From contig OZ250172.1 in the NCBI GenBank assembly GCA_965237905.1, forward strand, positions 2,624,001-2,688,000: a DNA stretch of 64,000 nt, in the 5' to 3' direction. The stretch is from Nitrospinaceae bacterium (GTDB taxonomy: Bacteria > Nitrospinota > Nitrospinia > Nitrospinales > Nitrospinaceae). Both the position numbers and the translations under genes were made by a program. Shown here one piece after another: positions 1-64,000 of this stretch (within the stretch, counting starts at the first letter, position 1; the number at the start of each line of letters is the position of its first letter). The notes below the pieces were generated by a model, which saw only the letters and a program-made list of their open reading frames with translations, had not been told where the DNA came from and ran no database searches.

Positions 1-165
1 TTGCCCTACGCCCGCGAACTGGCTGGAAAAGGACTGCAAAAAGCCCTCCAGGAAAATCCGGCCCTGGGCCGCGGCCTCAATCTTTTCAAGGGGAAAGTGA
101 CCCATCTAGCGGTGGCTGAAGCATTGGATAAGGAATATGTTCCCCCCGAAAAGGTTTTGAGTTAG
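1..165 (+). CDS. ald: Alanine dehydrogenase, 3' end (partial)
   Basis: Manual frame-1 translation LPYARELAGKGLQKALQENPALGRGLNLFKGKVTHLAVAEAL...* matches the typical Ald C-terminus; TAG at 163-165. Confidence 0.8.
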   Translation: MPYARELAGKGLQKALQENPALGRGLNLFKGKVTHLAVAEALDKEYVPPEKVLS

Positions 166-185
166 ACTTAGGCCAAAATCGCTTC

Positions 186-209
186 TTCCCCGGAATTTCT
201 TCCGGGGAA
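186..209. terminator. Hairpin between ald and dnaE
   Basis: ttccccggaa-tttc-ttccggggaa, perfect 10-bp stem; no clear U-tract on the + strand. Confidence 0.4.
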
Positions 210-239
210 ATCCATCAATCCCTACTCTTCATAACGTGC

Positions 240-3200
240 ATGCGGCATTCTAACTTCGTCCATTTACACGTGCATACACATTACAGCCTGCTGGACTCGT
301 CCCTGCGTCACGAGGCCTTGTTCCAGCGGGCCGCCGAGTTCCGGATGCCCGCCGTTACCATGACCGACCACGCCAATCTGTTCGGCGCCATGGAGTTTTA
401 TGCCGGCGCGAAAAAGCATGGGCTCAAACCCATCATCGGGTGCGAGGTGTATGTCGCTCCGGAGAGCCGCCTGAAAAAAGACACTAATCACAGTCTGCGC
501 GATGCGTCCTACCATTTGATTCTGCTGGCCAAAAACGATACCGGTTACAAAAATCTGCTGAAGCTGGTGACGCAGGGATACCTGGAAGGATTCTATTACA
601 AGCCGCGCATCGATAAAGAACTATTGGCGGAAAACGCCGAAGGGTTGATCGCGCTCTCTTGCTGTAATCGGGGCGAGGTGGCGCATCACCTCAACAAGGA
701 GAATATTCCCCGCGCCACCAAAATGGCCGAGCAGTACCGGGACATCATGGGTGAGGACAATTTTTATCTGGAACTGCAGGATCATAAACTGGAATGGCAG
801 GAGGGGATCAACAGGGGATTGCTGGAGATCAGTAAAAACACCGGCATCCCGGTCGTGGCGACCAACAACTGCCATTACCTCGACCGGGACGATTTTCGTG
901 CCCACGAAATCCTGTTGTGCCTGCAGACCGGTAAGACCATGGATGACCCGTACCGGATGAAGTATCACTCCGACGAATATTATTTTAAATCGGCGGAGGA
1001 GATGACCGAGCTGTTCCAGCAGGTGCCGGAGGCTATTGAGAACACCGTCAAAATCGCCGAGCGGTGCAATCTGGAGATGGAGTTGGGCATTGACAACCTG
1101 CCGGAGTATCCCGTGCCCGAATCCTACACGCTAACGACCTACCTCGAAGAACGGGCGCAGGAAGGCCTGCAGGAACGGTTCGATAACATGAAACGGCTGG
1201 GGCAGACTTTCGACCTGGAAGTTTATGAGGCCCGCCTGGAGGAAGAACTGCAGATCATCCAGAAGATGGGATACCCCGGATATTTTCTGATCGTGTGGGA
1301 TTTCATCCGTCACGCGCGGGAGCATGGCATACCGGTAGGTCCGGGACGCGGCTCCGCCGCGGGGAGCCTGGTGGCGTATTCGCTGAAAATCACCGACATT
1401 GATCCTATGCAGTATGGGCTGTTGTTCGAGCGCTTCCTGAATCCGGAACGGGTGAGCATGCCGGATATCGATATTGATTTCTGTATGGACGGGCGCGACG
1501 AGGTGATCAAATACGTTTCGGAAAAATACGGCGGCAACGCCTTCGTCAGCCAGATCATCACTTTCGGAAGCATGAACGCGAAGGCGGTCATCCGCGACGT
1601 AGGCCGGGTGTTGGGGATGACCTACGGCGAAGTTGATAAAATTGCCAAACTGATACCCAACCGGTTGAATATCACACTCACCGCAGCGTTCAAGGAGGAG
1701 CCAAGGTTCAAGGAAATGCGCAAGGAAAGCGCAAGCGTCGACGAGTTGTTGAATATCGCACTCCGGCTGGAAGGCCTGCCGCGCCACTGTTCGACCCATG
1801 CGGCGGGCGTGGTGATTTCTCCGAAGCCGCTGACCGAGTTCCTTCCTCTTTATAAAGGAAGCAACGACGAAGTGGTCACCCAGTTTTCAATGAACAACAT
1901 CGAAAAGCTGGGCCTGCTCAAGATGGACTTCCTCGGCCTGCGCACGTTGACAGTCATCCATAATGCTCTCAAACTCATTCAATCCTCTATGGAGATGGAG
2001 CTGGATATCGACGCGATTCCCAAGGACGACGCCAAAACGTTCGCGCTTCTCAGCGATGCCCGTACGCGCGGCGTGTTTCAATTGGAAAGTTCCGGCATGC
2101 GCGATCTACTTAAGAAAATGAAGCCGGACAGCTTTGAAGACATCATTGCCCTGCTGGCGTTGTTCCGGCCCGGTCCGCTGGAGAGCGGCATGATCGACGA
2201 CTATGTGAAACGCAAGCACGGCACGATGGATGAGAAATACGACCTGCCGCAGTTGAAGGAAATCCTGCAAGAAACGCATGGCGTGATTCTCTATCAGGAA
2301 CAGGTCATGAAAATTGCCAACGTTCTGGCCGGGTTCACCCTGGGCGACGCCGATCTGCTTCGCCGCGCCATGGGGAAAAAGAAACCGGAGGAGATGGCTC
2401 AGCAGAGGGAAAAGTTTGCCAAGGGATCAGCGCACAACAAAATTCCCGAGAAAAAAGCAGAACGCATTTTCGATCTGATGGAAAAATTCGCGGGGTACGG
2501 TTTCAATAAATCGCACAGTGCGGCCTATGCGTTGATCTCCTATCAGACCGCATACCTGAAAGCGCATTATCCCCTGCAGTTTTTCGGCGCGTTGATCACC
2601 AGTGACATGGACAACACGGACAAAGTCATCCGTTACATCAACGACGCGCGGGAGATGGGTATCCAGATTCTGCCGCCGGATGTGAACGAAAGCCAGAAGG
2701 ATTTTTCAATTTCGAAAGACGCATTACTGTTCGGGCTCGGGGCGATCAAGAACGTCGGGTCGGCGGCTATCGATCAGATTATTGAAACCCGTCAGGAGTT
2801 GGGTCGGTTCGATTCACTCAAACAGCTTTGCGAACAGGTGGACCTCCGGCAAGTCAATAAGCGGGTCATCGAAAGCCTGGTTAAGAGTGGCGCCTGCGAT
2901 TCCCTGGGGGAAGGCAGGGCCAGCATGATGCATCACCTGCTGTTGTACATGGATATGGGCCAGGCCCGGCAAAGAGACAAACAGTTGGGGCAGTCCAACA
3001 TGTTCGATACGTTTGAGGAGGAAGTGGCGAATGAGGCGCCGCCTCCATCCAGCGAGATTAAGGAGTGGAGCGACCACGACCGCCTGCGATTCGAAAAGGA
3101 AACCATCGGCTTTTACGTGTCCGGGCATCCCTTGACGCGGTATCAAAAGGACATCGACTGGTTCACCGATTCCAGTTCGGCCAGTATTTCAGAGCAGGAC

Positions 3201-3704
3201 AACGGCAAGAGCGTCAGCCTCGCCGGGGTGCCGTTCAAGATCATCCCGAAAACGACACGCAGGGGCGACAAGATGGCGCTGGTGACTCTGGAGGATTTGC
3301 AGGGTACGGTGGAAGTCACCCTGTGGCCGGAAATTTATCAGGCGTCCGCGGAACTTCTGGCGGCGGACGAACCGATTCTGGTCAAGGGCACGGTGGATTC
3401 GGTTGACAACGTGCCCAAGGTGATCGCCACGGCAGTGTTGCCTTTATCAGAGGCGAAGAACCATTGGGATGGTGAGGTGCACCTTCGGATTCGAACGCCG
3501 GGTCTTGAAAAAGATATGATGGCATCGGTCAAAAAAGTGCTCGCCGGGCATCAGGGAACCAATCCTCTGCTGGTCCATTTCATTTTTCCGGACAGCAAGA
3601 ACCGGGTTCGGACGGTGAAATCCGACATGAAAGTGAAGCCCAGTGACGCTGTGATTCACGAGGTCGAAGCATTGCTGGGGGAAGAGTCGATTTACTTTAA
3701 GTGA
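240..3704 (+). CDS. dnaE: DNA polymerase III alpha subunit
   Basis: 1154 aa; PHP domain HLHVHTHYSLLD, GRGSAAGSLVAY, catalytic MPDIDIDF, FNKSHS, C-terminal OB fold. Confidence 0.98.
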   Translation: MRHSNFVHLHVHTHYSLLDSSLRHEALFQRAAEFRMPAVTMTDHANLFGAMEFYAGAKKHGLKPIIGCEVYVAPESRLKKDTNHSLRDASYHLILLAKNDTGYKNLLKLVTQGYLEGFYYKPRIDKELLAENAEGLIALSCCNRGEVAHHLNKENIPRATKMAEQYRDIMGEDNFYLELQDHKLEWQEGINRGLLEISKNTGIPVVATNNCHYLDRDDFRAHEILLCLQTGKTMDDPYRMKYHSDEYYFKSAEEMTELFQQVPEAIENTVKIAERCNLEMELGIDNLPEYPVPESYTLTTYLEERAQEGLQERFDNMKRLGQTFDLEVYEARLEEELQIIQKMGYPGYFLIVWDFIRHAREHGIPVGPGRGSAAGSLVAYSLKITDIDPMQYGLLFERFLNPERVSMPDIDIDFCMDGRDEVIKYVSEKYGGNAFVSQIITFGSMNAKAVIRDVGRVLGMTYGEVDKIAKLIPNRLNITLTAAFKEEPRFKEMRKESASVDELLNIALRLEGLPRHCSTHAAGVVISPKPLTEFLPLYKGSNDEVVTQFSMNNIEKLGLLKMDFLGLRTLTVIHNALKLIQSSMEMELDIDAIPKDDAKTFALLSDARTRGVFQLESSGMRDLLKKMKPDSFEDIIALLALFRPGPLESGMIDDYVKRKHGTMDEKYDLPQLKEILQETHGVILYQEQVMKIANVLAGFTLGDADLLRRAMGKKKPEEMAQQREKFAKGSAHNKIPEKKAERIFDLMEKFAGYGFNKSHSAAYALISYQTAYLKAHYPLQFFGALITSDMDNTDKVIRYINDAREMGIQILPPDVNESQKDFSISKDALLFGLGAIKNVGSAAIDQIIETRQELGRFDSLKQLCEQVDLRQVNKRVIESLVKSGACDSLGEGRASMMHHLLLYMDMGQARQRDKQLGQSNMFDTFEEEVANEAPPPSSEIKEWSDHDRLRFEKETIGFYVSGHPLTRYQKDIDWFTDSSSASISEQDNGKSVSLAGVPFKIIPKTTRRGDKMALVTLEDLQGTVEVTLWPEIYQASAELLAADEPILVKGTVDSVDNVPKVIATAVLPLSEAKNHWDGEVHLRIRTPGLEKDMMASVKKVLAGHQGTNPLLVHFIFPDSKNRVRTVKSDMKVKPSDAVIHEVEALLGEESIYFK

Positions 3705-3711
3705 GGTTACC

Positions 3712-4353
3712 TCAACCCAGCAGATGTTGCTGTATCAGTGCTTCCGCTTGGGTGAATTCTTCTTCAAGGGTGGATGGCGGCAGAAGCATGGGGATAGTGA
3801 CGACCGGCCCATGGCGTGAAACAATCTGGAGGGCGGGAACCGTTGGTCGACCCAGCAATAGTGCAGGAAGAAAGAAACGGGACGCTCTTTGAACCGATTC
3901 GACATCCTTCCATGCGATAAAAGCTTTAGGAGGGGCCGCCGGAAAATGGATGCGTGAAAAGTGCATGGCAAGCCCCTCGGGCCCCAGCGTGACGAAGTAG
4001 GCACGGGGAAACATGTCGCGGTTGTTCAGCATCACCAGAATCACCCGCATCAGACCGGCCAGCATCAGCAGGCACAACGCAGAGATGCCCAGTGTGGTGC
4101 CGTTGACTTTCCACTCGCCGAGAAATCCGGACAGCGGAAGAAAAATGACACAGGCCATTAACAGCGGTAGCGGGGCGATCATGAACAATCCATGAAACCG
4201 GATTTTCAGTGCCGGTAAACCTTTCGGCAGGACGGCATGGACTCCATCGCCGCAATCGATCACCGCGCGGGTTTGGGTTTCTTCTTCGTGCTCCGCGATA
4301 TAAGCATCGGCCTGGTCGTAATTTTTGGAAGCCCAGTTTTCGCTGTTCATCAA
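3712..4353 (-). CDS. Hypothetical membrane protein
   Basis: 213 aa ORF with two hydrophobic segments; fills the gap between dnaE and the peptidase gene. Confidence 0.7.
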   Translation of the reverse strand: MMNSENWASKNYDQADAYIAEHEEETQTRAVIDCGDGVHAVLPKGLPALKIRFHGLFMIAPLPLLMACVIFLPLSGFLGEWKVNGTTLGISALCLLMLAGLMRVILVMLNNRDMFPRAYFVTLGPEGLAMHFSRIHFPAAPPKAFIAWKDVESVQRASRFFLPALLLGRPTVPALQIVSRHGPVVTIPMLLPPSTLEEEFTQAEALIQQHLLG

Positions 4354-4428
4354 TTTTATTCCGGCGCGCCGGGACTCCGTTTATGAGATAATAAAAACTT
4401 TATTATTTCGTTTAGATGACAGGTTTCA

Positions 4429-5742
4429 TTGAAAATTCAGACCGACACTGAAATCAAAAGTTTTCGAAGCACCCTGGCCAACGGCCTGACAGTGGTGGCG
4501 GTGGAGATGCCGCATATCCATACGATTGAGGTCGCCATGTTCGTCCGTGCCGGTCTGCGTTTTGAAAATGAGAAAAATAACGGAGTTTCCCATTTCCTGG
4601 AACACATGATGTTCCGGGGCAACCGGAAATACCCGGATTCCATCTCTCTCAATCTGGAATTCGAGAAGATCGGCCGCGACCTGCGTGCCTCCACCCTCAG
4701 CGAGTACACCTACTACGGTTTCAGCCCGCATTATGACCAATTGGAACGCGGAATGGAATTGTTTGCTGAATTTTTTACCGATCCCACTTTTCCCCATATC
4801 GAGCTGGAGCGCGGAATCATTCTGGAAGAGTGTCTGGAGGACTTGAATGCCGAGGGTGAAAATATCGACATCAACAACGTCGCCTGCGCCCTGATGTACC
4901 CAGACAATCCGCTCGCTCTGCCGACCATCGGAACAGAGGAGTCGATCGAATCCATCGATGCTGCGATGCTCCGGGACTACTTTGAGAAATACTATTGTCC
5001 TTCCAACATGGTATTGGTCGGGGCGGGATGCCTGGCGCAATCGCAATTCCATCAACTGGCGCAAACGCATTTCGGAAAAATTCCGCGCCGGGGCACCGCC
5101 GTGCCCAAAGATTATTTTTTGAATAGCATGCGCGAAGACCAAACAAAGCCGCAATTTCGTGTTCAGGAAGATGTCGACAGTCAGGATGAGGTGCAAATCT
5201 GTTTCCGGTCTGTTTCCTACAATCACCCGGATTATTACACCGCCTGTTTGGCCGGCCGGTTGTTCGACGACGGCGTCAGCTCCCGTCTGCAAAAGGTACT
5301 GCGGGAAGAGCAGGGCCTGGCCTATTCGGTGGAATGCCGCGCCACCAGCCTGGCGGATATCGGGACCATCGATTTTGACGTGACTGCGCGCCCCGAGAAA
5401 GTATCGGCCATTGTCCAGGTGATTTTCGGCGAAATCAAAAAGTTTTTAGATTCCGGCGTCACGCTGGAGGAACTGGATCACGTTAAAAAAAGATACATGT
5501 ACGACCTCGCGCTGGAGTTGGACGAGCCCGGCAAGCAGGCGGCGCGTTATGGATTCTCCGAGCTGTATTCCAAAGTCATCACCCTGGAAGAAGAAAGGGA
5601 TCTCGTCGAGTCGATCACTCTCGAAGATATCTGCCGGGTGGCCGAGTCGATTTTTAAAGCCCGCAACCTCAACGTCGTTCTGGTTGGTCCCCACACTCCG
5701 CAAATCGACCAGGAACTCGAACGATTGATCCGCGAATTCTAA
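4429..5742 (+). CDS. M16 (pitrilysin) family zinc peptidase
   Basis: Inverted zinc motif HFLEH, N-terminal LANGL, ERGIILEE, LREEQGLAYSV. Confidence 0.93.
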   Translation: MKIQTDTEIKSFRSTLANGLTVVAVEMPHIHTIEVAMFVRAGLRFENEKNNGVSHFLEHMMFRGNRKYPDSISLNLEFEKIGRDLRASTLSEYTYYGFSPHYDQLERGMELFAEFFTDPTFPHIELERGIILEECLEDLNAEGENIDINNVACALMYPDNPLALPTIGTEESIESIDAAMLRDYFEKYYCPSNMVLVGAGCLAQSQFHQLAQTHFGKIPRRGTAVPKDYFLNSMREDQTKPQFRVQEDVDSQDEVQICFRSVSYNHPDYYTACLAGRLFDDGVSSRLQKVLREEQGLAYSVECRATSLADIGTIDFDVTARPEKVSAIVQVIFGEIKKFLDSGVTLEELDHVKKRYMYDLALELDEPGKQAARYGFSELYSKVITLEEERDLVESITLEDICRVAESIFKARNLNVVLVGPHTPQIDQELERLIREF

Positions 5743-5759
5743 TCCAAACCCTTTGATTC

Positions 5760-6569
5760 ATGTTGAACGATTTCCACCTTCAATTGATATTCAAAAAGAG
5801 TGGGTTGACCGTGGTCTTGTTCTTTTGCTTTGTTTGGGGATGCGGGACTCCGGACGCACAGTATTCAAGTTGTATAGACGACGGCGACTGCACCTCACAG
5901 TTGCAGGTAAAAAAATTTTCCGGTGACATTCCGGTGTCGCCCGATTCCAAGTTCTGGAGCTCCCCACAGGGGTCGGGGAAAACCACCGTCGATTTGGGAC
6001 CGCAATTGATCACCAATCCGCAATGGCCCAATCCTTTCGTTAAGAAAGTTTTCATCAGTGTTGCGCGGACGGCGACACAGATCGCGGTTCGCCTGGAATG
6101 GGAGGATAATTCGGTGGACAACGGGATTGACCAATCGCGTCTGTACACGGATCAGGCGGCAATCATGTTTCCCCTTAACTCGAATAAGAAAGTGCCGCCC
6201 ATCACCATGGGTGGTGAAGGTTTTCCGGTCAATATCTGGCAATGGAAAGCGGTGCGTCAAGTGACGGCCGACGCCGCGCAGAAGGATTCGGCCGCGAGAT
6301 TGTCCCCGATCGAAGATTTGAATGCAGAGGGATTCAGCACCCTCACGCGCCAGGATGAGCAGAACGTTTCCGGCAAAGGATTACGTACGAACAAAGGCTG
6401 GCAGGTGGTGTTCAAAAGAAACTTAACGAATGCGGACGAGCATGACGTGCAGTTTACGGGATCGACACCGATGGCCGTCGCCATCTGGAACGGCGGCAAC
6501 CGCGAAACCAACGGCCAGAAGGGACTTGCGGGTTGGATTCTTTTGCAATTCGGGAACGGGGCAGATTAA
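5760..6569 (+). CDS. Ethylbenzene dehydrogenase gamma-like (DMSO reductase type II heme b subunit) lipoprotein; NxrC-like candidate
   Basis: Motifs RLEWED, DQAAIMFP, ITMG, VNIWQWKA, AVAIWNG..RETNGQK typical of the EB_dh DOMON family; lipobox-like WGC. Confidence 0.8.
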   Translation: MLNDFHLQLIFKKSGLTVVLFFCFVWGCGTPDAQYSSCIDDGDCTSQLQVKKFSGDIPVSPDSKFWSSPQGSGKTTVDLGPQLITNPQWPNPFVKKVFISVARTATQIAVRLEWEDNSVDNGIDQSRLYTDQAAIMFPLNSNKKVPPITMGGEGFPVNIWQWKAVRQVTADAAQKDSAARLSPIEDLNAEGFSTLTRQDEQNVSGKGLRTNKGWQVVFKRNLTNADEHDVQFTGSTPMAVAIWNGGNRETNGQKGLAGWILLQFGNGAD

Positions 6570-7501
6570 TCTTTTTTGCCAGCGAGGTTTTTGCGGAAGC
6601 GTTCAAACGTTCCTTCCAGGTAGGGAATCATGGTGTCCTTCAACTCCTGCGGCACGAAGTTGATCTTGTCCGCCGGCCAGTTTTCGATCTGGTGAATGTC
6701 CAGACCCGCCTTTGTGTACGGCCCCTCCAAAGCTTCTTCATAGCCATAGACCAGCGCGTTGGAATGAACCTTATGGTACAACTCTTCGATTTTCGCGGGA
6801 TCGTGCAGTCCGCCGATGAAACAGTCGAATAATTCCTGGACGAGGGGTTCAGCGTGCTCGGCGAAGTCCGGTGACAGAGCAGGTTTCAGGGTGAAGTAAA
6901 TAATCATCGCGTCCTGCAACATGAATTTCAATTCATCAGTCGCTTTTTTCAGAGGACGGTGATTGATGTCGAGCAGTTCTTTGATCTGTTTGACGTTTCT
7001 TATGGCGTCGTAGATGATGGACTCCGCCCAGGTGGCGCTGTTCCAAACAAAAAACGCGCGCACGAATTTGACCCGCCGTGTGGCGTCCCACATCTGAAGT
7101 GTGGTGGTGGGGCGAATCTTGTTGGTGCATGGCACCTTTTCTCCCCAATGGGGATCAGTCAGCTTCAGTTGATACTTACCGAAATTGGTTTGCAGGGTGT
7201 CACGGTAAATCTCCATGAGCTTTTCGAAATTGTCCGGCTCGTCCAGCGGGGTGTTCTGTGGCAGGCTGACCAGCGAATACAAGCGCACCACGTTGGTCCG
7301 GGAGACGCCGATGTCATCCGCCACCAGGTAAGTTCCGCCCCACATCCCGGCGGTGATGGGGATGTCGATCCCCGTTTCGGCGTTCAACCGGTCCCGTACC
7401 ATCTGCGCGGTCTGACCGAACAGTTCGTGAAGGTGGAACAGGTTGATGTTGCGCGGGCCGGCGAATAAGGTTTCGGGCAACTGCGTGTCAAGGCTCATCA
7501 T
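6566..7501 (-). CDS. Hypothetical protein
   Basis: Long ORF; start trimmed to ATG 7501 (MMSLDTQ) to avoid overlap with ilvD. Confidence 0.75.
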   Translation of the reverse strand: MMSLDTQLPETLFAGPRNINLFHLHELFGQTAQMVRDRLNAETGIDIPITAGMWGGTYLVADDIGVSRTNVVRLYSLVSLPQNTPLDEPDNFEKLMEIYRDTLQTNFGKYQLKLTDPHWGEKVPCTNKIRPTTTLQMWDATRRVKFVRAFFVWNSATWAESIIYDAIRNVKQIKELLDINHRPLKKATDELKFMLQDAMIIYFTLKPALSPDFAEHAEPLVQELFDCFIGGLHDPAKIEELYHKVHSNALVYGYEEALEGPYTKAGLDIHQIENWPADKINFVPQELKDTMIPYLEGTFERFRKNLAGKKD

Positions 7502-7524
7502 GGATGGAAGTGTGCGTTCTCGGG

Positions 7525-9216
7525 TTAATCCGTCACCGCTCCACGGGACGCTGTAGAGACTAGCTTGGCGTATTTGGCCAATGCTCCGGATTTGTATTTG
7601 ATCGCCGGTGCCTGCCATTGTTTTTTGCGTTTGTCCAGTTCTGCGTCGCTGACGTTGAGCTGGATCAGGTTCTTCTCAATGTCGATGGTGATGGTGTCGC
7701 CTGCCTGCACGAGACCGATGGTACCGCCGACCTGTGCTTCCGGCGCGACGTGGCCAACCACCAGTCCGTAGGAGCCGCCGGAAAAGCGGCCGTCGGTCAA
7801 CAACCCGACGCTTTCTCCCAGTCCCTTGCCGACCAATGCAGACGTTGGCGCCAGCATCTCGCGCATGCCCGGGCCGCCTTTCGGACCCTCGTAGCGAATA
7901 ACGACGACATCGCCCGCCTTAATTTTGTTGCCGATAATCGCGTCCAGGCATTCTTCTTCCGAGTTGAAAATCTGCGCGGGACCTTCGATCCGGTGCGTTT
8001 TAATTCCGGAAATTTTGGCGACGCATCCCTCCGGCGATAGATTGCCTTTCAGGATGACGAGATGGCCTTCTTTCGACTTCGGTGCGCTGAGCGGTAGAAT
8101 GACATCCTGTGTGGAGGCCGGTGCGTCGGGAATGCTCTTCAGGTTTTCCGCGACGGTTTTTCCGGTCACGGTCATGCAGTCGCCGTGCAGGATTCCCGCC
8201 TTCAACAGCATCTTCATGACCTGAGGAATACCGCCGGCCTGATGCAAGTCGACTGTCACGTATTTGCCGGACGGTTTCAGGTCGCAGAAGTGCGGCACTT
8301 TCTTGCGGATCGTTTCGAAATCGTCGATGGTCAACTCGATGCCCATGCTGTGCGCGATGGCGAGCAGGTGCAGTACCGCGTTGGTCGACCCGCCCACCGC
8401 CATGACCAGGGCAATCGCGTTCTCCAGCGATTTGCGTGTGATGATGTCCGACGGGAGTATGTTTTTCCTTAATAACGTGAACAGCGCCAGACTGCTCTGC
8501 TGGGTGCTCAATTCTTTTTCTTTGTCCTCGTTGGACATGGTGGAGCTGTAAGGCAGGCTCATCCCCATGGCCTCGATAGCGGACGACATCGTGTTGGCGG
8601 TGAACATGCCGCCGCAGGAACCATGCCCGGGACACGCGTTTTTCTCGATGGCGGTCAGTTGGTCCTTGTCGATCAATCCGCCGCTGAACTGACCCACCGC
8701 TTCGAACGCGCTGACGACGGTCAAATCCTGATCTCCCAGATGGCCGGGTTTGATGGTGCCGCCGTACACAAAAACGCTGGGAATGTTCAGACGCGCCAGG
8801 GCGATCAAAGCGCCGGGCATATTTTTGTCACATCCGCCGATGCAGATCATCGCGTCCATGCAGGCGCCGCGGCCGACCACTTCGATCGAGTCGGCGATCA
8901 CTTCACGGCTGATGAGCGAGGCCTTCATGCCCTCGGTGCCCATGGAGATGCCGTCGCTGATGGTGATGGTGCCGAACATCTGCGGCATGCCGCCATTATT
9001 TTTGATTTCCGCCATGGCGACGTCCGCCAGCTTGCCCAGCCCGGCGTTGCAGGGGGTGATGTTGCTCTGGCCGTTGGCGACGCCGATGATCGGCTTGTCA
9101 AAATCTTCGTCGTTGAATCCGACACTGCGCAGCATGGCGCGGTTGGGCGAACGTTTGTCGCCCGCCGTGATCAGGCGGCTTTTTTTGTTCAGTGCTTCTT
9201 TACTGCTCTCCGGCAT
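7525..9216 (-). CDS. ilvD: Dihydroxy-acid dehydratase
   Basis: [49 protein letters not shown]. Confidence 0.98.
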
Positions 9217-9320
9217 TCTCGGTACTCCTGTTCAGGCCCCGGAGGGGGTGTTGGGGTAATTTTGTCTGGAAAATCGACATCATAACCCCTCGTGGGGGAA
9301 AATTAAAATAAAATGTGGGA

Positions 9321-10973
9321 TCAGCCCTCAACCCGCTCGATTCGGGGCCGGGAAATGTAGCCGGAGGCGGCTACGGTGTGGGCCACGGCGTAATACACAG
9401 GGGAGGGCGCGGGGGTGAGCTTCGGCTCGGGACCCTGCCATTCCAGCGTGTGGCGGAACGGCACCACCATCGTCTTGCGGTCGCCGTCCCAGGTTTTGGA
9501 GCGGGAGGAGCCGTTCGATGCCAATCGCGCAGTCATGAATCCCGGCAGGCGAAAACTGCGCTGGTGGTACAGGTAATCGAGTTGCAGCAGGTCCCAGGCC
9601 AGGGGGTCGGCGTCGAGGTTAAAGGTCTCGGCGAAGATGCGGTACTGGTGGTCGAGCGACAACGCGTTCAATACCCGGTTTTCTTTTTCGAGTGCGGTCA
9701 TCAGTTTCTTGAAAACTTCTACGGGCGCCTGACTTTGGAGCAGACGGTCGAGGGAAAACTGAAACCGTTTGGTGTTGTAAAACAGGTCAAACGTCTCGTT
9801 GAACTGTTTCAGGAACCGGACTTCCTCCGCCGACAGGTTTTTGTGCGACAGAAATTCGTACGGTGGGAACGACAGGTAGCGGTACTCGTGAGATTCGATT
9901 TTGTCGCGAATCGGCGCGCCAGGCAGGAATTTCAGGAAGCCGAGTTGCAGTTCGTGCGGTTTGAGTTTCAGAACCTCGGTGAACGATTCCATCAGTTCGT
10001 CCAGGGTTTCTCCCGGTAAACCAAAAATGAGATCGCAATGGAGATGCACGCGATCCTGCTGGATCAGCGCCTGTATTGTTTTAAACAATTTTGCGTTGCT
10101 CTGTTTGCGGTGGACGGTGGTCTGTACTTCTTCCGTCGTAGTCTGAATGCCGATCTCGAACTGGAACATGCCCTGCGGCACGGTTGCGAGGAAGCGCATC
10201 ATGTCGTCATTGAGCAAGTCGCCGACCACTTCGAAATGAAACTCCGTGCCTTCGAACTGCGTCAGCCATTGCATGAGGCTCATCATGCGTTTTGGTTGAA
10301 GATTAAACGTCCGATCGACGAACTTGATCTTGCCCGTGCCGTTCTGGATGAGACGCTGGATCTGCTGGCGGATGTCGGCGTCGTCGAAGTACCTTACCTT
10401 CTTGTCGAGCGCCGACAGGCAGAACGAGCACAGGTAGGGGCATCCGCGCGAGGCTTCGATATACGCGTAGCGATTTTTAAGTGTGGGGTAATCCTCTTCG
10501 ATGTACGGCGGATGCAGGTCCGGCAGGTCATTGCCGTAAGTGTTCCAGTGGTCCAGCGTTTCCCGAGGCGGCGATTCCCCCTTGGCGGCGAAGTTGAGGT
10601 ACTCCACCCACTTGCTTTCACCCTCGCCTGCGATCAGGGTGTAGCCGTCCGGTAATTCCGGTTCGAAAGACACCTCCGGTCCGCCCAAAACAATTTTCAA
10701 ACCAGGATTTTGTTTCTGCAGGTATTCTAATAATTCGAAGCTTTGCTTCCGGTTCCAGATGTAGACACTGAGGCCCAAAATATCAGGCTGTTGTTTCAGG
10801 ATGTCCGCGGCGATTTTCCAGACCGGCTGGTTGATGATGAATTCTTGGACCCAGACGTTCTCGAATCCCGCCCGCCGCGCCGCATTGCGCAGGTAGCGCA
10901 GGCTCAGCGATGAATGGATAAACTTCGCGTTCAATGTGACAATGCCGATGGATGGGTTCATGCCGCCTAGCAT
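9321..10973 (-). CDS. B12-binding radical SAM protein
   Basis: CxxxCxxC (CPYLCSFC), N-terminal cobalamin-binding LGGPEVS; start could be the second Met (10961). Confidence 0.9.
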   Translation of the reverse strand: MLGGMNPSIGIVTLNAKFIHSSLSLRYLRNAARRAGFENVWVQEFIINQPVWKIAADILKQQPDILGLSVYIWNRKQSFELLEYLQKQNPGLKIVLGGPEVSFEPELPDGYTLIAGEGESKWVEYLNFAAKGESPPRETLDHWNTYGNDLPDLHPPYIEEDYPTLKNRYAYIEASRGCPYLCSFCLSALDKKVRYFDDADIRQQIQRLIQNGTGKIKFVDRTFNLQPKRMMSLMQWLTQFEGTEFHFEVVGDLLNDDMMRFLATVPQGMFQFEIGIQTTTEEVQTTVHRKQSNAKLFKTIQALIQQDRVHLHCDLIFGLPGETLDELMESFTEVLKLKPHELQLGFLKFLPGAPIRDKIESHEYRYLSFPPYEFLSHKNLSAEEVRFLKQFNETFDLFYNTKRFQFSLDRLLQSQAPVEVFKKLMTALEKENRVLNALSLDHQYRIFAETFNLDADPLAWDLLQLDYLYHQRSFRLPGFMTARLASNGSSRSKTWDGDRKTMVVPFRHTLEWQGPEPKLTPAPSPVYYAVAHTVAASGYISRPRIERVEG

Positions 10974-11036
10974 ACCATTTTGAGGTATATTGCTTTACAA
11001 TTAAATATACTCGAGGTCAATTGAGAGGATAGCGAA

Positions 11037-11891
11037 ATGAAGTGGATCAGGTGCCTGGTTTTTGTGAGTGTTGTGTTGTTTTCAAGCATTGCGGGTGCAG
11101 GGAATTGTCAGGAGGAAAAGATGAAAAATCTCATGCAGGAGCTGGATAAGTCAAAAGTAGAATCAGCGCTCACCCTTTCAAAAGAGATAAAAGCCTACTC
11201 AAAGGGGAAGGAATTTGAATGTGTTGAGCCCTTGATCGTCGATTTCATATCTTTTTATAACCAATCGCTTAATGAATTCTCAGAGGCCAATGGTATTTCG
11301 GATTTGCCCTATCCCATGCCTGATGAGAAGAGAAGTGAACTTTCTTCCAGGATTGAAAAAGTCGGGTGGGAGCTCAGGGAATCAGAAGAAATGTATTACA
11401 TTGCTGAGCAGGGAGACTGGATATCAAAGGAGTTCGAGCCAATTCTCAATCAATCATGGAAAGATTATTTCGCCTTAGTCGCGGTGGAACTCAAAGAGGC
11501 GTTTTTGTCGGAAACCGACATCGTGCTTGTTAGCTGGAAAAAGCTTTGTGACCAGATTATCAAGTGGGACGAGTTTATGGCCAAATATCCAGAGTTTCCT
11601 TTGATCGGGTCGATTCAATACCACCATGCAGTTTATGTTGAGGCGCTTCTTACAGGTCAGGAGCCGTCAGGAGGGAGTGATCGGAACAATCACAAGTTGC
11701 AGCCTGAAGTTAAAAAAGAATACGAGCGTTTTATTGAAGTGAATACCCAATCAAAATATCACCCTATAGTTAAGGAGTACTATGATTTTCTCTCAAAGAA
11801 TGATTTTATGGTTAATGAGGGAACGATCTATTTTCTTCTTCAGGACCATGTTAAAAGTCTATTCGATGTCAAGCCGCCTCTCGACTACTAA
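11037..11891 (+). CDS. Hypothetical secreted protein (AT-rich cargo gene)
   Basis: 284 aa, signal-peptide-like N-terminus, gagg RBS. Confidence 0.8.
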   Translation: MKWIRCLVFVSVVLFSSIAGAGNCQEEKMKNLMQELDKSKVESALTLSKEIKAYSKGKEFECVEPLIVDFISFYNQSLNEFSEANGISDLPYPMPDEKRSELSSRIEKVGWELRESEEMYYIAEQGDWISKEFEPILNQSWKDYFALVAVELKEAFLSETDIVLVSWKKLCDQIIKWDEFMAKYPEFPLIGSIQYHHAVYVEALLTGQEPSGGSDRNNHKLQPEVKKEYERFIEVNTQSKYHPIVKEYYDFLSKNDFMVNEGTIYFLLQDHVKSLFDVKPPLDY

Positions 11892-11904
11892 AAATGTATT
11901 GAAA

Positions 11905-11976
11905 TGAATCAATAAACTTTGCGTTTAGTGTGACAATACCGATCGATGGATTCATGCCGCCTGGCATACCATTTTG
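11905..11976 (-). repeat. Diverged copy of the 5' end of the radical SAM gene (partner 10911-10982)
   Basis: 63/72 identities by manual alignment; encodes MPGGMNPSIGIVTLNAKFIDS versus MLGGMNPSIGIVTLNAKFIHS. Confidence 0.9.
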
Positions 11977-12023
11977 CGGAGAAGGAGGGAAAATATTGGA
12001 CAGGATAACAGGAGAAATTCGGA

Positions 12024-12058
12024 TTAACCACAGATGGACACAGATGAACACGGATAAA
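12024..12058 (+). repeat. ttaaccacagat(g/a)(g/a)acacagat-type repeat; inverted partner at 12694-12728, third copy at 51474-51506
   Basis: 31/35 identity to the reverse complement of 12694-12728; internal 10-bp periodicity. Confidence 0.85.
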
Positions 12059-12082
12059 CAAAGATCCTTCGTTACACCGTAG

Positions 12083-12622
12083 TCAAGTGCATTTCTGATC
12101 AGGAAGTACTTTTAAGACTTTTCGGATATTTGCGGAGGTGACTTTAGAAGAATTATTCCTGTCCATTTGCCTGGCCACTCCCGCCATTTTTCCTACCTCT
12201 ACCCAGCTTTTGTACCGATAATTCCCTCCGTGAACATCTAAAATGAAAAGGGAATTATCCTTTTCGGAAAATGATAGAATAGCCATGTTAACGACCACTC
12301 CGCTTTTATTTTTTTCGATTAAAAACCCTTGCCGGGTTTCTTCAGTATTTCGATTTCGCAATTTTCTTATGGGCTCGGAAGGAAAAATCAAAGAATACCA
12401 ATGCTTTTCGCTATTGTAATCCGGGTCGAGGATGTAATCCGCGTCGATGATATAGCAGGAAGTAACGGGTACTTGGGCTCCCCGCTTTTCAATATCACTC
12501 AACAAATTTTCATAAGCCTCGTCGAAAGCTCCGGAAGATGCTCCTAGGGAAAGAATAAGAATCAGGGTCATCCATGTTGTTTTGATAAGCCGGTTGCTGT
12601 GGAAAGTTTTGGGTTTTGGCAT
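12083..12622 (-). CDS. Hypothetical secreted protein
   Basis: 179 aa, hydrophobic N-terminal segment, AT-rich. Confidence 0.7.
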   Translation of the reverse strand: MPKPKTFHSNRLIKTTWMTLILILSLGASSGAFDEAYENLLSDIEKRGAQVPVTSCYIIDADYILDPDYNSEKHWYSLIFPSEPIRKLRNRNTEETRQGFLIEKNKSGVVVNMAILSFSEKDNSLFILDVHGGNYRYKSWVEVGKMAGVARQMDRNNSSKVTSANIRKVLKVLPDQKCT

Positions 12623-12693
12623 AAGTGATTTCTCAGTGCTTCTGAATCATACTGCTAGTATAAAGGATAAAGGGGCGCATCTGGAAAGTTAAA

Positions 12694-12728
12694 TTCATCG
12701 GTGTTTATCTGTGTTCATCTGTGGTTAA
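12694..12728 (-). repeat. Inverted partner of repeat 12024-12058
   Basis: ttcatcggtgtttatctgtgttcatctgtggttaa. Confidence 0.85.
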
Positions 12729-12744
12729 TAGGTTTTTTGGGCGG

Positions 12745-13563
12745 TTATCTTTTCTGACAGGTTTTGCAGAAGAAGGTGGAGCGGGCAGTGTGGACGCTGC
12801 GACTGATCGGGTTTCCGCACCGGGGGCAGGGCTCGCCTTCCCTGCCGTAGACGGCCAAGTCGAGCGCGAAGTAGCCGGGCTTGCCATCGGTATTGAAAAA
12901 ATCGCGCAGGGTGGTGCCGCCCGCTTCGATACTTTTCCGCAATACTTTTCTCACCTCACTTAATAGTTTCTCCCAGTGCGGCCGGCTGAGTTTGTTCGCG
13001 GGCTTTTTGGGATGAATCCCCGCCTCGAACAGCGCCTCGCAGGCGTAAATGTTGCCGATGCCCGCGATGCGCGTCGCGTTCATCAGAAATCCTTTGATGG
13101 GTCCTTTGCAGGTACGCGCACGTTCCTTGAATAACTCGGGTGTCGCCTCGTCGGAAAATGGGTCGGGTCCCAGGTGATCCAGCAAAGGATGCCCTTCATC
13201 CTTCGGCACCCACAGGATGCACCCGAAGCGGCGCGGGTCGATGAAATGCAGATACGTTTCCGGCGCGAAATGAAAGATGGCGTGCGTGTGTTTTTCTTCC
13301 GCTTGCAGGGAGGCGCGTTGGGTCACGCGTCCGCTCATCCCCAGATGCCAGAGCATCGCGCCCTGATCATTGTGTAGTAGGAGGTATTTGCCTGTGCGTG
13401 TGACGTCGCCCACCACCGACCCTGTCATCTCTTTCTGCAGTTGCTTACGCGGTATGGGAAAGCGCAGATCTGCGCGCAGGAATTTGAGATCGACCAGCGT
13501 TTGGTTGCGGACCAGCGGGATGAGCGCGTTTCGGAGCGTTTCGACTTCGGGTAGTTCAGGCAT
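12745..13563 (-). CDS. mutM: Formamidopyrimidine-DNA glycosylase (Fpg)
   Basis: MPELPEVE, HLGMSG, GIGNIYACE, C-terminal zinc finger CPRC...CKTCQ. Confidence 0.98.
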   Translation of the reverse strand: MPELPEVETLRNALIPLVRNQTLVDLKFLRADLRFPIPRKQLQKEMTGSVVGDVTRTGKYLLLHNDQGAMLWHLGMSGRVTQRASLQAEEKHTHAIFHFAPETYLHFIDPRRFGCILWVPKDEGHPLLDHLGPDPFSDEATPELFKERARTCKGPIKGFLMNATRIAGIGNIYACEALFEAGIHPKKPANKLSRPHWEKLLSEVRKVLRKSIEAGGTTLRDFFNTDGKPGYFALDLAVYGREGEPCPRCGNPISRSVHTARSTFFCKTCQKR

Positions 13564-13674
13564 GGATATTTAAACTCGTATATAGTTCTAAGTGAGCCGT
13601 AGTGTACCACTTGGGTTTATTGACTTTGTGGATTTTGGTTGACTTGAATTTATGCCCAAATTAACCTGTAGACT

Positions 13675-14266
13675 ATGGAAACTATAAATAAATTAACATT
13701 AAATTATGCGGATCTGGGTTTATTTGCACCAGTCATTCTGTTTGCCCTACTTGCTATTTTACATGTAAAGGTTTTTTTGCACTTTTCCATGTCGTTGCCG
13801 TATTTTAGGTCGTTCCTGAAGTTGAAAGAGTTGAAGCATAATTTCTTTCCGCTGAAAGAAAAGGTTTTATCGAGTGAGAGACATTCCTTAGCTAACCTCA
13901 TGGTTAAGTCTGATGGAGAGCAGACTTTATGGGCGAGGACGTCTATGAAGGGCTCTTGGAACGCTGGTTTTGTTTTGAAAATGGCCTTATCGAAAGCCAA
14001 GGACGAGGTGATCAAAACAGAAGTGATGTTTTCCCCTTTTAGTAACATTTCTTGCTTGTGCGGTTTTCGCATTTCTTTCTTTCAATTTTGCGTTTCCTTT
14101 TTTCAATACGGTCACGGGTCAACCGGATGATGGCGTTATAAAGTTTGCTCCTTATTTAGTGTTCCCAACTCTTTTGCTTGGCTACTGGTCGATGCTAAGA
14201 CAGTATTTCAAGCAGGCAGACCAGTTTTTGAGTGAAATGACTGCGTCAACTGGTCGGAGTCAATAA
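13675..14266 (+). pseudogene. Membrane protein gene with a probable frameshift near 14037-14041
   Basis: ORF 13675-14130; the +1 frame from 14039 stays open for 75 codons (LVTFLACAVFAFLSFNFAFPFF...LVFPTLLLGYW...) to TAA 14266. Confidence 0.55.
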
Positions 14267-14324
14267 GATAGTTGTTGAATCCGGTTGACGCTGAGCGCTG
14301 CAGGTATGGCGCGGGATTATTCGG

Positions 14325-14951
14325 TCAGGCCGGGGCTTCGGCTGAGGTCGAGGCGTTGTCCGAGTCCTTGTCTTTCGGTTTTTCGCCTTGCGGTTTTTTA
14401 GCGGTGACCACCCGGGCGGGCAGGAGGACGCGGCCGTTCATGCGGTAGCCTTTCGAGAATTCTTCGATCACTGTATTTTCTTCGTGGTCGGGCGATTCGA
14501 TTTGGCTCAGCACTTCGTGAATCGAAGGATCGAAGGGTTCGCCGACGGCTTTGATCGGTTCGACGTTTTCTTTTTTGAAGAGGGCGAGGACCTGGTTGGA
14601 CGTCAACTGTACGCCTTCTTTCAGGCTTTCGACGTTGGTGTCGGGTGCCTTCAGGGCGCGATCCAGATTTTCAAAGATGGGAATCAGTTGCTTGATGAGC
14701 CTCTCGTTGGCGAACTGGACGCTGTCCTGTTTTTCGCGTTGCAGGCGTTTGCGGAGATTATCCGTTTCGGCCCGCATCCGGAGCATTTCATCGCGGAGAT
14801 CTTGCGCCTCCTGCTGTGCCTGTTCGAGTTCCGACGGGCCTTCCTCTTCCTCCACGATCTCGGCGACGGGAGCTTCTTCTGTGTCGGCGGGCTCCTCTTC
14901 GGGAATTTCTTCTTCTTCGGTTTCTATGTGAATCTTTTTCTTCTTGCTCAT
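14325..14951 (-). CDS. grpE: Nucleotide exchange factor GrpE
   Basis: AETDNLRKR, ENLDRAL, FDPSIHE, KGYRMNGRVLLPARV. Confidence 0.97.
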   Translation of the reverse strand: MSKKKKIHIETEEEEIPEEEPADTEEAPVAEIVEEEEGPSELEQAQQEAQDLRDEMLRMRAETDNLRKRLQREKQDSVQFANERLIKQLIPIFENLDRALKAPDTNVESLKEGVQLTSNQVLALFKKENVEPIKAVGEPFDPSIHEVLSQIESPDHEENTVIEEFSKGYRMNGRVLLPARVVTAKKPQGEKPKDKDSDNASTSAEAPA

Positions 14952-14959
14952 AAATCCGG

Positions 14960-16018
14960 TTACTCTCCTTTATATCTTTTGCTCGACAGGATTTGCGACA
15001 CGTTATTGGCGGTGGAATTGACGATGCCGATGATTTTCTGGTAGTCCATGCGCTTCGGGCCGAAAATCGCCAAGGTGCCGATGTTCTGATCGTCCAGCTG
15101 ATAGCTCTGGGCGATCAGACTGCCCGCCTGCATTTCCTCCTCGGCGTTTTCTTCGCCGATGATGATGCTCAGGCCGTTTTGCTTCATGCACAGATCCAGC
15201 AGTTTGATCAGTTTGTTTTTTTCTTCCACCGTTTTCATCAGTTTTTTCATGTTTTCCAGATCGGCGGAAAACTCGGGCTGGTCGAGCATGTGGGCCATCC
15301 CTTCGATCAACAGTTCGCCGTCTTCTTCCCTGTCGGTGAACATCCGGCTCCACAATTCGTTGGCCTTCTTCATCAACTGGTCGTGATGTTCTTTTTCGGT
15401 TTGCATGCGGCGGCGGAGTTCGACCTGAATAGAGTTCAGGGAGCAGCCGGCAAATTCTTCGTTCAAGTATGCAGCAAGGGCGTTCAGGCTGTCCTGCGGG
15501 ACTTCTTCTTTGAGGCGCACGACTTTTTTCTTTACCACGCCCATTTCCGAGATGAAGACGGCCAGCACGCGTTTGCCTTCGATGCGCATGAACTCGATGT
15601 GTTTGAGCGACAGGTTCCAGAAACCCAGGGTCATCACCAACCCGGTCTGATGGGAGTTCTGCGACAGCAGACTACAGGCGGAGCCCAGCACTTCTTCCAG
15701 CGTCTCGGTGTTGCGGTAGGGTTGGGAATCGCTGACGATCGATGCGACCGGTTGCAGTTTCTGCGCGTTGAGGATTTGATTGACGAAATAACGGTAGCCC
15801 CGGTCCGTCGAAACGCGGCCCGCGGACGTATGGGGTTGGTACAGGTAGCCCAACTCTTCCAAGTCCGCCATCACGTTGCGGATGGTGGCAGGGCTCAACC
15901 GTTTCGACAATTTTTTGGAGAGCGTGCGCGACCCCACCGGTTCGGCGGTGGCCACGAAATCGTTGATCGTCTCCAGCAAAATGGTCCGGCTTCTGTCGTC
16001 AAGAATCACTGGGCTCAT
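14960..16018 (-). CDS. hrcA: Heat-inducible transcription repressor HrcA
   Basis: EPVGSRTL, SPATIRNVMADLEELGYL.QPHTSAGR, GPKRMDY. Confidence 0.97.
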   Translation of the reverse strand: MSPVILDDRSRTILLETINDFVATAEPVGSRTLSKKLSKRLSPATIRNVMADLEELGYLYQPHTSAGRVSTDRGYRYFVNQILNAQKLQPVASIVSDSQPYRNTETLEEVLGSACSLLSQNSHQTGLVMTLGFWNLSLKHIEFMRIEGKRVLAVFISEMGVVKKKVVRLKEEVPQDSLNALAAYLNEEFAGCSLNSIQVELRRRMQTEKEHHDQLMKKANELWSRMFTDREEDGELLIEGMAHMLDQPEFSADLENMKKLMKTVEEKNKLIKLLDLCMKQNGLSIIIGEENAEEEMQAGSLIAQSYQLDDQNIGTLAIFGPKRMDYQKIIGIVNSTANNVSQILSSKRYKGE

Positions 16019-16060
16019 AACTATTCAATATATAAGGATTAAGGATCGATTATGTATTCT

Positions 16061-16089
16061 AAACTAGCAAGGTCCGAAAGCGTTGTCAA
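16061..16089 (-). promoter_or_regulatory. Putative sigma70 promoter of hrcA-grpE
   Basis: Minus strand TTGACA-17 bp-TAGTTT. Confidence 0.45.
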
Positions 16090-16250
16090 CTCCTGCCCGG
16101 AGGGGGAACTTGCTAACAGTTAACGGCTAACGATGTTTCTTGAGCGCAAGCGGAGTACTTCCGCAGGTAATTTTAAAACCCTAGCTGGCGGAGATAGCGG
16201 TGCGACCTGATATTCCGTTTCAGCAAAGTAAGCTCCGGCGCTACGCCGGT

Positions 16251-17135
16251 TCACTTTTCGATGATCTGGGTGCCGACGCCGGCCTGGGTGAACATTTCCA
16301 GCAGAATGGCGTGCTTCACCCGGCCATCGACGATGTGGGTTTTGGTCACACCTTCCTTGAGTGCGTCGAGGCAACAGTTCACCTTGGGCAACATGCCGTC
16401 CTTGATGACCTTCGATTTGATCAGCTTTTGCGCGTCTTTCCTTGTGAGGCCGGTGATCAGCTTGCCGTCCTTGCCTTTAACGCCTTCGATGTCCGTCATC
16501 AACAATAGTTTTTCCGCTTTCAGCGCTCCGGCGACTCTGGCGGCGACGAAGTCGGCGTTGATGTTCAGCGTTTCGCCTTGTTCTCCCCGGCCGATGGGAG
16601 CGATGACGGGAATGAACTCCGCCCGGTCGAGGGTATTCAGGATATTGGGGTTGACCTGTTTGATGTCTCCCACCAATCCGAGGTCGATAATCTCCGGCCG
16701 GTTGGTTTCGGGGCATTTTTTGACCTTGCGAAACTGTTTGGCTTGGATCAGGTCGCCGTCCTTGCCGGTGATGCCGACTGCGTTGCCGCCGTGCCGGTTG
16801 ATGAGGGAGACGATCTCCTGATTGATTTTACCGCCCAGTACCATTTCCACCACGTCGATCATCTCTTCGCTGGTGACGCGCTGGCCATCGACGAATTTTG
16901 ACTGGATGCCGAACAGCTCCAGCGTTTTTCCGATCTGCGGTCCACCGCCGTGCACGATGACAGGGTTGATGCCAATGTATTTCATCATCACCACGTCCAG
17001 AGCGAAGTTGTTTTTCAACTCTTCGGACACCATGGCGTTGCCGCCGTATTTGATGACGATGGTCTTGTTATAAAACTTTTTGATGAAGGGAAGCGCCTCA
17101 ATCAGGACTTCCGCTTTCTGGATGCTTTTTTTCAT
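16251..17135 (-). CDS. argB: Acetylglutamate kinase
   Basis: IKYGGNAM, VHGGGPQI, NINAD, GMLPKV. Confidence 0.97.
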   Translation of the reverse strand: MKKSIQKAEVLIEALPFIKKFYNKTIVIKYGGNAMVSEELKNNFALDVVMMKYIGINPVIVHGGGPQIGKTLELFGIQSKFVDGQRVTSEEMIDVVEMVLGGKINQEIVSLINRHGGNAVGITGKDGDLIQAKQFRKVKKCPETNRPEIIDLGLVGDIKQVNPNILNTLDRAEFIPVIAPIGRGEQGETLNINADFVAARVAGALKAEKLLLMTDIEGVKGKDGKLITGLTRKDAQKLIKSKVIKDGMLPKVNCCLDALKEGVTKTHIVDGRVKHAILLEMFTQAGVGTQIIEK

Positions 17136-17142
17136 AGTTTGA

Positions 17143-18555
17143 TTAAAGGATATAGCGGCTCAGGTCTTCGTTTTCGATAATGTCTTTCAGCTTGTCCCGG
17201 ACGGTAGCGGCATCGATTTCAACTTTCTGGTTTCTCATGTCCGGCGCGTCGAACGAAATGCTCTCCAGCAGTTTTTCCATGACCGTTTGGAGCCGCCGCG
17301 CTCCGATGTTTTCCGTGCGTTCGTTGACATAGGCGGACATTCGTGCGATTTCCCTAATGGCGGCGTCCTCAAATTTCAAATGCACCTCTTCCGTTCCCAA
17401 CAGCGCGGTGTACTGCTTGATTAATGCGTTGTCCGGCTCGGTCAGAATGCGGTAAAAATCCTCCTCAGTCAACGATTCCAGCTCGACGCGGATCGGGAAG
17501 CGGCCCTGGAACTCCGGGATCAGGTCCGACGGTTTCGACGCATGAAACGCTCCGGCGGAGATAAACAGAATGTGATCGGTTTTCACGATGCCGTATTTGG
17601 TGTTGATGCTGGAGCCTTCGACGATCGGGAGCAGGTCGCGTTGCACCCCTTCGCGTGATACGTCCGGCCCCTGCATGCCTTGGCCTCCGGTGATCTTGTC
17701 GATCTCGTCGATGAAAATGATGCCGCTTTGTTGAGCTCGGTCGATGGCCATCTGCACGACTTTATCGTGGTCGATCAGGTTCTCCGCTTCCTGCTGGATG
17801 AGAACCTTCAGTGCATCGGGCACCTTAACTTTTTTATTCTTTATTTTTTTGGGCATCAGGTTGCTGAGCATATCCTTGATGTTGTTGTCCATGTCGTCCA
17901 TTCCCGGAGGAGAGACGATTTCCATCATGGGGCCTGATTTTTCCTCAATTTCGATTTCCACCATCCGGTCCTCGAATCGTCCGTCATGCAGATACCCCCG
18001 GAATTTCTCCCGCGTTTGTTCGTATTGCTGTTTGCCCAGCGTGTCGGATGCGAACTCCCGGTTCTCCGGCGAATCATAGCTGGGGTGCGGGGGCAGGAGA
18101 ATATCCAGCAGGCGCTCCTCGGCATACTGGTTGGCTTTTTCCTGCACCTCCTGCTCCATTTCTTCCTGAACCATCCGCTTGGTCAACTCGACCAAATCAC
18201 GCACCATCGATTCGACATCGCGGCCGACGTACCCGACCTCGGTGTACTTGGAGGCTTCCACCTTAACGAAAGGGGACTGGGCCAGTTTGGCCAGCCGTCG
18301 CGCGATTTCCGTTTTGCCGACGCCCGTGGGACCGATCATCAGAATATTTTTGGGCGCCACTTCGTCGCGCATGTTATCCGGTAGTTGTTGCCGCCGCCAC
18401 CGGTTGCGCAGGGCGATGGCCACGGCCCGCTTGGCTTTATCCTGCCCGACAATAAAGTTATCCAGTTCGCTGACGATCTTCTTCGGGGTCAACGACGCCA
18501 TAAAATCCTGTCGGGACTGTTCGCCGGTCTTGGGTGTTTCTACCGCATGTTCCAT
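17143..18555 (-). CDS. hslU: ATP-dependent protease ATPase subunit HslU
   Basis: [32 protein letters not shown], ends DLSRYIL. Confidence 0.98.
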
Positions 18556-18558
18556 GAA

Positions 18559-19101
18559 TTACAATTCCTCAATCGTGAGATTCGAGTTGGTGTAGATACA
18601 AATGGACCCGGCAATTTTCATAGCCTCTTCCACAATTTGCCGTGCGCTCATATCCGTGTGTGCCGCCAGGGCCTGAGCGGCGGCCTGGGCGAACATGCCG
18701 CCGGAACCGATGCCCATGATGCCATCGTCCGGCTCGACCACGTCGCCGGTCCCGGAGATCAGAAACGATTTTTCATCATCGACCACCACCAGCATGGCTT
18801 CGAGACGGCGGAGCAATTTGTCGGTGCGCCAGTCCTTGGCCAACTCCACTGCCGAGCGGGCCAGGTTGCCGTTGTACTTTTCCAACTTTTCCTCGAATCG
18901 GGCGAACAGGGCGAAGGCGTCGGCGGTGCCTCCGGCAAAGCCGCCGATGATTTTATCTTTATACATCCGGCGCACCTTGCTCGCGGTGTGCTTCATGACG
19001 GTGTTGCCGAGAGTGACTTGGCCGTCGCCACCGACCGCTACTTTTCCCTGGGTCCGGACCACCAGTATGGTGGTACCGTGCATTTCCAGTTGCTCACTCA
19101 T
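18559..19101 (-). CDS. hslV: ATP-dependent protease peptidase subunit HslV
   Basis: HGTTIL catalytic Thr, GDGQVT, WRTDK.LRRLEA, IGSGG. Confidence 0.98.
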
Positions 19102-19267
19102 AAAATTATTTTACCTTTTTCAGTGCCGGTTTTCATGTTGGAGATTCTGTCCTCCCTTACATTTCAGTTCATGCTTCTGGCAAGCTGAATGGAGGCTTTT
19201 TACTATACTATAAGCGAAGAGAATCTTATAATAATTTAGGGGGATAACAGGTTTGAGGAGATTGATC

Positions 19268-19756
19268 ATGAAAAAGCGACTCAGTTTTCTAGTTTTTTGT
19301 GTGCTACTTAGTTTTCCGATGGTTTGTTTCGCGGAGGAATTGGGTGGAGGATATTCTCTTGTTCCTTCAGAGAATTGGATCATCAAGAGCCCTCCTGCGT
19401 CCAAATATAAAGTTGTCCTAACCGATCCTGCAGATAATTTCGCACCTAATATTAACGTTGTGGAGGAAGAGTTTAGTGGCTCAATGGAAGATTATATCCG
19501 GTTATCGATGGAGACTTTAGTGAAAATGATGATGGCCAAAAAGATTAGTGAATCGTCTTTTTCCTCCAAGAATGCTGATGGGGTTAGGTTAGTCACTCAT
19601 ACGCAGATGAATGCTTTAAAGTTAAGACAGGTGTTTTATTTTTTTGAAAACTCCCAGGGGCAAAAAGTGGTGGTCACGGCCTCTACCAGCAGGGACTCGG
19701 GAGATAAATTTGATGCCGCATTTGATAAAATGCTCCATTCCTTTAGAGTCAAATAG
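19268..19756 (+). CDS. Hypothetical secreted protein (PsbP/DcrB-like)
   Basis: Signal peptide MKKRLSFLVFCVLL..., gaggag RBS, FAPNINV motif, C-terminal FDKMLHSFRVK. Confidence 0.75.
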   Translation: MKKRLSFLVFCVLLSFPMVCFAEELGGGYSLVPSENWIIKSPPASKYKVVLTDPADNFAPNINVVEEEFSGSMEDYIRLSMETLVKMMMAKKISESSFSSKNADGVRLVTHTQMNALKLRQVFYFFENSQGQKVVVTASTSRDSGDKFDAAFDKMLHSFRVK

Positions 19757-19903
19757 CTAACCTTCTTTTCTTTAAAAGCAATTTTCATCAGTTTCCCCAA
19801 TTGATGAGAGTTGTTTTTTTAAAACCAGTCTCTATGGGATTTCCAAACAAAGGTTGAAGATTTACTTTTTTGGATTTGTCATTCGTGCAGGGCGTTGTTT
19901 GAG

Positions 19904-20908
19904 TCATGGTTTTCTGGAATGGGCACCCGAATGTTGCGCACGGGGGTGGGCCTGGTCGTAAGTTTCGATCAGCCGGTCGACTGTCAGGTGCGTGTATTTC
20001 TGGGTGGTCGACAGGCTGGCGTGGCCCAGCATCTCCTGAATGGTGCGCAGATCGGCTCCGCCTTCCAACAGGTGGGTCGCGAAGGAATGGCGGATGGAAT
20101 GCGGCGAATGGCGACCTGAGACCAGTTGGTCCAGATACTTTCCGACGATTTTTCGAACGCCCCGGGAGGTCAAACCGTTTCCCCGGGTATTTAAAAAGAC
20201 GGCGGAGGGGAGCGGATCGGGTTTCATCTTTCGGATCAAGGTTTCTCTCCGGCTCAGGTAAATGCTCAGAGCGGCAATGGCTTTTTTCCCCAAGGGCAAC
20301 CAGCGTTCCTTTTTACCCTTTCCCAGAACCCGAACCTTTTGGCTTTCGAGATTTATGAAATCCATTTGCAAGGTGACCAGTTCACTGATTCGCATGCCGG
20401 TGCTGTAGAACATTTCCAGGATGGCGCAATCCCTCGACCCGATCCAGGTGTTCGATTCCGGTAATTCCATCAGGCGGAAGATGTCATCCACTGATAAGAA
20501 GGAGGGCAGATAGTTTTCCTTTTTTGGAGCCGGTATGGATTTGACGACATTGTTCTGGAGGTGGCCTTCGCGGCACAGAAACTTGAAAAACGAACTGAGC
20601 GAGGACAGCTTCCGGCTCATGGTGGTTCCGGTAAACCCCTGGCCGTGCAAGTGGACCATATAAGAGCGTACCGCCAACCGGTCGATCTGTTTTATGTCGA
20701 CCGCTCCCTTCGAGTTGCAGGCGTGTCCGGTTTCCTTTAAGAACAGGGAAAACTGGTGGAGGTCGTTGAGATAACCGGCCACCGTATTTTCCGAAGCGCT
20801 TTTTTCCGCGACGAGGTATTTTCTGAATTCCTCGATATATTTCTGCAAGAAAGACCCCTTTAGAATCAATGTATTATAAACTTTAACGTGATGGTCAATG
20901 GATGTCAA
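19904..20908 (-). CDS. xerC: Tyrosine recombinase XerC
   Basis: GMRISEL, GKGKKER, HSIRHSFATHLL, LGHASLSTTQKYTH; upstream of hslVU as is typical; true start probably ~20 codons downstream. Confidence 0.92.
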   Translation of the reverse strand: MTSIDHHVKVYNTLILKGSFLQKYIEEFRKYLVAEKSASENTVAGYLNDLHQFSLFLKETGHACNSKGAVDIKQIDRLAVRSYMVHLHGQGFTGTTMSRKLSSLSSFFKFLCREGHLQNNVVKSIPAPKKENYLPSFLSVDDIFRLMELPESNTWIGSRDCAILEMFYSTGMRISELVTLQMDFINLESQKVRVLGKGKKERWLPLGKKAIAALSIYLSRRETLIRKMKPDPLPSAVFLNTRGNGLTSRGVRKIVGKYLDQLVSGRHSPHSIRHSFATHLLEGGADLRTIQEMLGHASLSTTQKYTHLTVDRLIETYDQAHPRAQHSGAHSRKP

Positions 20909-21035
20909 GCAACGCCCTTTGGGGAGCTATGGGGATACTTTTTTCAGGAAATAGAGTATGATTTTCGGGGAATCATTCCCTTTTGTGAATCGATCATGAG
21001 CCAAGGCATCTAACAGGTACGAACCCATTTAACGA

Positions 21036-21599
21036 GTGAGTGTTATGACAACCTCTTTGCCCGAAGACGAGCAACGCGCCCGCGAAACGCTGAGAATCTT
21101 ATCCGAGCTCAAGGAAAAAACCGAGCTGTTGTCCGAGCATGTCGAATCGCGCAAGGATGCGCTGGAGGAGGAGATCGAGGAAAGCCTCCACGAGGCCATT
21201 CAGAATGCCCGCGACAGCCTGGAGCGGATTCAGGAAAATATCGAGCCCAAGCTGGAGAAAATCATTCAGGAGCGGTTGGACGTAATTCGTCACCAGATGG
21301 ATGAATTGAAATATGAAGCGCGGGAATCGGTGCGCCATGAAATCGATAAAATGTCGGACGCCCTGAACCAGAAACTATTGGGTGCGCTGGAAGGAACGGT
21401 CCGGGATCAGGTGTCCCAGGGGATGGTGGAATTGCGGGCGAAACTCGGCGACGCGGTTCGCGAAGAAGTGGACGGCTCTCTTAAAGATATTCGGGAAACC
21501 ACCCGCGATAGCCTGGCGAAGGTTCAACAACTGGTTTGGGTCGGTTTGGGTGCCGCTGTGCTAGCTGGGGTTGGGGTGGTGATTTTATTTCTGACTTGA
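21036..21599 (+). CDS. Coiled-coil protein with C-terminal membrane anchor
   Basis: E/L/R-rich helical sequence followed by a hydrophobic tail. Confidence 0.75.
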   Translation: MSVMTTSLPEDEQRARETLRILSELKEKTELLSEHVESRKDALEEEIEESLHEAIQNARDSLERIQENIEPKLEKIIQERLDVIRHQMDELKYEARESVRHEIDKMSDALNQKLLGALEGTVRDQVSQGMVELRAKLGDAVREEVDGSLKDIRETTRDSLAKVQQLVWVGLGAAVLAGVGVVILFLT

Positions 21600-21603
21600 T
21601 AAC

Positions 21604-21765
21604 TCAGGTGATAAACCAGAACAGGAAAAACAGCAGTAAGGAAGCGAGTAGCACCTGCCAGACGAATCCGAAGCCCGGCCCGGTAAACAAAACCCCGAAA
21701 GTCATCACGCAAAGAATAATAAAGGCGATTATCAGACGGGTTTTCTGGTTGAGTTTGGTTTTCAT
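21604..21765 (-). CDS. Small membrane protein (53 aa, below the ORF track cutoff)
   Basis: Manual translation MKTKLNQKTRLIIAFIILCVMTFGVLFTGPGFGFVWQVLLASLLLFFLFWFIT*. Confidence 0.55.
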   Translation of the reverse strand: MKTKLNQKTRLIIAFIILCVMTFGVLFTGPGFGFVWQVLLASLLLFFLFWFIT

Positions 21766-21850
21766 GGAGTCACGGGAAATTCACGCAGAGGGGAGTAGAG
21801 TGTAGGGTCTGTTAAGGAAAGAGATGAATTTCCCGGTTCAAGCCCGAGCA

Positions 21851-22432
21851 TCAGCAAAAGTACTTTTTGATTTCTTCCACCATGAAGATATCGTTGACTT
21901 CCGACATCACATCCTCGATTTCCAGGCTATCGGCATCCTCCTCCAAAGATTGCTCCCAAAAAGGTTGCTTTTTGTCTTTGAAGCCCAGCCGGGGGTAGGA
22001 CTCCAGGAAATCCTGAATATCGGAAAGTTCAAACGCTTCTTTGATTTCAGAAATAAAATCATTCTGCAAATGCTTTAAATCTTCCAACCGTTCAAGAGAT
22101 TTCTGATAAGTACTTTCTACTGTTAGAGAATAATTCTCCTGAACTGCCGAATCATTTTTGCTGGTCGGATTGTAGATGGCGTCTTCTTCTTCGGAACTGT
22201 ACAGATACTTGGTTTTGGATTCCGCCTGCTTTACCGCAACAATAAGCGGACAGAATTTTTCACCGATCAAATAGGACAGGCCGTCATGTACGCCATACTC
22301 ATCAGAAATCTCCAATGCCTCCCGGCAATATCCTTTGATTTGGTGATAGTCTAAGGAATCCATGATGTCCGCCCTGTGAGTTGCGTTGTAATCTTGCACC
22401 TTTATTCTCTGCAATCCTGACCGCAAGTTCAA
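21851..22432 (-). CDS. Hypothetical acidic protein
   Basis: 193 aa ORF; start uncertain (MDSLDY likely). Confidence 0.65.
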   Translation of the reverse strand: MNLRSGLQRIKVQDYNATHRADIMDSLDYHQIKGYCREALEISDEYGVHDGLSYLIGEKFCPLIVAVKQAESKTKYLYSSEEEDAIYNPTSKNDSAVQENYSLTVESTYQKSLERLEDLKHLQNDFISEIKEAFELSDIQDFLESYPRLGFKDKKQPFWEQSLEEDADSLEIEDVMSEVNDIFMVEEIKKYFC

Positions 22433-22657
22433 CCTATTATTGTGATTTTAAAGGAGATGTAAATAAAATTGTGGGCAAGCATTGTTCGCTTGAGACACAA
22501 CTCCTTTATTAACAATAGGATAATAGATTTCCCCGCACGGTTCAAGCAGAGAAGAGCACTGTCCACTCATAAACTGGAGTAGAGGAGGGTTTAATGCTCG
22601 TAGCCCAAAAAAGCCCGCCAGAAGTTTCTGGCAGGCATGGATTAAAGGCAAGGTACC

Positions 22658-23008
22658 TTACTTTACCTTGGCATTACACTTTTTCTCGAGTTTGGGATCA
22701 ACCAGATTAGCGCACTGGGATTTGGTTTGGCTGGCTACCGCAAAACAATATTTTTGGAGTTCCCGGTCTTTGATAAGAGAACAGTAATACGTGGTGTGGT
22801 TTTTATTCTGATAGCGGTTCTTTTTCTGCTTTGCCGTTTTGGCTTTGTCGATTTTAAAAGCGCGGCACAGATTCAGTTGATCCAAATCTTTGTGCTCCAC
22901 GCAGGGATCACCGGCTTTTTTGGAATCCGCCGCCAGCACGGCGCTTGGAACCATGAGGACCAGGCCCATTATTAATCCCAGCAGTCCCAGACTATTCAAG
23001 TTCTTCAT
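22658..23008 (-). CDS. Secreted cysteine-rich hypothetical protein
   Basis: Signal peptide MKNLNSLGLLGLIMG...VLAA, six Cys, ggag RBS. Confidence 0.75.
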   Translation of the reverse strand: MKNLNSLGLLGLIMGLVLMVPSAVLAADSKKAGDPCVEHKDLDQLNLCRAFKIDKAKTAKQKKNRYQNKNHTTYYCSLIKDRELQKYCFAVASQTKSQCANLVDPKLEKKCNAKVK

Positions 23009-23353
23009 AGTGTTCTCCCAGTGGATTCTGAAAATGGAATTCATTCGGGTAACCGCCCGCTTCCCGGAATGTGCGGGGTGAGCCTGGACTGCGTAAATCC
23101 CGACGGCATAAAACTGTCTCTTTAAACCGCTATAAGCTAGGATATACGTTTTCTGGGGGGTGGGTCAATAGGGGAGAGGCCGGAAATGACCCGTTTTTTG
23201 ATTTTTTGCGGGTTAGGGCGGCGGGATTTGCAAGCGCTTTTGGGAGTAGAGTCAAAGACAGGTCGTTATAAACTGGATTATTCAGACCGGGTTTACTGAG
23301 GTGGAATTGGAAATCACCACCACCGAAACCATTAAGGTGACCTGCCGGAAATT

Positions 23354-23686
23354 TTACAGAAACACCTTGAATGCGCTGTCTATGATCAAATTTATGAATC
23401 CGGATCGAAAGCGTTCTAATTTCGTCAACGCCACGCCTGCTTGCCTTAAAGCATGGATCTCGGCAAGCGCTTTTTTCGCTTGCACCAAATCGCTAAAATC
23501 CTGTTCGTTTAACTCCGATCCCGCAAGCAGTTTTGTCCAGCGTTGCAAGTCGGCTTTTGATTTATCAAGAAATGTCTTGGCGTCATTGGCGGCTTCTTTC
23601 TCAAAGCCATCAAATACCTCCCTGGCCAATTCTTTCGATCCTTCTTTTACCGCTTTTAAAAAATCATCGAAATCAGACATGATCAC
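23354..23686 (-). CDS. Hypothetical protein
   Basis: 110 aa; overlaps the upstream gene by 4 bp. Confidence 0.7.
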   Translation of the reverse strand: MIMSDFDDFLKAVKEGSKELAREVFDGFEKEAANDAKTFLDKSKADLQRWTKLLAGSELNEQDFSDLVQAKKALAEIHALRQAGVALTKLERFRSGFINLIIDSAFKVFL

Positions 23687-24147
23687 TCCCCTTTATTTAT
23701 ACTGCAACTGGATGAGGCTTTTTTATTGGCCTCAAGACAGATAATTTCATCAAAGGCATCAGAAATAGGACCCTTGAATTCCTTGATAATTGCTGAGCTC
23801 ATAGTGCTCCGCTCTTCCCAGCGCATAAAAAATTTTCCGATAAGGTCACCCTCCGGGTTTATTAGAATTCTCCACTGCTGTGCCGATATGTTATTGCTCG
23901 GCACACCCTTCACGTATTCATGCGCTTTCTGCAACTCAACTTCAAGAGCTTCAATCCTTTCTTTATGAGTCGAGTATTGCTCTGTCGCCTTGTCCATTAC
24001 GGCCAATGTTTCCGTCTTTAAAGATGTCGCGTACTTGTAGGATTCCGGGCTGTAGGGTCCAATGAGTGGGGCGCAGGCTGTAATCAATGACAACGCCATT
24101 AAGACAAAAAGGGTTGAAGCTTTAGCCGTTAAGTACCGCATAGTCAT
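23683..24147 (-). CDS. Hypothetical lipoprotein
   Basis: Lipobox ITAC, aggag RBS. Confidence 0.75.
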   Translation of the reverse strand: MTMRYLTAKASTLFVLMALSLITACAPLIGPYSPESYKYATSLKTETLAVMDKATEQYSTHKERIEALEVELQKAHEYVKGVPSNNISAQQWRILINPEGDLIGKFFMRWEERSTMSSAIIKEFKGPISDAFDEIICLEANKKASSSCSINKGE

Positions 24148-24594
24148 CTCTCCTTGGGGGGTTCATATTTCCCCCACTCAATTTTTCAAAACAGGATGTA
24201 GTACGCAAAAAAAATCGGTACGCCAATATAATGAAAAGAGGGGCAAAAAGAAATAAAAAAAACCGGTTGGTAAACAGGTAACCAGTCGAGAGGTGAATTT
24301 CCTTTATATACCGCTTGTTCGTGGTTTCGGTTGTACGATTATTTATCAAGCTTACCCTTTTGTAGGCACCCCAATGGTGGTGAGCAGGGAATCGCGCGAG
24401 CGATTTGATTTTGAAAAGCATTGAAAAGACTAACCTTTTTTTTGAGTCCAAACATTGGTGCGTTTTTTGCAGCAAACCAGTACAGGAGAATTCTTTAGTG
24501 TGCAAATGGATAATTTTGGGCGTCGCGTACATCACATCGAGAGAATCCGTGAAAAGTTAAATTCTCTTGGCGCTTATCGAATAGGGGGGGATCC

Positions 24595-25965
24595 ATGGAG
24601 TATTCAAAAAAGGCTAATAGATTATCCGGTTTAATATCAATTTTTCTGTTGTTGCTTTCAGCCTGCCAGCCGCCACCTCCGGTACCGAAACCCGAAGAAG
24701 TCCTGATTGCCAAAGGTAAAGAGATTTTTTTCAACGAGACGTTCAACGGCAACGGCAGAACCTGCGGCACATGCCATCCTGAGTCCAATAACCTCACCAT
24801 TGATCCGGCGTTCATCGCCACGCTGCCCGATGATGATCCGCTCTTTGTCGCAGAGTTCATGCCCGCGTTGAAAAAGAATTTCGAAAATCCCAGACTGATG
24901 CGAGAGTTTGGGCTGATACTGGAAAACGTAGACGGGTTCGAGGATTTGGAGAATAAATTCGTGATGCGGGGTGTCCCCCACACTCTTGGCTTGCAAACCT
25001 CGGTGGATAGCCCTCAGGGGCCGCGAACCGGATGGTCCGGTGACGGCGCCCCCGAAGACGGTTCCCTGCGCTCGTTTGCGACGGGGGCGGTGACTCAACA
25101 CTTTACCAAGACCCTGAATCGTGTGCCCGGAGAGGATTTTCGACTTCCAACCGAGAAAGAACTGGATGCCCTGGAGGCGTTCCAGCTCTCATTGGGACGA
25201 CAACAGGATTTGGCTTTACCGCTTCCATTAAAAGGCACTGTACCCAAACGTGGGCAGGCAATTTTCCTGGATAACTCGTTGGGCAAGTGTAACCTTTGCC
25301 ATGCCAATGCCGGAGCCAACGCGAGTATTGGCGGTCAAGATCTTGGAAATATGAACTTCGATACAGGTGTGGAGAATCTCCCCGATCAGCCGGCGGATTT
25401 GACAGGGGAGCGGGTTCCGCCCGATGACGGATTCGGCAGGCCCGGTGATGGTACGTTCAACACCACCCCTTTAGTCGAAGCCGCCGATACCGGACCTTTT
25501 TTCCACAATAATGCGATTGAAACCATCGAGGGAACCGTGGCTTTTTACAACGGGGATGCCTTCAACAATTCAGCGGCAGGTATTTTCCTGGCGAGTATGG
25601 ATCCCAATCAAGTTGGCATCAAGCTGGACGGAACTCAAGTGGTGGCGGTGGCTGCGTTTCTGCGGGTGATCAATGCCCTTGAGAATATCAGGCAGAGCAT
25701 TGAACTTTTAAATTCAGGAAGTCGAAAAGGTTTTTTTGAAAAAAGCGAAGCGGGTGAAGTGCTGAAACTTGCTATTCAGGAGACCGATGACAGCATCGCG
25801 GTTCTCGCCGGAGCGGGTCTGAATCCTGCGGCCGTGGCACACTTGAAAAAAGCCAGGAGACTGACTCAAAAGGCAATCCACAGCTTTTTTTTCAGACAGA
25901 AAACCCTGCGTGAAGCCATTTTGGAACAGCAAAAGGCGAAACAGCAACTCGTTGAATCATCCTAG
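24595..25965 (+). CDS. Di-heme cytochrome c (peroxidase/MauG-like) lipoprotein
   Basis: Two CxxCH motifs (CGTCH, CNLCH), FNTTPL..AADTGPFFHN, lipobox LSAC. Confidence 0.85.
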   Translation: MEYSKKANRLSGLISIFLLLLSACQPPPPVPKPEEVLIAKGKEIFFNETFNGNGRTCGTCHPESNNLTIDPAFIATLPDDDPLFVAEFMPALKKNFENPRLMREFGLILENVDGFEDLENKFVMRGVPHTLGLQTSVDSPQGPRTGWSGDGAPEDGSLRSFATGAVTQHFTKTLNRVPGEDFRLPTEKELDALEAFQLSLGRQQDLALPLPLKGTVPKRGQAIFLDNSLGKCNLCHANAGANASIGGQDLGNMNFDTGVENLPDQPADLTGERVPPDDGFGRPGDGTFNTTPLVEAADTGPFFHNNAIETIEGTVAFYNGDAFNNSAAGIFLASMDPNQVGIKLDGTQVVAVAAFLRVINALENIRQSIELLNSGSRKGFFEKSEAGEVLKLAIQETDDSIAVLAGAGLNPAAVAHLKKARRLTQKAIHSFFFRQKTLREAILEQQKAKQQLVESS

Positions 25966-26002
25966 CCTTCCCGGTCGAGGGAGCGGTACTGGATGGCTTC
26001 GG
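25962..26002 (-). repeat. Duplicate of the comM 3' end (partner 28432-28459)
   Basis: 28 bp identical at 25975-26002; reads ...[12 protein letters not shown]. Confidence 0.92.
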
Positions 26003-26039
26003 AGATCGGGGTTGGTATAATTCTTGGGTTTTGTGTGGT

Positions 26040-28364
26040 TTAGTCGTCCTTTCCTATTTCAGCGGCCTCCAATAGTTCTTCAGCTAAAGCCTTTTCCTTA
26101 TCCGTTTCGTTTGCGTTTTCGGAAATACTCTTTAAGCGTTCCAACGCTTCATCGTAATCAATAAAATTTTTTAAATCTCTACGGTTCAAAGGGTAGTATG
26201 TTTTGTCTGAATGCATCCAGCTACGGCAGGCATTTAAGAATTTTAAGAATCTCTCGTCTGTGCTTTGCTGCTCCTTTACCCATTCTAGGACACCATCTTT
26301 ATCATTTGATTCGAGCCAGCTATACATCAGCTCAAGAACCTCCGGAGTATCAATAATTTTCTCGCGGTCTGAAGATTTAAATCTTTCCAGCATTAAATTA
26401 ACTGCCGTATCCAGTTCTTGCTTTGAAAATGCCCATTCATCCTCGGTTTTGGGATTGTTTCCGGTTCTACCTTGCGCAAATAATTGATCCCTAATGACTT
26501 CTGACATGAGCCAACCAATCGCTTCGCACGTTGAAAATATTTCATTGATAACCTCGTTGCGTTTGTCGCCGGGTAGTTTGGTAACTAATTTTTTAAATAA
26601 GTCTTTACCGGCACGCCATGACCATCTTACGCCCCATTGGCCTTTGCCCTCTTTCTGCCCCACCTCATCCATGTGATTCGCCAATGCCTTCAAAATTGAC
26701 GGAATGGCATCATTTGGTAGCTTTTCCTCGTCAAGGTTTTTGAGGCGGTCTATCAGCACATCAAATTTAGTGCCACCTTGTGGACGTGCCTGCTGTATGA
26801 GAGCCCTAGAAAGGTCTTCAAGGCTTTCGCCTTTTTTCGCTGAAGCTATAAAACTATACAGCTCTGTGTCTTCAAGGCCTCCCGCTGGCTGGGCAAAAGC
26901 AAAATAGTATCTGCTGTGATGGGGGCTGCCTAGCCGACAGTCCCTTTCTAATAATGAAATGTCGTCTCCACTTCCAAAATTAAAGAGACGATCCTTGTCT
27001 TCCACAGTTGCCCCTGGTTGAATTCCGGGAATGAAATCCGCAAATGACCATATTGATCGTGCGGAACTAACGCTGCTTTCCGGTAGGAGTTTTTTTAGTT
27101 CTTGCGCTAGTTTAGTTCTTTCGGTCTCATCGATAAAAGCGCCCTCAGAACCGGCAACAAATTCACGGAGGTATTGCTCAATCCATGAATATAAGGCTTC
27201 ATTTTTCAACCGAATCATTTGTAGCCAAACGAGGTCTGGGAAATCGGCTTTGTCACATATAGGCGGCCAATAAAGTTTAATCGCGTTTATAGCCCGTATT
27301 ACATCGCGGGGAGTCTCCAGAAGTCCGCCTTCCAAATCGCATACCTCATGTAATCTTTGTAAAACATCTCCTGATAACTGTTTTTCAGAAATGGCATTGT
27401 AAAATGAGAGACATTCTTCCAGAAGCCATCTTCGCAAGTCAAAAGCTTCTGGTTGTGGAACTTTAAAGCTGACTTGGATCATTTTTTTGAGAAAATCCTT
27501 GCCATTATCAATTGAAATGGCTTCTTGAAGACTTCGTGCCAGGATTTCCTGATCGAAGCAAAGGACATAGATAACATTGGGGAAATCAGCAACCGCCCTT
27601 ATGAGACGCATAACTTCGGCAGCTTCTCGTGGCTCAAGCCGATCCAAATCATCAACAATCACTACAATACGTCGGTTGAGTTTACGAAGGCCTTCTGTAA
27701 GCTCTTTCTTGACTTCCGGTAACGGTTTGCCTGAATCAAATGCATCTGCCGCATTTGCAACCTGTTCAAGTGTTGCACCCGCAAGTTGTCCCAGTGGGAT
27801 TCCAAGGGTTCCTGCAAGCCGAGCTATAGGAGCTAGCCCGCGTGATAGTTTCGAACCGTATCCGCGGAGTTGTTTGGAGAGTTTTACCGTCTCTTCTTTG
27901 AGTTTTTGTCCTTTCCCCTTTTCTGGGGCTTCGATTGCCTCCACGGCTGTAGCCAGGTCCGACATAAGTGCAGCCAGCATGCCATCCCTGTCACCCACTA
28001 ACCAAGGTTCAAACCGGACAATTTTTGGTGCTTGCTCTCGGTTATTTTCCAATTCCTCTGCTAGCAGATTAACTAAACTGGATTTGCCTGATCCCCATTT
28101 TCCCTCGATGGATATAACTAGTCCATGGTTTGCCACTTGCTTAATTAGGGATGTTGCCAGCTCTTTGGCGACAGACCGAAAACCCAAGCGATCTTCCTTA
28201 TACCCAGATGAAATTGAATGGTCAGGATCGAATTCTCCGGGGCCTAGTGGAATAGGAGTCTCAGAGTCACTTCCTCCCTCAGCCTCTTTCTGTGGCATGT
28301 CTTTTAAATCATCATCGTTTGCCATTCTCAGAATCTTTCGTCCAAAATTCAAAAGCCATTTCAT
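26040..28364 (-). CDS. KAP family P-loop NTPase
   Basis: EDRLGF, Walker A GKWGSGKS, FEPW, Walker B VIVDDLDRL, FLKKMIQV, TPRDV. Confidence 0.92.
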   Translation of the reverse strand: MKWLLNFGRKILRMANDDDLKDMPQKEAEGGSDSETPIPLGPGEFDPDHSISSGYKEDRLGFRSVAKELATSLIKQVANHGLVISIEGKWGSGKSSLVNLLAEELENNREQAPKIVRFEPWLVGDRDGMLAALMSDLATAVEAIEAPEKGKGQKLKEETVKLSKQLRGYGSKLSRGLAPIARLAGTLGIPLGQLAGATLEQVANAADAFDSGKPLPEVKKELTEGLRKLNRRIVVIVDDLDRLEPREAAEVMRLIRAVADFPNVIYVLCFDQEILARSLQEAISIDNGKDFLKKMIQVSFKVPQPEAFDLRRWLLEECLSFYNAISEKQLSGDVLQRLHEVCDLEGGLLETPRDVIRAINAIKLYWPPICDKADFPDLVWLQMIRLKNEALYSWIEQYLREFVAGSEGAFIDETERTKLAQELKKLLPESSVSSARSIWSFADFIPGIQPGATVEDKDRLFNFGSGDDISLLERDCRLGSPHHSRYYFAFAQPAGGLEDTELYSFIASAKKGESLEDLSRALIQQARPQGGTKFDVLIDRLKNLDEEKLPNDAIPSILKALANHMDEVGQKEGKGQWGVRWSWRAGKDLFKKLVTKLPGDKRNEVINEIFSTCEAIGWLMSEVIRDQLFAQGRTGNNPKTEDEWAFSKQELDTAVNLMLERFKSSDREKIIDTPEVLELMYSWLESNDKDGVLEWVKEQQSTDERFLKFLNACRSWMHSDKTYYPLNRRDLKNFIDYDEALERLKSISENANETDKEKALAEELLEAAEIGKDD

Positions 28365-28412
28365 AAAGAGTACTTCAGAGAAAAGGGTATCATTTTATAA
28401 GATTTTCCTCAT

Positions 28413-29294
28413 TCAAAAATGATTTTCCCTATCGAGGGAGCGGTACTGGATGGCTTCGGCGACGTGCTCGGCGGTGAGGGGTTCCACGCCGTCCAGGTCG
28501 GCGATGGTGCGCGAGACTTTGAGTATCCGGTCGTGCGCCCGTGCGCTCAGTCCCATCTTGTCGATCGCTAGCGCCATGATCTGCTTCGATGCGTCGTCCA
28601 ATTGACAATGTTGCTTGAGCTGTTTGGTAGTCATCCCGGCGTTGAAAAAGGTTTGAGAGTCCTTAAACCGGCCCAACTGCACCTGCCGCGCTTTTTCCAC
28701 CCTATCGCGGATGTTCGATGAAGGTTCGCCCCCCGCTTCCGATGACAGTTCCTTGTATTCCACCGACGGCACCTGGATGTGGATATCGATCCGGTCCAAC
28801 AGGGGGCCGGAAATCTTCGACACGTACTTTTTGATCATCGGCGGCGTGCAGGTGCATTCGCGTTTGGGATCGGTCCGGTATCCGCACGGGCAGGGATTCA
28901 TCGCCGCCACCAGCATGAAGTCGGTGGGATAGGTGATCGACCTGGAGGCGCGCGCGATCGACACCTTGCCGTCCTCGATCGGTTGCCGTAAAACTTCCAG
29001 CGCGTTGCGTTTGAATTCCGGCAGTTCGTCGAGGAACAACACGCCGTTGTGCGCCAGCGACACCTCGCCCGGCATCGGCACCGTGCCGCCGCCGATCAAT
29101 CCCGCGTCGGAGATGGTGTGGTGCGGCGAGCGAAACACGCGCGTGGGGATCAATCCTTTGCCGTTGTCGAGCAGTCCCAGCACGCTATGGATCTTCGTGG
29201 TTTGAATCGCCTCCTCCAGTGAGAGCGACGGCAGGATGGTCGGCAGGCGTTTCGCCAGCATCGACTTGCCGCTTCCCGGCGGCCCGATGAGGAT
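28413..29294 (-). pseudogene. comM: ComM/YifB Mg-chelatase-like AAA+ ATPase, 3' part (split by the integrated element)
   Basis: [51 protein letters not shown]. Confidence 0.95.
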
Positions 29295-29313
29295 AATATT
29301 ATATAGTATTAAA
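29293..29313. repeat. Left att junction (AT core + aatattatatagtattaaa)
   Basis: The arm is the exact reverse complement of 47702-47720. Confidence 0.93.
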
Positions 29314-29455
29314 ATGATTAAGCTCAGCCTCTTAAACCGCAGGTCATACTGTGAAGTTGTTTTTGGCGTGGAGAAAAAATTAATTCGTAATGCTTTATAT
29401 TTCAATATCTTATGAGCTCACTTTTTATAAAAAAATGATCGAAAACTCTTGAGCT

Positions 29456-29493
29456 TGATATAATGTAGTGGAAGTCATGCAGTACTACATTAT
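29456..29493 (+). promoter_or_regulatory. Extended -10 promoter overlapped by a palindromic operator-like site
   Basis: TG-A-TATAAT at 29456-29464; ataatgtagt-N14-actacattat at 29460-29493. Confidence 0.5.
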
Positions 29494-29648
29494 GTTCGAC
29501 AAAGGGTCTGCTCCACCCCAATTACACCAGCATTGAGATTGGTGAATCGTGACTAGTGAAGCCGGTTGAGGATAAATAAGCCGGACACCACGTCTGGGGT
29601 AGCCCCACAACGTAACATTTGAGCTTAAAACCATAAGTCGGGCTGAAC

Positions 29649-29724
29649 AAAAAACCGGCTCTAGGTGAAGCATCTGCATTGGATTGATCTTCTTTGCGTA
29701 TGCAGCACCTAGAGCCGGTTTTTT
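29649..29724. terminator. Long hairpin with A/T tails (bidirectional terminator or attenuator-like)
   Basis: Perfect 19-bp stem aaaaaaccggctctaggtg / cacctagagccggtttttt. Confidence 0.65.
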
Positions 29725-29768
29725 ATTCACCCAACAATCTATTTATCACTTATTGAAAGGACAAGACA

Positions 29769-30338
29769 ATGAACAACTTAAAGCAGGCTGGAAATAAAAA
29801 TATTCACTTGGTACGGACATCTCCAGATCAATACAAGGGAAAAATAGGGGAAAGTTGGAGAAAAACCCTAAAGGGCATTTTGGAAACGGCAAAATTATTG
29901 GTTGAAGCAGAACTCCATCTCCATAAGGAAGACTGGAATGCACTTCTAGAAGATGGGTTACCATTTCACCGGACCATAGCCTACAAATTGATTAAGGTAG
30001 CAAAGGATAGCCGAATTAACGATCCTGCACATGTGCATCTGATGCCCTCGTCTTATGGAACTTTATATGAAATTGCCAAATTGAAGGATGAGGAGTTTGC
30101 CAAAGCAAAAGAAAGCCATGTATTAAATTCCAAGGTTCAGCGAAAAGACATAATCTCCTTTATAAAGAAAGAAAGAGGACTTGAGAACAAACCAAAAACT
30201 AACCAAACTTCGGGCAAAAAAATTGCGGAATTGTTTGTGGACGAAGAAAAGGTAGATCCCTTAAAAGCACTGAAGAAATTAGCAGAAGTTTTCGCGGAAA
30301 TGGATGGAGTTCATATAAAATACATTCAGGCTAAATAA
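29769..30338 (+). CDS. DUF3102-like mobile element protein
   Basis: ILETAKLLVEA...WNALLE..LPFHRTIAYKLIKVA...LYEIAKL resembles DUF3102; aagga RBS. Confidence 0.65.
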   Translation: MNNLKQAGNKNIHLVRTSPDQYKGKIGESWRKTLKGILETAKLLVEAELHLHKEDWNALLEDGLPFHRTIAYKLIKVAKDSRINDPAHVHLMPSSYGTLYEIAKLKDEEFAKAKESHVLNSKVQRKDIISFIKKERGLENKPKTNQTSGKKIAELFVDEEKVDPLKALKKLAEVFAEMDGVHIKYIQAK

Positions 30339-30450
30339 TTGGCAAAGCGATCAAGGGGTCCTGTAATTAGAAAGGACCCCCTAATCCAATATATTGTGTG
30401 GAATCCATTGCTAATTTAAACTCGAATATTTACACACTTTTTTTACAAAA

Positions 30451-32178
30451 ATGCCAAAAGCTTACTCATACATCCGAATGTCTACCCAAAAGCAGTTGAA
30501 GGGAGACAGCTTAAAAAGGCAGCTTGACTTATCAAAGGAATATGCCAAGCAACATAACTTAGAGCTAGACGAATCTATAAGAGATATCGGGATATCAGCG
30601 TTTAAAGGGAGAAACATCGAGGAAGGAGCTTTAGGGAAGTTTTTAAAGAAGATCCAAGATGGAGAAATCGAAGGTGGATCGTACTTGTTAGTTGAATCAC
30701 TTGATCGGCTATCAAGGAATGATGTCTTGACTGCCTTGAGCCATTTCATCTCAATTATTAATGCAGGGGTTAGAATTGTCACCTTGGCGGACAACAGAAT
30801 TTATTCCACTGAAGCGATAAAAGCCAATTACACAGAGTTAATAATCAGCCTTACCATCATGAGTAGAGCGCATGAGGAATCTTTGCAAAAGAGTCAACGT
30901 GTTTCAAAGGCTTGGGAAAGCAAAAGAGATAATCTGGAGCATAAAAAGATGACCTCAAAATGTCCAGCATGGTTGCGTTTGTCAAAAAATAAAAAAGAAT
31001 TCGAAATCATTGAAGACAGAGCAGAGTTGATCCGCAAAATATTCTCAGATAGCTGTAATGGGATGGGAAATTATTCGATTGTAAGAAACCTGAATGAAAA
31101 AAAAATTAAAAGCTGGGGGAAATCAACTGGATGGCAACCCTCTTACATCCAAAAAATATTGAATAATCGTGCTGTATTAGGAGAATTCCAACCGCATAAA
31201 TTAATCGAAAAAAAAAGAATCCCAATTGGCGAACCGATTAAAACGTATTACCCAAAAATAATCAATGAGGATCAATTTTATGAGGTGAAAGAAGGAAAAA
31301 ATAATAGAAATATAGGCGGCGGAAGGAAAGGAATAAATATATCAAACCTGTTCTCCCAAATAGCCAAATGCGGATATTGCGGAAGCTCTATGCACTATTT
31401 AAATAAAGGCAGGCCGCCGAAGGGAGGAAGGTATTTAGTTTGCGATAAAGCAAACCGAAAGCTCGGATGCTATATGTCTCTGTGGACATATGATGACTTT
31501 GAGATAAACTTTTTAACATTCGTTTCGGAAATCAATTTAGGAGAGTTATTCAAAGATAAACCCGATACCGAAATTGAAAACTTAAATAAATTGCTGACGT
31601 CCAAAAGGCAGGTGTACCAAGAAAATCAATCAAAAATTCAAAAGTTCACTAATCTGTTTTTGGAAATGAAAGAACCCCCAATATCTTTTGCAGAGAATGC
31701 GAAGGCTTTGGAAAGCGAAAACTCCGAGATTGAAATTGAAACTAAAGAGCTAGAGAGAAAAATAACAAAAATTAAAAGCAACCCTCAGGAGATAAAGGAT
31801 TGTCAGGGAGAAATCCAATTGTTTCTAAGTGAATTAAAAAACTTGGAGGGGGATGACCTCCTTATAGCTCGCTCAAAGATTAACCAAAACATTAAAACTT
31901 TAATTGAACGGATTGATGTGTTTTCCGTTGGCTTTGTGCAGGACGAATCGAGAATACGATTTTTGGAGAGTAAATTGGCGGAAATTGGTTTCAATGAGAG
32001 GAAAATAAAGGATTATTTTAAGTCGATTCAAAAATCATATAATCAAAAAACGGCAAGGCATTATATGGTGCTCTTTAAGGACGGTTCATTCAGATTTATT
32101 AGGCCAGGTTTTAGGGATCCGAAAATATATGTGACTATGACAACTCCTTTAATAAATCTTGATTTTTCCCGCCTTTAG
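30451..32178 (+). CDS. Large serine recombinase (integrase)
   Basis: YSYIRMST catalytic Ser, ESLDRLSR, recombinase domain, zinc ribbon CGYCG...C...C, coiled coil; 575 aa. Confidence 0.96.
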   Translation: MPKAYSYIRMSTQKQLKGDSLKRQLDLSKEYAKQHNLELDESIRDIGISAFKGRNIEEGALGKFLKKIQDGEIEGGSYLLVESLDRLSRNDVLTALSHFISIINAGVRIVTLADNRIYSTEAIKANYTELIISLTIMSRAHEESLQKSQRVSKAWESKRDNLEHKKMTSKCPAWLRLSKNKKEFEIIEDRAELIRKIFSDSCNGMGNYSIVRNLNEKKIKSWGKSTGWQPSYIQKILNNRAVLGEFQPHKLIEKKRIPIGEPIKTYYPKIINEDQFYEVKEGKNNRNIGGGRKGINISNLFSQIAKCGYCGSSMHYLNKGRPPKGGRYLVCDKANRKLGCYMSLWTYDDFEINFLTFVSEINLGELFKDKPDTEIENLNKLLTSKRQVYQENQSKIQKFTNLFLEMKEPPISFAENAKALESENSEIEIETKELERKITKIKSNPQEIKDCQGEIQLFLSELKNLEGDDLLIARSKINQNIKTLIERIDVFSVGFVQDESRIRFLESKLAEIGFNERKIKDYFKSIQKSYNQKTARHYMVLFKDGSFRFIRPGFRDPKIYVTMTTPLINLDFSRL

Positions 32179-32328
32179 ATCAAGTTAAATCCTCTATGAT
32201 CTATTCTTTTTTTGGCCTGATATTATGGGTTACTCCAAAACGAATCTTCTTTTAATCCAAGATAATCAAATCATACATGGTAGGCACATGTGCCACGAAT
32301 CTTAGGAGATTAAATCAAACCTAACAAC

Positions 32329-32398
32329 AGCTGGTCTGGTAGTAGTAGCTAGTCTGGTAGTAGTAGCTGGTCTGGTAGTGGTAGCTGGTCTGGTAGTA
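32329..32398. repeat. Tandem repeat, 4 x 18 bp (agctggtctggtagtagt), iteron-like
   Basis: Units start at 32329, 32347, 32365 and 32383 (last one partial), with at most one mismatch each. Confidence 0.9.
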
Positions 32399-32625
32399 CC
32401 AAATGGTAAGGTAATAACATCCAGTTTGTTAGGAGTGGGAATACCTATTTTTACCCTTTTTGTCCTTTTAATTTAAATTACAAGTGGCACACGTTCCATT
32501 GTTATATAATCTGGGTAATTATGCCCTCGTCGATGATAGCATTTAGAGCTGTTAGCAGAAAAGAGGTAATGGTCAAAGGCAGAAGGTCTAACTTTATGTA
32601 GGGTGCAGCTTAAAGGGGCAGGTTA

Positions 32626-33015
32626 TTAGTTGCGATTATATTTTTTTATGATTCTTCTTACCCCGGTTTTAGTCCATCTTTTCCCCCTAATAGTTGGAAT
32701 ACAAGCTTCGGCATCTAACCAATCAGCAATCCTCTCTAAGCTAAACTCTTTCTCCAATAATGGCTCCATTTCTTTCCATACTTTTTTTTGATACTCTTCC
32801 GCTTTTTTAATTTTTGCTTTCCTTGCAGCAGAGGTATCTTTATTCCTGACTTGGTCTAGATTAGGGTTCCCTAGTTTGATCCCCCTTTTTTTCCTCTCTT
32901 CTAAAGCAGCCTTGGTGCGCTGAGAGATTAATATTCGTTCTTCTTCCGACTTCCTAGCCATTCCGGTTAATACCCTATAAGGTAATTTATCAAATTTCTG
33001 GATACCCTTTAGCAC
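32626..33015 (-). CDS. Truncated serine-resolvase-like protein (C-terminal half only)
   Basis: EERILISQRTKAAL...GIKLGNP and SLERIADWL...RGKRWTKTGVRRI; no N-terminal YxRVS catalytic domain. Confidence 0.75.
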   Translation of the reverse strand: MLKGIQKFDKLPYRVLTGMARKSEEERILISQRTKAALEERKKRGIKLGNPNLDQVRNKDTSAARKAKIKKAEEYQKKVWKEMEPLLEKEFSLERIADWLDAEACIPTIRGKRWTKTGVRRIIKKYNRN

Positions 33016-33104
33016 AATGATACCCCATGGATTATAAATTATACTGGGAAAACCAAAACCTCAGAAGGAAAATAAATTCTTAACCTTTTAGCACAATGAT
33101 ACCC
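33008..33104. repeat. 18-bp direct repeat tttagcacaatgataccc x2 in the divergent promoter region
   Basis: Copies at 33008-33025 and 33087-33104. Confidence 0.8.
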
Positions 33105-33176
33105 TTGATCTTATAAATATAATTAAGGGGTTTTCAGAGTTGAATTTTGGGTGTCACTAATCGAAAGGGTATTTGA

Positions 33177-33788
33177 ATGAATTATTCGGTATTAAAAAAC
33201 CCGGAAAAGAGGAGTTTTTTCCGCCGTCAAATGGAGGAAAGATCTGAAAAATGGTTTAGAAATTACACCAAAAACCCAAAGCATCTTCTCGCCAACATGT
33301 TGCGGGGCAAGAAGTTTGATTATTTTGTCACTCCAACATTGAAAGGCTTCCGAAAGCATAACTCTATCTGTCAAACGATGGATAAACAAGATCTAACCAG
33401 AGATCAGGTGGAGCGAGTTGTTGGGCATTTTAGAAATATCCTAAAGAAGAAATTATATGGTCGTGGTCCATTCCGTATAAATTTCGTTGCAATCATTCAT
33501 ATGGAAACTGACCACCCGAATGTTCATATATTGATGGGTGAGCCGGATCAAAATTCGAACTTTAAAGGAAATGTACCGTTTGAAGTACTTATTCGAGAAT
33601 GCTGGAATAAGATCAAAATAGCGGGAAAAATTATTGACGTTAAAAGGATTTGGGAAGATGAAGATTTGGATGGCTGTTTACTCTCTTCAGAAGAAACAGT
33701 TTTTTATTATATGATGAAGGAAATTAAAGCCTGGAATGGAAATTTGGATAACGTCTGCTTTCTGAGTATGAATTTAGTGGAAAACTGA
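33177..33788 (+). CDS. Putative HUH-superfamily replication initiator/relaxase-like protein
   Basis: Motif I-like FVTPTL, motif II-like HPNVHIL, motif III-like YYMMK. Confidence 0.55.
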   Translation: MNYSVLKNPEKRSFFRRQMEERSEKWFRNYTKNPKHLLANMLRGKKFDYFVTPTLKGFRKHNSICQTMDKQDLTRDQVERVVGHFRNILKKKLYGRGPFRINFVAIIHMETDHPNVHILMGEPDQNSNFKGNVPFEVLIRECWNKIKIAGKIIDVKRIWEDEDLDGCLLSSEETVFYYMMKEIKAWNGNLDNVCFLSMNLVEN

Positions 33789-34105
33789 AACTGAGAACCT
33801 TTGTGTGCGATGCACCATTTGGAAACGGAGTTAAAGCTCCAAATTCTGGTTCCTTTAAATATTGGGTACGATTTGAAGAGTATTTAATAATGCTCTTGTT
33901 AAAATACCTACGTCTAAATTAGGTTCATAAGAACTACATTTCCCCAGTTTCCTAAATCACAAATCTCTAAAACCTTTTTAAATATATAAAACCACATGTT
34001 TCTTTTAATAATAATGAGTTAGAACAATTTGGACCTTGAGTTCTGAAAATAAATATTTTAATTTATTTAAAACCTAAGAATTTAAAAATATTTTTGAGGG
34101 TTAAA

Positions 34106-34702
34106 ATGGCCAAACAAGGTAAAGCTAAAGTTCTTAGTGAGCAGGAATTCAAGAGGGTGGTTCGTCATCAAATTACCGCAAAACATGGGCTCAGAAATGT
34201 TGCACTTTTGCACATCTCCTTTTATCTAGGCCTACGAGCCAAGGAAATGGCTTCCCTAAAAATTTGTGATGTCGTTGACTCCACCGGGAATTTAAAGGAG
34301 GAGCTTACCCTCACAAGAGAAATGACAAAGGGTAATCAAAGCAGAGCTATTTATCTCACAAATCCAAAAGTAAGAAAGGCCCTCCAGGAATACATTGAGC
34401 ATAGGAAAAATATCGAAGGAACCTATTTTCATGAAGCCTCATTATTTCGAAGTCAAATTTCAGGAAAGTTCTCTCCAAATACAATGCAACTGCTTTTCTC
34501 AAATATGTATAAAGACGTGGGCCTTGAGGGCGCATCAAGTCACAGTGGACGAAGAAGTTTCGCAACCAAGTTATTGGAGCAGGGTGTGAATATTAAATCG
34601 GTTCAAACTCTACTTGGTCATTCCAGTATCATGACCACATCCATTTACGTAGAGGACAATCCTTATTTATTGGCGAACATCTCACGGAATTTGAAAATAT
34701 GA
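34106..34702 (+). CDS. Small tyrosine recombinase (catalytic domain only)
   Basis: GLRAKEM, TKG, SHSGRRSFAT, LLGHSSIMTTSIY; 198 aa. Confidence 0.92.
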   Translation: MAKQGKAKVLSEQEFKRVVRHQITAKHGLRNVALLHISFYLGLRAKEMASLKICDVVDSTGNLKEELTLTREMTKGNQSRAIYLTNPKVRKALQEYIEHRKNIEGTYFHEASLFRSQISGKFSPNTMQLLFSNMYKDVGLEGASSHSGRRSFATKLLEQGVNIKSVQTLLGHSSIMTTSIYVEDNPYLLANISRNLKI

Positions 34703-34720
34703 TAATTTAATTAGGCCTAA

Positions 34721-34975
34721 ATGTATTGTGTCACAAAAACCTATGGTCATTATGTGAGAGATAGAATTGAACCCGCCCTCCATGACTGGTTGAGAACAAA
34801 AATAAAAGGAAACTATGAGATTAAGGAAAACGAACTTGATCCCAAAACAATGACTCGAACCATAACGGTTGGTTTTGAGGAAAAAAATGATTGTCAAAAA
34901 TTTTCACTTTTAAGAATACCAGTCGATTTATTCAAAGAGAAGTGGGGTTATGGAGAAATGGGGAGTTCATTATGA
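34721..34975 (+). CDS. Hypothetical protein
   Basis: 84 aa ORF directly after the recombinase. Confidence 0.5.
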   Translation: MYCVTKTYGHYVRDRIEPALHDWLRTKIKGNYEIKENELDPKTMTRTITVGFEEKNDCQKFSLLRIPVDLFKEKWGYGEMGSSL

Positions 34976-35078
34976 ACGAGTTTCTTAGCGACTATGCATT
35001 TGTGCCCGATCTTAACATTAACTCTGGGCCCGTGTTTAGGGGGAAGGTCAATACTAAAATAATTCAGACACCAAAGGC

Positions 35079-35561
35079 TTATGGTTTGCTTTCGTATGCC
35101 TCTTTGACCTTAGGGACTGCTTCCCTGACAGCAGAGAGGATTACCAGGCTATGACATAATAAAGGTTCACTCCGTTGGGGCGCGAACCAATAGTTGTTGA
35201 ATTTACCGCCATGGAAAAGATTATTGCGGATACGGCGAATATACAATAGAAGTTTTTCGGAAGGAGAATTTGTATTTGGTTCAGATATCTCCCAATCTAA
35301 TTTACCACCAATAATTACTTGTTTTTTTGGCGGATCAGCCAAAATAAACTTAATCGCTTCATCTAATTCTAAAGTGGTTGGATTAACGAATAGTTTTTTA
35401 ACTTCAGGTTTACGCGAAAACTTTGTCCAGTCTGCTTCGACAAAACCCCTAACAATTTTGTAATAAGGATTAACTTTTAAGGCATATTCGGTTCGGGAGA
35501 ATTCTTTAAAGAATCGAAATGCTAATTTATCAAGGTGTTGGTCTTGTGTCATTTCATGCAA
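35079..35561 (-). CDS. HEPN-domain protein (putative RNase)
   Basis: RxxxxH motif in IRNNLFHGGK. Confidence 0.7.
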   Translation of the reverse strand: MHEMTQDQHLDKLAFRFFKEFSRTEYALKVNPYYKIVRGFVEADWTKFSRKPEVKKLFVNPTTLELDEAIKFILADPPKKQVIIGGKLDWEISEPNTNSPSEKLLLYIRRIRNNLFHGGKFNNYWFAPQRSEPLLCHSLVILSAVREAVPKVKEAYESKP

Positions 35562-35838
35562 TATGAATGAGGCTGGGGCGCATTTTTCATGTTAGGAGAA
35601 CCTCCCTAAACCTGAATTCCATATGTTATAGAAAATGGAAGTAATAATCTACTCCGTCTGATACCTTTTCCTGCCCATAATCCCCTACTTAATCATCCTA
35701 GGTTTTAGGTCCGAATCCTACCCTTACTTTTGGACCACTTTGCGGGGGGCAGGTCACAATTGCAAAACCACCTAAATCATGCTAACTCTATGTTTGTAAA
35801 AATATTACATCCAATATCTACATGTATTTTGGTGAAAT

Positions 35839-37119
35839 ATGAGAAGACTTGCTGTCCAAAAACGGGATGATGGATATTCCTCCAACAAAGACTATCAACA
35901 ATTTCACAGTAAGGTATCTCAACGTATAGTCCCGGGAGAAAAGGAAAATCGTATAGTATTTACCACAGAACTACAAAAATTGGATGTAAGTAGTGATTTT
36001 GTAGGATTTGGTGGATTTATTTTAGCAGAAGATCCGATCGTACTAAAACTGACTATCCAGATTGATTCTTATGAAGATTCGAAAGAGTTTCAAATTGGAA
36101 CAATTTGGAACCGAATTGGGATAGCTATACCAGCAACTAAAGATGAACGTGCAACTCTAATTATGGAATGGGAAAATGTTACAAGTATAAATGTATGGGG
36201 TTTTGATTTAGGTTATCTTAACCTTCCTGAAAGTATTAGAAATAAGAAACCGGATATTGATGTTCTTAATGAATCACATTTATGCCCTGAAACTTTTTAT
36301 CTACCAAATCAAAATGCAATAGACTTAGATATAGAGGAATCTTCATCTACCCATTTTTCGATTGTTAACGGGTCAGAGATAATATTAAAGAAATGTTCAT
36401 ATTGTCAAAGAATGTTGCCAGTTAATCCAGAATTGCTTGGATCGCTATCTTTCCATAAACATAACGCAAAATTAACTAAACACCAAAATGAATGTAGATC
36501 ATGTAAGAAATGGCGTATAAATAATAGTTTTAATCCTTTAAGAACCACCGATCAATTACATGAGTCATCTGTCATTACACGTGAGCGTAAGATTTTACTT
36601 AAGGAACCAAAGATTCTACAAGAAATAAAGGATAGAACAGGGGCTGGATTAAAATCTCAAATCTGGAAAAAATTTGGGCGCAAATGTTTTTTCTGTAATG
36701 AACCAATTGAGCTAGATGGATTTCAGCTAGACCACACACGACCACTTTCTTACTTATGGCCAATTGACGAACATGCCACCTGTTTGTGCCCTGAACACAA
36801 CAACCAAAAGAAAGATAAATTTCCTATCGAATTCTACACAGAAGATCAATTAAAATCTTTATCAGAAATAACTGGACTAAGTTATGAAGAGTTAACAATT
36901 AAAGATGTGAACCAAAAAGAATTAGATCGAATCATTTCTAATATATCTACTTTTGCAAAAGAATGGGACCCACGTACTTTTGCAGCAATTGCAAGAAAAA
37001 TAAAAGAGTTGAGAAAAAATACAGATCTCTTTATAATTTTAAATGAAGCTGACGAAGAGACATATACTGAATTAGTACAACAACTGGAAGACCGTCCAGA
37101 TCCTGTCGTAAATGAATAG
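35839..37119 (+). CDS. HNH endonuclease, probable restriction enzyme
   Basis: CFFC...LDHTRP...CPEHNNQK HNH core, extra CSYC...CRSC zinc finger; convergent with the MTase. Confidence 0.85.
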   Translation: MRRLAVQKRDDGYSSNKDYQQFHSKVSQRIVPGEKENRIVFTTELQKLDVSSDFVGFGGFILAEDPIVLKLTIQIDSYEDSKEFQIGTIWNRIGIAIPATKDERATLIMEWENVTSINVWGFDLGYLNLPESIRNKKPDIDVLNESHLCPETFYLPNQNAIDLDIEESSSTHFSIVNGSEIILKKCSYCQRMLPVNPELLGSLSFHKHNAKLTKHQNECRSCKKWRINNSFNPLRTTDQLHESSVITRERKILLKEPKILQEIKDRTGAGLKSQIWKKFGRKCFFCNEPIELDGFQLDHTRPLSYLWPIDEHATCLCPEHNNQKKDKFPIEFYTEDQLKSLSEITGLSYEELTIKDVNQKELDRIISNISTFAKEWDPRTFAAIARKIKELRKNTDLFIILNEADEETYTELVQQLEDRPDPVVNE

Positions 37120-37124
37120 GTTTA

Positions 37125-39851
37125 TTATTTTGACGGTTTAAAAAATAATAGTGAATGTGTCGTCGTTAATCCTTTATCCTTTATCCCATGTTTAGCAACT
37201 GTCTGCACATTTTCAATCACTTCACCTTCTAGGGTGAAATATTCAAGAGCTATTGCTTTTAATTCATTAACCATGTCTTTTCTACCTCCGCCACCGAGGT
37301 GAAGAATTAGCAATCCATTCTTTTTTATCATACTCTTGCATAGTGAGAAGAATTCCCTATAAACAGAAATATTCTTTATTTGCTGCCTTTCCAAAAACTC
37401 TAAACTATCTTCTTTAAAATTGCTTTCACTCCAGCCACAAAACCAAAGTCTTAACCAATTAGGACGATCAAACCTCATACCATAAAATGGCGGTGATGTT
37501 ATTATTGCATCAAATTTATGATTGATATGGTTTTTTATATCTCTAAAGTCACCATGAATCCCTAACCCTTTTTGAAATTCTTTTGACAAGGGTTTTGATA
37601 AAGCTCTCTCGGCTCGTTCATATATTTTTTTGTATACATCTTTATATACTTTTGGACCCGAAGGAGAGAAGGGTGTTATAGGGTGTGATGTACATGATAG
37701 CGCATACGGTCTATTGCCATGTAAAACATGCAACAACGAGGCCCAAACAAAATTCTCGGAATCTGACCTTTGATCTAATTTCTTTTTAAGAAAGATCTTT
37801 CTAAGTTTTAGGATCTCCTTTAGTGTTTTTTTGTGGTAATAATCCTTAACCGATGAATTTAAACCAAATTCTGCAAAATTAAAATCATTTTTAGTAAGGT
37901 TGACTTTTGATGCTTCCTTTTGGAGTTTTTGAATGGATTTTCTAACGTTCGACAGAAATGGTGGACGTAACTTTGCCCGTCCTATTAAAGCCGCAAATGG
38001 ACTTTTATCATTGGTGACAACATTTACACCTTGCATAGCCCCCTCAAAAGGTATTGTTCCAACACCTCCTAGGGGATCTAAAAGACTTCCTCCTTTCGGG
38101 ACGAAATACTTAACAAGCCAATGAGACATTGATGGTTTTAGTTTGCCTTGATATGAACAAAGAGAATGTAGAGGATGACCCCAAGTTTTTTTTGAGTATG
38201 GTTGATTCTTGTAAGGTAATTCTCGCTGAAATTGCTTAATTCTTCCCCCTAAAGAGTCACATTTTTTGCTTAATGCTTTTATATGTCTTACGTTCTTGGG
38301 CTTCTCAAAGATTATTTCTGCTTGAACAAGCTCACTTTTATCCCGAGACATTCTTTTTGCTAATATATGTTCGTTTTTTACATTAAAACCAGCTTCTCTA
38401 GCAACATCAATAAGTAGCTTATTTGTAGGAACATGTACACCATAAAACTTAGAGTCTCCTATGTCTAAAACGAAATCACCGCCGGGTTTCATACTGTTAA
38501 AGACACCTTTAAATACTTCATACATATCAGAGAAATAATGACGAGCCATTGTGGGAATTCGTTTGTCTTTTGATTCTAAATCTAGTTGTTTTGCTATCTT
38601 TTCAACTTTTTTAAAATCAAAATAAGATTCTTTTTTCGAGACATCATTTATGCCTCCAGTCACAGTTAAATTTCGGTATCCCCTAAGTTCTTTTTCAGAT
38701 TTAATAAAACCTAAAAGCCAAAGCTCAATTTTTGTATTTCTAAAGTAATTTGTACCGTTCAAATAGGGTGGTGATGTCAGAACTAGATCAAAAGCATTTC
38801 TATACTCATCCGGAATTGATTTAGAGTCTGAGGACACTTTTTTTGTATAAGCTATATTCGTTGGTGAGGATTTAACATCTTGTACCATCCTTTTTACACT
38901 ATCGGATATTAAGCCTGAAACATTGACAACTCTATTTTTGTATTCATCTGGTCTTCTGCGACGTAAGTCAGCTCGTCTAGTCATGTTTGAACATGCAACT
39001 GCATTAGATGTACATGCCAGCATTAATATATTACAAGCATGTTGGTAACCGTCTGATATATCCTCCGCAATGCTTAATGCAGCAAGTAACTCTCGAATGT
39101 GCTTATCTTCAAAATAGTCTCTTTTAGGGAATGCCTCATAATATTGTTCAAGCGATACCCTTTTTCTTGCCTTTACCAAATTATTTTTATCTATAACCTT
39201 TAAATATTCAGTTGCTATCGAATTAAACTTATTCCAATTCTTTTTTGCCCATCTTACAGATAAAATCTTTGTCTCAGCAACAAAGGACATAAACGGATTT
39301 AGCTCAGAGTAAAATGATTGAATCCCTAACATTGAAGCAGCTAGTTGTACGGTTCCTGATCCACCAAAAGGATCATATATGGTTTGGGGTCTAAGGCGGT
39401 TTCTAAGAATACTGTCTCTTGCATATGTTGCGGAGAATCCTTCTACATACGGGTACCACCCATATATACCTTGTCTTAAACTATCTTGGAATGTCAAACC
39501 AACTGATGTTTCACCTTCGTTTGTGATTTGCATATCAACAGTTCCAAAATCGAAAGACATTTGACCATTTCCATTTTTGCGTCCGTTGTTAAATCCTTTT
39601 TTTAATATAGAGACACAAATATTACTAAGACTTCTACTTTCCTCATGAGCCTTTGCTTCTAAATCTTCAACAATTGGATCGCCTAAAGCTAATCGAAAAT
39701 CACGACTATTAAGTCCTCTAAGATATGTAATAAATTCTTTGGTTATCCCATCTCTAGGCTTAGCCGGTAAGCTAATGTTGACCCTAGCGGATTTGCCAAT
39801 ACGAACACGTTCCTTAGGGAAATAAATGGTTTTGAATATATATTCTGGCAT
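37125..39851 (-). CDS. Tandem double amino-DNA methyltransferase with N-terminal ribbon-helix-helix-like domain
   Basis: Two motif sets: YDPFGGSGT...TSPPY and LDPLGGVGT...TSPPF; start set at MPEYIF. Confidence 0.88.
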   Translation of the reverse strand: MPEYIFKTIYFPKERVRIGKSARVNISLPAKPRDGITKEFITYLRGLNSRDFRLALGDPIVEDLEAKAHEESRSLSNICVSILKKGFNNGRKNGNGQMSFDFGTVDMQITNEGETSVGLTFQDSLRQGIYGWYPYVEGFSATYARDSILRNRLRPQTIYDPFGGSGTVQLAASMLGIQSFYSELNPFMSFVAETKILSVRWAKKNWNKFNSIATEYLKVIDKNNLVKARKRVSLEQYYEAFPKRDYFEDKHIRELLAALSIAEDISDGYQHACNILMLACTSNAVACSNMTRRADLRRRRPDEYKNRVVNVSGLISDSVKRMVQDVKSSPTNIAYTKKVSSDSKSIPDEYRNAFDLVLTSPPYLNGTNYFRNTKIELWLLGFIKSEKELRGYRNLTVTGGINDVSKKESYFDFKKVEKIAKQLDLESKDKRIPTMARHYFSDMYEVFKGVFNSMKPGGDFVLDIGDSKFYGVHVPTNKLLIDVAREAGFNVKNEHILAKRMSRDKSELVQAEIIFEKPKNVRHIKALSKKCDSLGGRIKQFQRELPYKNQPYSKKTWGHPLHSLCSYQGKLKPSMSHWLVKYFVPKGGSLLDPLGGVGTIPFEGAMQGVNVVTNDKSPFAALIGRAKLRPPFLSNVRKSIQKLQKEASKVNLTKNDFNFAEFGLNSSVKDYYHKKTLKEILKLRKIFLKKKLDQRSDSENFVWASLLHVLHGNRPYALSCTSHPITPFSPSGPKVYKDVYKKIYERAERALSKPLSKEFQKGLGIHGDFRDIKNHINHKFDAIITSPPFYGMRFDRPNWLRLWFCGWSESNFKEDSLEFLERQQIKNISVYREFFSLCKSMIKKNGLLILHLGGGGRKDMVNELKAIALEYFTLEGEVIENVQTVAKHGIKDKGLTTTHSLLFFKPSK

Positions 39852-40048
39852 TAGGAAGTTCTCTATCACAATTATTGTGATATTATAAATTATCAACTTC
39901 AAATTCACGACAGAAATTTACGAAACCCTCTTAATTCATGAAATTTGTGTCTGTCAATAAATATGGGTTTGGCGGCCTCCGGGGCCTAAAAGCATTAAGT
40001 CCAGCCAATTTCCCCGTCTAAAACCCTGTTATCACCTTTTAAAAATGA

Positions 40049-40083
40049 AAACGGCGACCCCAACTAATAAGGTGGTCGCCGTT
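40049..40083 (-). terminator. Rho-independent terminator downstream of the tRNA fragment
   Basis: aacggcgacc...ggtcgccgtt stem followed by a T-rich tract on the minus strand. Confidence 0.6.
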
Positions 40084-40109
40084 AACTTATTGCCCCTAAA
40101 GGGCTTATT

Positions 40110-40154
40110 TGATGGGCCATCACGGGATCGAACCGTGGACCTACTAGTTAAGAG
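40110..40154 (-). pseudogene. 3' half of tRNA-Lys(CTT), relic attachment site
   Basis: Minus strand ctcttaa-ctagtaggtc-cacgg-ttcgatc-ccgtg-atggccca-tca: anticodon loop, T-arm and 3' acceptor strand; D-arm and 5' acceptor strand absent. Confidence 0.85.
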
Positions 40155-40245
40155 CTCTAACTTTGTTAATTTTGGATGGACTTTAGAAATACTGATTGTG
40201 TATCAGATGGTTGTATTTTTTTTCTTTCTTAACCTCATTGACATA

Positions 40246-41652
40246 TTACGCCAAAAGTGATTTTGCTTCTTCAGATTTTTGTTTTAGGTAATTATGTAGT
40301 TCCTTCAAGAGTTTCAACTCGTTTCCATCAGATTGCTCTATCAATTCTTCTGTTTGATTGATGGCTTGAGGTAAGGTCAACCAGGGAACTTTTCCATCAG
40401 CCTCCAAAACCCTTCTAGCGAAAGACTTATCAAGTTTTAGACGATTATTTTTTGATAAAACTTCTGGTTTTTCAGAATAAATTAAACGCATACCAAGTTT
40501 TTTTAGTCTTTTGTCTTTTATCTTGCTTAGATGGTATTCTCGATCGGCCCAATCAATTTTATGAAAAGTTTCCATTTGATCCTGATCTTCCCAAGAAGGG
40601 AAGCTATCATAAATTTGATCTTCAACATGGTCGGAGGGTTCTTTTATTTTACGAGTACCCATAAATATTGAAATTAACTTATCTTTTAATTTTGTGTTTC
40701 CATGTAAATATTTGGCCCTACGTTCTAATTCTTTCCTATCTAACTCATAGGACTTCATGTAATCAGGCGCATCATCCAAAGATAAAATTATTGGAGAAGA
40801 GTTTGTCTTTAGTATTCGAATAGGTTTTGGTTGAGAAAGTATTTTTTCCTCTAATTCATCTTCGCTCAAATCCTCAAGATCCTTCGGGTCTACTGATAGA
40901 TTAAAAACTAGCATATCTGTATTCATAGAAGGATTCAAACCTATCCCCGTTACAACCCAAGAGATTCCTTTCCTCCGAAAGAACTCTGAAAAAATAAACA
41001 GAGATTCTTCTTTAATGAATTCAATCACAGCAGCTTTATTTCCGAATTGCATAAAATTTGACCAAATATTTGGGGCGTGCTCAGAGGCTAATCTGCATAA
41101 GTGAAGGGTGGCTTCAGCATCCGCCATCGCCTCATGTGCTCCTTCATGACTAAAACCGTTTGCAGGGGCTAGTTGATCTAGTTTGAAAATACTATTCCCT
41201 TTTGCATCAGTTGGGATATTTAGAGCGTTAAGGGAAAAAATACTTATCGCTTGAACTATTTTCATACTATCAGAACGACAATTATTGTTTGTGTTTGTGA
41301 GATATGGTGGATGCAGTGTTTTGTATAAAGCTTGACGCAATAGATGTTCATCAAAACCCAAAGAATTATGGCCAATAAAAACAGATGGCGACCAAGCCAT
41401 AAGCTTTTCGCGAATAGACAGTAACATTTCGTAATGAGAAGGCAAAGATGGATCGGTAAATTGCTGAACCGAAATTTTTGTAACTTTAATTGCACCAGGA
41501 GACGGTACTACATAGGGAAGCAAGCGTGAGCGGCACTCAAATCTATCTATCTCATTAAGATCTGCATCAGTCTTGATTGCGGCAAATTGTAAGATTTGGT
41601 CAAACGAAGTATTTGTTCCAGTAGTTTCAGTATCGTAGAAAACAAAGGCCAT
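40246..41652 (-). CDS. sbcB: Exonuclease I-like 3'-5' ssDNA exonuclease (DEDDh)
   Basis: YDTETTG, QFAAIKTD, GHNSLGFDE, FKLDQLA.ANG, AHEAMAD; ggagg RBS. Confidence 0.9.
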   Translation of the reverse strand: MAFVFYDTETTGTNTSFDQILQFAAIKTDADLNEIDRFECRSRLLPYVVPSPGAIKVTKISVQQFTDPSLPSHYEMLLSIREKLMAWSPSVFIGHNSLGFDEHLLRQALYKTLHPPYLTNTNNNCRSDSMKIVQAISIFSLNALNIPTDAKGNSIFKLDQLAPANGFSHEGAHEAMADAEATLHLCRLASEHAPNIWSNFMQFGNKAAVIEFIKEESLFIFSEFFRRKGISWVVTGIGLNPSMNTDMLVFNLSVDPKDLEDLSEDELEEKILSQPKPIRILKTNSSPIILSLDDAPDYMKSYELDRKELERRAKYLHGNTKLKDKLISIFMGTRKIKEPSDHVEDQIYDSFPSWEDQDQMETFHKIDWADREYHLSKIKDKRLKKLGMRLIYSEKPEVLSKNNRLKLDKSFARRVLEADGKVPWLTLPQAINQTEELIEQSDGNELKLLKELHNYLKQKSEEAKSLLA

Positions 41653-41672
41653 AAAAACCTCCAAAAGATACT

Positions 41673-42188
41673 TTAACCTAATAAATTTCCCAAACGAAAG
41701 CGCATAGCCGATTTGCTAACCTTAAATTGGATAGCAAGTTTGTTTAATTCTTCATCCTTATCAATATCGATACCTTTTCCGCCAAGAGCTTCTTCAATAA
41801 ATTTTTTAGGCATTAGAAGTTCTGCGGCAAAAGAATTAGCTTGTATCTCTATTCCATTTATTCCCGCAGAAGATATTGAATCTCGCATAAGCATAGGAAA
41901 TTCTTTATCAACATGTATTCCGTCGGAAATTTCATTTTTGTGAAAAATCAAATGACCAATTTCATGTGAAATTGTAAATCTTTGCCTATTAGGGTGATGT
42001 AATGAATTTACTCCTATAATTGGGCAACCATTTTTAAAGAAAATCATTCCTGAAATTTCATCGTCTAGAGGAGAATATCGCAGTTTTGCTCCTAGCTTTT
42101 TTGCAATGCGATCAACAGGAACAGGACCATAAACCACATTATATTCATCTAACAATTGTTTAGCACGATTTTCGAATTTTGTGGCCAT
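41673..42188 (-). CDS. ImmA/IrrE family metallopeptidase (CapP-like)
   Basis: RQRFTISHEIGH, EIQANSFAAELLMP; aggag RBS. Confidence 0.92.
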   Translation of the reverse strand: MATKFENRAKQLLDEYNVVYGPVPVDRIAKKLGAKLRYSPLDDEISGMIFFKNGCPIIGVNSLHHPNRQRFTISHEIGHLIFHKNEISDGIHVDKEFPMLMRDSISSAGINGIEIQANSFAAELLMPKKFIEEALGGKGIDIDKDEELNKLAIQFKVSKSAMRFRLGNLLG

Positions 42189-42226
42189 ATTACTCTCCTT
42201 ATACATGCTTAAGACTCAATTGCACC

Positions 42227-42556
42227 TTAAGCATCTCTAATAATTTTAAATATTGCCTGCTTCTGTTCTTCTGTTAAATCTTCGTCCTTATGCAATCGAA
42301 AGGAAGACACTGAGGATTTTGATGGTGTAAATTTTTCTATGGGGGGTAAGAGCTTGTCCAATGAATCAAGATTTAACACTTGAGCAATGCAATAAAGGCG
42401 GTGGGTCAATACATGCTGTCTCCCGGCTTCAATATTTGCTAAAGATGCCCGAGAAATTCCAATTTGATCAGCAAGTTGACCTTGTGTAATGTCCTCACTT
42501 TTACGAATTTTTTTTATTTTTTGTCCAACGAGGAGTGAAAATTTGTCAGGTTCCAT
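42227..42556 (-). CDS. XRE-family HTH repressor (CapH-like)
   Basis: GQKIKKIRK..ITQGQLADQIGISRASLANIEAG. Confidence 0.92.
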   Translation of the reverse strand: MEPDKFSLLVGQKIKKIRKSEDITQGQLADQIGISRASLANIEAGRQHVLTHRLYCIAQVLNLDSLDKLLPPIEKFTPSKSSVSSFRLHKDEDLTEEQKQAIFKIIRDA

Positions 42557-42561
42557 AACTC

Positions 42562-42666
42562 CTTATACTAGTAAACACAGGATATGTCAAGCAAGCAAAC
42601 AATTTGTTTGGGATACAAACATATATATTTTTTTTATATTGACATCTGGCAGCAGATTGATATGCT
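42562..42666. promoter_or_regulatory. Divergent sigma70 promoters and candidate operators between the regulator operon and CBASS
   Basis: + strand TTGACA(42639)-16-TATGCT; - strand TTGACA(42590)-17-TATAAG; palindromes caaacaa-t-ttgtttg, tgtttg-N5-caaaca and atctg-N4-cagat. Confidence 0.65.
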
Positions 42667-42753
42667 CACAGATAAGTAATGGCACCACGTTTCTCGGAAT
42701 CAGCTATTTATCCTGGTTGATCCGACCTGAATCCAAAATAGGAGGCAATAATC

Positions 42754-43767
42754 TTGAAGGAAGGGGTAGAAGAAACTGGACATCCGAAGCGGCGTATCCT
42801 ATGCATCGATGGGGGCGGCATCCTCGGTACATTCCCTGCGGCCTTTTTGGCCGAACTGGAGCAGCATCTCGAACACCCGATCGGTTCGTACTTCGACCTG
42901 ATTGCGGGAACATCTACAGGCGGCATCCTCGGGATTGCCCTGTCCTTGGGTCTTCCCGCATCCGAAATTCTTGACCTTTACGAAAAACGAGGTCCAGAGA
43001 TTTTCGGCCAGGATCATGGTGCGCTTATAAGTTTGATTTTAAGGAAAATTCGCGGTTTCCGGCAGCTATACAGACGCAAATATGATTCCGATGCGCTTCG
43101 TTCCGTTCTAAAGGAAGTTTTGGGTACCAGGCGTATTGGTGAAGCTCGGACCCGACTGGTTGTTCCGGCTTGGAACCCAGTGGCTCAATCAGTTTACATT
43201 TATAAGACCGCACATCACCATCGCCTGAAAACAGATTACCGATCGTTCGCCGTCGATGCTGCACTCGCCACGTCTGCAGCGCCGACCTATTTCCAGCATC
43301 ACATCACGCAAAACGATGTTGGATTGCTTGACGGGGGAATCTGGGCGAATAACCCGATCGCCATAGCCGTAGTGGAGGCCATTGCCGTTTTGGGTTGGCC
43401 TCGGGAATCATTGCAAATTTTAAGCCTTAGCTGTTTGGATGAAGCCTACTCAATCCCGAAATGGGTGGGAGTTGGCACACTCGGATTGAAAATCCGCAAT
43501 CTATTTATGGACGGCCAGTCGAAAGGCGCTATGGGCATCGCCAAGCTACTCACAGGCCATGAACATGAACGCAAAGCCATTTACCGGATCAGCCACACAA
43601 TCCCATATAACGCCTTCAAGATGGATGACACGCGTGTGATTCAGGACCTGAAAGGTCTCGGGCATACCATGGCTCGTGATAGGAACCCTGTTCTGGAACC
43701 CGTATTTTTTGACAAACCGGCGAAAGAGTTCACGCCGATTTACCAACTTAATGAGGAATCGCAATGA
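42754..43767 (+). CDS. capV: CBASS patatin-like phospholipase effector
   Basis: DGGGILG, GTSTG, SAAPTYF, DGGIWANNP; adjacent to the CD-NTase. Confidence 0.92.
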   Translation: MKEGVEETGHPKRRILCIDGGGILGTFPAAFLAELEQHLEHPIGSYFDLIAGTSTGGILGIALSLGLPASEILDLYEKRGPEIFGQDHGALISLILRKIRGFRQLYRRKYDSDALRSVLKEVLGTRRIGEARTRLVVPAWNPVAQSVYIYKTAHHHRLKTDYRSFAVDAALATSAAPTYFQHHITQNDVGLLDGGIWANNPIAIAVVEAIAVLGWPRESLQILSLSCLDEAYSIPKWVGVGTLGLKIRNLFMDGQSKGAMGIAKLLTGHEHERKAIYRISHTIPYNAFKMDDTRVIQDLKGLGHTMARDRNPVLEPVFFDKPAKEFTPIYQLNEESQ

Positions 43768-44963
43768 CAATTGACACAGAAAAATACAACAGATTTTTGG
43801 ATAGCGTTGCGGAAGAAATTGATATACCGCCGAGCAAATATCAGGATGCGGTTGAGCGCTACCAGTCCGTCGGAAAGTGGCTGGAGGCAGGTGAGTACTT
43901 AGAATCTTCCGGCAAGCCAAGCATTTACCCGCAAGGCTCTTTTCGCCTGGGAACGGTGGCCAGGCCTATAAGGGGCGGCGTCGAGGCAAGCTATGACATT
44001 GATCTTGTATGTGAGTTGCCGATCGAAAAAAAACGGACCGACCCGTATTCGATCAAGACTATGGTCGGTGATCGCTTACGCGAGCACGGCACATATCGCA
44101 AATTGCTTGACAAGGAAGGTAAGCGATGCTGGACGCTCGAATACGCCGAAGAGGATGAGGTTGGCTTTCATCTGGACGTTCTGCCATCCGTCCCGGATCA
44201 AAAGGGTCTTCTAGATACCTCTATTGCCATCACCAATAAACAAGCAGGAGTCTACGATTGGTCTTCGAGCGATCCGAATGGCTTTGGGCTCTGGTTTGAT
44301 CGCCAGAATCGGGCGGCGTTCGAGGTCGCCCTGATCGAACAAAAGCGATCCATTCAGGAGCGGATGCCCAATCTTTATGGGAAAGTTGACGACGTTCCAG
44401 ACCAACTCGTCCGCACGCCCCTCCAAAGGTCGATTCAGCTCATGAAACGTCACCGTGATGTGAAGTTTAATGACGCACAGTATAATGGTTACGCGCCGAT
44501 CTCGATCATCATTACGACCTTGGCTGCGCAGTTTTATCAGGATGAGCCGGATACCTTTTCGGCGCTGACCAGAATTATCGACCAACTCCATGAGCATGCG
44601 GTTCTTGTTGAAAATGGGACCGTGAACAAAGCTCTCGCGCCCTTCAGTCCTATTAAACGCACGTCTGACGGAAAGTGGTACATAGGCAATCCGGTCAATT
44701 CAGATGAGAATTTCGCCGACCGCTGGCACGAGGATAAACATGCACGTGCGAGGGCCTTTTTCTCTTGGGTGGCTGCCTTAAAGGAGGACCTCATAAACAT
44801 TTTGGCTGAAACACGTCCTGATGTCATGCGCAAACGACTTACCGCTGTGCTTGGTGCGGCTGTTGTGTCTGGTCATCTCGACCTGATCTCACCAGCCCAG
44901 GCCGCCGTGGTCAGTGCCCCAAGTATTCATATCTCGGGAGCAGCTAAACCCTGGAGGGCATGA
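43764..44963 (+). CDS. cGAS/DncV-like nucleotidyltransferase (CD-NTase)
   Basis: YPQGSFRLGT, YDIDL, FHLDVLP, KRHRD, NPVN..ENFADRW. Confidence 0.95.
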   Translation: MTIDTEKYNRFLDSVAEEIDIPPSKYQDAVERYQSVGKWLEAGEYLESSGKPSIYPQGSFRLGTVARPIRGGVEASYDIDLVCELPIEKKRTDPYSIKTMVGDRLREHGTYRKLLDKEGKRCWTLEYAEEDEVGFHLDVLPSVPDQKGLLDTSIAITNKQAGVYDWSSSDPNGFGLWFDRQNRAAFEVALIEQKRSIQERMPNLYGKVDDVPDQLVRTPLQRSIQLMKRHRDVKFNDAQYNGYAPISIIITTLAAQFYQDEPDTFSALTRIIDQLHEHAVLVENGTVNKALAPFSPIKRTSDGKWYIGNPVNSDENFADRWHEDKHARARAFFSWVAALKEDLINILAETRPDVMRKRLTAVLGAAVVSGHLDLISPAQAAVVSAPSIHISGAAKPWRA

Positions 44964-45713
44964 GTGAAGGAAGAACTCTCCGCCCAAATCGCCGAGCTAC
45001 AGACGGTTCATACGGGTCTGACAAAAATCGCGGAGAAGGATAACGAAACTGTCGTTTCCGGACCGTTGCCGTTCAAGGCATCGGCTGACGGGCTTAGCCC
45101 AATTACCGAATGCTTTGAGATAGAATTAATCATCCCCAATAAATACCCGAAGATCCTGCCGCGTGTTAGGGAAACCGGTGGGAAAGTCGACGGCGATTAT
45201 GACCACCTCTATAAGGATGGAACGCTCTGTCTAGCTGTCCCGATCGAGGAGCGCAGGAGATTTGGAGAACAACCCACCCTTCTAGGTTTTATAAACAAAC
45301 TGGTAATTCCCTATTTTTTTGGCTACTACTACTGGGAAAAAAACGGCAAATATCCTTTCGACGAGCAAGCCCATGGCCCCGATGGGATTGTCCGGCATTA
45401 TATGGATTCCCTCCATCTACCGGATGAAATCTCAGCTCTGGCTGTCGTTTCCTACCTTCTTGAGTATGGCTATCGCGGTCATCATTTATGTCCTTGTGGA
45501 AGCAGCGAAAAGGTTCGAAATTGCCATGGCAAAGCATTACACGACCTACATGAACAGCACAATGAAATCACTTTAAAAAATGATTTCTTGTCGGCGCTGG
45601 ATGTCTGCATCAACAAAGTAAAAGAGGACAAACTTAAAATTCCTGAATCCCTTAAAAGACAGGTTCTTCGAATTTACAATAAGATCAAAAACAAAATCTT
45701 CGATGTTGACTAA
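44964..45713 (+). CDS. Prokaryotic E2-like protein with C-terminal SEC-C motif (E2-only CBASS ancillary)
   Basis: IPNKYP..LP.V...HLYKDGTLCL E2 core with Cys; CPCGS.EK.RNCH SEC-C motif. Confidence 0.82.
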   Translation: MKEELSAQIAELQTVHTGLTKIAEKDNETVVSGPLPFKASADGLSPITECFEIELIIPNKYPKILPRVRETGGKVDGDYDHLYKDGTLCLAVPIEERRRFGEQPTLLGFINKLVIPYFFGYYYWEKNGKYPFDEQAHGPDGIVRHYMDSLHLPDEISALAVVSYLLEYGYRGHHLCPCGSSEKVRNCHGKALHDLHEQHNEITLKNDFLSALDVCINKVKEDKLKIPESLKRQVLRIYNKIKNKIFDVD

Positions 45714-45756
45714 CAGAGTTGGGTCTTATAATTAATAATATATAATATAATAATTT

Positions 45757-45954
45757 ATGGCCATCTTCATCCCCCACAGATGCCCGATATGCTTCGAGAG
45801 CGTGACGCTGATACTGCCGCAGCATAAGGGTGGTGCGTTTAAGGGTACAGCGAAGGGGCAGTGTTTAAATTGCATGGATGAGCAGGAACACGATTTAACT
45901 GTCCCCGCCAATAGGAAAGATTTAATCAAAGTCAAAGGACCAGAACGGCAGTAA
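45757..45954 (+). CDS. Small putative zinc-finger protein
   Basis: CPIC...CLNC in 65 aa. Confidence 0.5.
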   Translation: MAIFIPHRCPICFESVTLILPQHKGGAFKGTAKGQCLNCMDEQEHDLTVPANRKDLIKVKGPERQ

Positions 45955-46062
45955 CCGCGATCAGGAGAATTTTAGAGAGGACCAATCACCCAAAGCAGAC
46001 GTTCGCCTAACGGCTTCGACCGGCAGGAACCGGCCATAAGCGGACATTTACCCATATGCGGA

Positions 46063-46347
46063 TTATTCATCAATAAATTCATTTGCTGGAGATTTGATAA
46101 AATCACTACTCAATGGGAAATATGCTCGTAGACCTCCATCATCTATGCATCCGTGAACTCTAATATCACCATCAGGTTTATCGTCCCAATGAGTGATGAT
46201 TTCAATATGGTATTTCTTACCATCTTTTGATGTTACTTCCCTGGTAACAGGTTCTTTTTCGATATTCTTTTGTAAATCTTGATGAGAAATAGGACGGAAT
46301 AATTCTAATTCATTTTCAAGTAATTTAATTGCTTCTTGTTTATCCAT
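46063..46347 (-). CDS. Hypothetical protein (cassette-like gene)
   Basis: 94 aa AT-rich ORF tightly bounded by repeats. Confidence 0.75.
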   Translation of the reverse strand: MDKQEAIKLLENELELFRPISHQDLQKNIEKEPVTREVTSKDGKKYHIEIITHWDDKPDGDIRVHGCIDDGGLRAYFPLSSDFIKSPANEFIDE

Positions 46348-46505
46348 AAGTTTTTCAATTTCCGCTTTAGGTCGTTTTCAGATTAAGTAATATTTCGGCC
46401 ACAAGCGGACACTTGCCCAAGCACAAGAAACCCCGCTCTAGTCGGGGCCTCATCTTGGTCCTCGGTTCTTCTTGTTATGCGCTGAGTCGAGGGGAAGGGC
46501 GGACC

Positions 46506-46994
46506 TTATCTGGACCTGTGCGCTTCCAGCTCGATCTCGATCATGAACCCGGGCAGGGCGAGCCCTTTGACCTCGAGCCAGGTTCCGGTCGGAAACTGCT
46601 TTGTGTAGATCGAGTTACGATACGAAGCGACCTCGAGAAACTTCGCCATGTTGGTCGTATAGACGTTCTCAACTATCACGTCGTCGAAGGTATAGCCGTA
46701 GTGCTTCAGAACCTTATCCAGATCGGAGTAAGCGTTTTTCATCTGCTGCTCCAAATCGCCGACAGCTGTCGGGTTGCCCTCATCATCCATGCTCACGGCG
46801 CCCGAGATCTTGATGTCATCACCGATCTTCACGGCATGCGTGTAGCCGTAGGCCTTTTCGACCTCCGGTCGCAAAAGGAAATACTCCGGCATTTCTTTCG
46901 CCAGCACGATCGTCTCGTCGGATTCCGGGCCGGGGCAGCCGGACAGGAAAGCCAGGAAGAGTGTTGCAAGGACGAGCAGTGATTTTTTGTTCAT
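46506..46994 (-). CDS. RidA/YjgF family protein with export signal
   Basis: YTHAVK.GD.IKISG, VIVENVY, WLEVKGLA.PGFMIEIE; lipobox-like LSGC; aggag RBS. Confidence 0.85.
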   Translation of the reverse strand: MNKKSLLVLATLFLAFLSGCPGPESDETIVLAKEMPEYFLLRPEVEKAYGYTHAVKIGDDIKISGAVSMDDEGNPTAVGDLEQQMKNAYSDLDKVLKHYGYTFDDVIVENVYTTNMAKFLEVASYRNSIYTKQFPTGTWLEVKGLALPGFMIEIELEAHRSR

Positions 46995-47160
46995 TGTTTT
47001 TCTCCTCAGATTTGTCAAACGGCCGCTTTGGGTCGTTTGCGGGCTAACGATCAGCGCGATCGAACGTCCGCTTTCCGTGCTAACTGTTATGACTCATCGT
47101 CTGTCCACAATAGGATTTCTTCTTCAAAAATCCCCCACCCGCTCCACCAACTCCGGTTGG

Positions 47161-47613
47161 TCATTCAACCGGACACCACCCCACCCTTGCTCCGCCGTGA
47201 TACTCCCTACCAAGTCCCTGCTGGATGATCTTCTCTGCCAGATTGTCCCCGCTGGTCAGCTTCACGTCCGCCACTACTCGACCGGCGTACTTCCCATGCT
47301 TGACGTTTGCCAGTAGCACCACCTCACCCAAGATCAGCCCTTTCACGAAGTCGCGTGCTTCAATGGCCTTCTGTTTCTCAGATTCACACTTTCCACGGAT
47401 TTCAGGAGTATCCACGCCATTAACCCGGACGCTGGCCTTTGCTTCCAGACCGGGCCACGGGTAGGCTTCCACCGTGAACGTGTCGCCGTCATAGACCTTT
47501 ATGACCTTGGCGGACACCGGGCCAGTAATGGCGGGATCAGCCCATGAGGTAACGGGGGCCAGGAGAAGGCATACGGCAAGAATCAGGATCGGGATTTTGT
47601 TCGGAGTATCCAT
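47161..47613 (-). CDS. Thermonuclease (SNase) family protein
   Basis: VIKVYDGDT, VRVNGVDTPE, KYAGRVVA; signal peptide. Confidence 0.9.
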   Translation of the reverse strand: MDTPNKIPILILAVCLLLAPVTSWADPAITGPVSAKVIKVYDGDTFTVEAYPWPGLEAKASVRVNGVDTPEIRGKCESEKQKAIEARDFVKGLILGEVVLLANVKHGKYAGRVVADVKLTSGDNLAEKIIQQGLGREYHGGARVGWCPVE

Positions 47614-47701
47614 ACCCGAAACTATACACCGATTGGTGATTATTCGGACACCATAAAAAGGCCAGCAGAGAGAGCCGTTTTCTGGTTGAATATACCTTTA
47701 A

Positions 47702-47722
47702 TTTAATACTATATAATATTAT
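47702..47722. repeat. Right att junction (tttaatactatataatatt + AT core)
   Basis: Exact inverted copy of 29293-29313. Confidence 0.93.
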
Positions 47723-48373
47723 GATGTTGTGCCCGCCCGCCGCGGCAATCTCCAGCGCGCGCTTCACGTGGAGCTGGCCTTTGACATCGGTGAAGTCGAT
47801 TTCGTACAGCGCTTCACGGAAAAAATCCTCACCCGTTTTTGTCGGCAGGGGATCGATCATCGACTCGCCGTTCAGGAACGCAACGGCCTGCGGCAGGTTG
47901 CTCACCGGATAGACGTTAAGACCCTCCACCACGGCGGCCTCCGCCGCATTTTCAACCGGGAGCAAAAGACCGGCAAGACCCTTCGCCTTGGCCTCCACGG
48001 CGATGGAGAGCGCACCCTTGATCGGTTTCACCCGTCCGTCCAGCGACAACTCGCCGAGGATCATGTAGTTTTCCAAGTCGTCTTTGCGGAGCACGTGGTT
48101 GGCGGCGCAGATGCCGAGGGCGATGGGCAGATCGAACGCCGAGCCTTCCTTCTTGATGTTGGCCGGGGCGAGGTTGACGGTGATGCGCTTGACCGGCAGA
48201 TCGAGATTGGTGTTCTTGATGGCGGCCATCACGCGGTCGCTCGACTCCTTCACCGCCGCGTCGGGCAGGCCGACGATGGAAAAGTTGGGCACGCCGGGCG
48301 CCAGGTTCACCTCGACCTCGACGAGGTAACCCTCGATGCCCAATACCGCTCCGCTCAATACCCGCGCGACCAT
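47721..48373 (-). pseudogene. comM: ComM/YifB, 5' part (split by the integrated element)
   Basis: VGLPDAAVKES, VNLAPA.IKKEGSAFDLPIA, GELSLDG, DVKGQ..VKRALEIAAAGGHNI. Confidence 0.95.
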
Positions 48374-48391
48374 TTGCCCTCCGCAAGTTGT

Positions 48392-49114
48392 TTACGTTGT
48401 CCACATTTTTCGGATTTTATTTTTTTCTTTCTCAATTTTCGCTCCCACCAGACGCTCCCATAGACACAGTCCGGAATAATTTTCCACCCGTGTCGTGGGA
48501 ACCTGGAAATGTTTTAAGGTTTTGTTCGACGCTTCGTTGGGAATGATAAAGGACCACATGTGCAAGGCGCCCCTGTTGTTCTCGGTGAGGATGGATTTGA
48601 AGTAGGAATGCGGAACGGGGAGGGTGACGCCGTTATCATCCTCCGATCCGATGGTTTTCACGGCTTTGTTGAAATCAAATATCGGTCCGCTGAGAACATA
48701 AGTTTCGTAGATGTTCTTTTTGGCGTTGAGTTGCCGGACGGCCTTCTCTAAATCTTTCCATATCTTGCGGTTTAAATCGGGGTGTTGCGGCGACATATTC
48801 GACAGCAAAAAAGTCTCGCTGTTTTCAAGGTCCTCTTCCCGGTGATTGGCGCTGGGGACCAGGTGACCGCGATCGAAACCCGATTTCAGGTAATCCGCCA
48901 GGTCGGCCCGGAACATTTGGGGAACGCGGTAATCCGAACGAAAATTGTCCGCTCTTTCAACCGGTGATTCGGCGGGGTCGACGATCTCCAGGGCCCATTT
49001 GGCTTGGCGGAAGTAATAGGAGTATCCGATGACGTAATGCCGGTTGAATAGAATTTGATCGGCGGCTGGCATGCCGTATCTCGTTTCACGCTTCAAGCTC
49101 GGTAAATCCAGCAT
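48392..49114 (-). CDS. DNA/RNA non-specific endonuclease (NucA/EndoG family)
   Basis: FDRGHLVP, TFLLSNMSPQ, LNRKIWKDLE; ggagg RBS. Confidence 0.92.
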   Translation of the reverse strand: MLDLPSLKRETRYGMPAADQILFNRHYVIGYSYYFRQAKWALEIVDPAESPVERADNFRSDYRVPQMFRADLADYLKSGFDRGHLVPSANHREEDLENSETFLLSNMSPQHPDLNRKIWKDLEKAVRQLNAKKNIYETYVLSGPIFDFNKAVKTIGSEDDNGVTLPVPHSYFKSILTENNRGALHMWSFIIPNEASNKTLKHFQVPTTRVENYSGLCLWERLVGAKIEKEKNKIRKMWTT

Positions 49115-49294
49115 GGCATCCTCCTTGAGTACAGGTGATGAGTCAACTTTGTGTGATGCTGGGATTATATTCGGAAAGTCTAAAAAATGCAAAATCGGGC
49201 GGGAGGACTGCAAAGATGGGTCTTTTTCAGGAGTATAATTGTGAGATGGGCCTGCAAGGGTCGTTGGCCAACCTTGAATAAGGAGCAAACTGTC

Positions 49295-49486
49295 ATGAAT
49301 ACCAAGAGAAAACTCCACGATGGCATCGTTGGGGCGGTTCTGACGGCGGGGTCGGCGCTCGCCTACTATGTCGATCCGCTATGGATCCTCGTGCCCGGCG
49401 CGCTGGGCGTCGTTCTTCTGCAAAGCGGATTGACGGGGTTCTGCCCGCTCTATTTCATTCTGGACAAGACGACTAAGACTGCATGA
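49295..49486 (+). CDS. DUF2892/YgaP-like small membrane protein
   Basis: LLQSGLTGFCPLY; aggag RBS. Confidence 0.8.
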   Translation: MNTKRKLHDGIVGAVLTAGSALAYYVDPLWILVPGALGVVLLQSGLTGFCPLYFILDKTTKTA

Positions 49487-49519
49487 TAGAGAGCGCAGAG
49501 TCCGCCGAGAAAACCTTAA

Positions 49520-49880
49520 GCAGACAGGATAACAGGATGAATAGGATTGTTTCACCACAGAGGGCACAGAGTACACAGAGACCAGCGTAACGCTGGACTC
49601 AGCATAAATACTCCTCCCCTTACCAAGGGGAGGATGCAGGTGGGGCCGGGTAAGGCCCGGAGCTAACATTCTCCTCTCCCCTCATGGGGAGAGGATTAAG
49701 GTGAGGGGTGGTTTGACAGGATCACAAGATAAAGGAGGAATCCCCCCGGCCCCCTTTACAAGGGGGAGCTAAATTACCCCGGCTCCCTCCTTCGACAAGC
49801 TCAGGACAAGTTTTACAAGGAGAGCAAAATTAAAAATCCCTCTCCCCATGAGGGGAGAGGGATAGGTTGACAGGATTATG
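49520..49880. repeat. Cluster of REP-like palindromes (copy 1)
   Basis: ccagcgtaacgctgg; cctcccctt-acc-aaggggagg; cctctcccc-tcat-ggggagagg; ccccctttacaaggggg; ccttcgacaagctcaggac. Confidence 0.8.
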
Positions 49881-49894
49881 CAAAGGTCTCGTGA

Positions 49895-51025
49895 TTAAAA
49901 TCCGTCCAGGAACTCGCCGTATCCTTCGGCTTGCATGTTTGCCACCGAAACGAACCGTAGAGATGCGGAGTTGATGCAATACCTCAGTCCTGTCGGCTTG
50001 GGACCGTCCTCGAAGATATGACCGAGATGGGATTCCCCATGCTTCGACCGCACCTCGACCCGGACCATGAAGAAGGACTTGTCGGTTTTGCTGTAGACGT
50101 TCTCCTCGACCAGTGGCCGGGTGAATGACGGCCAGCCGGTTTTCGAATCGTATTTGTCTTTCGAACTGAACAACGGTTCGCCCGAAACGATATCGACATA
50201 TATACCCGCCTTTTTGTTGTCCCAGTGCTCATTACGGTAAGGCGGCTCCGTCCCTTCCTCCTGCGTGACCTTGTACTGGAGCGGGGTCAGCGTTTTCTTG
50301 AGTTCGGACTTGGCGGGTTTGGTAAACTTTCCACTACCCTGGCCCATGCCCGGTGGCGAGTAGTCTTTATCTGCGCCCCAGGTTTTGTCGATGAAACGAT
50401 CCCGGCCCGAACCCCCGCGATATCCCTTGTAGTGCGCCGTGCTCTTCTTATAGAAATCCTGGTGATACTCCTCGGCGGGATAAAACTCCGTGGCTTGGGT
50501 GATCTCGGTAATGATGGGCCGGCTGAACCGTTTGCTGGCTTCCAGCTTCTTTTTGGATTCGAGCGCCTGCTGTTCCTGCTCGTCGTTATGGTAAAAAATT
50601 CCCGATCGATATTGCTTACCGCGGTCGACAAACTGTCCGCCGCCGTCCGTCGGATCGATGTTCCGCCAGAACACTTCCAATAGGTCCGGGTAGGAAATCT
50701 GCTCCGGATCGTAATGCACCTGGACGGACTCGGTGTGTCCGGTCATGCCATGCGCCACCTGTTTGTAGGTGGGATTTTTTTCAGGGCCGCCGGTGTATCC
50801 GGAAATCACTTTGTAGACTCCCGGCAATTGTTCAAAGGGGGGCTCCATACACCAGAAACAACCCCCGGCTAATGTTGCGATCTCTAAATGTTCCGGCATG
50901 GGTTTGGATACCTTTTGTGTAAGATTTGCTTGTTTGTCAGAAGAACTGAAACCGTTTACAGACATCATTACGGCCCCCACAATCAGGCCGAACAGAATTA
51001 TATAGTAAGGTGTGCTGCTTTTCAT
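49895..51025 (-). CDS. msrAB: Peptide methionine sulfoxide reductase MsrA/MsrB fusion, exported
   Basis: AGGCFWC (MsrA); GWPSF, HLGHIF.DGP and RYCINSASL (MsrB); N-terminal hydrophobic signal. Confidence 0.96.
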
Positions 51026-51261
51026 TAGTTACCTCCAGATATTGAATGGCCGTTCCCCGGCTCATTTTCAGTTACCAGTAAGTCGCCGTGCAGGAAAAAT
51101 CCTTACAACCGGATCGCCGTGCGGTCCCGCTGGCCAGTCCGCCGCGGGGGGCCGGAGACCCATGCCATTATCTGATTACCCCTTTAAGATACCTCTTTTG
51201 CCCCAAAAGTTTCAAGCGATGTATAATCGGTGATTCCACATCCATTGAAATGGAGCCGGTT

Positions 51262-51414
51262 ATGAGGAAAAAAGCCAAAAAGAAATCCCCGTCCCAATCC
51301 AAATCCCGCAAGGTGGCATCGAGCGCTCAAGGAAAACCGAAGCCTGAATCCCAATCCACCGTCAAAGATAAAGAAGAATTGATCCGCATCTGGGACGAAG
51401 ACCTTTGTGAATAA
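51262..51414 (+). CDS. Small basic hypothetical protein
   Basis: MRKKAKKKSP...IWDEDLCE, ggag RBS. Confidence 0.45.
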   Translation: MRKKAKKKSPSQSKSRKVASSAQGKPKPESQSTVKDKEELIRIWDEDLCE

Positions 51415-51748
51415 CCAGCGTAACGCTGGATCTAATGTGCCCCTCTTTTTAAAGAGGGGTTGGGGTGATTTGGAACCACCGATGAACACAGATGGACACG
51501 GATAAAAGCGAGAGTAAAAAGCAGAGAGCAGTTGTCATTCTGAGCGAAGCGAAGAATCTGGGTTTTATTTACGACCGGGCGTTGCCCGGTTCCCCTCATG
51601 GGGAGCACCTATAGGGTGACGGATAAAGGTGAGGGGTGGTTATGACGGGATTACAAGATAAAGGAAGAATCTCCCCGGCCCCCTTTACAAGGGGGAACAA
51701 AATCAAAAATCCCTCTCCCCTCAAGGGGAGAGGGCAGGGTGAGGGGTG
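51415..51748. repeat. Cluster of REP-like palindromes (copy 2)
   Basis: ccagcgtaacgctgg; cccctctttttaaagagggg; gtcattctgagcgaagcgaagaatct; 51591-51734 is collinear with 49677-49862. Confidence 0.8.
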
Positions 51749-52268
51749 GATTTGGATTGCGCTACTCGTAGTGTGGGGGATGGTAACGCTGATCGCGTCT
51801 CCCGCAGGAGCGGCCGACCCTAAAGGCTGGCGCGATTTCAAATGGGGGATGACCCATCAACAGGCGGCGCAGGTGGGCGCGGAACCGTTCGTCGACGCGG
51901 CGGGAGAAAAACAATTCGGCCTGCCCTCGGTGGAACTGTTGCCCGGCAAAGCGTTTCAGGTGCATCTGGAATTTTTCTCGCATATGGGCCTGAACGCCGT
52001 TCGGGTGAGCCTCTCCCCGCAACCTGAGTGCGCGCAGGAGGTTTACGAAACGTTTTTAAACGATTTTCGGGAACGGTACGGGAAAGAGAAGGAATCGCGG
52101 GATCTCGATTATCCCAACTCGTTTTATCGGAGCCACGACTGGATTGCCGGGGCCACCAAGATCGTATTGCATCACGGATGCCCCAAACCCGGCAAGCCCG
52201 CCGCCTCGCCACCCACTACCCATATCTGGTACGAAAAACGCAGGCACACCGAACCCTGGAATAGGTGA
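51642..52268 (+). CDS. Hypothetical secreted protein whose N-terminus runs through the repeat cluster
   Basis: Signal-like WIWIALLVVWGMVTLIASPAGA, then GWRDFKWGMT; start uncertain (51642 or 51780). Confidence 0.7.
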   Translation: MTGLQDKGRISPAPFTRGNKIKNPSPLKGRGQGEGWIWIALLVVWGMVTLIASPAGAADPKGWRDFKWGMTHQQAAQVGAEPFVDAAGEKQFGLPSVELLPGKAFQVHLEFFSHMGLNAVRVSLSPQPECAQEVYETFLNDFRERYGKEKESRDLDYPNSFYRSHDWIAGATKIVLHHGCPKPGKPAASPPTTHIWYEKRRHTEPWNR

Positions 52269-52284
52269 GAAGCTAACGGTTTGT

Positions 52285-52614
52285 TCAAATTTGGGGCCGG
52301 GGCCCCAATAAAATAATTCCCGCGCCGATGAGGCAAATGACCGATCCCACAACATCCCATCGATCCGGACGCTGGCCTTCGACCACCCACAGCCACAGCA
52401 CCGAGGCGGCAATATAGACTCCGCCATAAGCGGCAAACGCCCTGCCCGCAAAAATGGATTCTATACGGGTGAGTAAGAGAGCAAACACCGTCAAAGAGAC
52501 CACGCCGGGGAGCACCCAGTAAACGCTTCGGCCCAATCGCAGCCAGGCCCAGAAGGCGAAGCACCCGCCAATTTCGGCAATCGCCGCGGCACTGTATAGA
52601 ATAAACGAAGGCAT
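52285..52614 (-). CDS. ynfA: YnfA (UPF0060) family membrane protein
   Basis: [25 protein letters not shown]. Confidence 0.92.
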
Positions 52615-52654
52615 GGTTTGAATAGTGAGGTCTTCCCGGTTTTAAGTCAACTAG

Positions 52655-52713
52655 GGATTGCCGGGTCCACCGGGATCGAACTGCACCACGCCTGCCCCAA
52701 ACCCGGCCAGCCC
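52655..52713 (+). repeat. Diverged copy of 52141-52199 (3' part of the upstream gene)
   Basis: 50/59 identities; IAGSTGIELHHACPKPGQP versus IAGATKIVLHHGCPKPGKP. Confidence 0.88.
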
Positions 52714-52807
52714 AAATAAATACAAAATTCTGTTAATATATAAAAAAATCGACCTTTTGTTGCCGGTTACGCATGGGGTTAAGCTGATAAAACAAGGAGG
52801 TCTTGAA

Positions 52808-53470
52808 ATGGCAAGGTTATCAACCGCATTATTTCTATCTCTGTTCTACATCGCATATATTTCCTCTATCTCGTTCGCTGACGACTGGCCTGCACCGGTA
52901 ATAAAAGAAGTTTTCAGCAAATCCAGACAATACTTGGTTCGTGTCATTCCAGGTGGAGGTATGGGCAATACTTATGGCTTTGAGGGTGCTCCAAAGGGTA
53001 AAAACGGTACGGCTGAATTATATAAACAGCAAAAAGACAGATCTTACAAGTTTCTGAAAGAGATAACCTTGGCCAACCCGGTTGCTCCGATAGATTTTTA
53101 TCTGTCTAATGACGGCTATTGGGTCACTTTGGATAATTGGCATAATGTCGGGCATGGGAGAGTTGTGGTTTTTTATAATCCGCAAGGAAAGCAAATTCAG
53201 AGCTATGAATTAAAAGATCTTTTTAACGAAACTGAAATTAAGTCATTTATGCGTTCGACCTCTTCAATTCATTGGCGCGAGGAACCCATATTTATAAGGA
53301 AGGATCAAAAAACGTTTATTGTTAAGGTTAAAAAAGGTTCATACATGCTTTTTGGCTTGGAGACCGGGTTGTACCAATATTGTGAAGACCGGAATAAAAA
53401 GTACCAGTGTAGAAATGAAAACAAAAATCGAAAGTGGGTTAACCCTAATACGGTCCAGTTAACCCGCTGA
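52808..53470 (+). CDS. Hypothetical secreted protein
   Basis: aggagg RBS, signal peptide ending SFA-DDW, AT-rich. Confidence 0.78.
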   Translation: MARLSTALFLSLFYIAYISSISFADDWPAPVIKEVFSKSRQYLVRVIPGGGMGNTYGFEGAPKGKNGTAELYKQQKDRSYKFLKEITLANPVAPIDFYLSNDGYWVTLDNWHNVGHGRVVVFYNPQGKQIQSYELKDLFNETEIKSFMRSTSSIHWREEPIFIRKDQKTFIVKVKKGSYMLFGLETGLYQYCEDRNKKYQCRNENKNRKWVNPNTVQLTR

Positions 53471-53504
53471 CCTTATTAAGGGAATAAATCTCTCTCATTA
53501 TGAA

Positions 53505-53966
53505 ATGACTTTTCTGTTTCTCAAATGGATTCACATTTTGAGTGCGGTGGTGATGTTAGGCACGGGCTTGGGAAGTGCGTTCTATCTTTACCGCGCCAAC
53601 CGTGAGGGCGACCTCCACGCCATCCGCTTCGTGCTGAAGAATGTGATTCTCGCCGACTGGCTGTTTACCGTGCCGCCGATTGCTTTGCTCCCGGTCACTG
53701 GCGTATGGATGATGCGCATCAATGGCGCCACGTTTTCCGACTTATGGATCTGGCTGTCGCTGGTGTTGTTCGTGATCGCCGGGTTGTGCTGGGTACCGGC
53801 GGCGGTCCTGCAATACAAAATGAAAGCCCTGTCCGATCATGCCCCCGATAAAGAGCGCCTGCCTGTGAGCTATTGGCATTACGAACGACTCTGGTTGGTG
53901 CTCGGCGTCTCCGCGTTCCCGGCGGTGCTCGTTATTTTTTCCCTGATGATCTTCAAACCGGTATGA
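53505..53966 (+). CDS. DUF2269 family membrane protein
   Basis: LKWIHILSA..LGTGLG, ADWLFT, W..LG..AFP, LMIFKP. Confidence 0.85.
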   Translation: MTFLFLKWIHILSAVVMLGTGLGSAFYLYRANREGDLHAIRFVLKNVILADWLFTVPPIALLPVTGVWMMRINGATFSDLWIWLSLVLFVIAGLCWVPAAVLQYKMKALSDHAPDKERLPVSYWHYERLWLVLGVSAFPAVLVIFSLMIFKPV

Positions 53967-53974
53967 TATGGACC

Positions 53975-54592
53975 ATGTCTGATAACAATACCGAACGGCA
54001 AAAAGTGGAGGCGTCAAAAAACGATTTGCAGAAGGCCAACCTGATGGGCAAACATCTGGAGAGGGTGGACCTTTCCGGCGGCGACCTCTCGTTGGCGAAC
54101 TTGAGAAAGGCCAAACTGGCGGGCGCCAATCTTCAAGGGGCGAAACTCCACAAGACGGCGCTCAGCACGGCGGATGTGTCGGGAGCCGATCTGTCCGGTG
54201 CCGACCTCTCCGGCGCGGAATGCATTGCCACCAACTTCAGCCGCGCCAACTTATCCGGAACCACATTCGACCGCGCCTCGGTGAGCAAGGCTACCATGAC
54301 CGACGCCAACCTGAAGGGCGCCGATATGAGTCATGTGATTAACCTCACCTGCCAGCAGTTGCAGTCGGCCCAAATCGACGCCACCATACGATTGCCGGAT
54401 TACATCACCCTGAAATGGCGCTCGGACACCGAGTTCGACTGCGGCGACCGCGTACAACGCATAGACGAGGGGCAACCGTCTCTGGGAGGGGGAGCAGGAC
54501 GATGCTCGAAAAAATTCTGGAAGATCATGCCCTGTGGTTTCGCACCAAGGGTAAAGAGGGCGACCGCGCTATTCTGCACGGGGTGGACTTGA
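53975..54592 (+). CDS. Pentapeptide repeat protein
   Basis: A(D/N)LxG repeats; the 3' end overlaps the next gene. Confidence 0.8.
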   Translation: MSDNNTERQKVEASKNDLQKANLMGKHLERVDLSGGDLSLANLRKAKLAGANLQGAKLHKTALSTADVSGADLSGADLSGAECIATNFSRANLSGTTFDRASVSKATMTDANLKGADMSHVINLTCQQLQSAQIDATIRLPDYITLKWRSDTEFDCGDRVQRIDEGQPSLGGGAGRCSKKFWKIMPCGFAPRVKRATALFCTGWT

Positions 54593-54912
54593 GCCTGGCG
54601 GTGCTGAAAGATGCCTGTCTGGTGGAGGCGGAACTGATGGGCGCGCGCCTGAACGATGTCGACCTGCATGGGGCCGATCTCCGGGGCGCCAACCTGCAGG
54701 ACGCGGTTCTTGCCGGGGCGCAACTCCAGTATGCCAACCTGGAGGAGGCCGATCTCATGATGGCCGATTTCCAAGGCGCGCAACTCAAGGGGACGCGGCT
54801 CGCTGGCGCTTATCTGCACGGCGCCGACTTGAGCCAGGCCGTGGACCTGACCGCTGAGCAACTGAAAGAAACTTACTCCGACGAAAACACGCAACTCCCG
54901 CCCGGCCTGTGA
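54502..54912 (+). CDS. Pentapeptide repeat protein
   Basis: ILEDHALW...G.RA.L followed by ADL/ANL repeats; ggag RBS. Confidence 0.8.
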   Translation: MLEKILEDHALWFRTKGKEGDRAILHGVDLSLAVLKDACLVEAELMGARLNDVDLHGADLRGANLQDAVLAGAQLQYANLEEADLMMADFQGAQLKGTRLAGAYLHGADLSQAVDLTAEQLKETYSDENTQLPPGL

Positions 54913-55031
54913 CCCGCTCCGAGTCCTCCGAACAGGGTTTCCCCTCTATATAAATAAAGCCTTATCATTCAGGCCTCAAATTTTTCAGAAACCCTTGAAA
55001 AACCCATAATTTGCGGTTTTGTGAGAAGGGA

Positions 55032-55059
55032 TTGACAAAATCTCTAATTTTCATAAAAT
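55032..55059 (+). promoter_or_regulatory. Putative sigma70 promoter of aclBA
   Basis: TTGACA-16-TAAAAT. Confidence 0.6.
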
Positions 55060-55227
55060 GGTGCGTTCCAATCTGGAGCTCCCACTCTTGAGCCGAAAAA
55101 TCAATGAGGTGGAAGTGGTCGCCACTTCCCACAGTCCTTGTTGTGTACGAATAGTCATCCGGATACGATCAGGTATTCATTAATATATAATCATTTTTCA
55201 AAGAATTTTTAAGGCAGGAGAACTGAA

Positions 55228-56496
55228 ATGCAGATTACCGGTATGTTATGGGGACGGAAGTTGCTGGACCTCGTGGAGTTCCCTCGGTCTGAAGTGCGCG
55301 GACCTGAAGCCAGCGTCGAAGATATCAAGGGAATGATCAAGAAACACAAGCAGGTGTTCATCAAGCCGTTTTTCAAGGGAGGGGTCGGGAAAAAAGGCAA
55401 GTCCGGATTGATCGGGCGGGTTGACAATCTCCACGACGCGCTCAAGGAAAAAGAGCGGTTATATTTCGCGACCCATCAGGATGGCAACCGCATCACCAAA
55501 TCCAACGGCGTCACGTTTGAAGGCGGGGTGCCCGCAGATCATGAGGTGTACTTTTCAATTACGGACAACACCGTGTACCGCGCACCCTGCATGACCATTA
55601 CCCATCACGGCGGAGTGGATATTGAAGAGTTACCGCCGGAAAAGCTGGCAGTGGTGCCGTTTGATCCATTGACCGGGCTGAAATCATTTCATGTCTCCAA
55701 CGCTCTGGACAGTCTCGGGGCTCCTACGGAAATCATCAGTCCACTGGTGCAGAACCTGCCGAAGCTGTGGGACCTGTACAACAATTACGGCATGCTGATG
55801 CTGGAACTCAACCCTATCCGCATGTTCAACAACGGCAAACGTCTCACCCCGGTGGCCTGCGATTTTAAATGCGCGTTCGATCAGGATGACCCGGCGTGGA
55901 AGCGTCTGCATCTCCCGGACGATTTGTTCGCTTCCGACGATTCGGAGTTCGAGCAGGAGATCAACCAGCTCCGGACTTATCAAGGGCAGAGTGACGTGTA
56001 TGTCATCAACGATGAGGGAACGATCACCGCGCCGACTTTCGGCGGCGGCGCCAACGCCATGGTAACGGAACTGTTGGGAGAAGACGCGACCATCTCCTCC
56101 GACTTCGGAGGCAACCCGCCCTATGTCAAGATGAACGATATCTCCAAGATCACGTTCAAATACTGGCTCCCTCAATCCAACGTGCTGTTCATCATCGGCG
56201 GTAAAGCGAACAATACGGATATTTACGAGACGTTTCGAGCGATCGGCGACGGCATCAAATGGTATTTTCAGCAACATGGGCCACAGCCCCTGTTTGTGGT
56301 GGTGGGCCGGGGGGGACCCAACCTGATCCGCGGAATGGCATATCTGCGCGACACGCTGGATTCACTGGGAATTCCGTACCGCTTCTTCGGCCACGACAGC
56401 GCCATGTCGGAAGTCATCAATTATGCGCGGGCGGTCAATCGCTGGATGAAGAACGGCGGCAAGGAAGAGATCAAGAAATCTTTGAATATCAAATAA
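55228..56496 (+). CDS. aclB: ATP citrate lyase beta subunit (ATP-grasp)
   Basis: FIKP...GKKGKSGLI, GGVDIE, LELNP, GGGA, SDFGGNP, IGGKANNT, GRGGPN. Confidence 0.88.
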   Translation: MQITGMLWGRKLLDLVEFPRSEVRGPEASVEDIKGMIKKHKQVFIKPFFKGGVGKKGKSGLIGRVDNLHDALKEKERLYFATHQDGNRITKSNGVTFEGGVPADHEVYFSITDNTVYRAPCMTITHHGGVDIEELPPEKLAVVPFDPLTGLKSFHVSNALDSLGAPTEIISPLVQNLPKLWDLYNNYGMLMLELNPIRMFNNGKRLTPVACDFKCAFDQDDPAWKRLHLPDDLFASDDSEFEQEINQLRTYQGQSDVYVINDEGTITAPTFGGGANAMVTELLGEDATISSDFGGNPPYVKMNDISKITFKYWLPQSNVLFIIGGKANNTDIYETFRAIGDGIKWYFQQHGPQPLFVVVGRGGPNLIRGMAYLRDTLDSLGIPYRFFGHDSAMSEVINYARAVNRWMKNGGKEEIKKSLNIK

Positions 56497-56538
56497 ACTT
56501 ACTCGAATCGCAAAGCACCATTCTGGAGGATCAGGCAC

Positions 56539-59250
56539 ATGCATAAAGAAGGAATCGCAGATTTCCCTTATTACGTAGGGGTCAATTCATTGTCCGAGCT
56601 GGCGACCAAGGATGATAAAGTCGTCGTTTTTAATATATTGGGAAAAGAGAGTTCCGGCGTCACTCCGATCAGTCATGAGTATTCCGGCGGCAATATTGTA
56701 TTCGGAACCGGACCCGGTAAATCAGGAAAATTCCTGCCGACCAAAGCTGGCAAAATTCCTGTATACAATTCCATTAAAGAAGGCATGGCCGCAGGTCATG
56801 AATTCAATACTGCTGTGGTCTATCTGCCTCCGTCCGGCGTTAAAGACGGCGTGGCGGAAGCGGTGCGCAATAATCCCAAACTGAAAAAAGTTATCGTCCT
56901 TACGGAAAAAGTTTCCGTCAAGGATTCCCGTGTCATGCGCGCCATCTGCCAGACCAATGGCGTCGATCTGTTCGGCGGCAACTGCCTGGGTGTGGCGGAT
57001 GCCTGGAATCATGTCCGTCTGGGTGGCGCGCTCGGAGGCAACCACCCGGAAGAATCTTTGATCAAGGGTTCCGTGGCGATCTTCTCCAACTCCGGAAACT
57101 TCACCACCACCATTGCCGTGTACCTGGCGACGGCAGGTTGGGGCACCACCACCTCCATTTCCAGCGGTAAGGATGTTTACATTCACTACGGCCCTCAAGA
57201 GTTTATTCATGCGTTTAATAATGACGACCGCTCCCAGGCTTCTATCGTGTACTGCGAACCCGGTGGATATTACGAACACGGTCTCAAGTCCGACAAACCG
57301 ATCATCGCTTGCGTGGTAGGACGCTGGAAAGCCAAGCTGACCAAGTCTTGCGGACATGCCGGCTCGTTGTCCGGTTCCGGCGACGATGCGGTGGCCAAGG
57401 AAAACTGGTTCAAGGACTATTTCGGAGTGAAGGATATTTATACGCCTGAAAATCCGGTGTTCTCCAAGAAGGGCGCGTTGGTCACCAACATCGCCGACAT
57501 CCCAGAAGCGCTGACCAAGGTGATGGAATTGAACGGCAAGAAGCCGGACTTTCCCTCCAAAGGGAACTTGTCCCTGAAATGCTGGTTTGGCAGTAACAAC
57601 GGCATTTCTCTTCCCAAGGAGCTGGATGTTCAGCAGGTGGAGGCCATCGATCCTTACAACGGGCAGATCGAAGCGCTCAAACAGCAGGTCGGTGCGCAGA
57701 TCAGCCGGGAAACTTTGAAAGACGCCAGCGGCGCCTCCAAGATGGATCCGAAGACTCAGGTATCCCAGATTCACAATGTTTCCATTCTGGATGCCTCCAA
57801 TAAAACGTTTGAGGACAACCTGGTGTTCGCTCTGACTCACAGTTATCCCAGTGCATCGGGAACGACGATGGCCAATGCGGTGTTGAACGCTTATGTCAAT
57901 TTGCACGGTCAACCGGCGTTGGCGGCGGCGACGGCTTCCCGCGAGGCAGGCAACTCTCCCAACACCGTACAGGCAGGGGCAGTTTCCATTATTGGTAAAA
58001 AGAAAGCGCAAAAAGCCATGGACGCGGCAGAAGCGTTGCTGGATGTTTTTAAATTAACCGAGTTGAGCGACCCGGAAGGGGAGTTCGATTACAAATCTCT
58101 CGTTAAAGGTGCTTCGGGGCATAAAGATGTTTTTCTGGATGGGGCGGCGGATACCAAAGCGGCCAAGCTTCTGGATATTTGCAAATCCAAGGGCAAATCG
58201 GTTTTCATCGGTTTTCTGGTGGATTTTGCGAAGGAACATAAAGGCAATGTTTCCATGGATGCGGTGGTGGCGGCGGTATGGACCACGCTGGCCTGGCCGA
58301 GTTTGCGGACCAAAAAGATTTCCAAGACCACGCTGGTGCGTCTACCGTGGTACAGCATAATTTACAGCACCATGGTGGGAGTGGCCGCACCGCAAGACAA
58401 GCATGGTGCCGACAAATTCTGCGGTGTAAAAAACGACGACCTGCTCGCCAACAGTTTCACCCGCACCGCGTTTCTTTCTCTGATGGGACGGGATGCCACG
58501 GAAGGGGAGTTGTTCGAGTTCCAGGTTCTCTTGGGCCTGATCATCACCAACGGTCCCGGCACCATTTCTGCCCAGGGTTCCAAAGGCGCAGTGAGCGCTG
58601 ACGGACCGGAACAGCCGAACCGGGTTCAGATCAACAAAAGCTTTATTGGTTTTCTGACCCATACCGGGTTCGCCCACGGTGGGAATGGCTACGAAGCCGC
58701 GGCGTTTCTGATCGATCAATTCAAGGACACGTCCCTGAAAGACCCGGCCGATTCCAAGCACGGCGTCGACCTGGGGAAACTGGCTACGGATTACGCCAAA
58801 TGGTATGGCGATTATAAGAAGGAGCAGAAGGGACTCGGTCATCTGGAATACGCCAAGATTCCCTGCGTTAATCATCCGGTGTTCAAGGGGAAAGATGTCA
58901 ATGTTGACCCGCGTGAGGAATATGTCAGCAAACTGTTCAAGGACAAGGGGCTGTACAATGTGTTTCTCGATTTCTACCATCACCTGGTGGAGGGCCTGTT
59001 CAAAGCCAAGGTGACGAAGAATGTGTACTGCGTCAACGTCGACGCCGTCATCGCAGTGATTCTGCTCAAGATGCTGTGGTCGGATTACAAGAAGGGGTCC
59101 ATCAAGGAGGAGGATATCGAGTGGGCCAGCTTCATGGCGTTCCTGTTCGGTCGGATGATCGGGTGCGCGGCGGAAATCGACGACCACACCAACCGGGGCA
59201 AGAACATGGATACCCGTACCCCGGCGAGCAAGGTGGCATACGTCGGGTAG
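56539..59250 (+). CDS. aclA: ATP citrate lyase alpha subunit (long form)
   Basis: CoA-binding domain, GGNCLG, SNSGN, phospho-His GHAG, citryl-CoA lyase motifs HGG, VNHPV and VNVDA. Confidence 0.88.
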   Translation: MHKEGIADFPYYVGVNSLSELATKDDKVVVFNILGKESSGVTPISHEYSGGNIVFGTGPGKSGKFLPTKAGKIPVYNSIKEGMAAGHEFNTAVVYLPPSGVKDGVAEAVRNNPKLKKVIVLTEKVSVKDSRVMRAICQTNGVDLFGGNCLGVADAWNHVRLGGALGGNHPEESLIKGSVAIFSNSGNFTTTIAVYLATAGWGTTTSISSGKDVYIHYGPQEFIHAFNNDDRSQASIVYCEPGGYYEHGLKSDKPIIACVVGRWKAKLTKSCGHAGSLSGSGDDAVAKENWFKDYFGVKDIYTPENPVFSKKGALVTNIADIPEALTKVMELNGKKPDFPSKGNLSLKCWFGSNNGISLPKELDVQQVEAIDPYNGQIEALKQQVGAQISRETLKDASGASKMDPKTQVSQIHNVSILDASNKTFEDNLVFALTHSYPSASGTTMANAVLNAYVNLHGQPALAAATASREAGNSPNTVQAGAVSIIGKKKAQKAMDAAEALLDVFKLTELSDPEGEFDYKSLVKGASGHKDVFLDGAADTKAAKLLDICKSKGKSVFIGFLVDFAKEHKGNVSMDAVVAAVWTTLAWPSLRTKKISKTTLVRLPWYSIIYSTMVGVAAPQDKHGADKFCGVKNDDLLANSFTRTAFLSLMGRDATEGELFEFQVLLGLIITNGPGTISAQGSKGAVSADGPEQPNRVQINKSFIGFLTHTGFAHGGNGYEAAAFLIDQFKDTSLKDPADSKHGVDLGKLATDYAKWYGDYKKEQKGLGHLEYAKIPCVNHPVFKGKDVNVDPREEYVSKLFKDKGLYNVFLDFYHHLVEGLFKAKVTKNVYCVNVDAVIAVILLKMLWSDYKKGSIKEEDIEWASFMAFLFGRMIGCAAEIDDHTNRGKNMDTRTPASKVAYVG

Positions 59251-59273
59251 TTTGTTTTAACTTGAGTTTGGAT

Positions 59274-59309
59274 AAAGCAGGTCGGTAATTTGCCGGCCTG
59301 CTTTTTTTG
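59274..59309. terminator. Rho-independent terminator after aclA
   Basis: aaagcaggtcgg-taattt-gccggcctgc-ttttttt. Confidence 0.8.
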
Positions 59310-59318
59310 TTTGGAATT

Positions 59319-59837
59319 TCAGCGGAACCGGTCGACCTTGAACCGGTACATCTCTATGGGTTCGTGACCGGGGATTTTGCCTTTGTCCCGGCAGATTTTG
59401 ATTTGTTCTTCTGTCGAGTCCACCCCTTCCAGATCGGGCAGTAACACTCCCTGTTTGCCATTGCATTTCACGACCAGACCGTAAACTTTGGGGTCCAGTT
59501 CCGACACATCGGAAATTTTCTCCAGAGGGCGCACCACGTCGATGGAATACGTCAGGTCTTGCAGTTCATCTGAGGTCACGGGAGAGAACCGTGGATCGTG
59601 CAGGGCCGCCTTGAGGGCGTTTTCAATGATCTCCATTGCCAGGTTGGGTTCGCAAGGTTCCAGTGTGCCGATGCACCCGCGTAGTTGCTGGAGTTTTTTG
59701 ATCGAAACAAAAGCGCCGGAGCGCAACTCCAGGTCTTTTGAAAGAGGATCCGGGCAGGATAATTTTTCGCTATAGTTCAGGTAATGATGAATCGATTCCT
59801 GTGCCAATGATACATAAGGGTGTTGAAACATTCCCAT
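59319..59837 (-). CDS. AMMECR1-domain protein (AmmeMemoRadiSam protein A)
   Basis: GAFVSI, LRGCIGT, AALHDPRF, GVLLPDL. Confidence 0.9.
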   Translation of the reverse strand: MGMFQHPYVSLAQESIHHYLNYSEKLSCPDPLSKDLELRSGAFVSIKKLQQLRGCIGTLEPCEPNLAMEIIENALKAALHDPRFSPVTSDELQDLTYSIDVVRPLEKISDVSELDPKVYGLVVKCNGKQGVLLPDLEGVDSTEEQIKICRDKGKIPGHEPIEMYRFKVDRFR

Positions 59838-59943
59838 ACCGACCTCCGTGCAGAGGGTCTCTATATTTCTTAAGATAATCCCAATGCCCAGGCGCCGCAA
59901 CCGGCAAATCACCGGAAATTGAAGCGGGGTATAAAACAGGTGT

Positions 59944-60978
59944 TTAGAACTGGGTGCTGTTTGCCAAAGTGGCTTTGGAGAGGGTGTGGCGGTTGATGAT
60001 GTAATCGGCGACGGCCATCAGGGCGTCTTTGTATTGCGGCGCGGGGAACGAAGTGGCTTGGATCGCCTCTTTCGCGCGGGCCATGTGTTTGTGGGCTTGA
60101 TGGAGCGTGTATTCCAGAGCCTTCCCCTCACGCATGCGGTCCAGAATATAATCCAACTCCTTGTGGGTCAGTTTGTCGTTCTGGATAAACCGTTCAATCT
60201 CTTTTTGCAACACAGTGTCCGAATGATGGTACAGGTAATGGAGCGGCAAGGTGACATGCCCTTCCTGAAAATCATTGCCCGCAGGTTTTCCCAATTGCTC
60301 CAGAGTACCGTCGTAATCCATGAGGTCGTCCATCAACTGGAATGCCATCCCGAAATGATCCCCGAAAGCCACCAGGGCATCTTCCTGCTCTTGATTTGCC
60401 CCCACGATCAAGCCTCCCAATCGGCAACTCAATGACAGGATCGACGCGGTTTTCCGGTAAATCACATCCATGCAGTGTTTTTCAGTGACATGAATATCCC
60501 GCGCATTGGAAAACTCCAGCAAGCCGCCCTCCACCAGAAGTTTGGCCGCCTTGGAGAAGGCTTTGAAAATAACGGGGTCGACATCATCGGAGAGCAGGGT
60601 CAGCGATTGCGCAATCAGGTAATCCCCGACCAGGATGCTGGCATCATTGCCCCATTTGGAATTGACGGTTTGCCGGCCGCGGCGGATGGTGGTTTCGTCC
60701 ACCACATCGTCATGCAGGAGAGTCGCGGCGTGGACATTTTCGATCACGCAACAGTGCTTAATAAGCTTTTCGTTCAACTCCATGCCGCACAGGCGGGCGC
60801 CGATGAGCATGAGCAGGGGCCGGATCCGCTTGCCTCCCGAACTCAGGATATACTCCCCGATTCCAGGAACGATCGGGATATCCGAGAGGAAATTGTCTTT
60901 CAGCGCCAGCTCGACCTTTTCCAGATCGGGTCGGAAGAGTTGGGTGACCTCTTTATAATTCATAGTAGAACTCTCCAT
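59944..60978 (-). CDS. Polyprenyl diphosphate synthase
   Basis: GGKRIRP, LLHDDVVD...RRG, FQLMDDLMD, GKPAGND. Confidence 0.93.
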   Translation of the reverse strand: MESSTMNYKEVTQLFRPDLEKVELALKDNFLSDIPIVPGIGEYILSSGGKRIRPLLMLIGARLCGMELNEKLIKHCCVIENVHAATLLHDDVVDETTIRRGRQTVNSKWGNDASILVGDYLIAQSLTLLSDDVDPVIFKAFSKAAKLLVEGGLLEFSNARDIHVTEKHCMDVIYRKTASILSLSCRLGGLIVGANQEQEDALVAFGDHFGMAFQLMDDLMDYDGTLEQLGKPAGNDFQEGHVTLPLHYLYHHSDTVLQKEIERFIQNDKLTHKELDYILDRMREGKALEYTLHQAHKHMARAKEAIQATSFPAPQYKDALMAVADYIINRHTLSKATLANSTQF

Positions 60979-61232
60979 GGGTGCCCCCTCTTTTGCGAAA
61001 ATGTTTGACCATGGGCTCCACAGGCGACCGGAACCAAGGTGGCGACTAGCCTTAATTCAACCACATTTTGGTCGCAAAGGTGTTACTAATATGGGAAAAT
61101 CGCTACTTTGTCAAGGGTTTTATAACCGGCAGCGGGTACCGGCAAACCCTTGTAAAATCAACTGATTATACACTATTTCAGAAGTTCTGGTACCCCCTGG
61201 ATGCCGCCGAAACCTTTGAATTTTATAATCCA

Positions 61233-62159
61233 ATGGAAACCACCCAAAAATCTGAAAATCCAGCAGTTTCTGTCATTATTCCTGCATTTAACCGGGCCTG
61301 GTGTCTGAAGAAGACTTTACAGTCCGTTTGGGGTCAAACTTTCAAAAATTTCGAGGTGATCGTGGTGGATGACGGTTCGACCGATGGCACTGCCACTTTG
61401 ATGCGTCAGTTTCCGCAGGTCCGGGTCCATCGCCGGGAGGATAACCAGGGCGTTTCCGCCGCCCGGAATCGGGGCACTCAGATGGCCCGGGGGAAGTGGA
61501 TCTGTTTTCTGGATTCGGATGACCAATGGCTCGAAAACAAACTGCAGGTGCAAGTGGATTGGATGCAGGCTCACCCCGAATGCCCGGCCTGCTACACCGA
61601 CGAAATCTGGATTCGCAACGGCGTCCGGGTGAACCCGAAAAACAAGCATCGCAAATATTCGGGTGATATTTTTCAGCACTGTCTACCCTTGTGTATCGTC
61701 AGTCCATCGTCCATCATGATGCGTGCCTCGGTGCTTGAAGCGATCGGTGGATTCGATACTGATCTTGCCGCCTGTGAGGATTACGATTTATGGTTGCGCC
61801 TGGCATCGCGTTACCCGGTGGATTTCATTCCCGAAAAACTTATCATTAAAACCGGTGGTCATGTCGACCAGTTGTCGCAAAAATTCCGGGGCATGGATCG
61901 CTTCCGTGTTTACGCTCTGGAAAAAATTTTGAAACAGAGTACCCTCAGTCCACAACAACGTACCTGGGTGCTGGAGGCTCTTATCGAAAAATGCTCGATT
62001 CTGCATGCCGGTTACAGCAACCGGGGCAAACATGAAGAAGCCCGACTCTATGAGCAGGCGGCTGAACAATACCGCCTACTGCTGGACCGGAAAGGGAACG
62101 AAGTGCGCGAGACTCAACCTTTTGAGAAAGAGATGCTACTGCATGCGTTGGAAGATTAA
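61233..62159 (+). CDS. Glycosyltransferase family 2
   Basis: VSVIIPAFNR, VDDGSTD, SAARN, FLDSDD, EDYDLWLR. Confidence 0.93.
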   Translation: METTQKSENPAVSVIIPAFNRAWCLKKTLQSVWGQTFKNFEVIVVDDGSTDGTATLMRQFPQVRVHRREDNQGVSAARNRGTQMARGKWICFLDSDDQWLENKLQVQVDWMQAHPECPACYTDEIWIRNGVRVNPKNKHRKYSGDIFQHCLPLCIVSPSSIMMRASVLEAIGGFDTDLAACEDYDLWLRLASRYPVDFIPEKLIIKTGGHVDQLSQKFRGMDRFRVYALEKILKQSTLSPQQRTWVLEALIEKCSILHAGYSNRGKHEEARLYEQAAEQYRLLLDRKGNEVRETQPFEKEMLLHALED

Positions 62160-63288
62160 TCACGCATTGGCGTGGGTTTTGATTTTTATTTTCGGGTTGG
62201 TGTGCGGAGTCGTCGCCGCGGAAAAGCCACTGAAAACCGGAGAGGTGATTGCCAAAATCCGGAAGCAGTGTTACGCTATTCTTCAACAGGCCATGAAAAG
62301 CGAGGAGGCGTTTATCCGCAGTGGTGCCGCACGTGCAGTGGGGGAGTCGGAAGATCCCAACCTCATCCCGCTCCTCGAAAAAGGAACCCATGATTTTTAT
62401 CCCACCACCCGCCAGTTTGCCTTGCAGGGTATTTCCAACCTTTCCCGGAGTAAAGCCAAAATCCTCGGCCGCGAGCGGTTGGAGGATTCCAATATCTGGG
62501 TAAAAAGTACCGCGCTGGGTCTGCTGGCGGATTTGAACGATAAGGAATCCATTCCCACTATCCAACCCTTGCTCAAGGCGCCGGACCGGATGGTGCGCCT
62601 CGCTGCTGCGTATACTCTGGTTCGGTTGGGAGAGGAACAGTATTTTAGCGAACTGACCCGCGCAGTCAAAGGCGGAAATATCGTGCACCGCTTTCAGGTC
62701 ATCACCTACCTCGGTAAGATCGGCGATGAGGTTTCTCTACGCCAATTGAAAGATTTGTTGGAGTCCGACGAGGAGCAAGTGTTGTCCGCCAGTCTAAAGG
62801 CGCTCGGCGAGCGGGCGGACATGGAATTGTTCCGGCCTCTGGTGAAGCTGAGCCTTCACAGCAGTCCCACGGTGCGGCGCAACGCAGTACTGGCGTTCGG
62901 TTACCTTCCGCCCAACGCGGTAAAGAAGCAGGTGAAACTATTTTGCTCCGACCCCGACCCGCTGGTGCAACTTTCTGCCGCGCTTGCCATGCACCGGCTG
63001 AAGTCCGCCGAATGCAACGACGCCTTCGCGGAGTTGATGGGTCATAAGGATTTCGCCGTGCGCGCCTCCACCGCGCGCGTGCTGGGCAAGGTGGATATCC
63101 CTGACCGCACGCGTTTGTTGGCGAAAGCGTTGGGGGACCCCAAAGCACGTGTGCGCACCGCCGCTGTCCGCGCCTCCGGCCAGATGGGCGGGCCGGAAGG
63201 CTTTCAACTGCTGATCCAAATGCTCGACGACCCGCAGGAAGTCATTCGCGCTTACGCCGCCGGCAACCTTCTCAGGTTGATGAAATAA
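62143..63288 (+). CDS. HEAT-repeat protein, secreted
   Basis: Signal peptide, repeated VR..AA..LG motifs. Confidence 0.85.
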   Translation: MRWKINHALAWVLIFIFGLVCGVVAAEKPLKTGEVIAKIRKQCYAILQQAMKSEEAFIRSGAARAVGESEDPNLIPLLEKGTHDFYPTTRQFALQGISNLSRSKAKILGRERLEDSNIWVKSTALGLLADLNDKESIPTIQPLLKAPDRMVRLAAAYTLVRLGEEQYFSELTRAVKGGNIVHRFQVITYLGKIGDEVSLRQLKDLLESDEEQVLSASLKALGERADMELFRPLVKLSLHSSPTVRRNAVLAFGYLPPNAVKKQVKLFCSDPDPLVQLSAALAMHRLKSAECNDAFAELMGHKDFAVRASTARVLGKVDIPDRTRLLAKALGDPKARVRTAAVRASGQMGGPEGFQLLIQMLDDPQEVIRAYAAGNLLRLMK

Positions 63289-63313
63289 CCGGACTACGTC
63301 CGGAGGAAGCTTT

Positions 63314-63354
63314 AATCCTCCTCCCCTTACTAAGGGGAGGATACAGGTGGGGTT
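63314..63354. repeat. REP-like palindrome (same family as 49611-49645)
   Basis: cctcccctt-act-aaggggagg-atacaggtgggg. Confidence 0.75.
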
Positions 63355-63362
63355 GTAGTGCA

Positions 63363-63719
63363 TTAAACAATTAACTCTATATCTGGGCCGGTAATTTGAT
63401 ACGACTCATAAGATTCATTGTTATCGAATACCTTGACAACACTTTGATCCGAGAAAACAATTTCTATATTTCCATTTCCATGATTCTCAACCCTGATTAT
63501 TTTTAACCCAATCAGTTGTAAAAGACTTGAGGCAGAATAAGGCAATTTTTTGGAGGTGATTAGGGATTTGCCATTTGAAATATGATCAAATTGGCATTCC
63601 AGATATATAGAAATATCTTTGTCAAAATTTAATTGAACCTGATAAACCCCAATCGCAACCTGACCCAGTTCTCTTTCAATTAAAAAGCTTAAATCAGTAT
63701 TTTTATCTAATCCGTGCAT
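63363..63719 (-). CDS. Hypothetical protein (AT-rich)
   Basis: 118 aa ORF ending YESYQI.GP. Confidence 0.7.
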   Translation of the reverse strand: MHGLDKNTDLSFLIERELGQVAIGVYQVQLNFDKDISIYLECQFDHISNGKSLITSKKLPYSASSLLQLIGLKIIRVENHGNGNIEIVFSDQSVVKVFDNNESYESYQITGPDIELIV

Positions 63720-63730
63720 TGGTTTTAAAG

Positions 63731-64000
63731 CTAAGCCCTTCCGTATAGATCGTTGTAACGCTTGATGTCGTTTTCATCGAGAATGTCGCCGAGCTGGGTT
63801 TCGATGAGGATCAACAACTGCTTGCCGGGATTGGCCAGGCGGTGCTTCGCGCCTTTGGGGATAACGGTGGACTCGCGTGCCTTCAGAATAATTTTTTTAT
63901 CATCGCACTCCACCTCCGCTTTGCCGGAAACCACCAGCCAGTGTTCGGCGCGGTGCTTGTGCGATTGCAGGCTCAGGCTCTCGCCGGGCAGAACTTCGAT
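63731..64000 (-). CDS. Mannose-6-phosphate isomerase type II cupin domain, 3' end (partial)
   Basis: IEVLPGESLSLQSHKHRAEHWLVVSG...HRLANPG...IETQLG...DIKRY.DLYGR. Confidence 0.9.
   Translation of the reverse strand: MEVLPGESLSLQSHKHRAEHWLVVSGKAEVECDDKKIILKARESTVIPKGAKHRLANPGKQLLILIETQLGDILDENDIKRYNDLYGRA

Follow-up and report, generated by a model that had tools for sequence, protein, structure and literature searches.

Serine integrases and comM as an insertion target

In the textbook view, large serine recombinases (LSRs) that act as integrases read the direction of a site only from an asymmetric 2-bp core. The small resolvases of Tn3 and gamma-delta exchange strands at the central self-complementary AT of res site I but owe their directionality to topology and to accessory sites. 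Large serine integrases lack such a filter, and a symmetric core should therefore abolish their polarity. The comM gene is itself a landing site for cargo-bearing elements of another kind, the Tn7-like AbaR-type islands of Acinetobacter, which transpose by means of TnsABC-type proteins, generate a 5-bp duplication and cost the host its ComM. Regulated excision is known for phi10403S. In Listeria phage A118/phi10403S an LSR splits a competence gene, comK, with a 2-bp crossover and a pseudo-palindromic attP (PMC3556126). The polarity rule of serine integrases is treated in Rutherford et al. 2013. According to the main text of Durrant 2022 (PMC10083194), the magnesium chelatase/ATP-dependent protease gene (comM/yifB) is the target of 12.4% of the site-specific integrases predicted there, and competence genes are enriched among LSR targets; that main text does not contain the string 'palindrom' and appears to name no crossover position, and its supplementary tables may list AT-core sites. 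The recombinase sr1WO of Wolbachia phage WO is described as integrating into a magnesium chelatase gene (PMC9203015).

Here, we describe an 18.4-kb insert (29293-47722) within comM of a Nitrospinaceae bacterium, contained in a 64,000-nucleotide stretch of contig OZ250172.1 that is referred to as the window. It belongs with the LSR elements of Durrant 2022 in enzyme class and target gene family: a Mg_chelatase/ComM homologue is disrupted, related recombinases lie at the matching site elsewhere, and no family member that could be placed shares more than 45% identity with the window's integrase. The island resembles sr1WO in that a serine recombinase lies in a comM homologue with the gene halves flanking it; however, no WO record was found among 20 phage records matching the window integrase at E<=1e-20, and sr1WO is therefore not a close relative. 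A118 is a phage with an asymmetric GG as its natural core (PMC3556126), whereas the window island carries defence genes and has a natural core that is symmetric. The AbaR islands share with it comM as landing site and the loss of ComM, but they do not move by site-specific serine recombination.

The split gene and the attachment sites

The insert is very probably a mobile island that was placed in comM by its own LSR and splits the gene at a shared AT (Table 1). The break falls between codons 217 and 218, directly ahead of the Walker A codons: the C-terminal part opens with the Walker A motif GPPGSGKS, and the AT at 29293-29294 supplies the first two bases of codon 218. Intact comM gave a readable match in 10 of the 11 loci compared, in which the congeners L009, L010, L012 and L013 carry one AT where the halves would meet, the fifth congener L011 carries GT, and TT or CT occupies the equivalent position in five relatives that are more distant. 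In three sequencing runs (X1, X2 and X4) contigs pass from 29294 directly into sequence like the N-terminal part of comM; these are unoccupied attB sites with AT, in a comM about 90% identical to that of the window. The gene is inactivated while the island is inserted. Open frames for dprA and comEC are present.

Table 1. Positions of comM, the attachment sites and the island genes in window coordinates.
Feature	Position	Strand	Basis or remark
comM 3′ part, codon 218 onward	28413..29292	-	Pfam Mg_chelatase 23-206/207 + Mg_chelatase_C
AT crossover dinucleotide, left junction copy (attL, window orientation)	29293..29294	.	only 2 bp common to both junctions
Left 19-bp arm, one attP half-site	29295..29313	+	exact reverse complement of 47702-47720
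Orphan ORF, 189 aa, just upstream of integrase	29769..30338	+	weak DUF7205/KwaB matches only
Large serine recombinase, 575 aa, apparently intact	30451..32178	+	Resolvase + Recombinase + Zn_ribbon_recom (Pfam)
Five 18-bp tandem repeats just downstream of integrase gene	32311..32432	+	repeat search
Second serine recombinase fragment, Recombinase domain only	32626..33015	-	PF07508 5-50/102; phrog_125/phrog_95
Tyrosine recombinase fragment, catalytic domain only, 202 aa	34094..34702	+	Phage_integrase; XerC models ~105-276 only
426-aa protein, weakly endonuclease VII-like	35839..37119	+	phrog_1035 E 1.8e-7
DNA methyltransferase, 927 aa	37125..39908	-	N6_N4_Mtase, UPF0020; PADLOC MTase_II E 1.5e-143
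SbcB-like exonuclease I	40246..41664	-	RNase_T + Exonuc_X-T_C; PADLOC RTasSbcB E 1.4e-106
CapP-like metallopeptidase	41673..42206	-	Peptidase_M78; PADLOC capP E 1.3e-33
CapH-like HTH regulator	42227..42556	-	HTH_3; PADLOC capH E 3.8e-11
CBASS operon, whole	42754..45713	+	effector, CD-NTase, E2-like Cap2
CBASS patatin phospholipase effector	42754..43767	+	Patatin; PADLOC Effector 2e-97; NCBIfam CBASS_lipase over cut-off
CBASS CD-NTase	43764..44963	+	DncV-like NTFase/SMODS; PADLOC Cyclase 8.4e-115
CBASS E2-like Cap2	44964..45713	+	PADLOC E2 5.3e-79
Internal copy of right-end arm + AT	45731..45751	+	18/21 bases; orientation as right end
RidA/L-PSP-like protein	46506..47018	-	Ribonuc_L-PSP
Staphylococcal-nuclease-like protein	47161..47613	-	SNase; phrog_452 endonuclease
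Right 19-bp arm, other attP half-site	47702..47720	+	pairs 19/19 with left arm
AT crossover dinucleotide, right junction copy (attR, window orientation)	47721..47722	.	junction comparison
comM 5′ part, codons 1-217	47723..48373	-	Pfam ChlI + Mg_chelatase 1-28/207; translation ends AAAGGHNI

At the left junction gatgagg is followed by AT and a 19-nt arm, and at the right junction a 19-nt arm is followed by AT and gatgttg. The bases adjoining AT differ from one junction to the other, g/t on one side and a/g on the opposite side, which limits the overlap to exactly 2 bp. The ends of the island are perfect inverted repeats, and joining them through AT yields an attP palindrome of 19+2+19 = 40 bp; the next base outward is unpaired on either side, and outside the palindrome the two sides of attP are asymmetric. 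No chance matches to the 21-nt island end are expected (100 shuffles of the window), and a chance origin of the repeated ends is excluded. The 19-nt arm has exact matches at the two island ends only in the whole 3.09-Mb genome, and independent Logan contigs from two runs that each contain the full stretch (X22 and X23, probably its source) span both junctions with zero differences. The initial annotation had described a serine-integrase island in comM, with att sites legible to the base, a self-complementary AT core, a perfectly palindromic attP and a comM frame that is restored when the flanks are joined at the shared AT. This description holds, given the split gene halves, the intact LSR, the related LSRs at 57 loci, the 19/19 arms and the intact comM of congeners, whose reading frame is that of the joined flanks.

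The integrase and its relatives at comM

The catalytic domain of the LSR (PF00239, E 5.9e-18) spans residues 4-159 and is followed by PF07508 at 188-281 and PF13408 at 300-352. Near the N-terminus the motif YSYIRMST occupies residues 5-12, in which Arg9 and Ser11 are nearly invariant among 23 relatives and are presumably the expected catalytic residues, with the serine as nucleophile; in the relatives' alignment, Cys307, Cys310, Cys331 and Cys340 of the zinc ribbon are invariant. Several features of an LSR module are present: the catalytic domain, the Recombinase and zinc ribbon domains, the 2-bp att overlap and the inverted-repeat arms. The gene is single copy in the genome and was not found in 40 relatives, the two other matches covering 65-87 residues only (E ~6-8e-4). 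A search of 119 further genomes from the phylum did not find it either.

Of 8000 proteins scored, 2292 fall within the LSR family at E<=1e-20. A recombinase adjoins comM in 69 of 160 fetched loci; the gene is broken at codon 217/218 in 57 of the 160, from many phyla, and at a second site near codon 29/30 in 13 further loci. The core dinucleotide of the 57 is CT in 41, TT in 13, AT in one (L051, with an Ile codon) and TG in two, where the register is uncertain. Both junctions are readable at seven loci (L034 by eye) and in the window, and in every one of these the opening 2 nt of codon 218 form part of the overlap; a later-found element, G134, also has an Ile codon, with an overlap of exactly AT and arms matching at 17/19. 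Arm symmetry in the relatives amounts to 18/19, 17/19, 15/19, 15/19, 12/19 and 11/19, and to 7 of 16 compared in L088; near-palindromic attP arms are a family trait.

Among family members whose junction can be read, the closest shares only 45% identity with the window's integrase, so that transfer of the site rule rests on the family pattern and not on a close relative. From this pattern we infer that the core follows host codon 218, which encodes Leu (CT or TT) in most hosts but Ile (AT) in this genus; the core would be AT because the element recombines only where comM has AT as the first two bases of codon 218. The unusual feature of the island is its symmetric AT core, matching the host's Ile codon. 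The novelty that had been implied for the locus does not survive the comparison, as palindromic arms recur across the family and elements that target comM were already a known class. The standing of comM as an integrase hotspot, also part of the initial annotation, is documented in the main text of Durrant 2022. As serine integrases landing in comM are already documented, the island is a clean and mildly unusual instance, not a new type of system.

Core symmetry and orientation

The AT core is self-complementary and the arms flanking it are identical by symmetry, and therefore integration would give either orientation. Symmetric core mutants of the A118 integrase yield both deletions and inversions (PMC3556126), and loss of polarity is expected for the window island by analogy. 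If a directionality factor were present, attL x attR would yield inversion as often as excision. The attP of serine integrases is usually about 50 bp, as it is in A118 (50 bp; PMC3556126); with unlike sequence on the two sides of its 40-bp palindrome, the attP of the island may not be fully polarity-free in binding, though the core alone sets exchange polarity.

Orientation was compared across the family, as had been suggested for related genomes. The 57 loci include 48 elements antisense and 9 sense to comM; for those with CT or TT cores the figures are 46 and 8 (the two loci of uncertain register left out). Only three AT-core elements were found, with integrases at most 41% identical pairwise, two of them antisense and one sense. 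Both orientations thus occur with an AT core, but the elements are few and CT and TT cores likewise occur both ways, and the orientation data do not separate the two groups. In one clade, read in the integrase sense, the core is AG in L062 and L043, AT in L051 and CT in L061. One may tentatively picture the island as polarity-free, able to enter either way and to flip in place, with symmetric cores serving as stepping stones in orientation reversal and AT arising at least three times; the path would run from AG through AT to CT, one mutation each, by way of hosts with an Ile codon 218.

Genes carried by the island

GC content is 0.32-0.39 over 30-42.5 kb versus 0.50-0.58 in the flanks; with low GC and a recombinase missing from relatives, the island is of foreign origin. 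Its cargo includes a CBASS system with CapH/CapP, an SbcB-like exonuclease and a DNA methyltransferase; beside the methyltransferase the 426-aa protein (35839-37119), which has no Pfam, PADLOC or NCBIfam match, is a possible nuclease partner. The SbcB-like ORF (40246-41664) matches the NCBIfam exodeoxyribonuclease I model below cut-off. No virion structural, packaging or lysis genes were detected among 16 ORFs searched with PHROGs and 28 with Pfam, as would be needed for a prophage, and no relaxase, coupling protein or type IV secretion genes among the 28 ORFs searched with Pfam, as would be needed for an integrative and conjugative element. Given its anti-phage cargo, defence is the most likely reason for the island's persistence.

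Origin and present mobility

In the proposed mechanism, the LSR would make a 2-bp staggered cut followed by strand exchange between attP and attB, where attP would be the 40-bp palindrome carried by the island as a circle, and attB would cover comM codons 213-222. Excision had further been proposed as a switch that restores ComM. Excision could in principle restore the gene precisely, since the flanks joined at AT have the reading frame of the congeners. The switch proposal is nevertheless not supported, and neither is regulated excision of the active-lysogeny type, as in phi10403S/comK or skin/sigK: no recombination directionality factor (RDF) was recognised, small ORFs giving no family match in Pfam, PADLOC, PHROGs or NCBIfam, the integrase's neighbour (29769-30338) is an orphan with zero relatives among 5.8 billion proteins, and in the contigs of X22 and X23 the island is seen only in its integrated state, with no sign of an excised or inverted form, although rare excision is invisible in assembled contigs. 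A single low-depth contig (depth 2) does join the flanks, with 12 unlike letters between them and 6 other letters in 42; it looks like the comM of another organism rather than a refilled site.

These observations, along with the decayed recombinase fragments in the island, also speak for a fixed resident, the product of one LSR insertion that lacks a directionality factor and now neither excises nor inverts, its symmetric core without present consequence and comM inactivated for good. This is an appreciable possibility, though less likely than not, as the intact LSR frame, the 19/19 arms and the two unchanged AT copies point to a recent event or maintained function. RDFs are, moreover, small, diverse and often unrecognisable by sequence.

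The insert might instead comprise two tandem elements, or one element and a captured piece, such that 45752-47701 (the RidA-like and nuclease genes) lies outside the integrase's own element, with a decayed arm (45731-45751) as its left boundary. The internal copy matches the right end in sequence and orientation with none expected by shuffling, and the GC of 45752-47701 (~0.54) is unlike that of the 30-42.5 kb core. Even so, such an arrangement is unlikely: the copy is one-armed (16/19, the opposite arm only 8/19) and sits in a spacer rich in AT, for which shuffling the whole window gives too low an estimate of chance matches; the CBASS block on the left is already host-like in GC, so that the GC boundary misses the site; and for canonical serine integrases neither attL nor attR is a recombination partner of attP (PMC3556126; Rutherford et al. 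2013). The island is nevertheless a mosaic: it contains fragments of two recombinases, and its GC content jumps at ~42.5 kb. In view of this and the unexplained internal arm copy, its history may be more complex than a single integration.

A DDE transposon that duplicated 2 bp of its target would also leave 19-bp perfect terminal inverted repeats inside a 2-bp direct repeat, but it is highly improbable, as the repeat is AT and not the TA of IS630/mariner, no DDE transposase was found among the ORFs scanned (28 with Pfam, 16 with PHROGs, 17 with NCBIfam), and 57 loci have a related serine recombinase at the identical comM codon with ends similar in sequence. Insertion by the tyrosine recombinase is scarcely credible either, since despite its Phage_integrase domain it covers no more of Xer-type models than their catalytic C-terminal half and lies 4.8 kb from the nearest island end, and a 2-bp overlap marks serine recombinases, tyrosine recombinases using 6-8 bp.

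Significance

The integrase and its sites are fully readable, and the initial annotation saw in them a ready tool candidate; the symmetric core is a drawback for that use and would need replacing for directional insertion. For the host, the island represents a trade in which CBASS and a methyltransferase are gained and ComM is lost. It shows how such elements adapt, in that the core tracks a host codon. A natural symmetric core within a perfectly symmetric attP offers a ready natural test of the core-polarity rule, and the independent occurrence of AT cores in three cases suggests that natural elements tolerate a loss of polarity.

The Divided comM Gene and Its Attachment Sites

In this genome comM lies on the minus strand as two pieces with approximately 18.4 kb between them, the first carrying the Pfam domain ChlI and positions 1-28 of Mg_chelatase, and the second carrying Mg_chelatase positions 23-206 together with Mg_chelatase_C. 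The intervening island begins on its left with AT followed by a 19-nt arm, and closes on its right with the exact reverse complement of that arm followed by AT. Next to the AT the two junctions carry different bases, which limits their overlap to exactly two bases. The next base beyond each arm is unpaired, and the attP rebuilt from the joined island ends is therefore perfectly palindromic over 40 bp and not beyond. The initial annotation had described such a palindromic attP with an AT core within a split comM, and these ends bear it out. The exact 19-nt arm occurs at only two places in the 3.09-Mb genome, both of them island ends, and zero occurrences of the 21-nt island end are expected in shuffles of the window. 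Both junctions are crossed without difference by independently assembled contigs of the two runs in which the stretch is complete. The comM flanks form a weak inverted repeat, and flanks and arms together give 36 nt at 81% complementarity, as expected for attB.

Features of the comM island and its flanks (window positions)
Feature	Position	Strand	Remarks
comM remainder	29294-28413	minus	translation begins [11 protein letters not shown]
Left arm	29295-29313
Orphan ORF, 189 aa	29769-30338		ahead of the large serine recombinase (LSR)
LSR, 575 aa	30451-32178	plus	resolvase, recombinase and zinc-ribbon domains; expected N-terminal Arg and Ser; four ribbon cysteines
Five tandem copies of an 18-bp unit	32311-32432		immediately 3′ of the LSR stop codon
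Two-arm match to attP	34066-34105		26/38, AA centre
SbcB-like exonuclease	within 40246-42556		PADLOC model RTasSbcB, E 1.4e-106
CBASS			patatin effector, CD-NTase, E2-like Cap2; CapH- and CapP-like regulators
DNA methyltransferase, 927 aa			adjoins 426-aa protein with weak endonuclease match
Fragment of second serine recombinase; catalytic half of tyrosine recombinase			within island
RidA-like gene; staphylococcal-nuclease-like gene			within island
Internal copy of right-end arm and AT	45731-45751		18/21 bases, same orientation
High-depth stretches	45757-46048; 47016-47074
Hairpin stretch	46345-46430		z -2.71
Right arm	47702-47720
comM codons 1-217	48373-47723	minus	translation ends ...AAAGGHNI

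Joining the flanks at AT would give the comM frame exactly as it is found in congeners, as had also been proposed. In a comparison of empty sites at 11 loci, one of them without a readable match, five congeners possess an uninterrupted comM, four reading HNI-I-LIG with a single AT at the join and one having GT (Val), and in five relatives at a greater distance this position reads TT or CT (Leu). An unoccupied attB with AT is found in three marine-sediment or marine metagenomes, whose contigs pass from 29294 directly into the N-terminal part of a comM that is approximately 90% identical to that of the window. In five further congeners (G002, G003, G004, G005 and G009, one of them 97% complete) the N-terminal part of comM was not found with the query used, and the gene may there be lost, broken or unassembled.

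Cargo and Origin of the Island

The island combines its recombinase with a CBASS operon and other genes listed in the table, and no transposase, virion or conjugation genes were seen among the island ORFs scanned. The SbcB-like exonuclease adjoins the CBASS genes for CapP and CapH, with no reverse transcriptase seen alongside. The GC content is 0.32-0.39 over 30-42.5 kb and approximately 0.5 from 42.5 kb to the right end, against 0.50-0.58 in the flanks. The LSR gene is single-copy in the genome and was not found in 40 relatives, nor in 119 other genomes of the phylum. The island is accordingly a horizontally acquired, mosaic defence island.

Close relatives of the recombinase, 88% and 83% identical, sit on contigs of only 2.1-2.6 kb, and the metagenome relatives show 36-57% best-segment identity among the matches listed. 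An exact search of viral contigs with the rebuilt attP gave no match. One 955-nt contig of sequencing run X1 (depth 9.4), aligned at window 29215-29313, carries a related C-terminal part of comM, AT and the identical 19-nt arm to 29313, and then diverges from the window interior. Of the first 13 bases past its arm, 11 match the reverse complement of the right-end interior (by eye) and none match thereafter, a stretch too short for the contig to be accepted as an inverted copy of the island. With an unlike interior behind it, this arm is in use in a second element or in a different arrangement.

Excision and Other att-Like Sequences

The initial annotation also put forward excision as a possible switch restoring ComM. 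The genome retains dprA and comEC as open genes. Neither the attP junction of a circle, nor an excised form, nor an inverted junction was found in Logan contigs, which drop rare forms and so speak neither way. No recombination directionality factor was found in the island, and the ORF ahead of the LSR, considered for this role, has no homologues and no family match. A spare attP within the window was rejected, as the best two-arm match, shortly before the tyrosine recombinase fragment, has weak self-symmetry.

A single-arm copy of the right end lies 2 kb inside that end, just past the CBASS operon, and may be what is left of an older element or of one in tandem. Two stretches between it and the right end show a very high summed contig depth, up to approximately 7500, in two marine metagenome runs, and each has one further partial copy elsewhere in the genome. 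The source assemblies break in this region, where many contigs also leave out approximately 975 bp (46046 to 47023). A reading of these stretches as integron attC sites was discarded, as four of five folds show no advantage over shuffles (z +1.01, -0.72, +0.62 and +0.38); the fifth, of the intervening stretch, is a hairpin.

Integrases at the comM Site and Their Crossover Dinucleotides

Relatives of the LSR number in the thousands, and the family was surveyed in fetched loci, 80 each from genomes and metagenomes. A comM piece adjoins the integrase in 69 of the 160 loci, and 57 have the comM break at codon 217/218 that is seen in the window. In all readable cases (seven loci with both junctions, and the window) the overlap includes bases 1 and 2 of codon 218, and in four of them it is exactly two bases. 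The dinucleotide at these 57 breaks is CT in 41 loci, TT in 13, AT in one (L051) and TG in two, in which the register is uncertain. A search of 301 genomes around the host of L051 yielded four further family members, and one of these (genome G134) combines an Ile codon with an overlap of exactly AT and with arms that match at 17/19. These counts, together with G134, argue that the crossover core tracks the host codon, Leu giving CT or TT and Ile giving AT. Pairwise identity among the three AT-core integrases does not exceed 41%, so the AT state arose more than once. In genome G404 (loci L214 and L219) the junction dinucleotides differ at the crossover, with CT on the N-terminal and TT on the C-terminal side of comM, which points to a synonymous change after insertion or to recombination between cores that mismatch at one base.

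Arm symmetry in relatives is 18/19, 17/19, 17/19, 15/19 and 15/19, and lower in loci that are possibly composite. Near-palindromic arms are a trait of the family, and the 19/19 of the window is the extreme of a trend and no exception to it. Beside the used end of L097, L055, L057 and L039/L040 a second attP-like palindrome can be seen by eye, that of L097 having CT at its centre versus TT in the used site.

Family integrases also lie alongside a second break in comM, near codon 29/30, in 13 loci (L025, L029, L066, L067, L072, L081, L088, L128, L152, L167, L173, L174 and L176), of which L088 and L174 have this break besides the one at codon 217/218. On the integrase tree L071, from the codon-218 site, is a close neighbour of L066/L067/L167 from the codon-30 site. 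The host sequences at the two sites are similar by eye (GG..GGCC..AC.ATC).

Site Polarity and Orientation

Serine integrases exchange strands at two central bases, and the asymmetry of these bases alone fixes the polarity of the site; symmetric core mutants of A118 undergo productive synapsis in both alignments, giving deletions and inversions (PMC3556126). A structural model agrees with polarity set by the core (PMC3783163). By analogy, we infer a loss of polarity for the window element: integration of the island would yield either orientation, and attL x attR recombination would invert the island as often as excise it. As the arms are identical, an inverted island would keep identical junction sequences over 40 bp.

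Of the three AT-core elements, a thin sample that includes the window island, two lie antisense to comM and one sense. CT- and TT-core elements also occur in both orientations, with the sense orientation in 9 of all 57 codon-217/218 loci. Orientation switches many times on the integrase tree.

Of the predicted site-specific serine integrases, 12.4% have the magnesium chelatase/ATP-dependent protease gene as their target, and integrase targets in general are enriched in competence genes (Durrant et al. 2022, PMC10083194). The sr1WO recombinase of phage WO, like the LSR of the window, has comM as its target gene, in this case the Wolbachia homologue (PMC9203015), and the phage WO papers were the only relevant ones retrieved by literature searches combining comM with serine recombinases or integrases. 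The island is a clear-cut case of a class already described, that of serine integrases in comM. No paper reporting a symmetric core in a natural serine-integrase element was found, the literature searches yielding engineered cases only, and the supplementary tables of large surveys may hold natural ones. The symmetric AT core is the one unusual and mechanistically meaningful variant feature of the island. In one clade (L062, L043, L051 and L061) attP lies directly behind the integrase gene, and the core, in the sense of the integrase, reads AG in L062 and L043, AT in L051 and CT in L061. Only a symmetric core stands one step from both AG and CT, and it is by way of such a core, to read from these four distant sequences, that the family may flip its orientation.

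Follow-up and report, generated by a model that had tools for sequence, protein, structure and literature searches.

A portable repressor-peptidase-exonuclease I cassette opposite a CBASS operon, with ExoI as a candidate partner in ssDNA sensing

Why should a divergent repressor and peptidase of the type found opposite CBASS operons be closely followed by a gene for exonuclease I (ExoI)? The question is raised by a locus within a 64,000-nucleotide stretch of DNA from a Nitrospinaceae bacterium (GCA_965237905.1, contig OZ250172.1, positions 2,624,001 to 2,688,000), here termed the window and numbered from its first letter. To our knowledge bacterial immune operons have three known regulators that sense ssDNA, namely CapW, the pair CapH/CapP, and CapK with CapS, and each binds ssDNA itself. 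No paper linking ExoI to a switch of HTH protein and M78 peptidase was found in the literature searched, in keeping with the first-pass annotation, which had known of no description of ExoI as part of such a module. The relevant features are:

29293..47722, no strand: host island of about 18.4 kb that splits comM, with att-like arms at its edges (sequence and profile)
30451-32178, coordinates only: large serine recombinase in the island (profile)
40246..41652, minus strand: ExoI/SbcB-family 3'-5' ssDNA exonuclease, 468 aa, with intact DEDDh and anchor residues, of a trio-linked clade (profile, alignment and tree)
41673..42188, minus strand: M78 (IrrE/ImmA/CapP-type) zinc peptidase, 171 aa, with peptidase and HTH domains and no GAF (profile, alignment, fold match)
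42227..42556, minus strand: XRE-family HTH repressor, CapH-like, 109 aa (profile and cross-locus conservation)
42562..42590, minus strand: promoter-like site of the trio, TTGACA (42590-42585), 17 nt, TATAAG (42567-42562), read by eye and missed by the promoter scan
42596..42621, no strand: operator candidate between the two -35 boxes, palindrome TGTTTG-N5-CAAACA (42605-42621) with a half-site (42596-42601)
42639..42666, plus strand: promoter-like site ahead of the CBASS genes, TTGACA, 16 nt, TG-TATGCT (promoter scan)
42754..43767, plus strand: CapV-type patatin phospholipase effector, capV (profile; CBASS_lipase over cut-off)
43764..44963, plus strand: CD-NTase, 399 aa (PADLOC cyclase, 8e-115)
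44964..45713, plus strand: stand-alone E2-like protein in an E2-CBASS layout with no E1 or JAB gene (PADLOC E2, 5e-79)

All six genes of the locus are real by ORF and family searches, and two runs of the same sample, which may be the one the window came from, each gave a contig on which the whole locus is gap-free. The initial description of an XRE HTH protein, an HExxH peptidase and an intact DEDDh ExoI, separated by 38 and 20 nt and divergent from capV-CD-NTase-E2, was borne out by ORFs, families and alignment, with both promoters visible and a palindrome between them. Profile matches were HTH_3 and PADLOC capH (3.8e-11) for the repressor, Peptidase_M78 and capP (1.3e-33) for the peptidase, and RNase_T with Exonuc_X-T_C and PADLOC RTasSbcB (1.3e-106) for ExoI, which at 227 bits falls below the 260 cut-off of the NCBIfam sbcB equivalog and starts at an ATG with GGAGG upstream. 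Both halves of the split comM are on the minus strand. A further att-like match, in AT-rich sequence at 45725-45754, was put down to chance.

Is ExoI a regular member of the group? Of the 74 metagenome loci that were informative, 63 have it after the peptidase (55/66 after 90% de-duplication), and it lies with HTH and peptidase genes in all 7 of the best plasmid matches, so that the recurrent co-occurrence which the first-pass annotation had proposed as a check was found. A quick tree gathers the trio ExoIs into a single group with 47 rows, of which 45 are trio and 2 solo (SH-aLRT 95). Distances among the peptidases correlate with those among the ExoIs (rho 0.58, 0/2000 permutations), though shared descent alone gives such a correlation. 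The ExoI family is mobile and is present in 30/401 alphaproteobacterial genomes sampled, and among relatives of the window's host the peptidase was found at E<=1e-20 in 0/60 genomes searched. What lies opposite varies. Defence-type families are present in the facing operon of 39 of 40 trio loci, and with 31 of these operons ubiquitin-like and only 5 CBASS-type, CBASS is swappable cargo; the initial picture of a trio facing CBASS is that of a minority arrangement. The nearest plasmid relative of the CD-NTase (47.5%) has no trio in its annotated 4 kb flanks. Its HTH and M78 peptidase genes lie upstream of a defence operon and point away from it, a layout recognized at the outset. The trio is a conserved, portable CapH/CapP-like cassette, and since it is nearly always opposite such an operon it marks new ones.

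The control region is conserved in a similar manner. A scan of it gave 7 promoter sites against 13.1 by chance and so was uninformative by itself, for which reason conservation across loci was used instead. The promoter-like site of the trio ends 5 nt upstream of the repressor ATG, a spacing kept in 51/55 loci versus 1.1 in shuffles, and the conserved repressor start is probably that of a leaderless mRNA. The strict operator motif recurs in 17/55 loci (0.4 in shuffles) and the opposite-facing GTCAA of the CBASS-side promoter in 33/55 (3.1 in shuffles); back-to-back promoters with an operator-like palindrome are conserved across loci. The suggestion that SSFRL in the repressor linker resembles a cleavage site fared less well. 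The window repressor does carry F86-R87, but among 72 repressors a single linker contains FR, the consensus there being LPLP. As a cleavage motif SSFRL is thus not conserved; positions 86 and 88 are hydrophobic and conserved.

The peptidase poses the problem to which ExoI may be an answer. Its zinc site (H75, E76, H79, E114) is present in 92/92 peptidases and its best fold and profile matches are to IrrE/PprI. The alignment to PprI runs to residue 175, where the ORF stops, with no GAF, so the C-terminal sensing domain is missing as first described; the accompanying view of a catalytic domain only does not stand, as the central HTH domain is retained. Domain comparison revealed no ligand domain, GAF or other. 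PprI requires its GAF for ssDNA sensing, and the truncated PprI(1-176) loses ssDNA binding and stimulation while keeping basal cleavage (PMC10904395). R68 precedes the first zinc His by seven residues, as does the ssDNA-binding R90 of CapP, and is in 92/92 peptidases. The near-invariant His92, in a low-confidence loop (91-109), is in 79/79 trio peptidases and aligns gap-free to Cys113 of Thauera CapP, the position of its cysteine switch. The HVD motif and R68 are equally kept in peptidases without ExoI (12-13 of 13), and so the peptidase shows no ExoI-specific trait.

Of the 74 close peptidases, 11 have no ExoI behind them, a pattern that involves 8 changes on the tree; ExoI has been lost repeatedly, and the pair can exist without it. 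None of the 7 plasmid peptidases examined from further away in the family is followed by ExoI either, and in the phylum sample, seed genome aside, it accompanies only one of three close-clade pairs. The assemblies that carry the other two, G610 and G195, show no ExoI anywhere, so substitution by a host sbcB is unsupported there, and in G610 the pair is still opposite a ubiquitin-like operon. A search for ExoI remnants in 19 ExoI-less loci gave nothing convincing (best E 0.019), and the one match at E<=1e-20 among 8000 longer candidates, a weak test for peptidase-ExoI fusions, was not such a fusion.

D7, E9, D101, H173 and D178 of the window ExoI align with D15, E17, D108, H181 and D186 of E. 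coli ExoI, and of the ssDNA-anchor set (R113, Y124, W128, R134, K214, N257, N304, Y368, F371) seven of nine are identical, as they are in 38-40 of 40 trio ExoIs; the exceptions are W128, in an alignment gap, and N257, which is variable. Residues aligned to R148, Y207, Q311 and R338, the presumed pocket for the SSB C-terminal tail, are not conserved. A trio-typical patch (C186, S198, F200, R202, F203, E216, F219) consists of residues mostly present in 0-13% of 15 solo relatives. Though 116 of 120 ExoI homologues are catalytically intact, there are three nuclease-dead types (L071/L075/P0003; L083/L094/P0028/P0036; L095) without 3-4 of the five catalytic residues where the whole site is visible. 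Their changes at conserved columns number 17/60, 22/60, 11/60 and 9/55 in the nuclease domain and 4/37, 3/37, 0/37 and 0/37 outside it. All seven mapped anchor residues are intact in the four full-length dead ExoIs, retention across the three types being judged only where sequence reaches those residues, and the patch is largely retained at 197-203. The dead proteins are only 66% alike, and the peptidases beside them have intact active sites. Since the dead types keep the mapped anchor, a non-catalytic role for ExoI is implied at the level of sequence, for which a nuclease-independent role of SbcB and an SbcB-RecA two-hybrid signal are precedents (PMC11784430), and the pattern suggests that ExoI helps to sense or buffer a DNA-damage signal. 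A dead ExoI could also be an ssDNA sponge, a property that would speak against an activator role.

The reading we prefer, at a rough probability of 45%, is that ExoI grips ssDNA as a partner of the peptidase, in place of the GAF domain, and that its nuclease damps the signal. The trio would then be a portable, self-regulated transcription switch, in which the XRE repressor, on the palindrome between the back-to-back promoters, would silence both the trio and the defence operon, here E2-CBASS. On ssDNA build-up after DNA damage or phage infection, the GAF-less peptidase would cut the repressor; without GAF it would presumably hold ssDNA poorly alone, and co-expressed ExoI could grip ssDNA in its anchor groove and pass the signal to the peptidase, either by itself or together with RecA; the probable means is a shift of the His92 loop away from the zinc. 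Active ExoI, as in most copies including that of the window, would in addition digest the ssDNA, thereby setting a threshold and ending the response. Repression by the HTH protein and its cleavage by the peptidase are inferred from known families; the ExoI-peptidase contact, ExoI-driven activation and His switch are putative steps. A more specific version, on balance somewhat less probable, is of a split ssDNA receptor, in which an IrrE-type peptidase dropped its GAF and took His for the cysteine switch, with ExoI as a separate sensing subunit. Active ExoI would both report and erase ssDNA ends, as a timer, and the three dead lineages would be pseudo-nucleases, pure sensors. If so, a phage protein that covers the ends of ssDNA or inhibits ExoI would make the signal last longer and thereby switch on defence.

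A serious competitor, if on balance somewhat doubtful, is that ExoI is a brake only. The peptidase would be activated otherwise, by RecA-ssDNA as for ImmA or by weak direct ssDNA binding, and co-induced ExoI would digest, or in its dead forms sequester, ssDNA, raising the threshold and shutting off toxic defence genes, with hosts lacking their own sbcB having to carry it. The dominance of active copies fits this, as does the occurrence of ExoI-less pairs, expected for an optional brake. Pertinent too is the lack of a second ExoI in the window genome and in 7 of 8 other trio hosts tested, the eighth having a second, frameshifted trio copy. In one locus (L016) a member of the same ExoI family follows a DRT9 reverse transcriptase, and both DRT9 and DRT10 are kept in check by the ExoI of their host (PMC12483538; 10.64898/2026.04.29.721553). 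However, a pure eraser should decay throughout, whereas nuclease loss with anchor and patch fully kept has persisted in three types, and activation of a GAF-less peptidase is left unexplained.

Distinctly less probable is that ExoI is regulated cargo on the trio transcript, an induced defence or repair enzyme against incoming or replicating ssDNA with no effect on the switch. Other defence-type genes do fill its slot, DprA-like in L068, DarT-DarG in L091 and dCTP deaminase in L063, but ExoI remains in place and tracks the peptidase where facing operons are freely exchanged, and dead yet conserved ExoIs could not degrade foreign DNA. That ExoI generates an activating product, one of the options first offered, is very improbable: dNMPs or short oligonucleotides could come from the site intact in most copies, but the dead ExoIs adjoin intact peptidases, there is no domain for such a ligand, and PprI needs ssDNA of some length (PMC10904395). 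Equally remote is the idea that the window trio, a neighbour through recent insertion, no longer controls the CBASS operon, for though GC3 differs (0.20-0.29 in the trio versus 0.49-0.55 in the CBASS genes) and the nearest ExoI relatives with known cargo have ubiquitin-like operons opposite, the CBASS-facing promoter and operator candidate are intact and spaced as in relatives, and CBASS-type operons face the trios of L157 and L160 as well as those of the five loci above.

The cassette offers a system of three proteins in which nature itself supplies the controls, since ExoI may be active, dead or missing, and it has a predicted operator and switch residue; together these allow an in vitro test of how a GAF-less, ImmA-type peptidase detects damage and how the switch is turned off.

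Among known systems, the CBASS here has the E2-CBASS or type II short layout of effector, CD-NTase and lone E2, with no E1 or JAB, as named in PMC12948482. With E. coli ExoI/SbcB the trio ExoI shares the DEDDh site, a three-domain layout and the seven of nine anchor residues (PMC3675492), but it has 26% identity, is mobile and has the trio-specific patch and nuclease-dead members. The PADLOC RTasSbcB context has an adjacent RT, whereas no match to one was found among the island ORFs scanned. As in DRT9/DRT10, ExoI may govern how much of an ssDNA signal reaches a defence system; there a host ExoI clears the RT product, in contrast to an ExoI dedicated to a transcription switch. CapH, an XRE HTH protein, and CapP, an M78 peptidase, are encoded divergently from operons of the CBASS, Bub, Bil and DUF2188 kinds (10.1101/2022.04.27.489752; 10.64898/2026.05.16.725639). 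They share with the trio that arrangement, the HExxH...E site, an arginine at the ssDNA-binding position and a residue of the switch loop that comes 13 positions beyond the second zinc His. The trio peptidase differs in having no GAF (171 versus about 288 aa) and His92 for the switch Cys, itself in a third of CapPs; the CapH F|R cleavage site is not conserved in trio repressors, and a third gene for ExoI is unmentioned in the text available of Lau 2022 and Calloji 2026. IrrE/PprI, with DdrO in Deinococcus, has the same peptidase and HTH architecture but governs a repair regulon and is no part of a mobile cassette (PMC10904395). ImmA and ImmR (ICEBs1, phi105) share a short peptidase, an XRE repressor and a mobile element, and their need for an outside activator is also reminiscent of the trio, a likeness by description. 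ImmA is itself a short peptidase, and we know of no exonuclease linked to ImmA and ImmR. As cited in Lau 2022 (10.1101/2022.04.27.489752), ImmA responds through RecA or RapI, and what is controlled is element excision, whereas the trio here faces defence genes.

Three closely packed genes on the minus strand of the window, here called the trio, are separated by 38 and 20 nt and diverge from plus-strand genes for a CapV-type phospholipase, a CD-NTase and a lone E2.

42227-42556, minus strand, XRE HTH repressor, 109 aa
41673-42188, minus strand, M78 peptidase, 171 aa
40246-41652, minus strand, ExoI-family exonuclease, 468 aa

On re-reading, all six genes and both gaps are where the first-pass annotation had placed them, and the ExoI-like gene that it described as intact and DEDDh-type has five catalytic residues that align with their counterparts in E. 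coli ExoI. The E2 (44964-45713) carries a C-terminal CPCGS...CHG motif, which we take to resemble SEC-C. Family searches found no E1 or JAB gene beside the CBASS genes, whose layout is that of E2-CBASS (named after PMC12948482). A tblastn search of the host genome gave no further copy of the six genes, and among 60 related genomes searched none has the peptidase. The locus is spanned gap-free by one contig in each of two runs from a single sample; as this may be the source sample, these contigs check the assembly only.

The host island of ~18.4 kb (29293-47722) interrupts comM and has a serine recombinase on board.

29293-29313 and 47702-47722, att-like arms of the comM island
30451-32178, large serine recombinase, within the island
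32626-33015, recombinase fragment, within the island
34094-34702, short tyrosine recombinase, within the island

Between two recombinase ORFs lies an array of about five 18-nt units (32311-32432). A convergent gene pair with ends 5 nt apart (35839-39851) is probably a type II restriction-modification system, one member being a 908-aa methyltransferase that has two MTase regions and matches RHH weakly at its N-terminus, the other a protein of 426 aa in which CxxC and HNH-like motifs were discerned by eye and which has no family match in three libraries. Short stretches at 45757-45827 and 46987-47035 recur on further contigs from the sample whose contigs span the locus, with a joint from 45812 to 47018, and are possibly the ends of a small repeated element. 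Directly downstream of the comM 3′ half, a lower-GC stretch encodes a 774-aa KAP-family P-loop NTPase (26040-28364).

The trio is real and conserved. An alignment of the peptidases of eight trio members retrieved 178 metagenome relatives, and in the best 80 of these, a sample biased towards the trio because of query and ranking, ExoI is directly behind the peptidase in 63 and missing in 11, with the contig ending too early in six; merging peptidases >90% alike gives 55 of 66, and all 70 loci with enough DNA have an HTH ahead of the peptidase. On plasmids the seven best peptidase matches adjoin the seven best ExoI matches, and ExoI accompanies none of seven more distant short plasmid peptidases examined. 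The co-occurrence that the first-pass annotation had proposed to look for is thus found, in 63 of 74 informative loci among those best 80 and on plasmids also. When ExoI is taken as the starting point, trios make up 7 of 16 genome loci; the family is present in 30 of 401 alphaproteobacterial genomes, and four of those 30 loci are trios, the seed counted as one. A quick tree of 71 ExoIs places all 45 trio members and two solo copies, i.e. copies outside a trio, in one group (SH-aLRT 95). Peptidase and ExoI distances correlate (rho 0.58, 0 of 2000 permutations, 40 loci), a sign of long co-inheritance and not of contact.

The predicted promoter layout recurs as well. The comparison comprised 55 sequences upstream of script-set HTH starts, some from loci without ExoI, and left out loci where the script failed and two near-duplicates. 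TTGAC stands 30-40 nt before the start in 51 of the 55 (exactly 35 nt in 30) versus 1.1 in shuffles, an opposite GTCAA lies further upstream in 33 (3.1 in shuffles), and a strict palindrome of the type TGTTTG-N5-CAAACA is present in 17 (0.4 in shuffles), contrasts somewhat inflated because the patterns were derived from the same 55 sequences. A Shine-Dalgarno-like word is present in two. This spacing points to a repressor mRNA that probably has no leader and to a candidate operator lying between two -35 boxes. The dual-promoter region with palindromes noted earlier in the window has counterparts in the sample.

The peptidase was initially read as a catalytic domain only, with no C-terminal extension. 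Its alignment covers IrrE 82-183 and PprI 72-175 and then ends; in PprI the HTH domain ends at 176 and the GAF domain begins at 177 (PMC10904395). Hence the GAF domain is indeed absent, but the HTH domain is still there. AlphaFold2 models (pLDDT 81 and 86) have PprI, CapP and IrrE as best matches, matching being with the first model, and a low-confidence loop at residues 91-109. PprI cut at the same place keeps basal cleavage and loses ssDNA binding and stimulation (PMC10904395), and the ssDNA contacts of CapP sit mostly in GAF (10.64898/2026.05.16.725639). With near-duplicates counted, R68 is present in 92 of 92 peptidases and His92, which aligns gap-free with the switch cysteine of Thauera CapP and may act as a His switch, in 79 of 79 trio and 12 of 13 ExoI-less ones. 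CapH is cleaved between F82 and R83 (Lau 2022); the resemblance once seen between SSFRL in the window's repressor linker and a hydrophobic-Arg cleavage site is not conserved, with FR in one of 72 linkers and LPLP the consensus there.

Among 80 trio ExoI segments, duplicates counted, 56 have all five catalytic residues, five are substituted, one is broken and 18 are truncated, their visible catalytic residues being intact. For homologues of one dead ExoI, i.e. one with lost catalytic residues, 116 intact and four dead (query included) are among the 120 of 393 matches listed. Three types of dead copy occur: L071/L075/P0003; L083/L094/P0028/P0036, whose N-termini are 65-75% alike; and L095 (L, loci, with L083 and L094 partial; P, proteins known without gene context). 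Nuclease loss needs three changes on the tree, two of them forced by starred branches. Seven of nine ssDNA-binding anchor residues of E. coli ExoI (PMC3675492) map to conserved positions, all seven are retained in the four full-length dead ExoIs, and the peptidases beside dead copies have intact active sites. Trio ExoIs have a conserved patch at sequence positions ~186-219; in 15 solo relatives this patch is not conserved. At L016 (8376-11383) a same-family ExoI directly follows a DRT9-type reverse transcriptase, with neither peptidase nor HTH.

By analogy with CapH/CapP, the repressor would silence both promoters and an ssDNA signal would lead to its cleavage. On the favoured though tentative reading, with a probability of about 0.45, ExoI may hold ssDNA, by itself or together with RecA, for a peptidase that lacks GAF, and its nuclease would limit the signal. 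V. cholerae SbcB has a function that does not require its nuclease and gives a two-hybrid signal with RecA (PMC11784430); RecA also mediates the response of ImmA (as cited in Lau 2022). The main rival, rather unlikely, is that ExoI is purely a brake, a role that host ExoI plays for DRT9 and DRT10 (PMC12483538; 10.64898/2026.04.29.721553); dead copies would then be sponges.

Evidence against ExoI being obligatory is that ExoI-less peptidases are nested among trio peptidases (eight changes on the tree). In 401 Pseudomonadota genomes, one of three close-clade pairs outside the seed genome has ExoI; the two other assemblies, both drafts, show none anywhere, and one of these still faces a ubiquitin-like operon. 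In the seed genome one trio has a frameshifted ExoI. At three loci another gene fills the slot behind the peptidase, two of the three replacements acting on ssDNA.

L068, 4019-4921, DprA-like gene
L091, 5602-7426, DarT-DarG
L063, 1813-2993, split dCTP deaminase

No peptidase feature tied to ExoI presence emerged from 92 peptidases compared, nor any ExoI-peptidase fusion from a fusion search. That ExoI is itself cargo of the switch fits less well and is improbable; signalling by its product also fits less well and is very improbable.

CBASS is cargo of the trio, cargo being the defence operon faced. The scan took in the minus-strand ORFs ahead of the HTH, 149 in all, in 41 loci whose upstream DNA runs to 900 nt or more. 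Five near-duplicates and the window's own locus were left out, as were seven plasmid loci for which the annotation was read. Of the 41 loci, 35 are trios, making 40 trio loci with five plasmid trios. Ubiquitin-like (Bub/Bil-type) genes are faced by 31 of the 40 (L036 on weak matches), a CD-NTase or CBASS-type effector by five, a TIR gene by two and DUF2188/DUF3892 by one, the last having no assigned type. Further facing operons, E2-CBASS and type III CBASS, come from L157 and L160. That trio and CBASS are mere neighbours fits less well and can be given very little credence. In the window GC3 is 0.20-0.29 for the trio versus 0.49-0.55 for the CBASS genes, and where the cargo of ExoI relatives is known, the nearest have ubiquitin-like operons opposite; from this we infer that the window's CBASS came to lie behind a cassette already in place.

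Individual loci differ in what they face. L001 (5910-9002) and L067 (1-1695) face a ThsB-like TIR gene, which takes the place expected for a CD-NTase, together with an E2 of CBASS type and a SLOG-patatin fusion, full-length in L001. L160 (3717-10032), the second trio of genome G062 and with a frameshifted ExoI, faces TRIP13, HORMA, cyclase and NucC of type III CBASS; L161, a third HTH-peptidase pair of that genome, is without ExoI. Of the nuclease-dead loci in one peptidase subclade, the two with upstream sequence, L075 (3-1303) and L094 (2-1615), have an HNH-SAVED effector gene opposite.

CapH/CapP pairs face Bub operons (168 of 544; PMC11601596), Bil operons (PMC10557695), and CBASS and DUF2188 operons (Lau 2022). 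The passages searched of these sources and of PMC13373217 mention neither ExoI nor an exonuclease, and the same is true of the supplements examined (12 of 14 files of one); those of PMC9226505 that were searched mention SbcB only for UG17. The first-pass annotation knew of no ExoI as a module component, and in agreement no published work joining it to an HTH-peptidase pair was found in a literature search that covered few subscription journals. Some published CapP entries may be of the short, GAF-less form. By analogy the window trio would work as CapH/CapP does; the trio peptidase differs from CapP in having no GAF domain and is therefore not to be filed as canonical CapP. The HTH-peptidase-ExoI trio is a new form of a known type of switch.

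Follow-up and report, generated by a model that had tools for sequence, protein, structure and literature searches.

Sites of two spacer classes around two genes in a Nitrospinaceae genome: a possible cassette system with a small candidate tyrosine recombinase

Introduction

Integrons are defined by the integrase IntI, the attI site, and attC sites, and the attC core is the motif pair RYYYAAC...GTTRRRY. Cre/loxP consists of one enzyme and a site with dyad symmetry, and recombinase-mediated cassette exchange uses incompatible spacers. Inverted repeats were reportedly described by Nilsson, Karlsson, and Haggard-Ljungquist in 2004 at the Z/fun slot of P2-like coliphages; no enzyme is said to have been named for these repeats.

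The accessible text of PMC13141974 describes the pdif modules of Acinetobacter Rep_3/OrfX plasmids: XerC/XerD sites with a 6-bp spacer are inversely oriented, and two module types alternate. Rearrangement is reported to take place between matching spacers, with loss of module pairs and replacement of single modules, and in the same text dif modules are called unique to Acinetobacter (PMC13141974). The rAID-1 clusters, as far as the accessible part of the preprint goes (bioRxiv 10.1101/471110), are non-integron arrays in which a XerD-like gene at the 5' end heads immunity genes, and only Bacteroidales are reported there. As for the P2/P4 hotspots, the accessible part of a paper from 2026 states that the recombination processes "still need to be elucidated" (PMC13586616). 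Recombination at cos ends is speculated in the accessible part of another source for hotspots adjacent to cos, which are a different locus from fun(Z) (PMC9122126).

In the present study, a block of repeated sites was analyzed in a stretch of 64,000 nucleotides from a Nitrospinaceae bacterium (hereafter, the window). The block is read as a two-gene cassette array with 30-bp sites of two spacer classes, which would be served by a small recombinase of about 200 residues encoded elsewhere. From the sequence comparisons described below, this reading is given a probability of roughly three in four.

Organization of the site block

Each site is composed of two 12-bp arms with a 6-bp spacer between them (12-6-12). 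Two spacer classes are distinguished among these sites, A with CGGCCA and B with CGACCC. This class structure refines the reading of four sites in an initial annotation of the window, which had also given an outer copy 45 bp further out on each side. The sequences of the four inner sites and both outer copies are exactly as described there, and the offset is correct on both sides. The order of the block is A+, gene, B-, linker, A+, gene, B-. The conserved 12-bp arm, whose consensus is AAAGCGGACATT, faces the gene at each site, as had been claimed for the sites bracketing both genes.

Site A1 (46019-46048, plus strand) consists of the outer arm, the spacer CGGCCA (46031-46036), and the gene-facing arm. 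Site B1 (46357-46386, minus strand) has its gene-facing arm at 46357-46368 and its spacer, CGACCT on the minus strand, at 46369-46374. The outer arms of B1 and A2 overlap by 3 bp, and the B and A spacers are separated by a linker of 21 bp (46375-46395); at other loci, for example L202, this linker position is occupied by a recombinase gene. Site A2 (46384-46413, plus strand; spacer CGGCCA at 46396-46401) forms the left breakpoint of the cassette of a Rid-family gene. Site B2 (47018-47047, minus strand) forms the right one: its gene-facing arm is located at 47018-47029 and its spacer, CGACCC on the minus strand, at 47030-47035. From spacer to spacer, the Rid cassette is 640 bp in length (46396-47035). 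The A-to-A unit of 365 bp (46031-46395) contains the cassette of a 94-aa gene plus the linker and is absent from a relative, G004. A 24-bp repeat, identical at 21 of 24 positions, is common to A1 and A2.

The outer-left site (45974-46003, plus strand; 17.1 bits with the motif model described below) has an intact arm at 45992-46003 and a degenerate B spacer, TCACCC, at 45986-45991; in one relative, the canonical CGACCC spacer occupies this position. Together with A1 it forms a 45-bp tandem end, which was found again in relatives (L024, L025, and L010). The outer-right copy (47063-47092, minus strand) has an intact arm at 47063-47074, a non-canonical and variable spacer, and a score below 10 bits, and it recurs 45 bp from B sites in relatives (L002 and L036). 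The left and right ends of the block each turn up independently in relatives. The symmetry that had been proposed for the block therefore applies to the arms but not to the outer spacers, since the left one is a degenerate B and the right one is non-canonical.

Motif model and orientation of the sites

A position weight matrix was built from 17 sites of this genome outside the window, with the four inner sites held out. These scored 26.3, 20.4, 19.1, and 26.6 bits (A1, B1, A2, and B2, respectively), while the chance rate above 18 bits, estimated from the reversed genome, was 0.003 hits per kb. In the whole genome, 21 matches above 20 bits were found versus 3 in the null, and they are gathered in a few clusters. 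The motif model and genome scan suggested in the initial annotation thus placed the inner sites far above chance, and the breakpoints described below coincide with sites.

Single sites are weak palindromes, with 3-5 of 12 arm matches, and the dyad becomes visible only at the level of the family (6.1-7.4 of 12). The outer arm is absent from the model and averages to the inverse of the inner arm, which fits one enzyme binding both halves. The arm facing the gene or cargo is the best conserved (16-19 bits versus 7-8 bits), a difference due in part to the construction of the model. Conserved flanks of 45-60 bp surround many sites.

The A and B sites are opposed in 186 of 194 adjacent pairs, up to 39 of which were selected by the search pattern itself; L062 and L020 were left out of the pair and polarity counts as overlaps. 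The polarity of the gene from B to A is only a tendency: it was seen in 16 of 20 cases in this phylum and in 47 of 74 overall, the latter with a crude choice of open reading frames. A larger array with six sites is present in the same genome at 242043-248161; it holds several small genes, among them a second Rid copy and two internally duplicated genes.

Cargo genes

The first gene (46063-46347, minus strand) encodes 94 aa of no known family. Distances of 9 bp and 14 bp separate its start from the B1 arm and its stop from the A1 arm, respectively. It could not be assigned to any family in Pfam, NCBIfam, or PADLOC, and its atlas matches are unnamed clusters. Nine other near-full-length homologues were found with 47-87% identity, and the metagenome scan gave no relative. 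Cover of this gene was low in the marine metagenome runs examined, which is uninformative by itself. One other genomic copy, in G100, shows 82% nucleotide identity and is accompanied only by a decayed B remnant, without an A site.

The second gene (46506-46994, minus strand) encodes 162 aa from the ATG at 46994, and its start is 23 bp from the B2 arm. It had been called RidA. The protein passes the Pfam model PF01042 but falls below the NCBIfam Rid cut-off (47.7 versus 106 bits), so that "Rid family" is the safer label. The contrast drawn earlier between an AT-rich and a GC-rich gene is confirmed by GC contents of 32% and 54%, respectively. Copies of the Rid cassette with 98-100% identity were found in G004, in G007, and at the second place in this genome when 41 genomes were searched, and the protein is present in 3 of 120 genomes. 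Copies in this identity range also occur in marine metagenomes, from six studies, and most copies have their ends at the spacers. The Rid protein also shows a lipoprotein-like N-terminal signal with the lipobox LSGC, recognized by eye. The Rid family is mostly cytoplasmic, and such a signal is unusual for it.

Breakpoints and gene content

When G007 is compared with the window, the matching stretch opens with the A2 spacer, from its first base, and is broken by the base that follows the B2 spacer. G004 (L002) lacks the 365-bp unit with the 94-aa gene: there, the A1 outer arm runs straight into the A2 inner arm, with the join in or next to the A spacer. The unit may have been gained here or lost in G004, and because of the 24-bp repeat the G004 form could also come from a short-homology deletion. 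For the second Rid copy in this genome, the right-hand break comes after the B spacer, but no A site is present on the left.

Marine metagenomes show the same positions. In seven runs from different studies (run X15, the probable source, was excluded from the counts), a contig piece starting at 46395-46396 was found in six and one ending at 47035 in three, and one contig is exactly the 640-bp Rid unit. Many other marine contigs agree with the left end of the block as far as 46048, or with the right end starting at 47018-47023, and pass into unrelated sequence beyond it. Such contig ends probably represent branch points between alternative neighbors.

Replacement in a fixed slot is seen upstream of a proS-like gene, where the B and A sites are constant and three different cargos are present in G000 (this genome), G004, and G005. 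Spacer-precise ends, gain or loss of a unit, and replacement in a slot are in this way supported directly by the compared sequences, in the same manner as the sites and their opposed A/B order. The natural junctions agree, in comparative terms, with crossover within sites of matching spacer. The coincidence of the sites with gene-content breakpoints, as the initial reading requires, is borne out by the G004 and G007 junctions and by the marine contig ends at the spacers. The units are very probably real cassettes.

At L203 and L025/L030, in three genomes of two families, the sites enclose two cargo genes (268 aa and about 230 aa) that are homologous between these genomes, and in one of the genomes this cargo adjoins the recombinase gene.

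Distribution of the sites

An 18-bp degenerate pattern matched 49 of 120 genomes of the phylum, and the reversed control matched none. The exact B-to-A junction pattern was found at 40 loci among the GTDB genomes, which belong, by record titles, to Bacteroidota, Alpha-, Beta-, and Gammaproteobacteria, Nitrospinota, Nitrospirota, and Planctomycetota; a 447-bp record with an archaeal title (L076) is probably contamination. Dense arrays occur in Lysobacter and Massilia. The densest locus has 31 site hits in 14 kb, and no enzyme gene was found there. In plasmid records, blastn with the left end of the block gave short matches only, and a viral scan with the B pattern gave three stretches, one of them within a long open reading frame.

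In phage P2, the fun(Z) slot carries 12-6-12 sites with the same arm at 15332-15361 (plus strand) and 17429-17458 (minus strand), both facing the cargo. Their spacers are GTGCCA and GAGCGA, whereas those of the present block are CGGCCA and CGACCC; the spacer pair is not common to both. Since the arm is shared with this slot, the repeats are not wholly undescribed. Among the best 40 of 112 phage matches listed, most stop at the spacer or near where the arm ends. Five further P2-like slots contain different genes in each; with two mismatches allowed, both sites were recognized in two slots, one site in two, and none in one. Phage 899 has two cassettes with a junction.

Candidate recombinase

A family of tyrosine recombinases of about 200 residues, with a conserved starting PWNKG motif, was found in 4 of the 40 junction loci. 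In order to avoid circularity, metagenome loci for the enzyme were picked by protein similarity alone: the best 80 of at least 578 were taken, and 77 distinct loci were left after removal of three duplicates. Downstream of the gene, 21 of 73 of the loci drawn from these best 80 have an outward-facing site, mostly at 35-46 bp from the stop codon; 25 of 74 have one upstream, and 33 of 70 have one on either side. The expectation from shuffles was 0.06 downstream, 0.04 upstream, and about 0.1 combined, and sites in the wrong orientation numbered 1 and 1. The remaining 37 of 70 loci had no site above the threshold. A spacer-blind test of the arm at the enzyme loci gave only 18 of 73 versus none in a control window. 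The association of this enzyme family with the sites is a direct observation.

The recombinase gene and its two sites form a compact unit of about 0.75 kb. In G057, a genome of the same order, the gene takes the linker position of an array, with a B site on one side and an A site on the other. On three enterobacterial plasmids, the sites beside members of the family have the spacers GTGCCA and GAGCGA, which are also those of the P2 fun(Z) slot. The family was detected on 329 of 72,556 plasmid records and in only 3 of 50,697 phage records. On one E. coli plasmid (L095, 5840-5950), the recombinase has its upstream site directly next to an attC-like sequence, recognized by eye; this suggests contact between the two cassette systems.

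An alignment of 22 sequences shows no variation at R57, K85, H154, R157, H180, and Y189. Both the R-K-HxxR-H-Y catalytic set and the tyrosine-recombinase fold are thus found, the former in the alignment and the latter in a structural model. The alignment-based model (pLDDT 82; the single-sequence fold was poor, with pLDDT 44) matches the catalytic region of XerA and Cre with TM values of 0.70-0.73 over the query. No NCBIfam model claims the protein above its cut-off, and its score on the integron-integrase model TIGR02249 is 26-29 bits. As the protein contains little beyond the catalytic domain, a partner protein may be needed.

The family was not found in this genome, even as a remnant at low stringency, and 2 of 120 genomes of the phylum have it. 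This gap is the main weakness of the enzyme assignment, the site pattern being present in 49 of 120 genomes. That most site-bearing genomes of the phylum lack the gene would also be expected if the sites were mainly the ends and footprints of a selfish mini-element consisting of the recombinase only, with cargo movement as a secondary effect of short-homology or homology-facilitated events in the conserved flanks. The compactness of the 0.75-kb unit, the 24-bp repeat common to A1 and A2, the fusion of the second Rid copy without an A site, and the conserved flanks at many sites point in the same direction. However, the breakpoints lie at the spacer edge and are not spread through the flanks, and the best-conserved arm faces the cargo, with the reservation about model construction given above. 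Gene starts at 9 and 23 bp from the arm, and up to 31 site hits in 14 kb at a locus with no enzyme gene found, also argue against such an element, which is considered unlikely.

Recombination of the sites by the host XerC/XerD, as with the Acinetobacter pdif modules, is less probable still. The arm matches the host dif-like or pdif arms at only 3-5 of 11 positions (ungapped, in one register), in agreement with the earlier statement that the sites are not dif. A dif-like site of the host's own lies apart from the block at genome position 124583, near the maximum of the cumulative GC skew at 116487. Furthermore, both arms are derived from one motif, as expected for one enzyme, and the sites flank the genes of a different recombinase family. 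On the other side stand two genes of XerD/XerC size and type in this genome, which would explain arrays without a dedicated enzyme, and the likeness in architecture: a 6-bp spacer, alternating modules, and spacer matching, as given in the accessible text of PMC13141974.

The initial annotation had suggested that the array is driven by a tyrosine recombinase, possibly the catalytic-domain-only integrase encoded at 34106-34702 of the window. The general part of this suggestion fits the recombinase-type sites and their linkage to the candidate family, but the named enzyme does not. The gene of the 34106 integrase shares a low-GC island with the array, at a distance of 11 kb, and the protein is similar in size; nevertheless, none of five loci (its own and those of four homologues) has a site, the best score being 7.5 bits. 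The proposed co-occurrence likewise failed to appear: 4 of 120 genomes have homologues, and no homologue was found in the 10 congeners searched, though 9 of the 10 carry sites. With the site-linked family the protein shares only about 26% identity, and no relatives of it were found in viral contigs. Its role as the driver of the array is very improbable. In all, this genome gave five tyrosine-recombinase matches, none above the integron-integrase cut-off.

Finally, a reading of the repeats as degenerate attC sites or chance matches, for which the compact, co-oriented single genes and the RYYYAAC-like words at 46005 and nearby might speak, is already largely refuted and is the least probable of all: no RYYYAAC...GTTRRRY pair 40-150 bp apart was found on either strand of 45850-47250, as the denial of attC in the initial annotation had implied, the best TIGR02249 score in this genome is 90.6 bits against a cut-off of 265, opposed sites are present at both ends of each gene, and the held-out sites score far above chance.

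Neighborhood of the block

Directly left of the block, at 42230-45713 of the window, is a CBASS-type operon with a patatin effector, a CD-NTase cyclase, and an E2-like protein; divergent HTH and IrrE/CapP-like genes lie beside it at 41673-42556. This operon is not bounded by sites. Between the operon and the block, a second dispersed repeat was observed at 45754-45960, which consists of an AT-rich leader and an open reading frame for a Cys-rich protein of 65 aa. Partial copies of it are present at six other places in this genome, and many are present in relatives, often within or beside site-bounded slots. This repeat may serve as a homology anchor.

Part of a low-GC island is found at 30451-35463, with a large serine recombinase, the small integrase at 34106, and a 203-aa open reading frame without a Pfam or NCBIfam match, followed by genes for a 927-aa DNA methyltransferase and an exonuclease-I-like protein. 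After the serine recombinase gene, a short intergenic tandem repeat of CTGGT/AGT words is present at 32330-32400. No transposase was found among 27 proteins scanned, and an Rfam scan gave no significant hit, with one chance-level match elsewhere. No tRNA was found in the window. In G004 (L002, 840-1240), tRNA-like sequences, recognized by eye, lie just right of the cassette end, and beyond this point the sequence of the window differs; the island may thus sit at a tRNA attachment site there.

Proposed mechanism

The steps of site cleavage, spacer matching, excision or insertion, and exchange are modeled here on Cre/loxP and on XerCD/pdif. The candidate recombinase would cut and rejoin DNA at the 6-bp spacers, with cleavage at their edges, and a single enzyme would act on both arms of each site, as Cre does at loxP. 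Recombination would take place only between sites with the same spacer. An A-by-A or a B-by-B event would excise or insert a circle of gene plus linker (365 bp for the 94-aa unit), and such insertions would build co-oriented arrays. One crossover at A combined with one at B would swap the cassette in a fixed slot. Because A differs from B, a cassette would, according to this proposal, be neither inverted nor lost through its own two ends.

The recombinase gene itself behaves as a module in the linker position, which means that it would arrive transiently on mobile DNA. The visiting enzyme would act in trans and then be lost, so as to leave orphan arrays like the present block.

The array is regarded as a real, spacer-precise, site-specific system of gene modules, possibly a class of its own. 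A wider proposal seems somewhat better than an even bet: there may be a third general cassette system beside integrons and dif modules, in which a mobile recombinase of about 200 residues and two mutually exclusive site classes bring about natural cassette exchange in many phyla, the enterobacterial form of which would be the enzyme behind cargo swapping at P2 fun(Z). If this is true, genes would be captured and swapped one by one along a widespread route that is invisible to integron and dif tools. It would also offer a candidate enzyme for the fun(Z) hotspot of P2, the P2/P4 hotspots being called unexplained in general. The site motif might be used for mining accessory and defense genes, and for cassette exchange the small candidate recombinase, with its two natural orthogonal sites, would make a compact tool. 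With two cargo genes and no enzyme, the locus is a modest one; its value is the unusually clean breakpoint evidence in a marine nitrifier lineage.

Comparison with known systems

No description of this system of enzyme and sites was found in the literature consulted; the coverage was incomplete, so that a prior description is possible. The accessible part of PMC8138268 makes no mention of the family of about 200 residues.

The slot of P2 is similar in its arm, its 12-6-12 layout, and its variable cargo, and differs in the spacer pair. Integrons are similar in that compact, mostly co-oriented arrays of single-gene cassettes persist without an enzyme. They differ, however, in the nature of the site: an integron cassette has one folded attC, whereas here each cassette has two short sites of the double-stranded type. 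Moreover, neither IntI nor an attC core pair is present here, and the enzyme gene is found between two sites inside arrays.

The pdif modules share the 6-bp spacer, the placement of genes between inversely oriented sites, and the alternation of module types. In contrast to them, the arms of the present sites are unrelated to the XerC and XerD boxes and both come from one motif, and there are two fixed spacer classes, whereas the spacers of pdif vary. In addition, the sites described here are chromosomal, occur across phyla, and are linked to a dedicated recombinase of about 200 residues.

The rAID-1 clusters resemble the present arrays in that genes are arrayed outside integrons, with repeated motifs between them and a tyrosine recombinase, and are set apart by what the accessible part of their description gives: a XerD-like gene heads the rAID-1 array, whereas no tyrosine recombinase match lies within 11 kb of the block.

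Cre/loxP with heterospecific sites for cassette exchange is similar in its logic to the proposed system: one enzyme acts on a dyad site, the spacer sets the partner and the direction, and two incompatible spacers allow exchange. The differences are that the present system is a natural one, that its spacer is 6 bp in length, and that its candidate enzyme is about 120 residues shorter than Cre.
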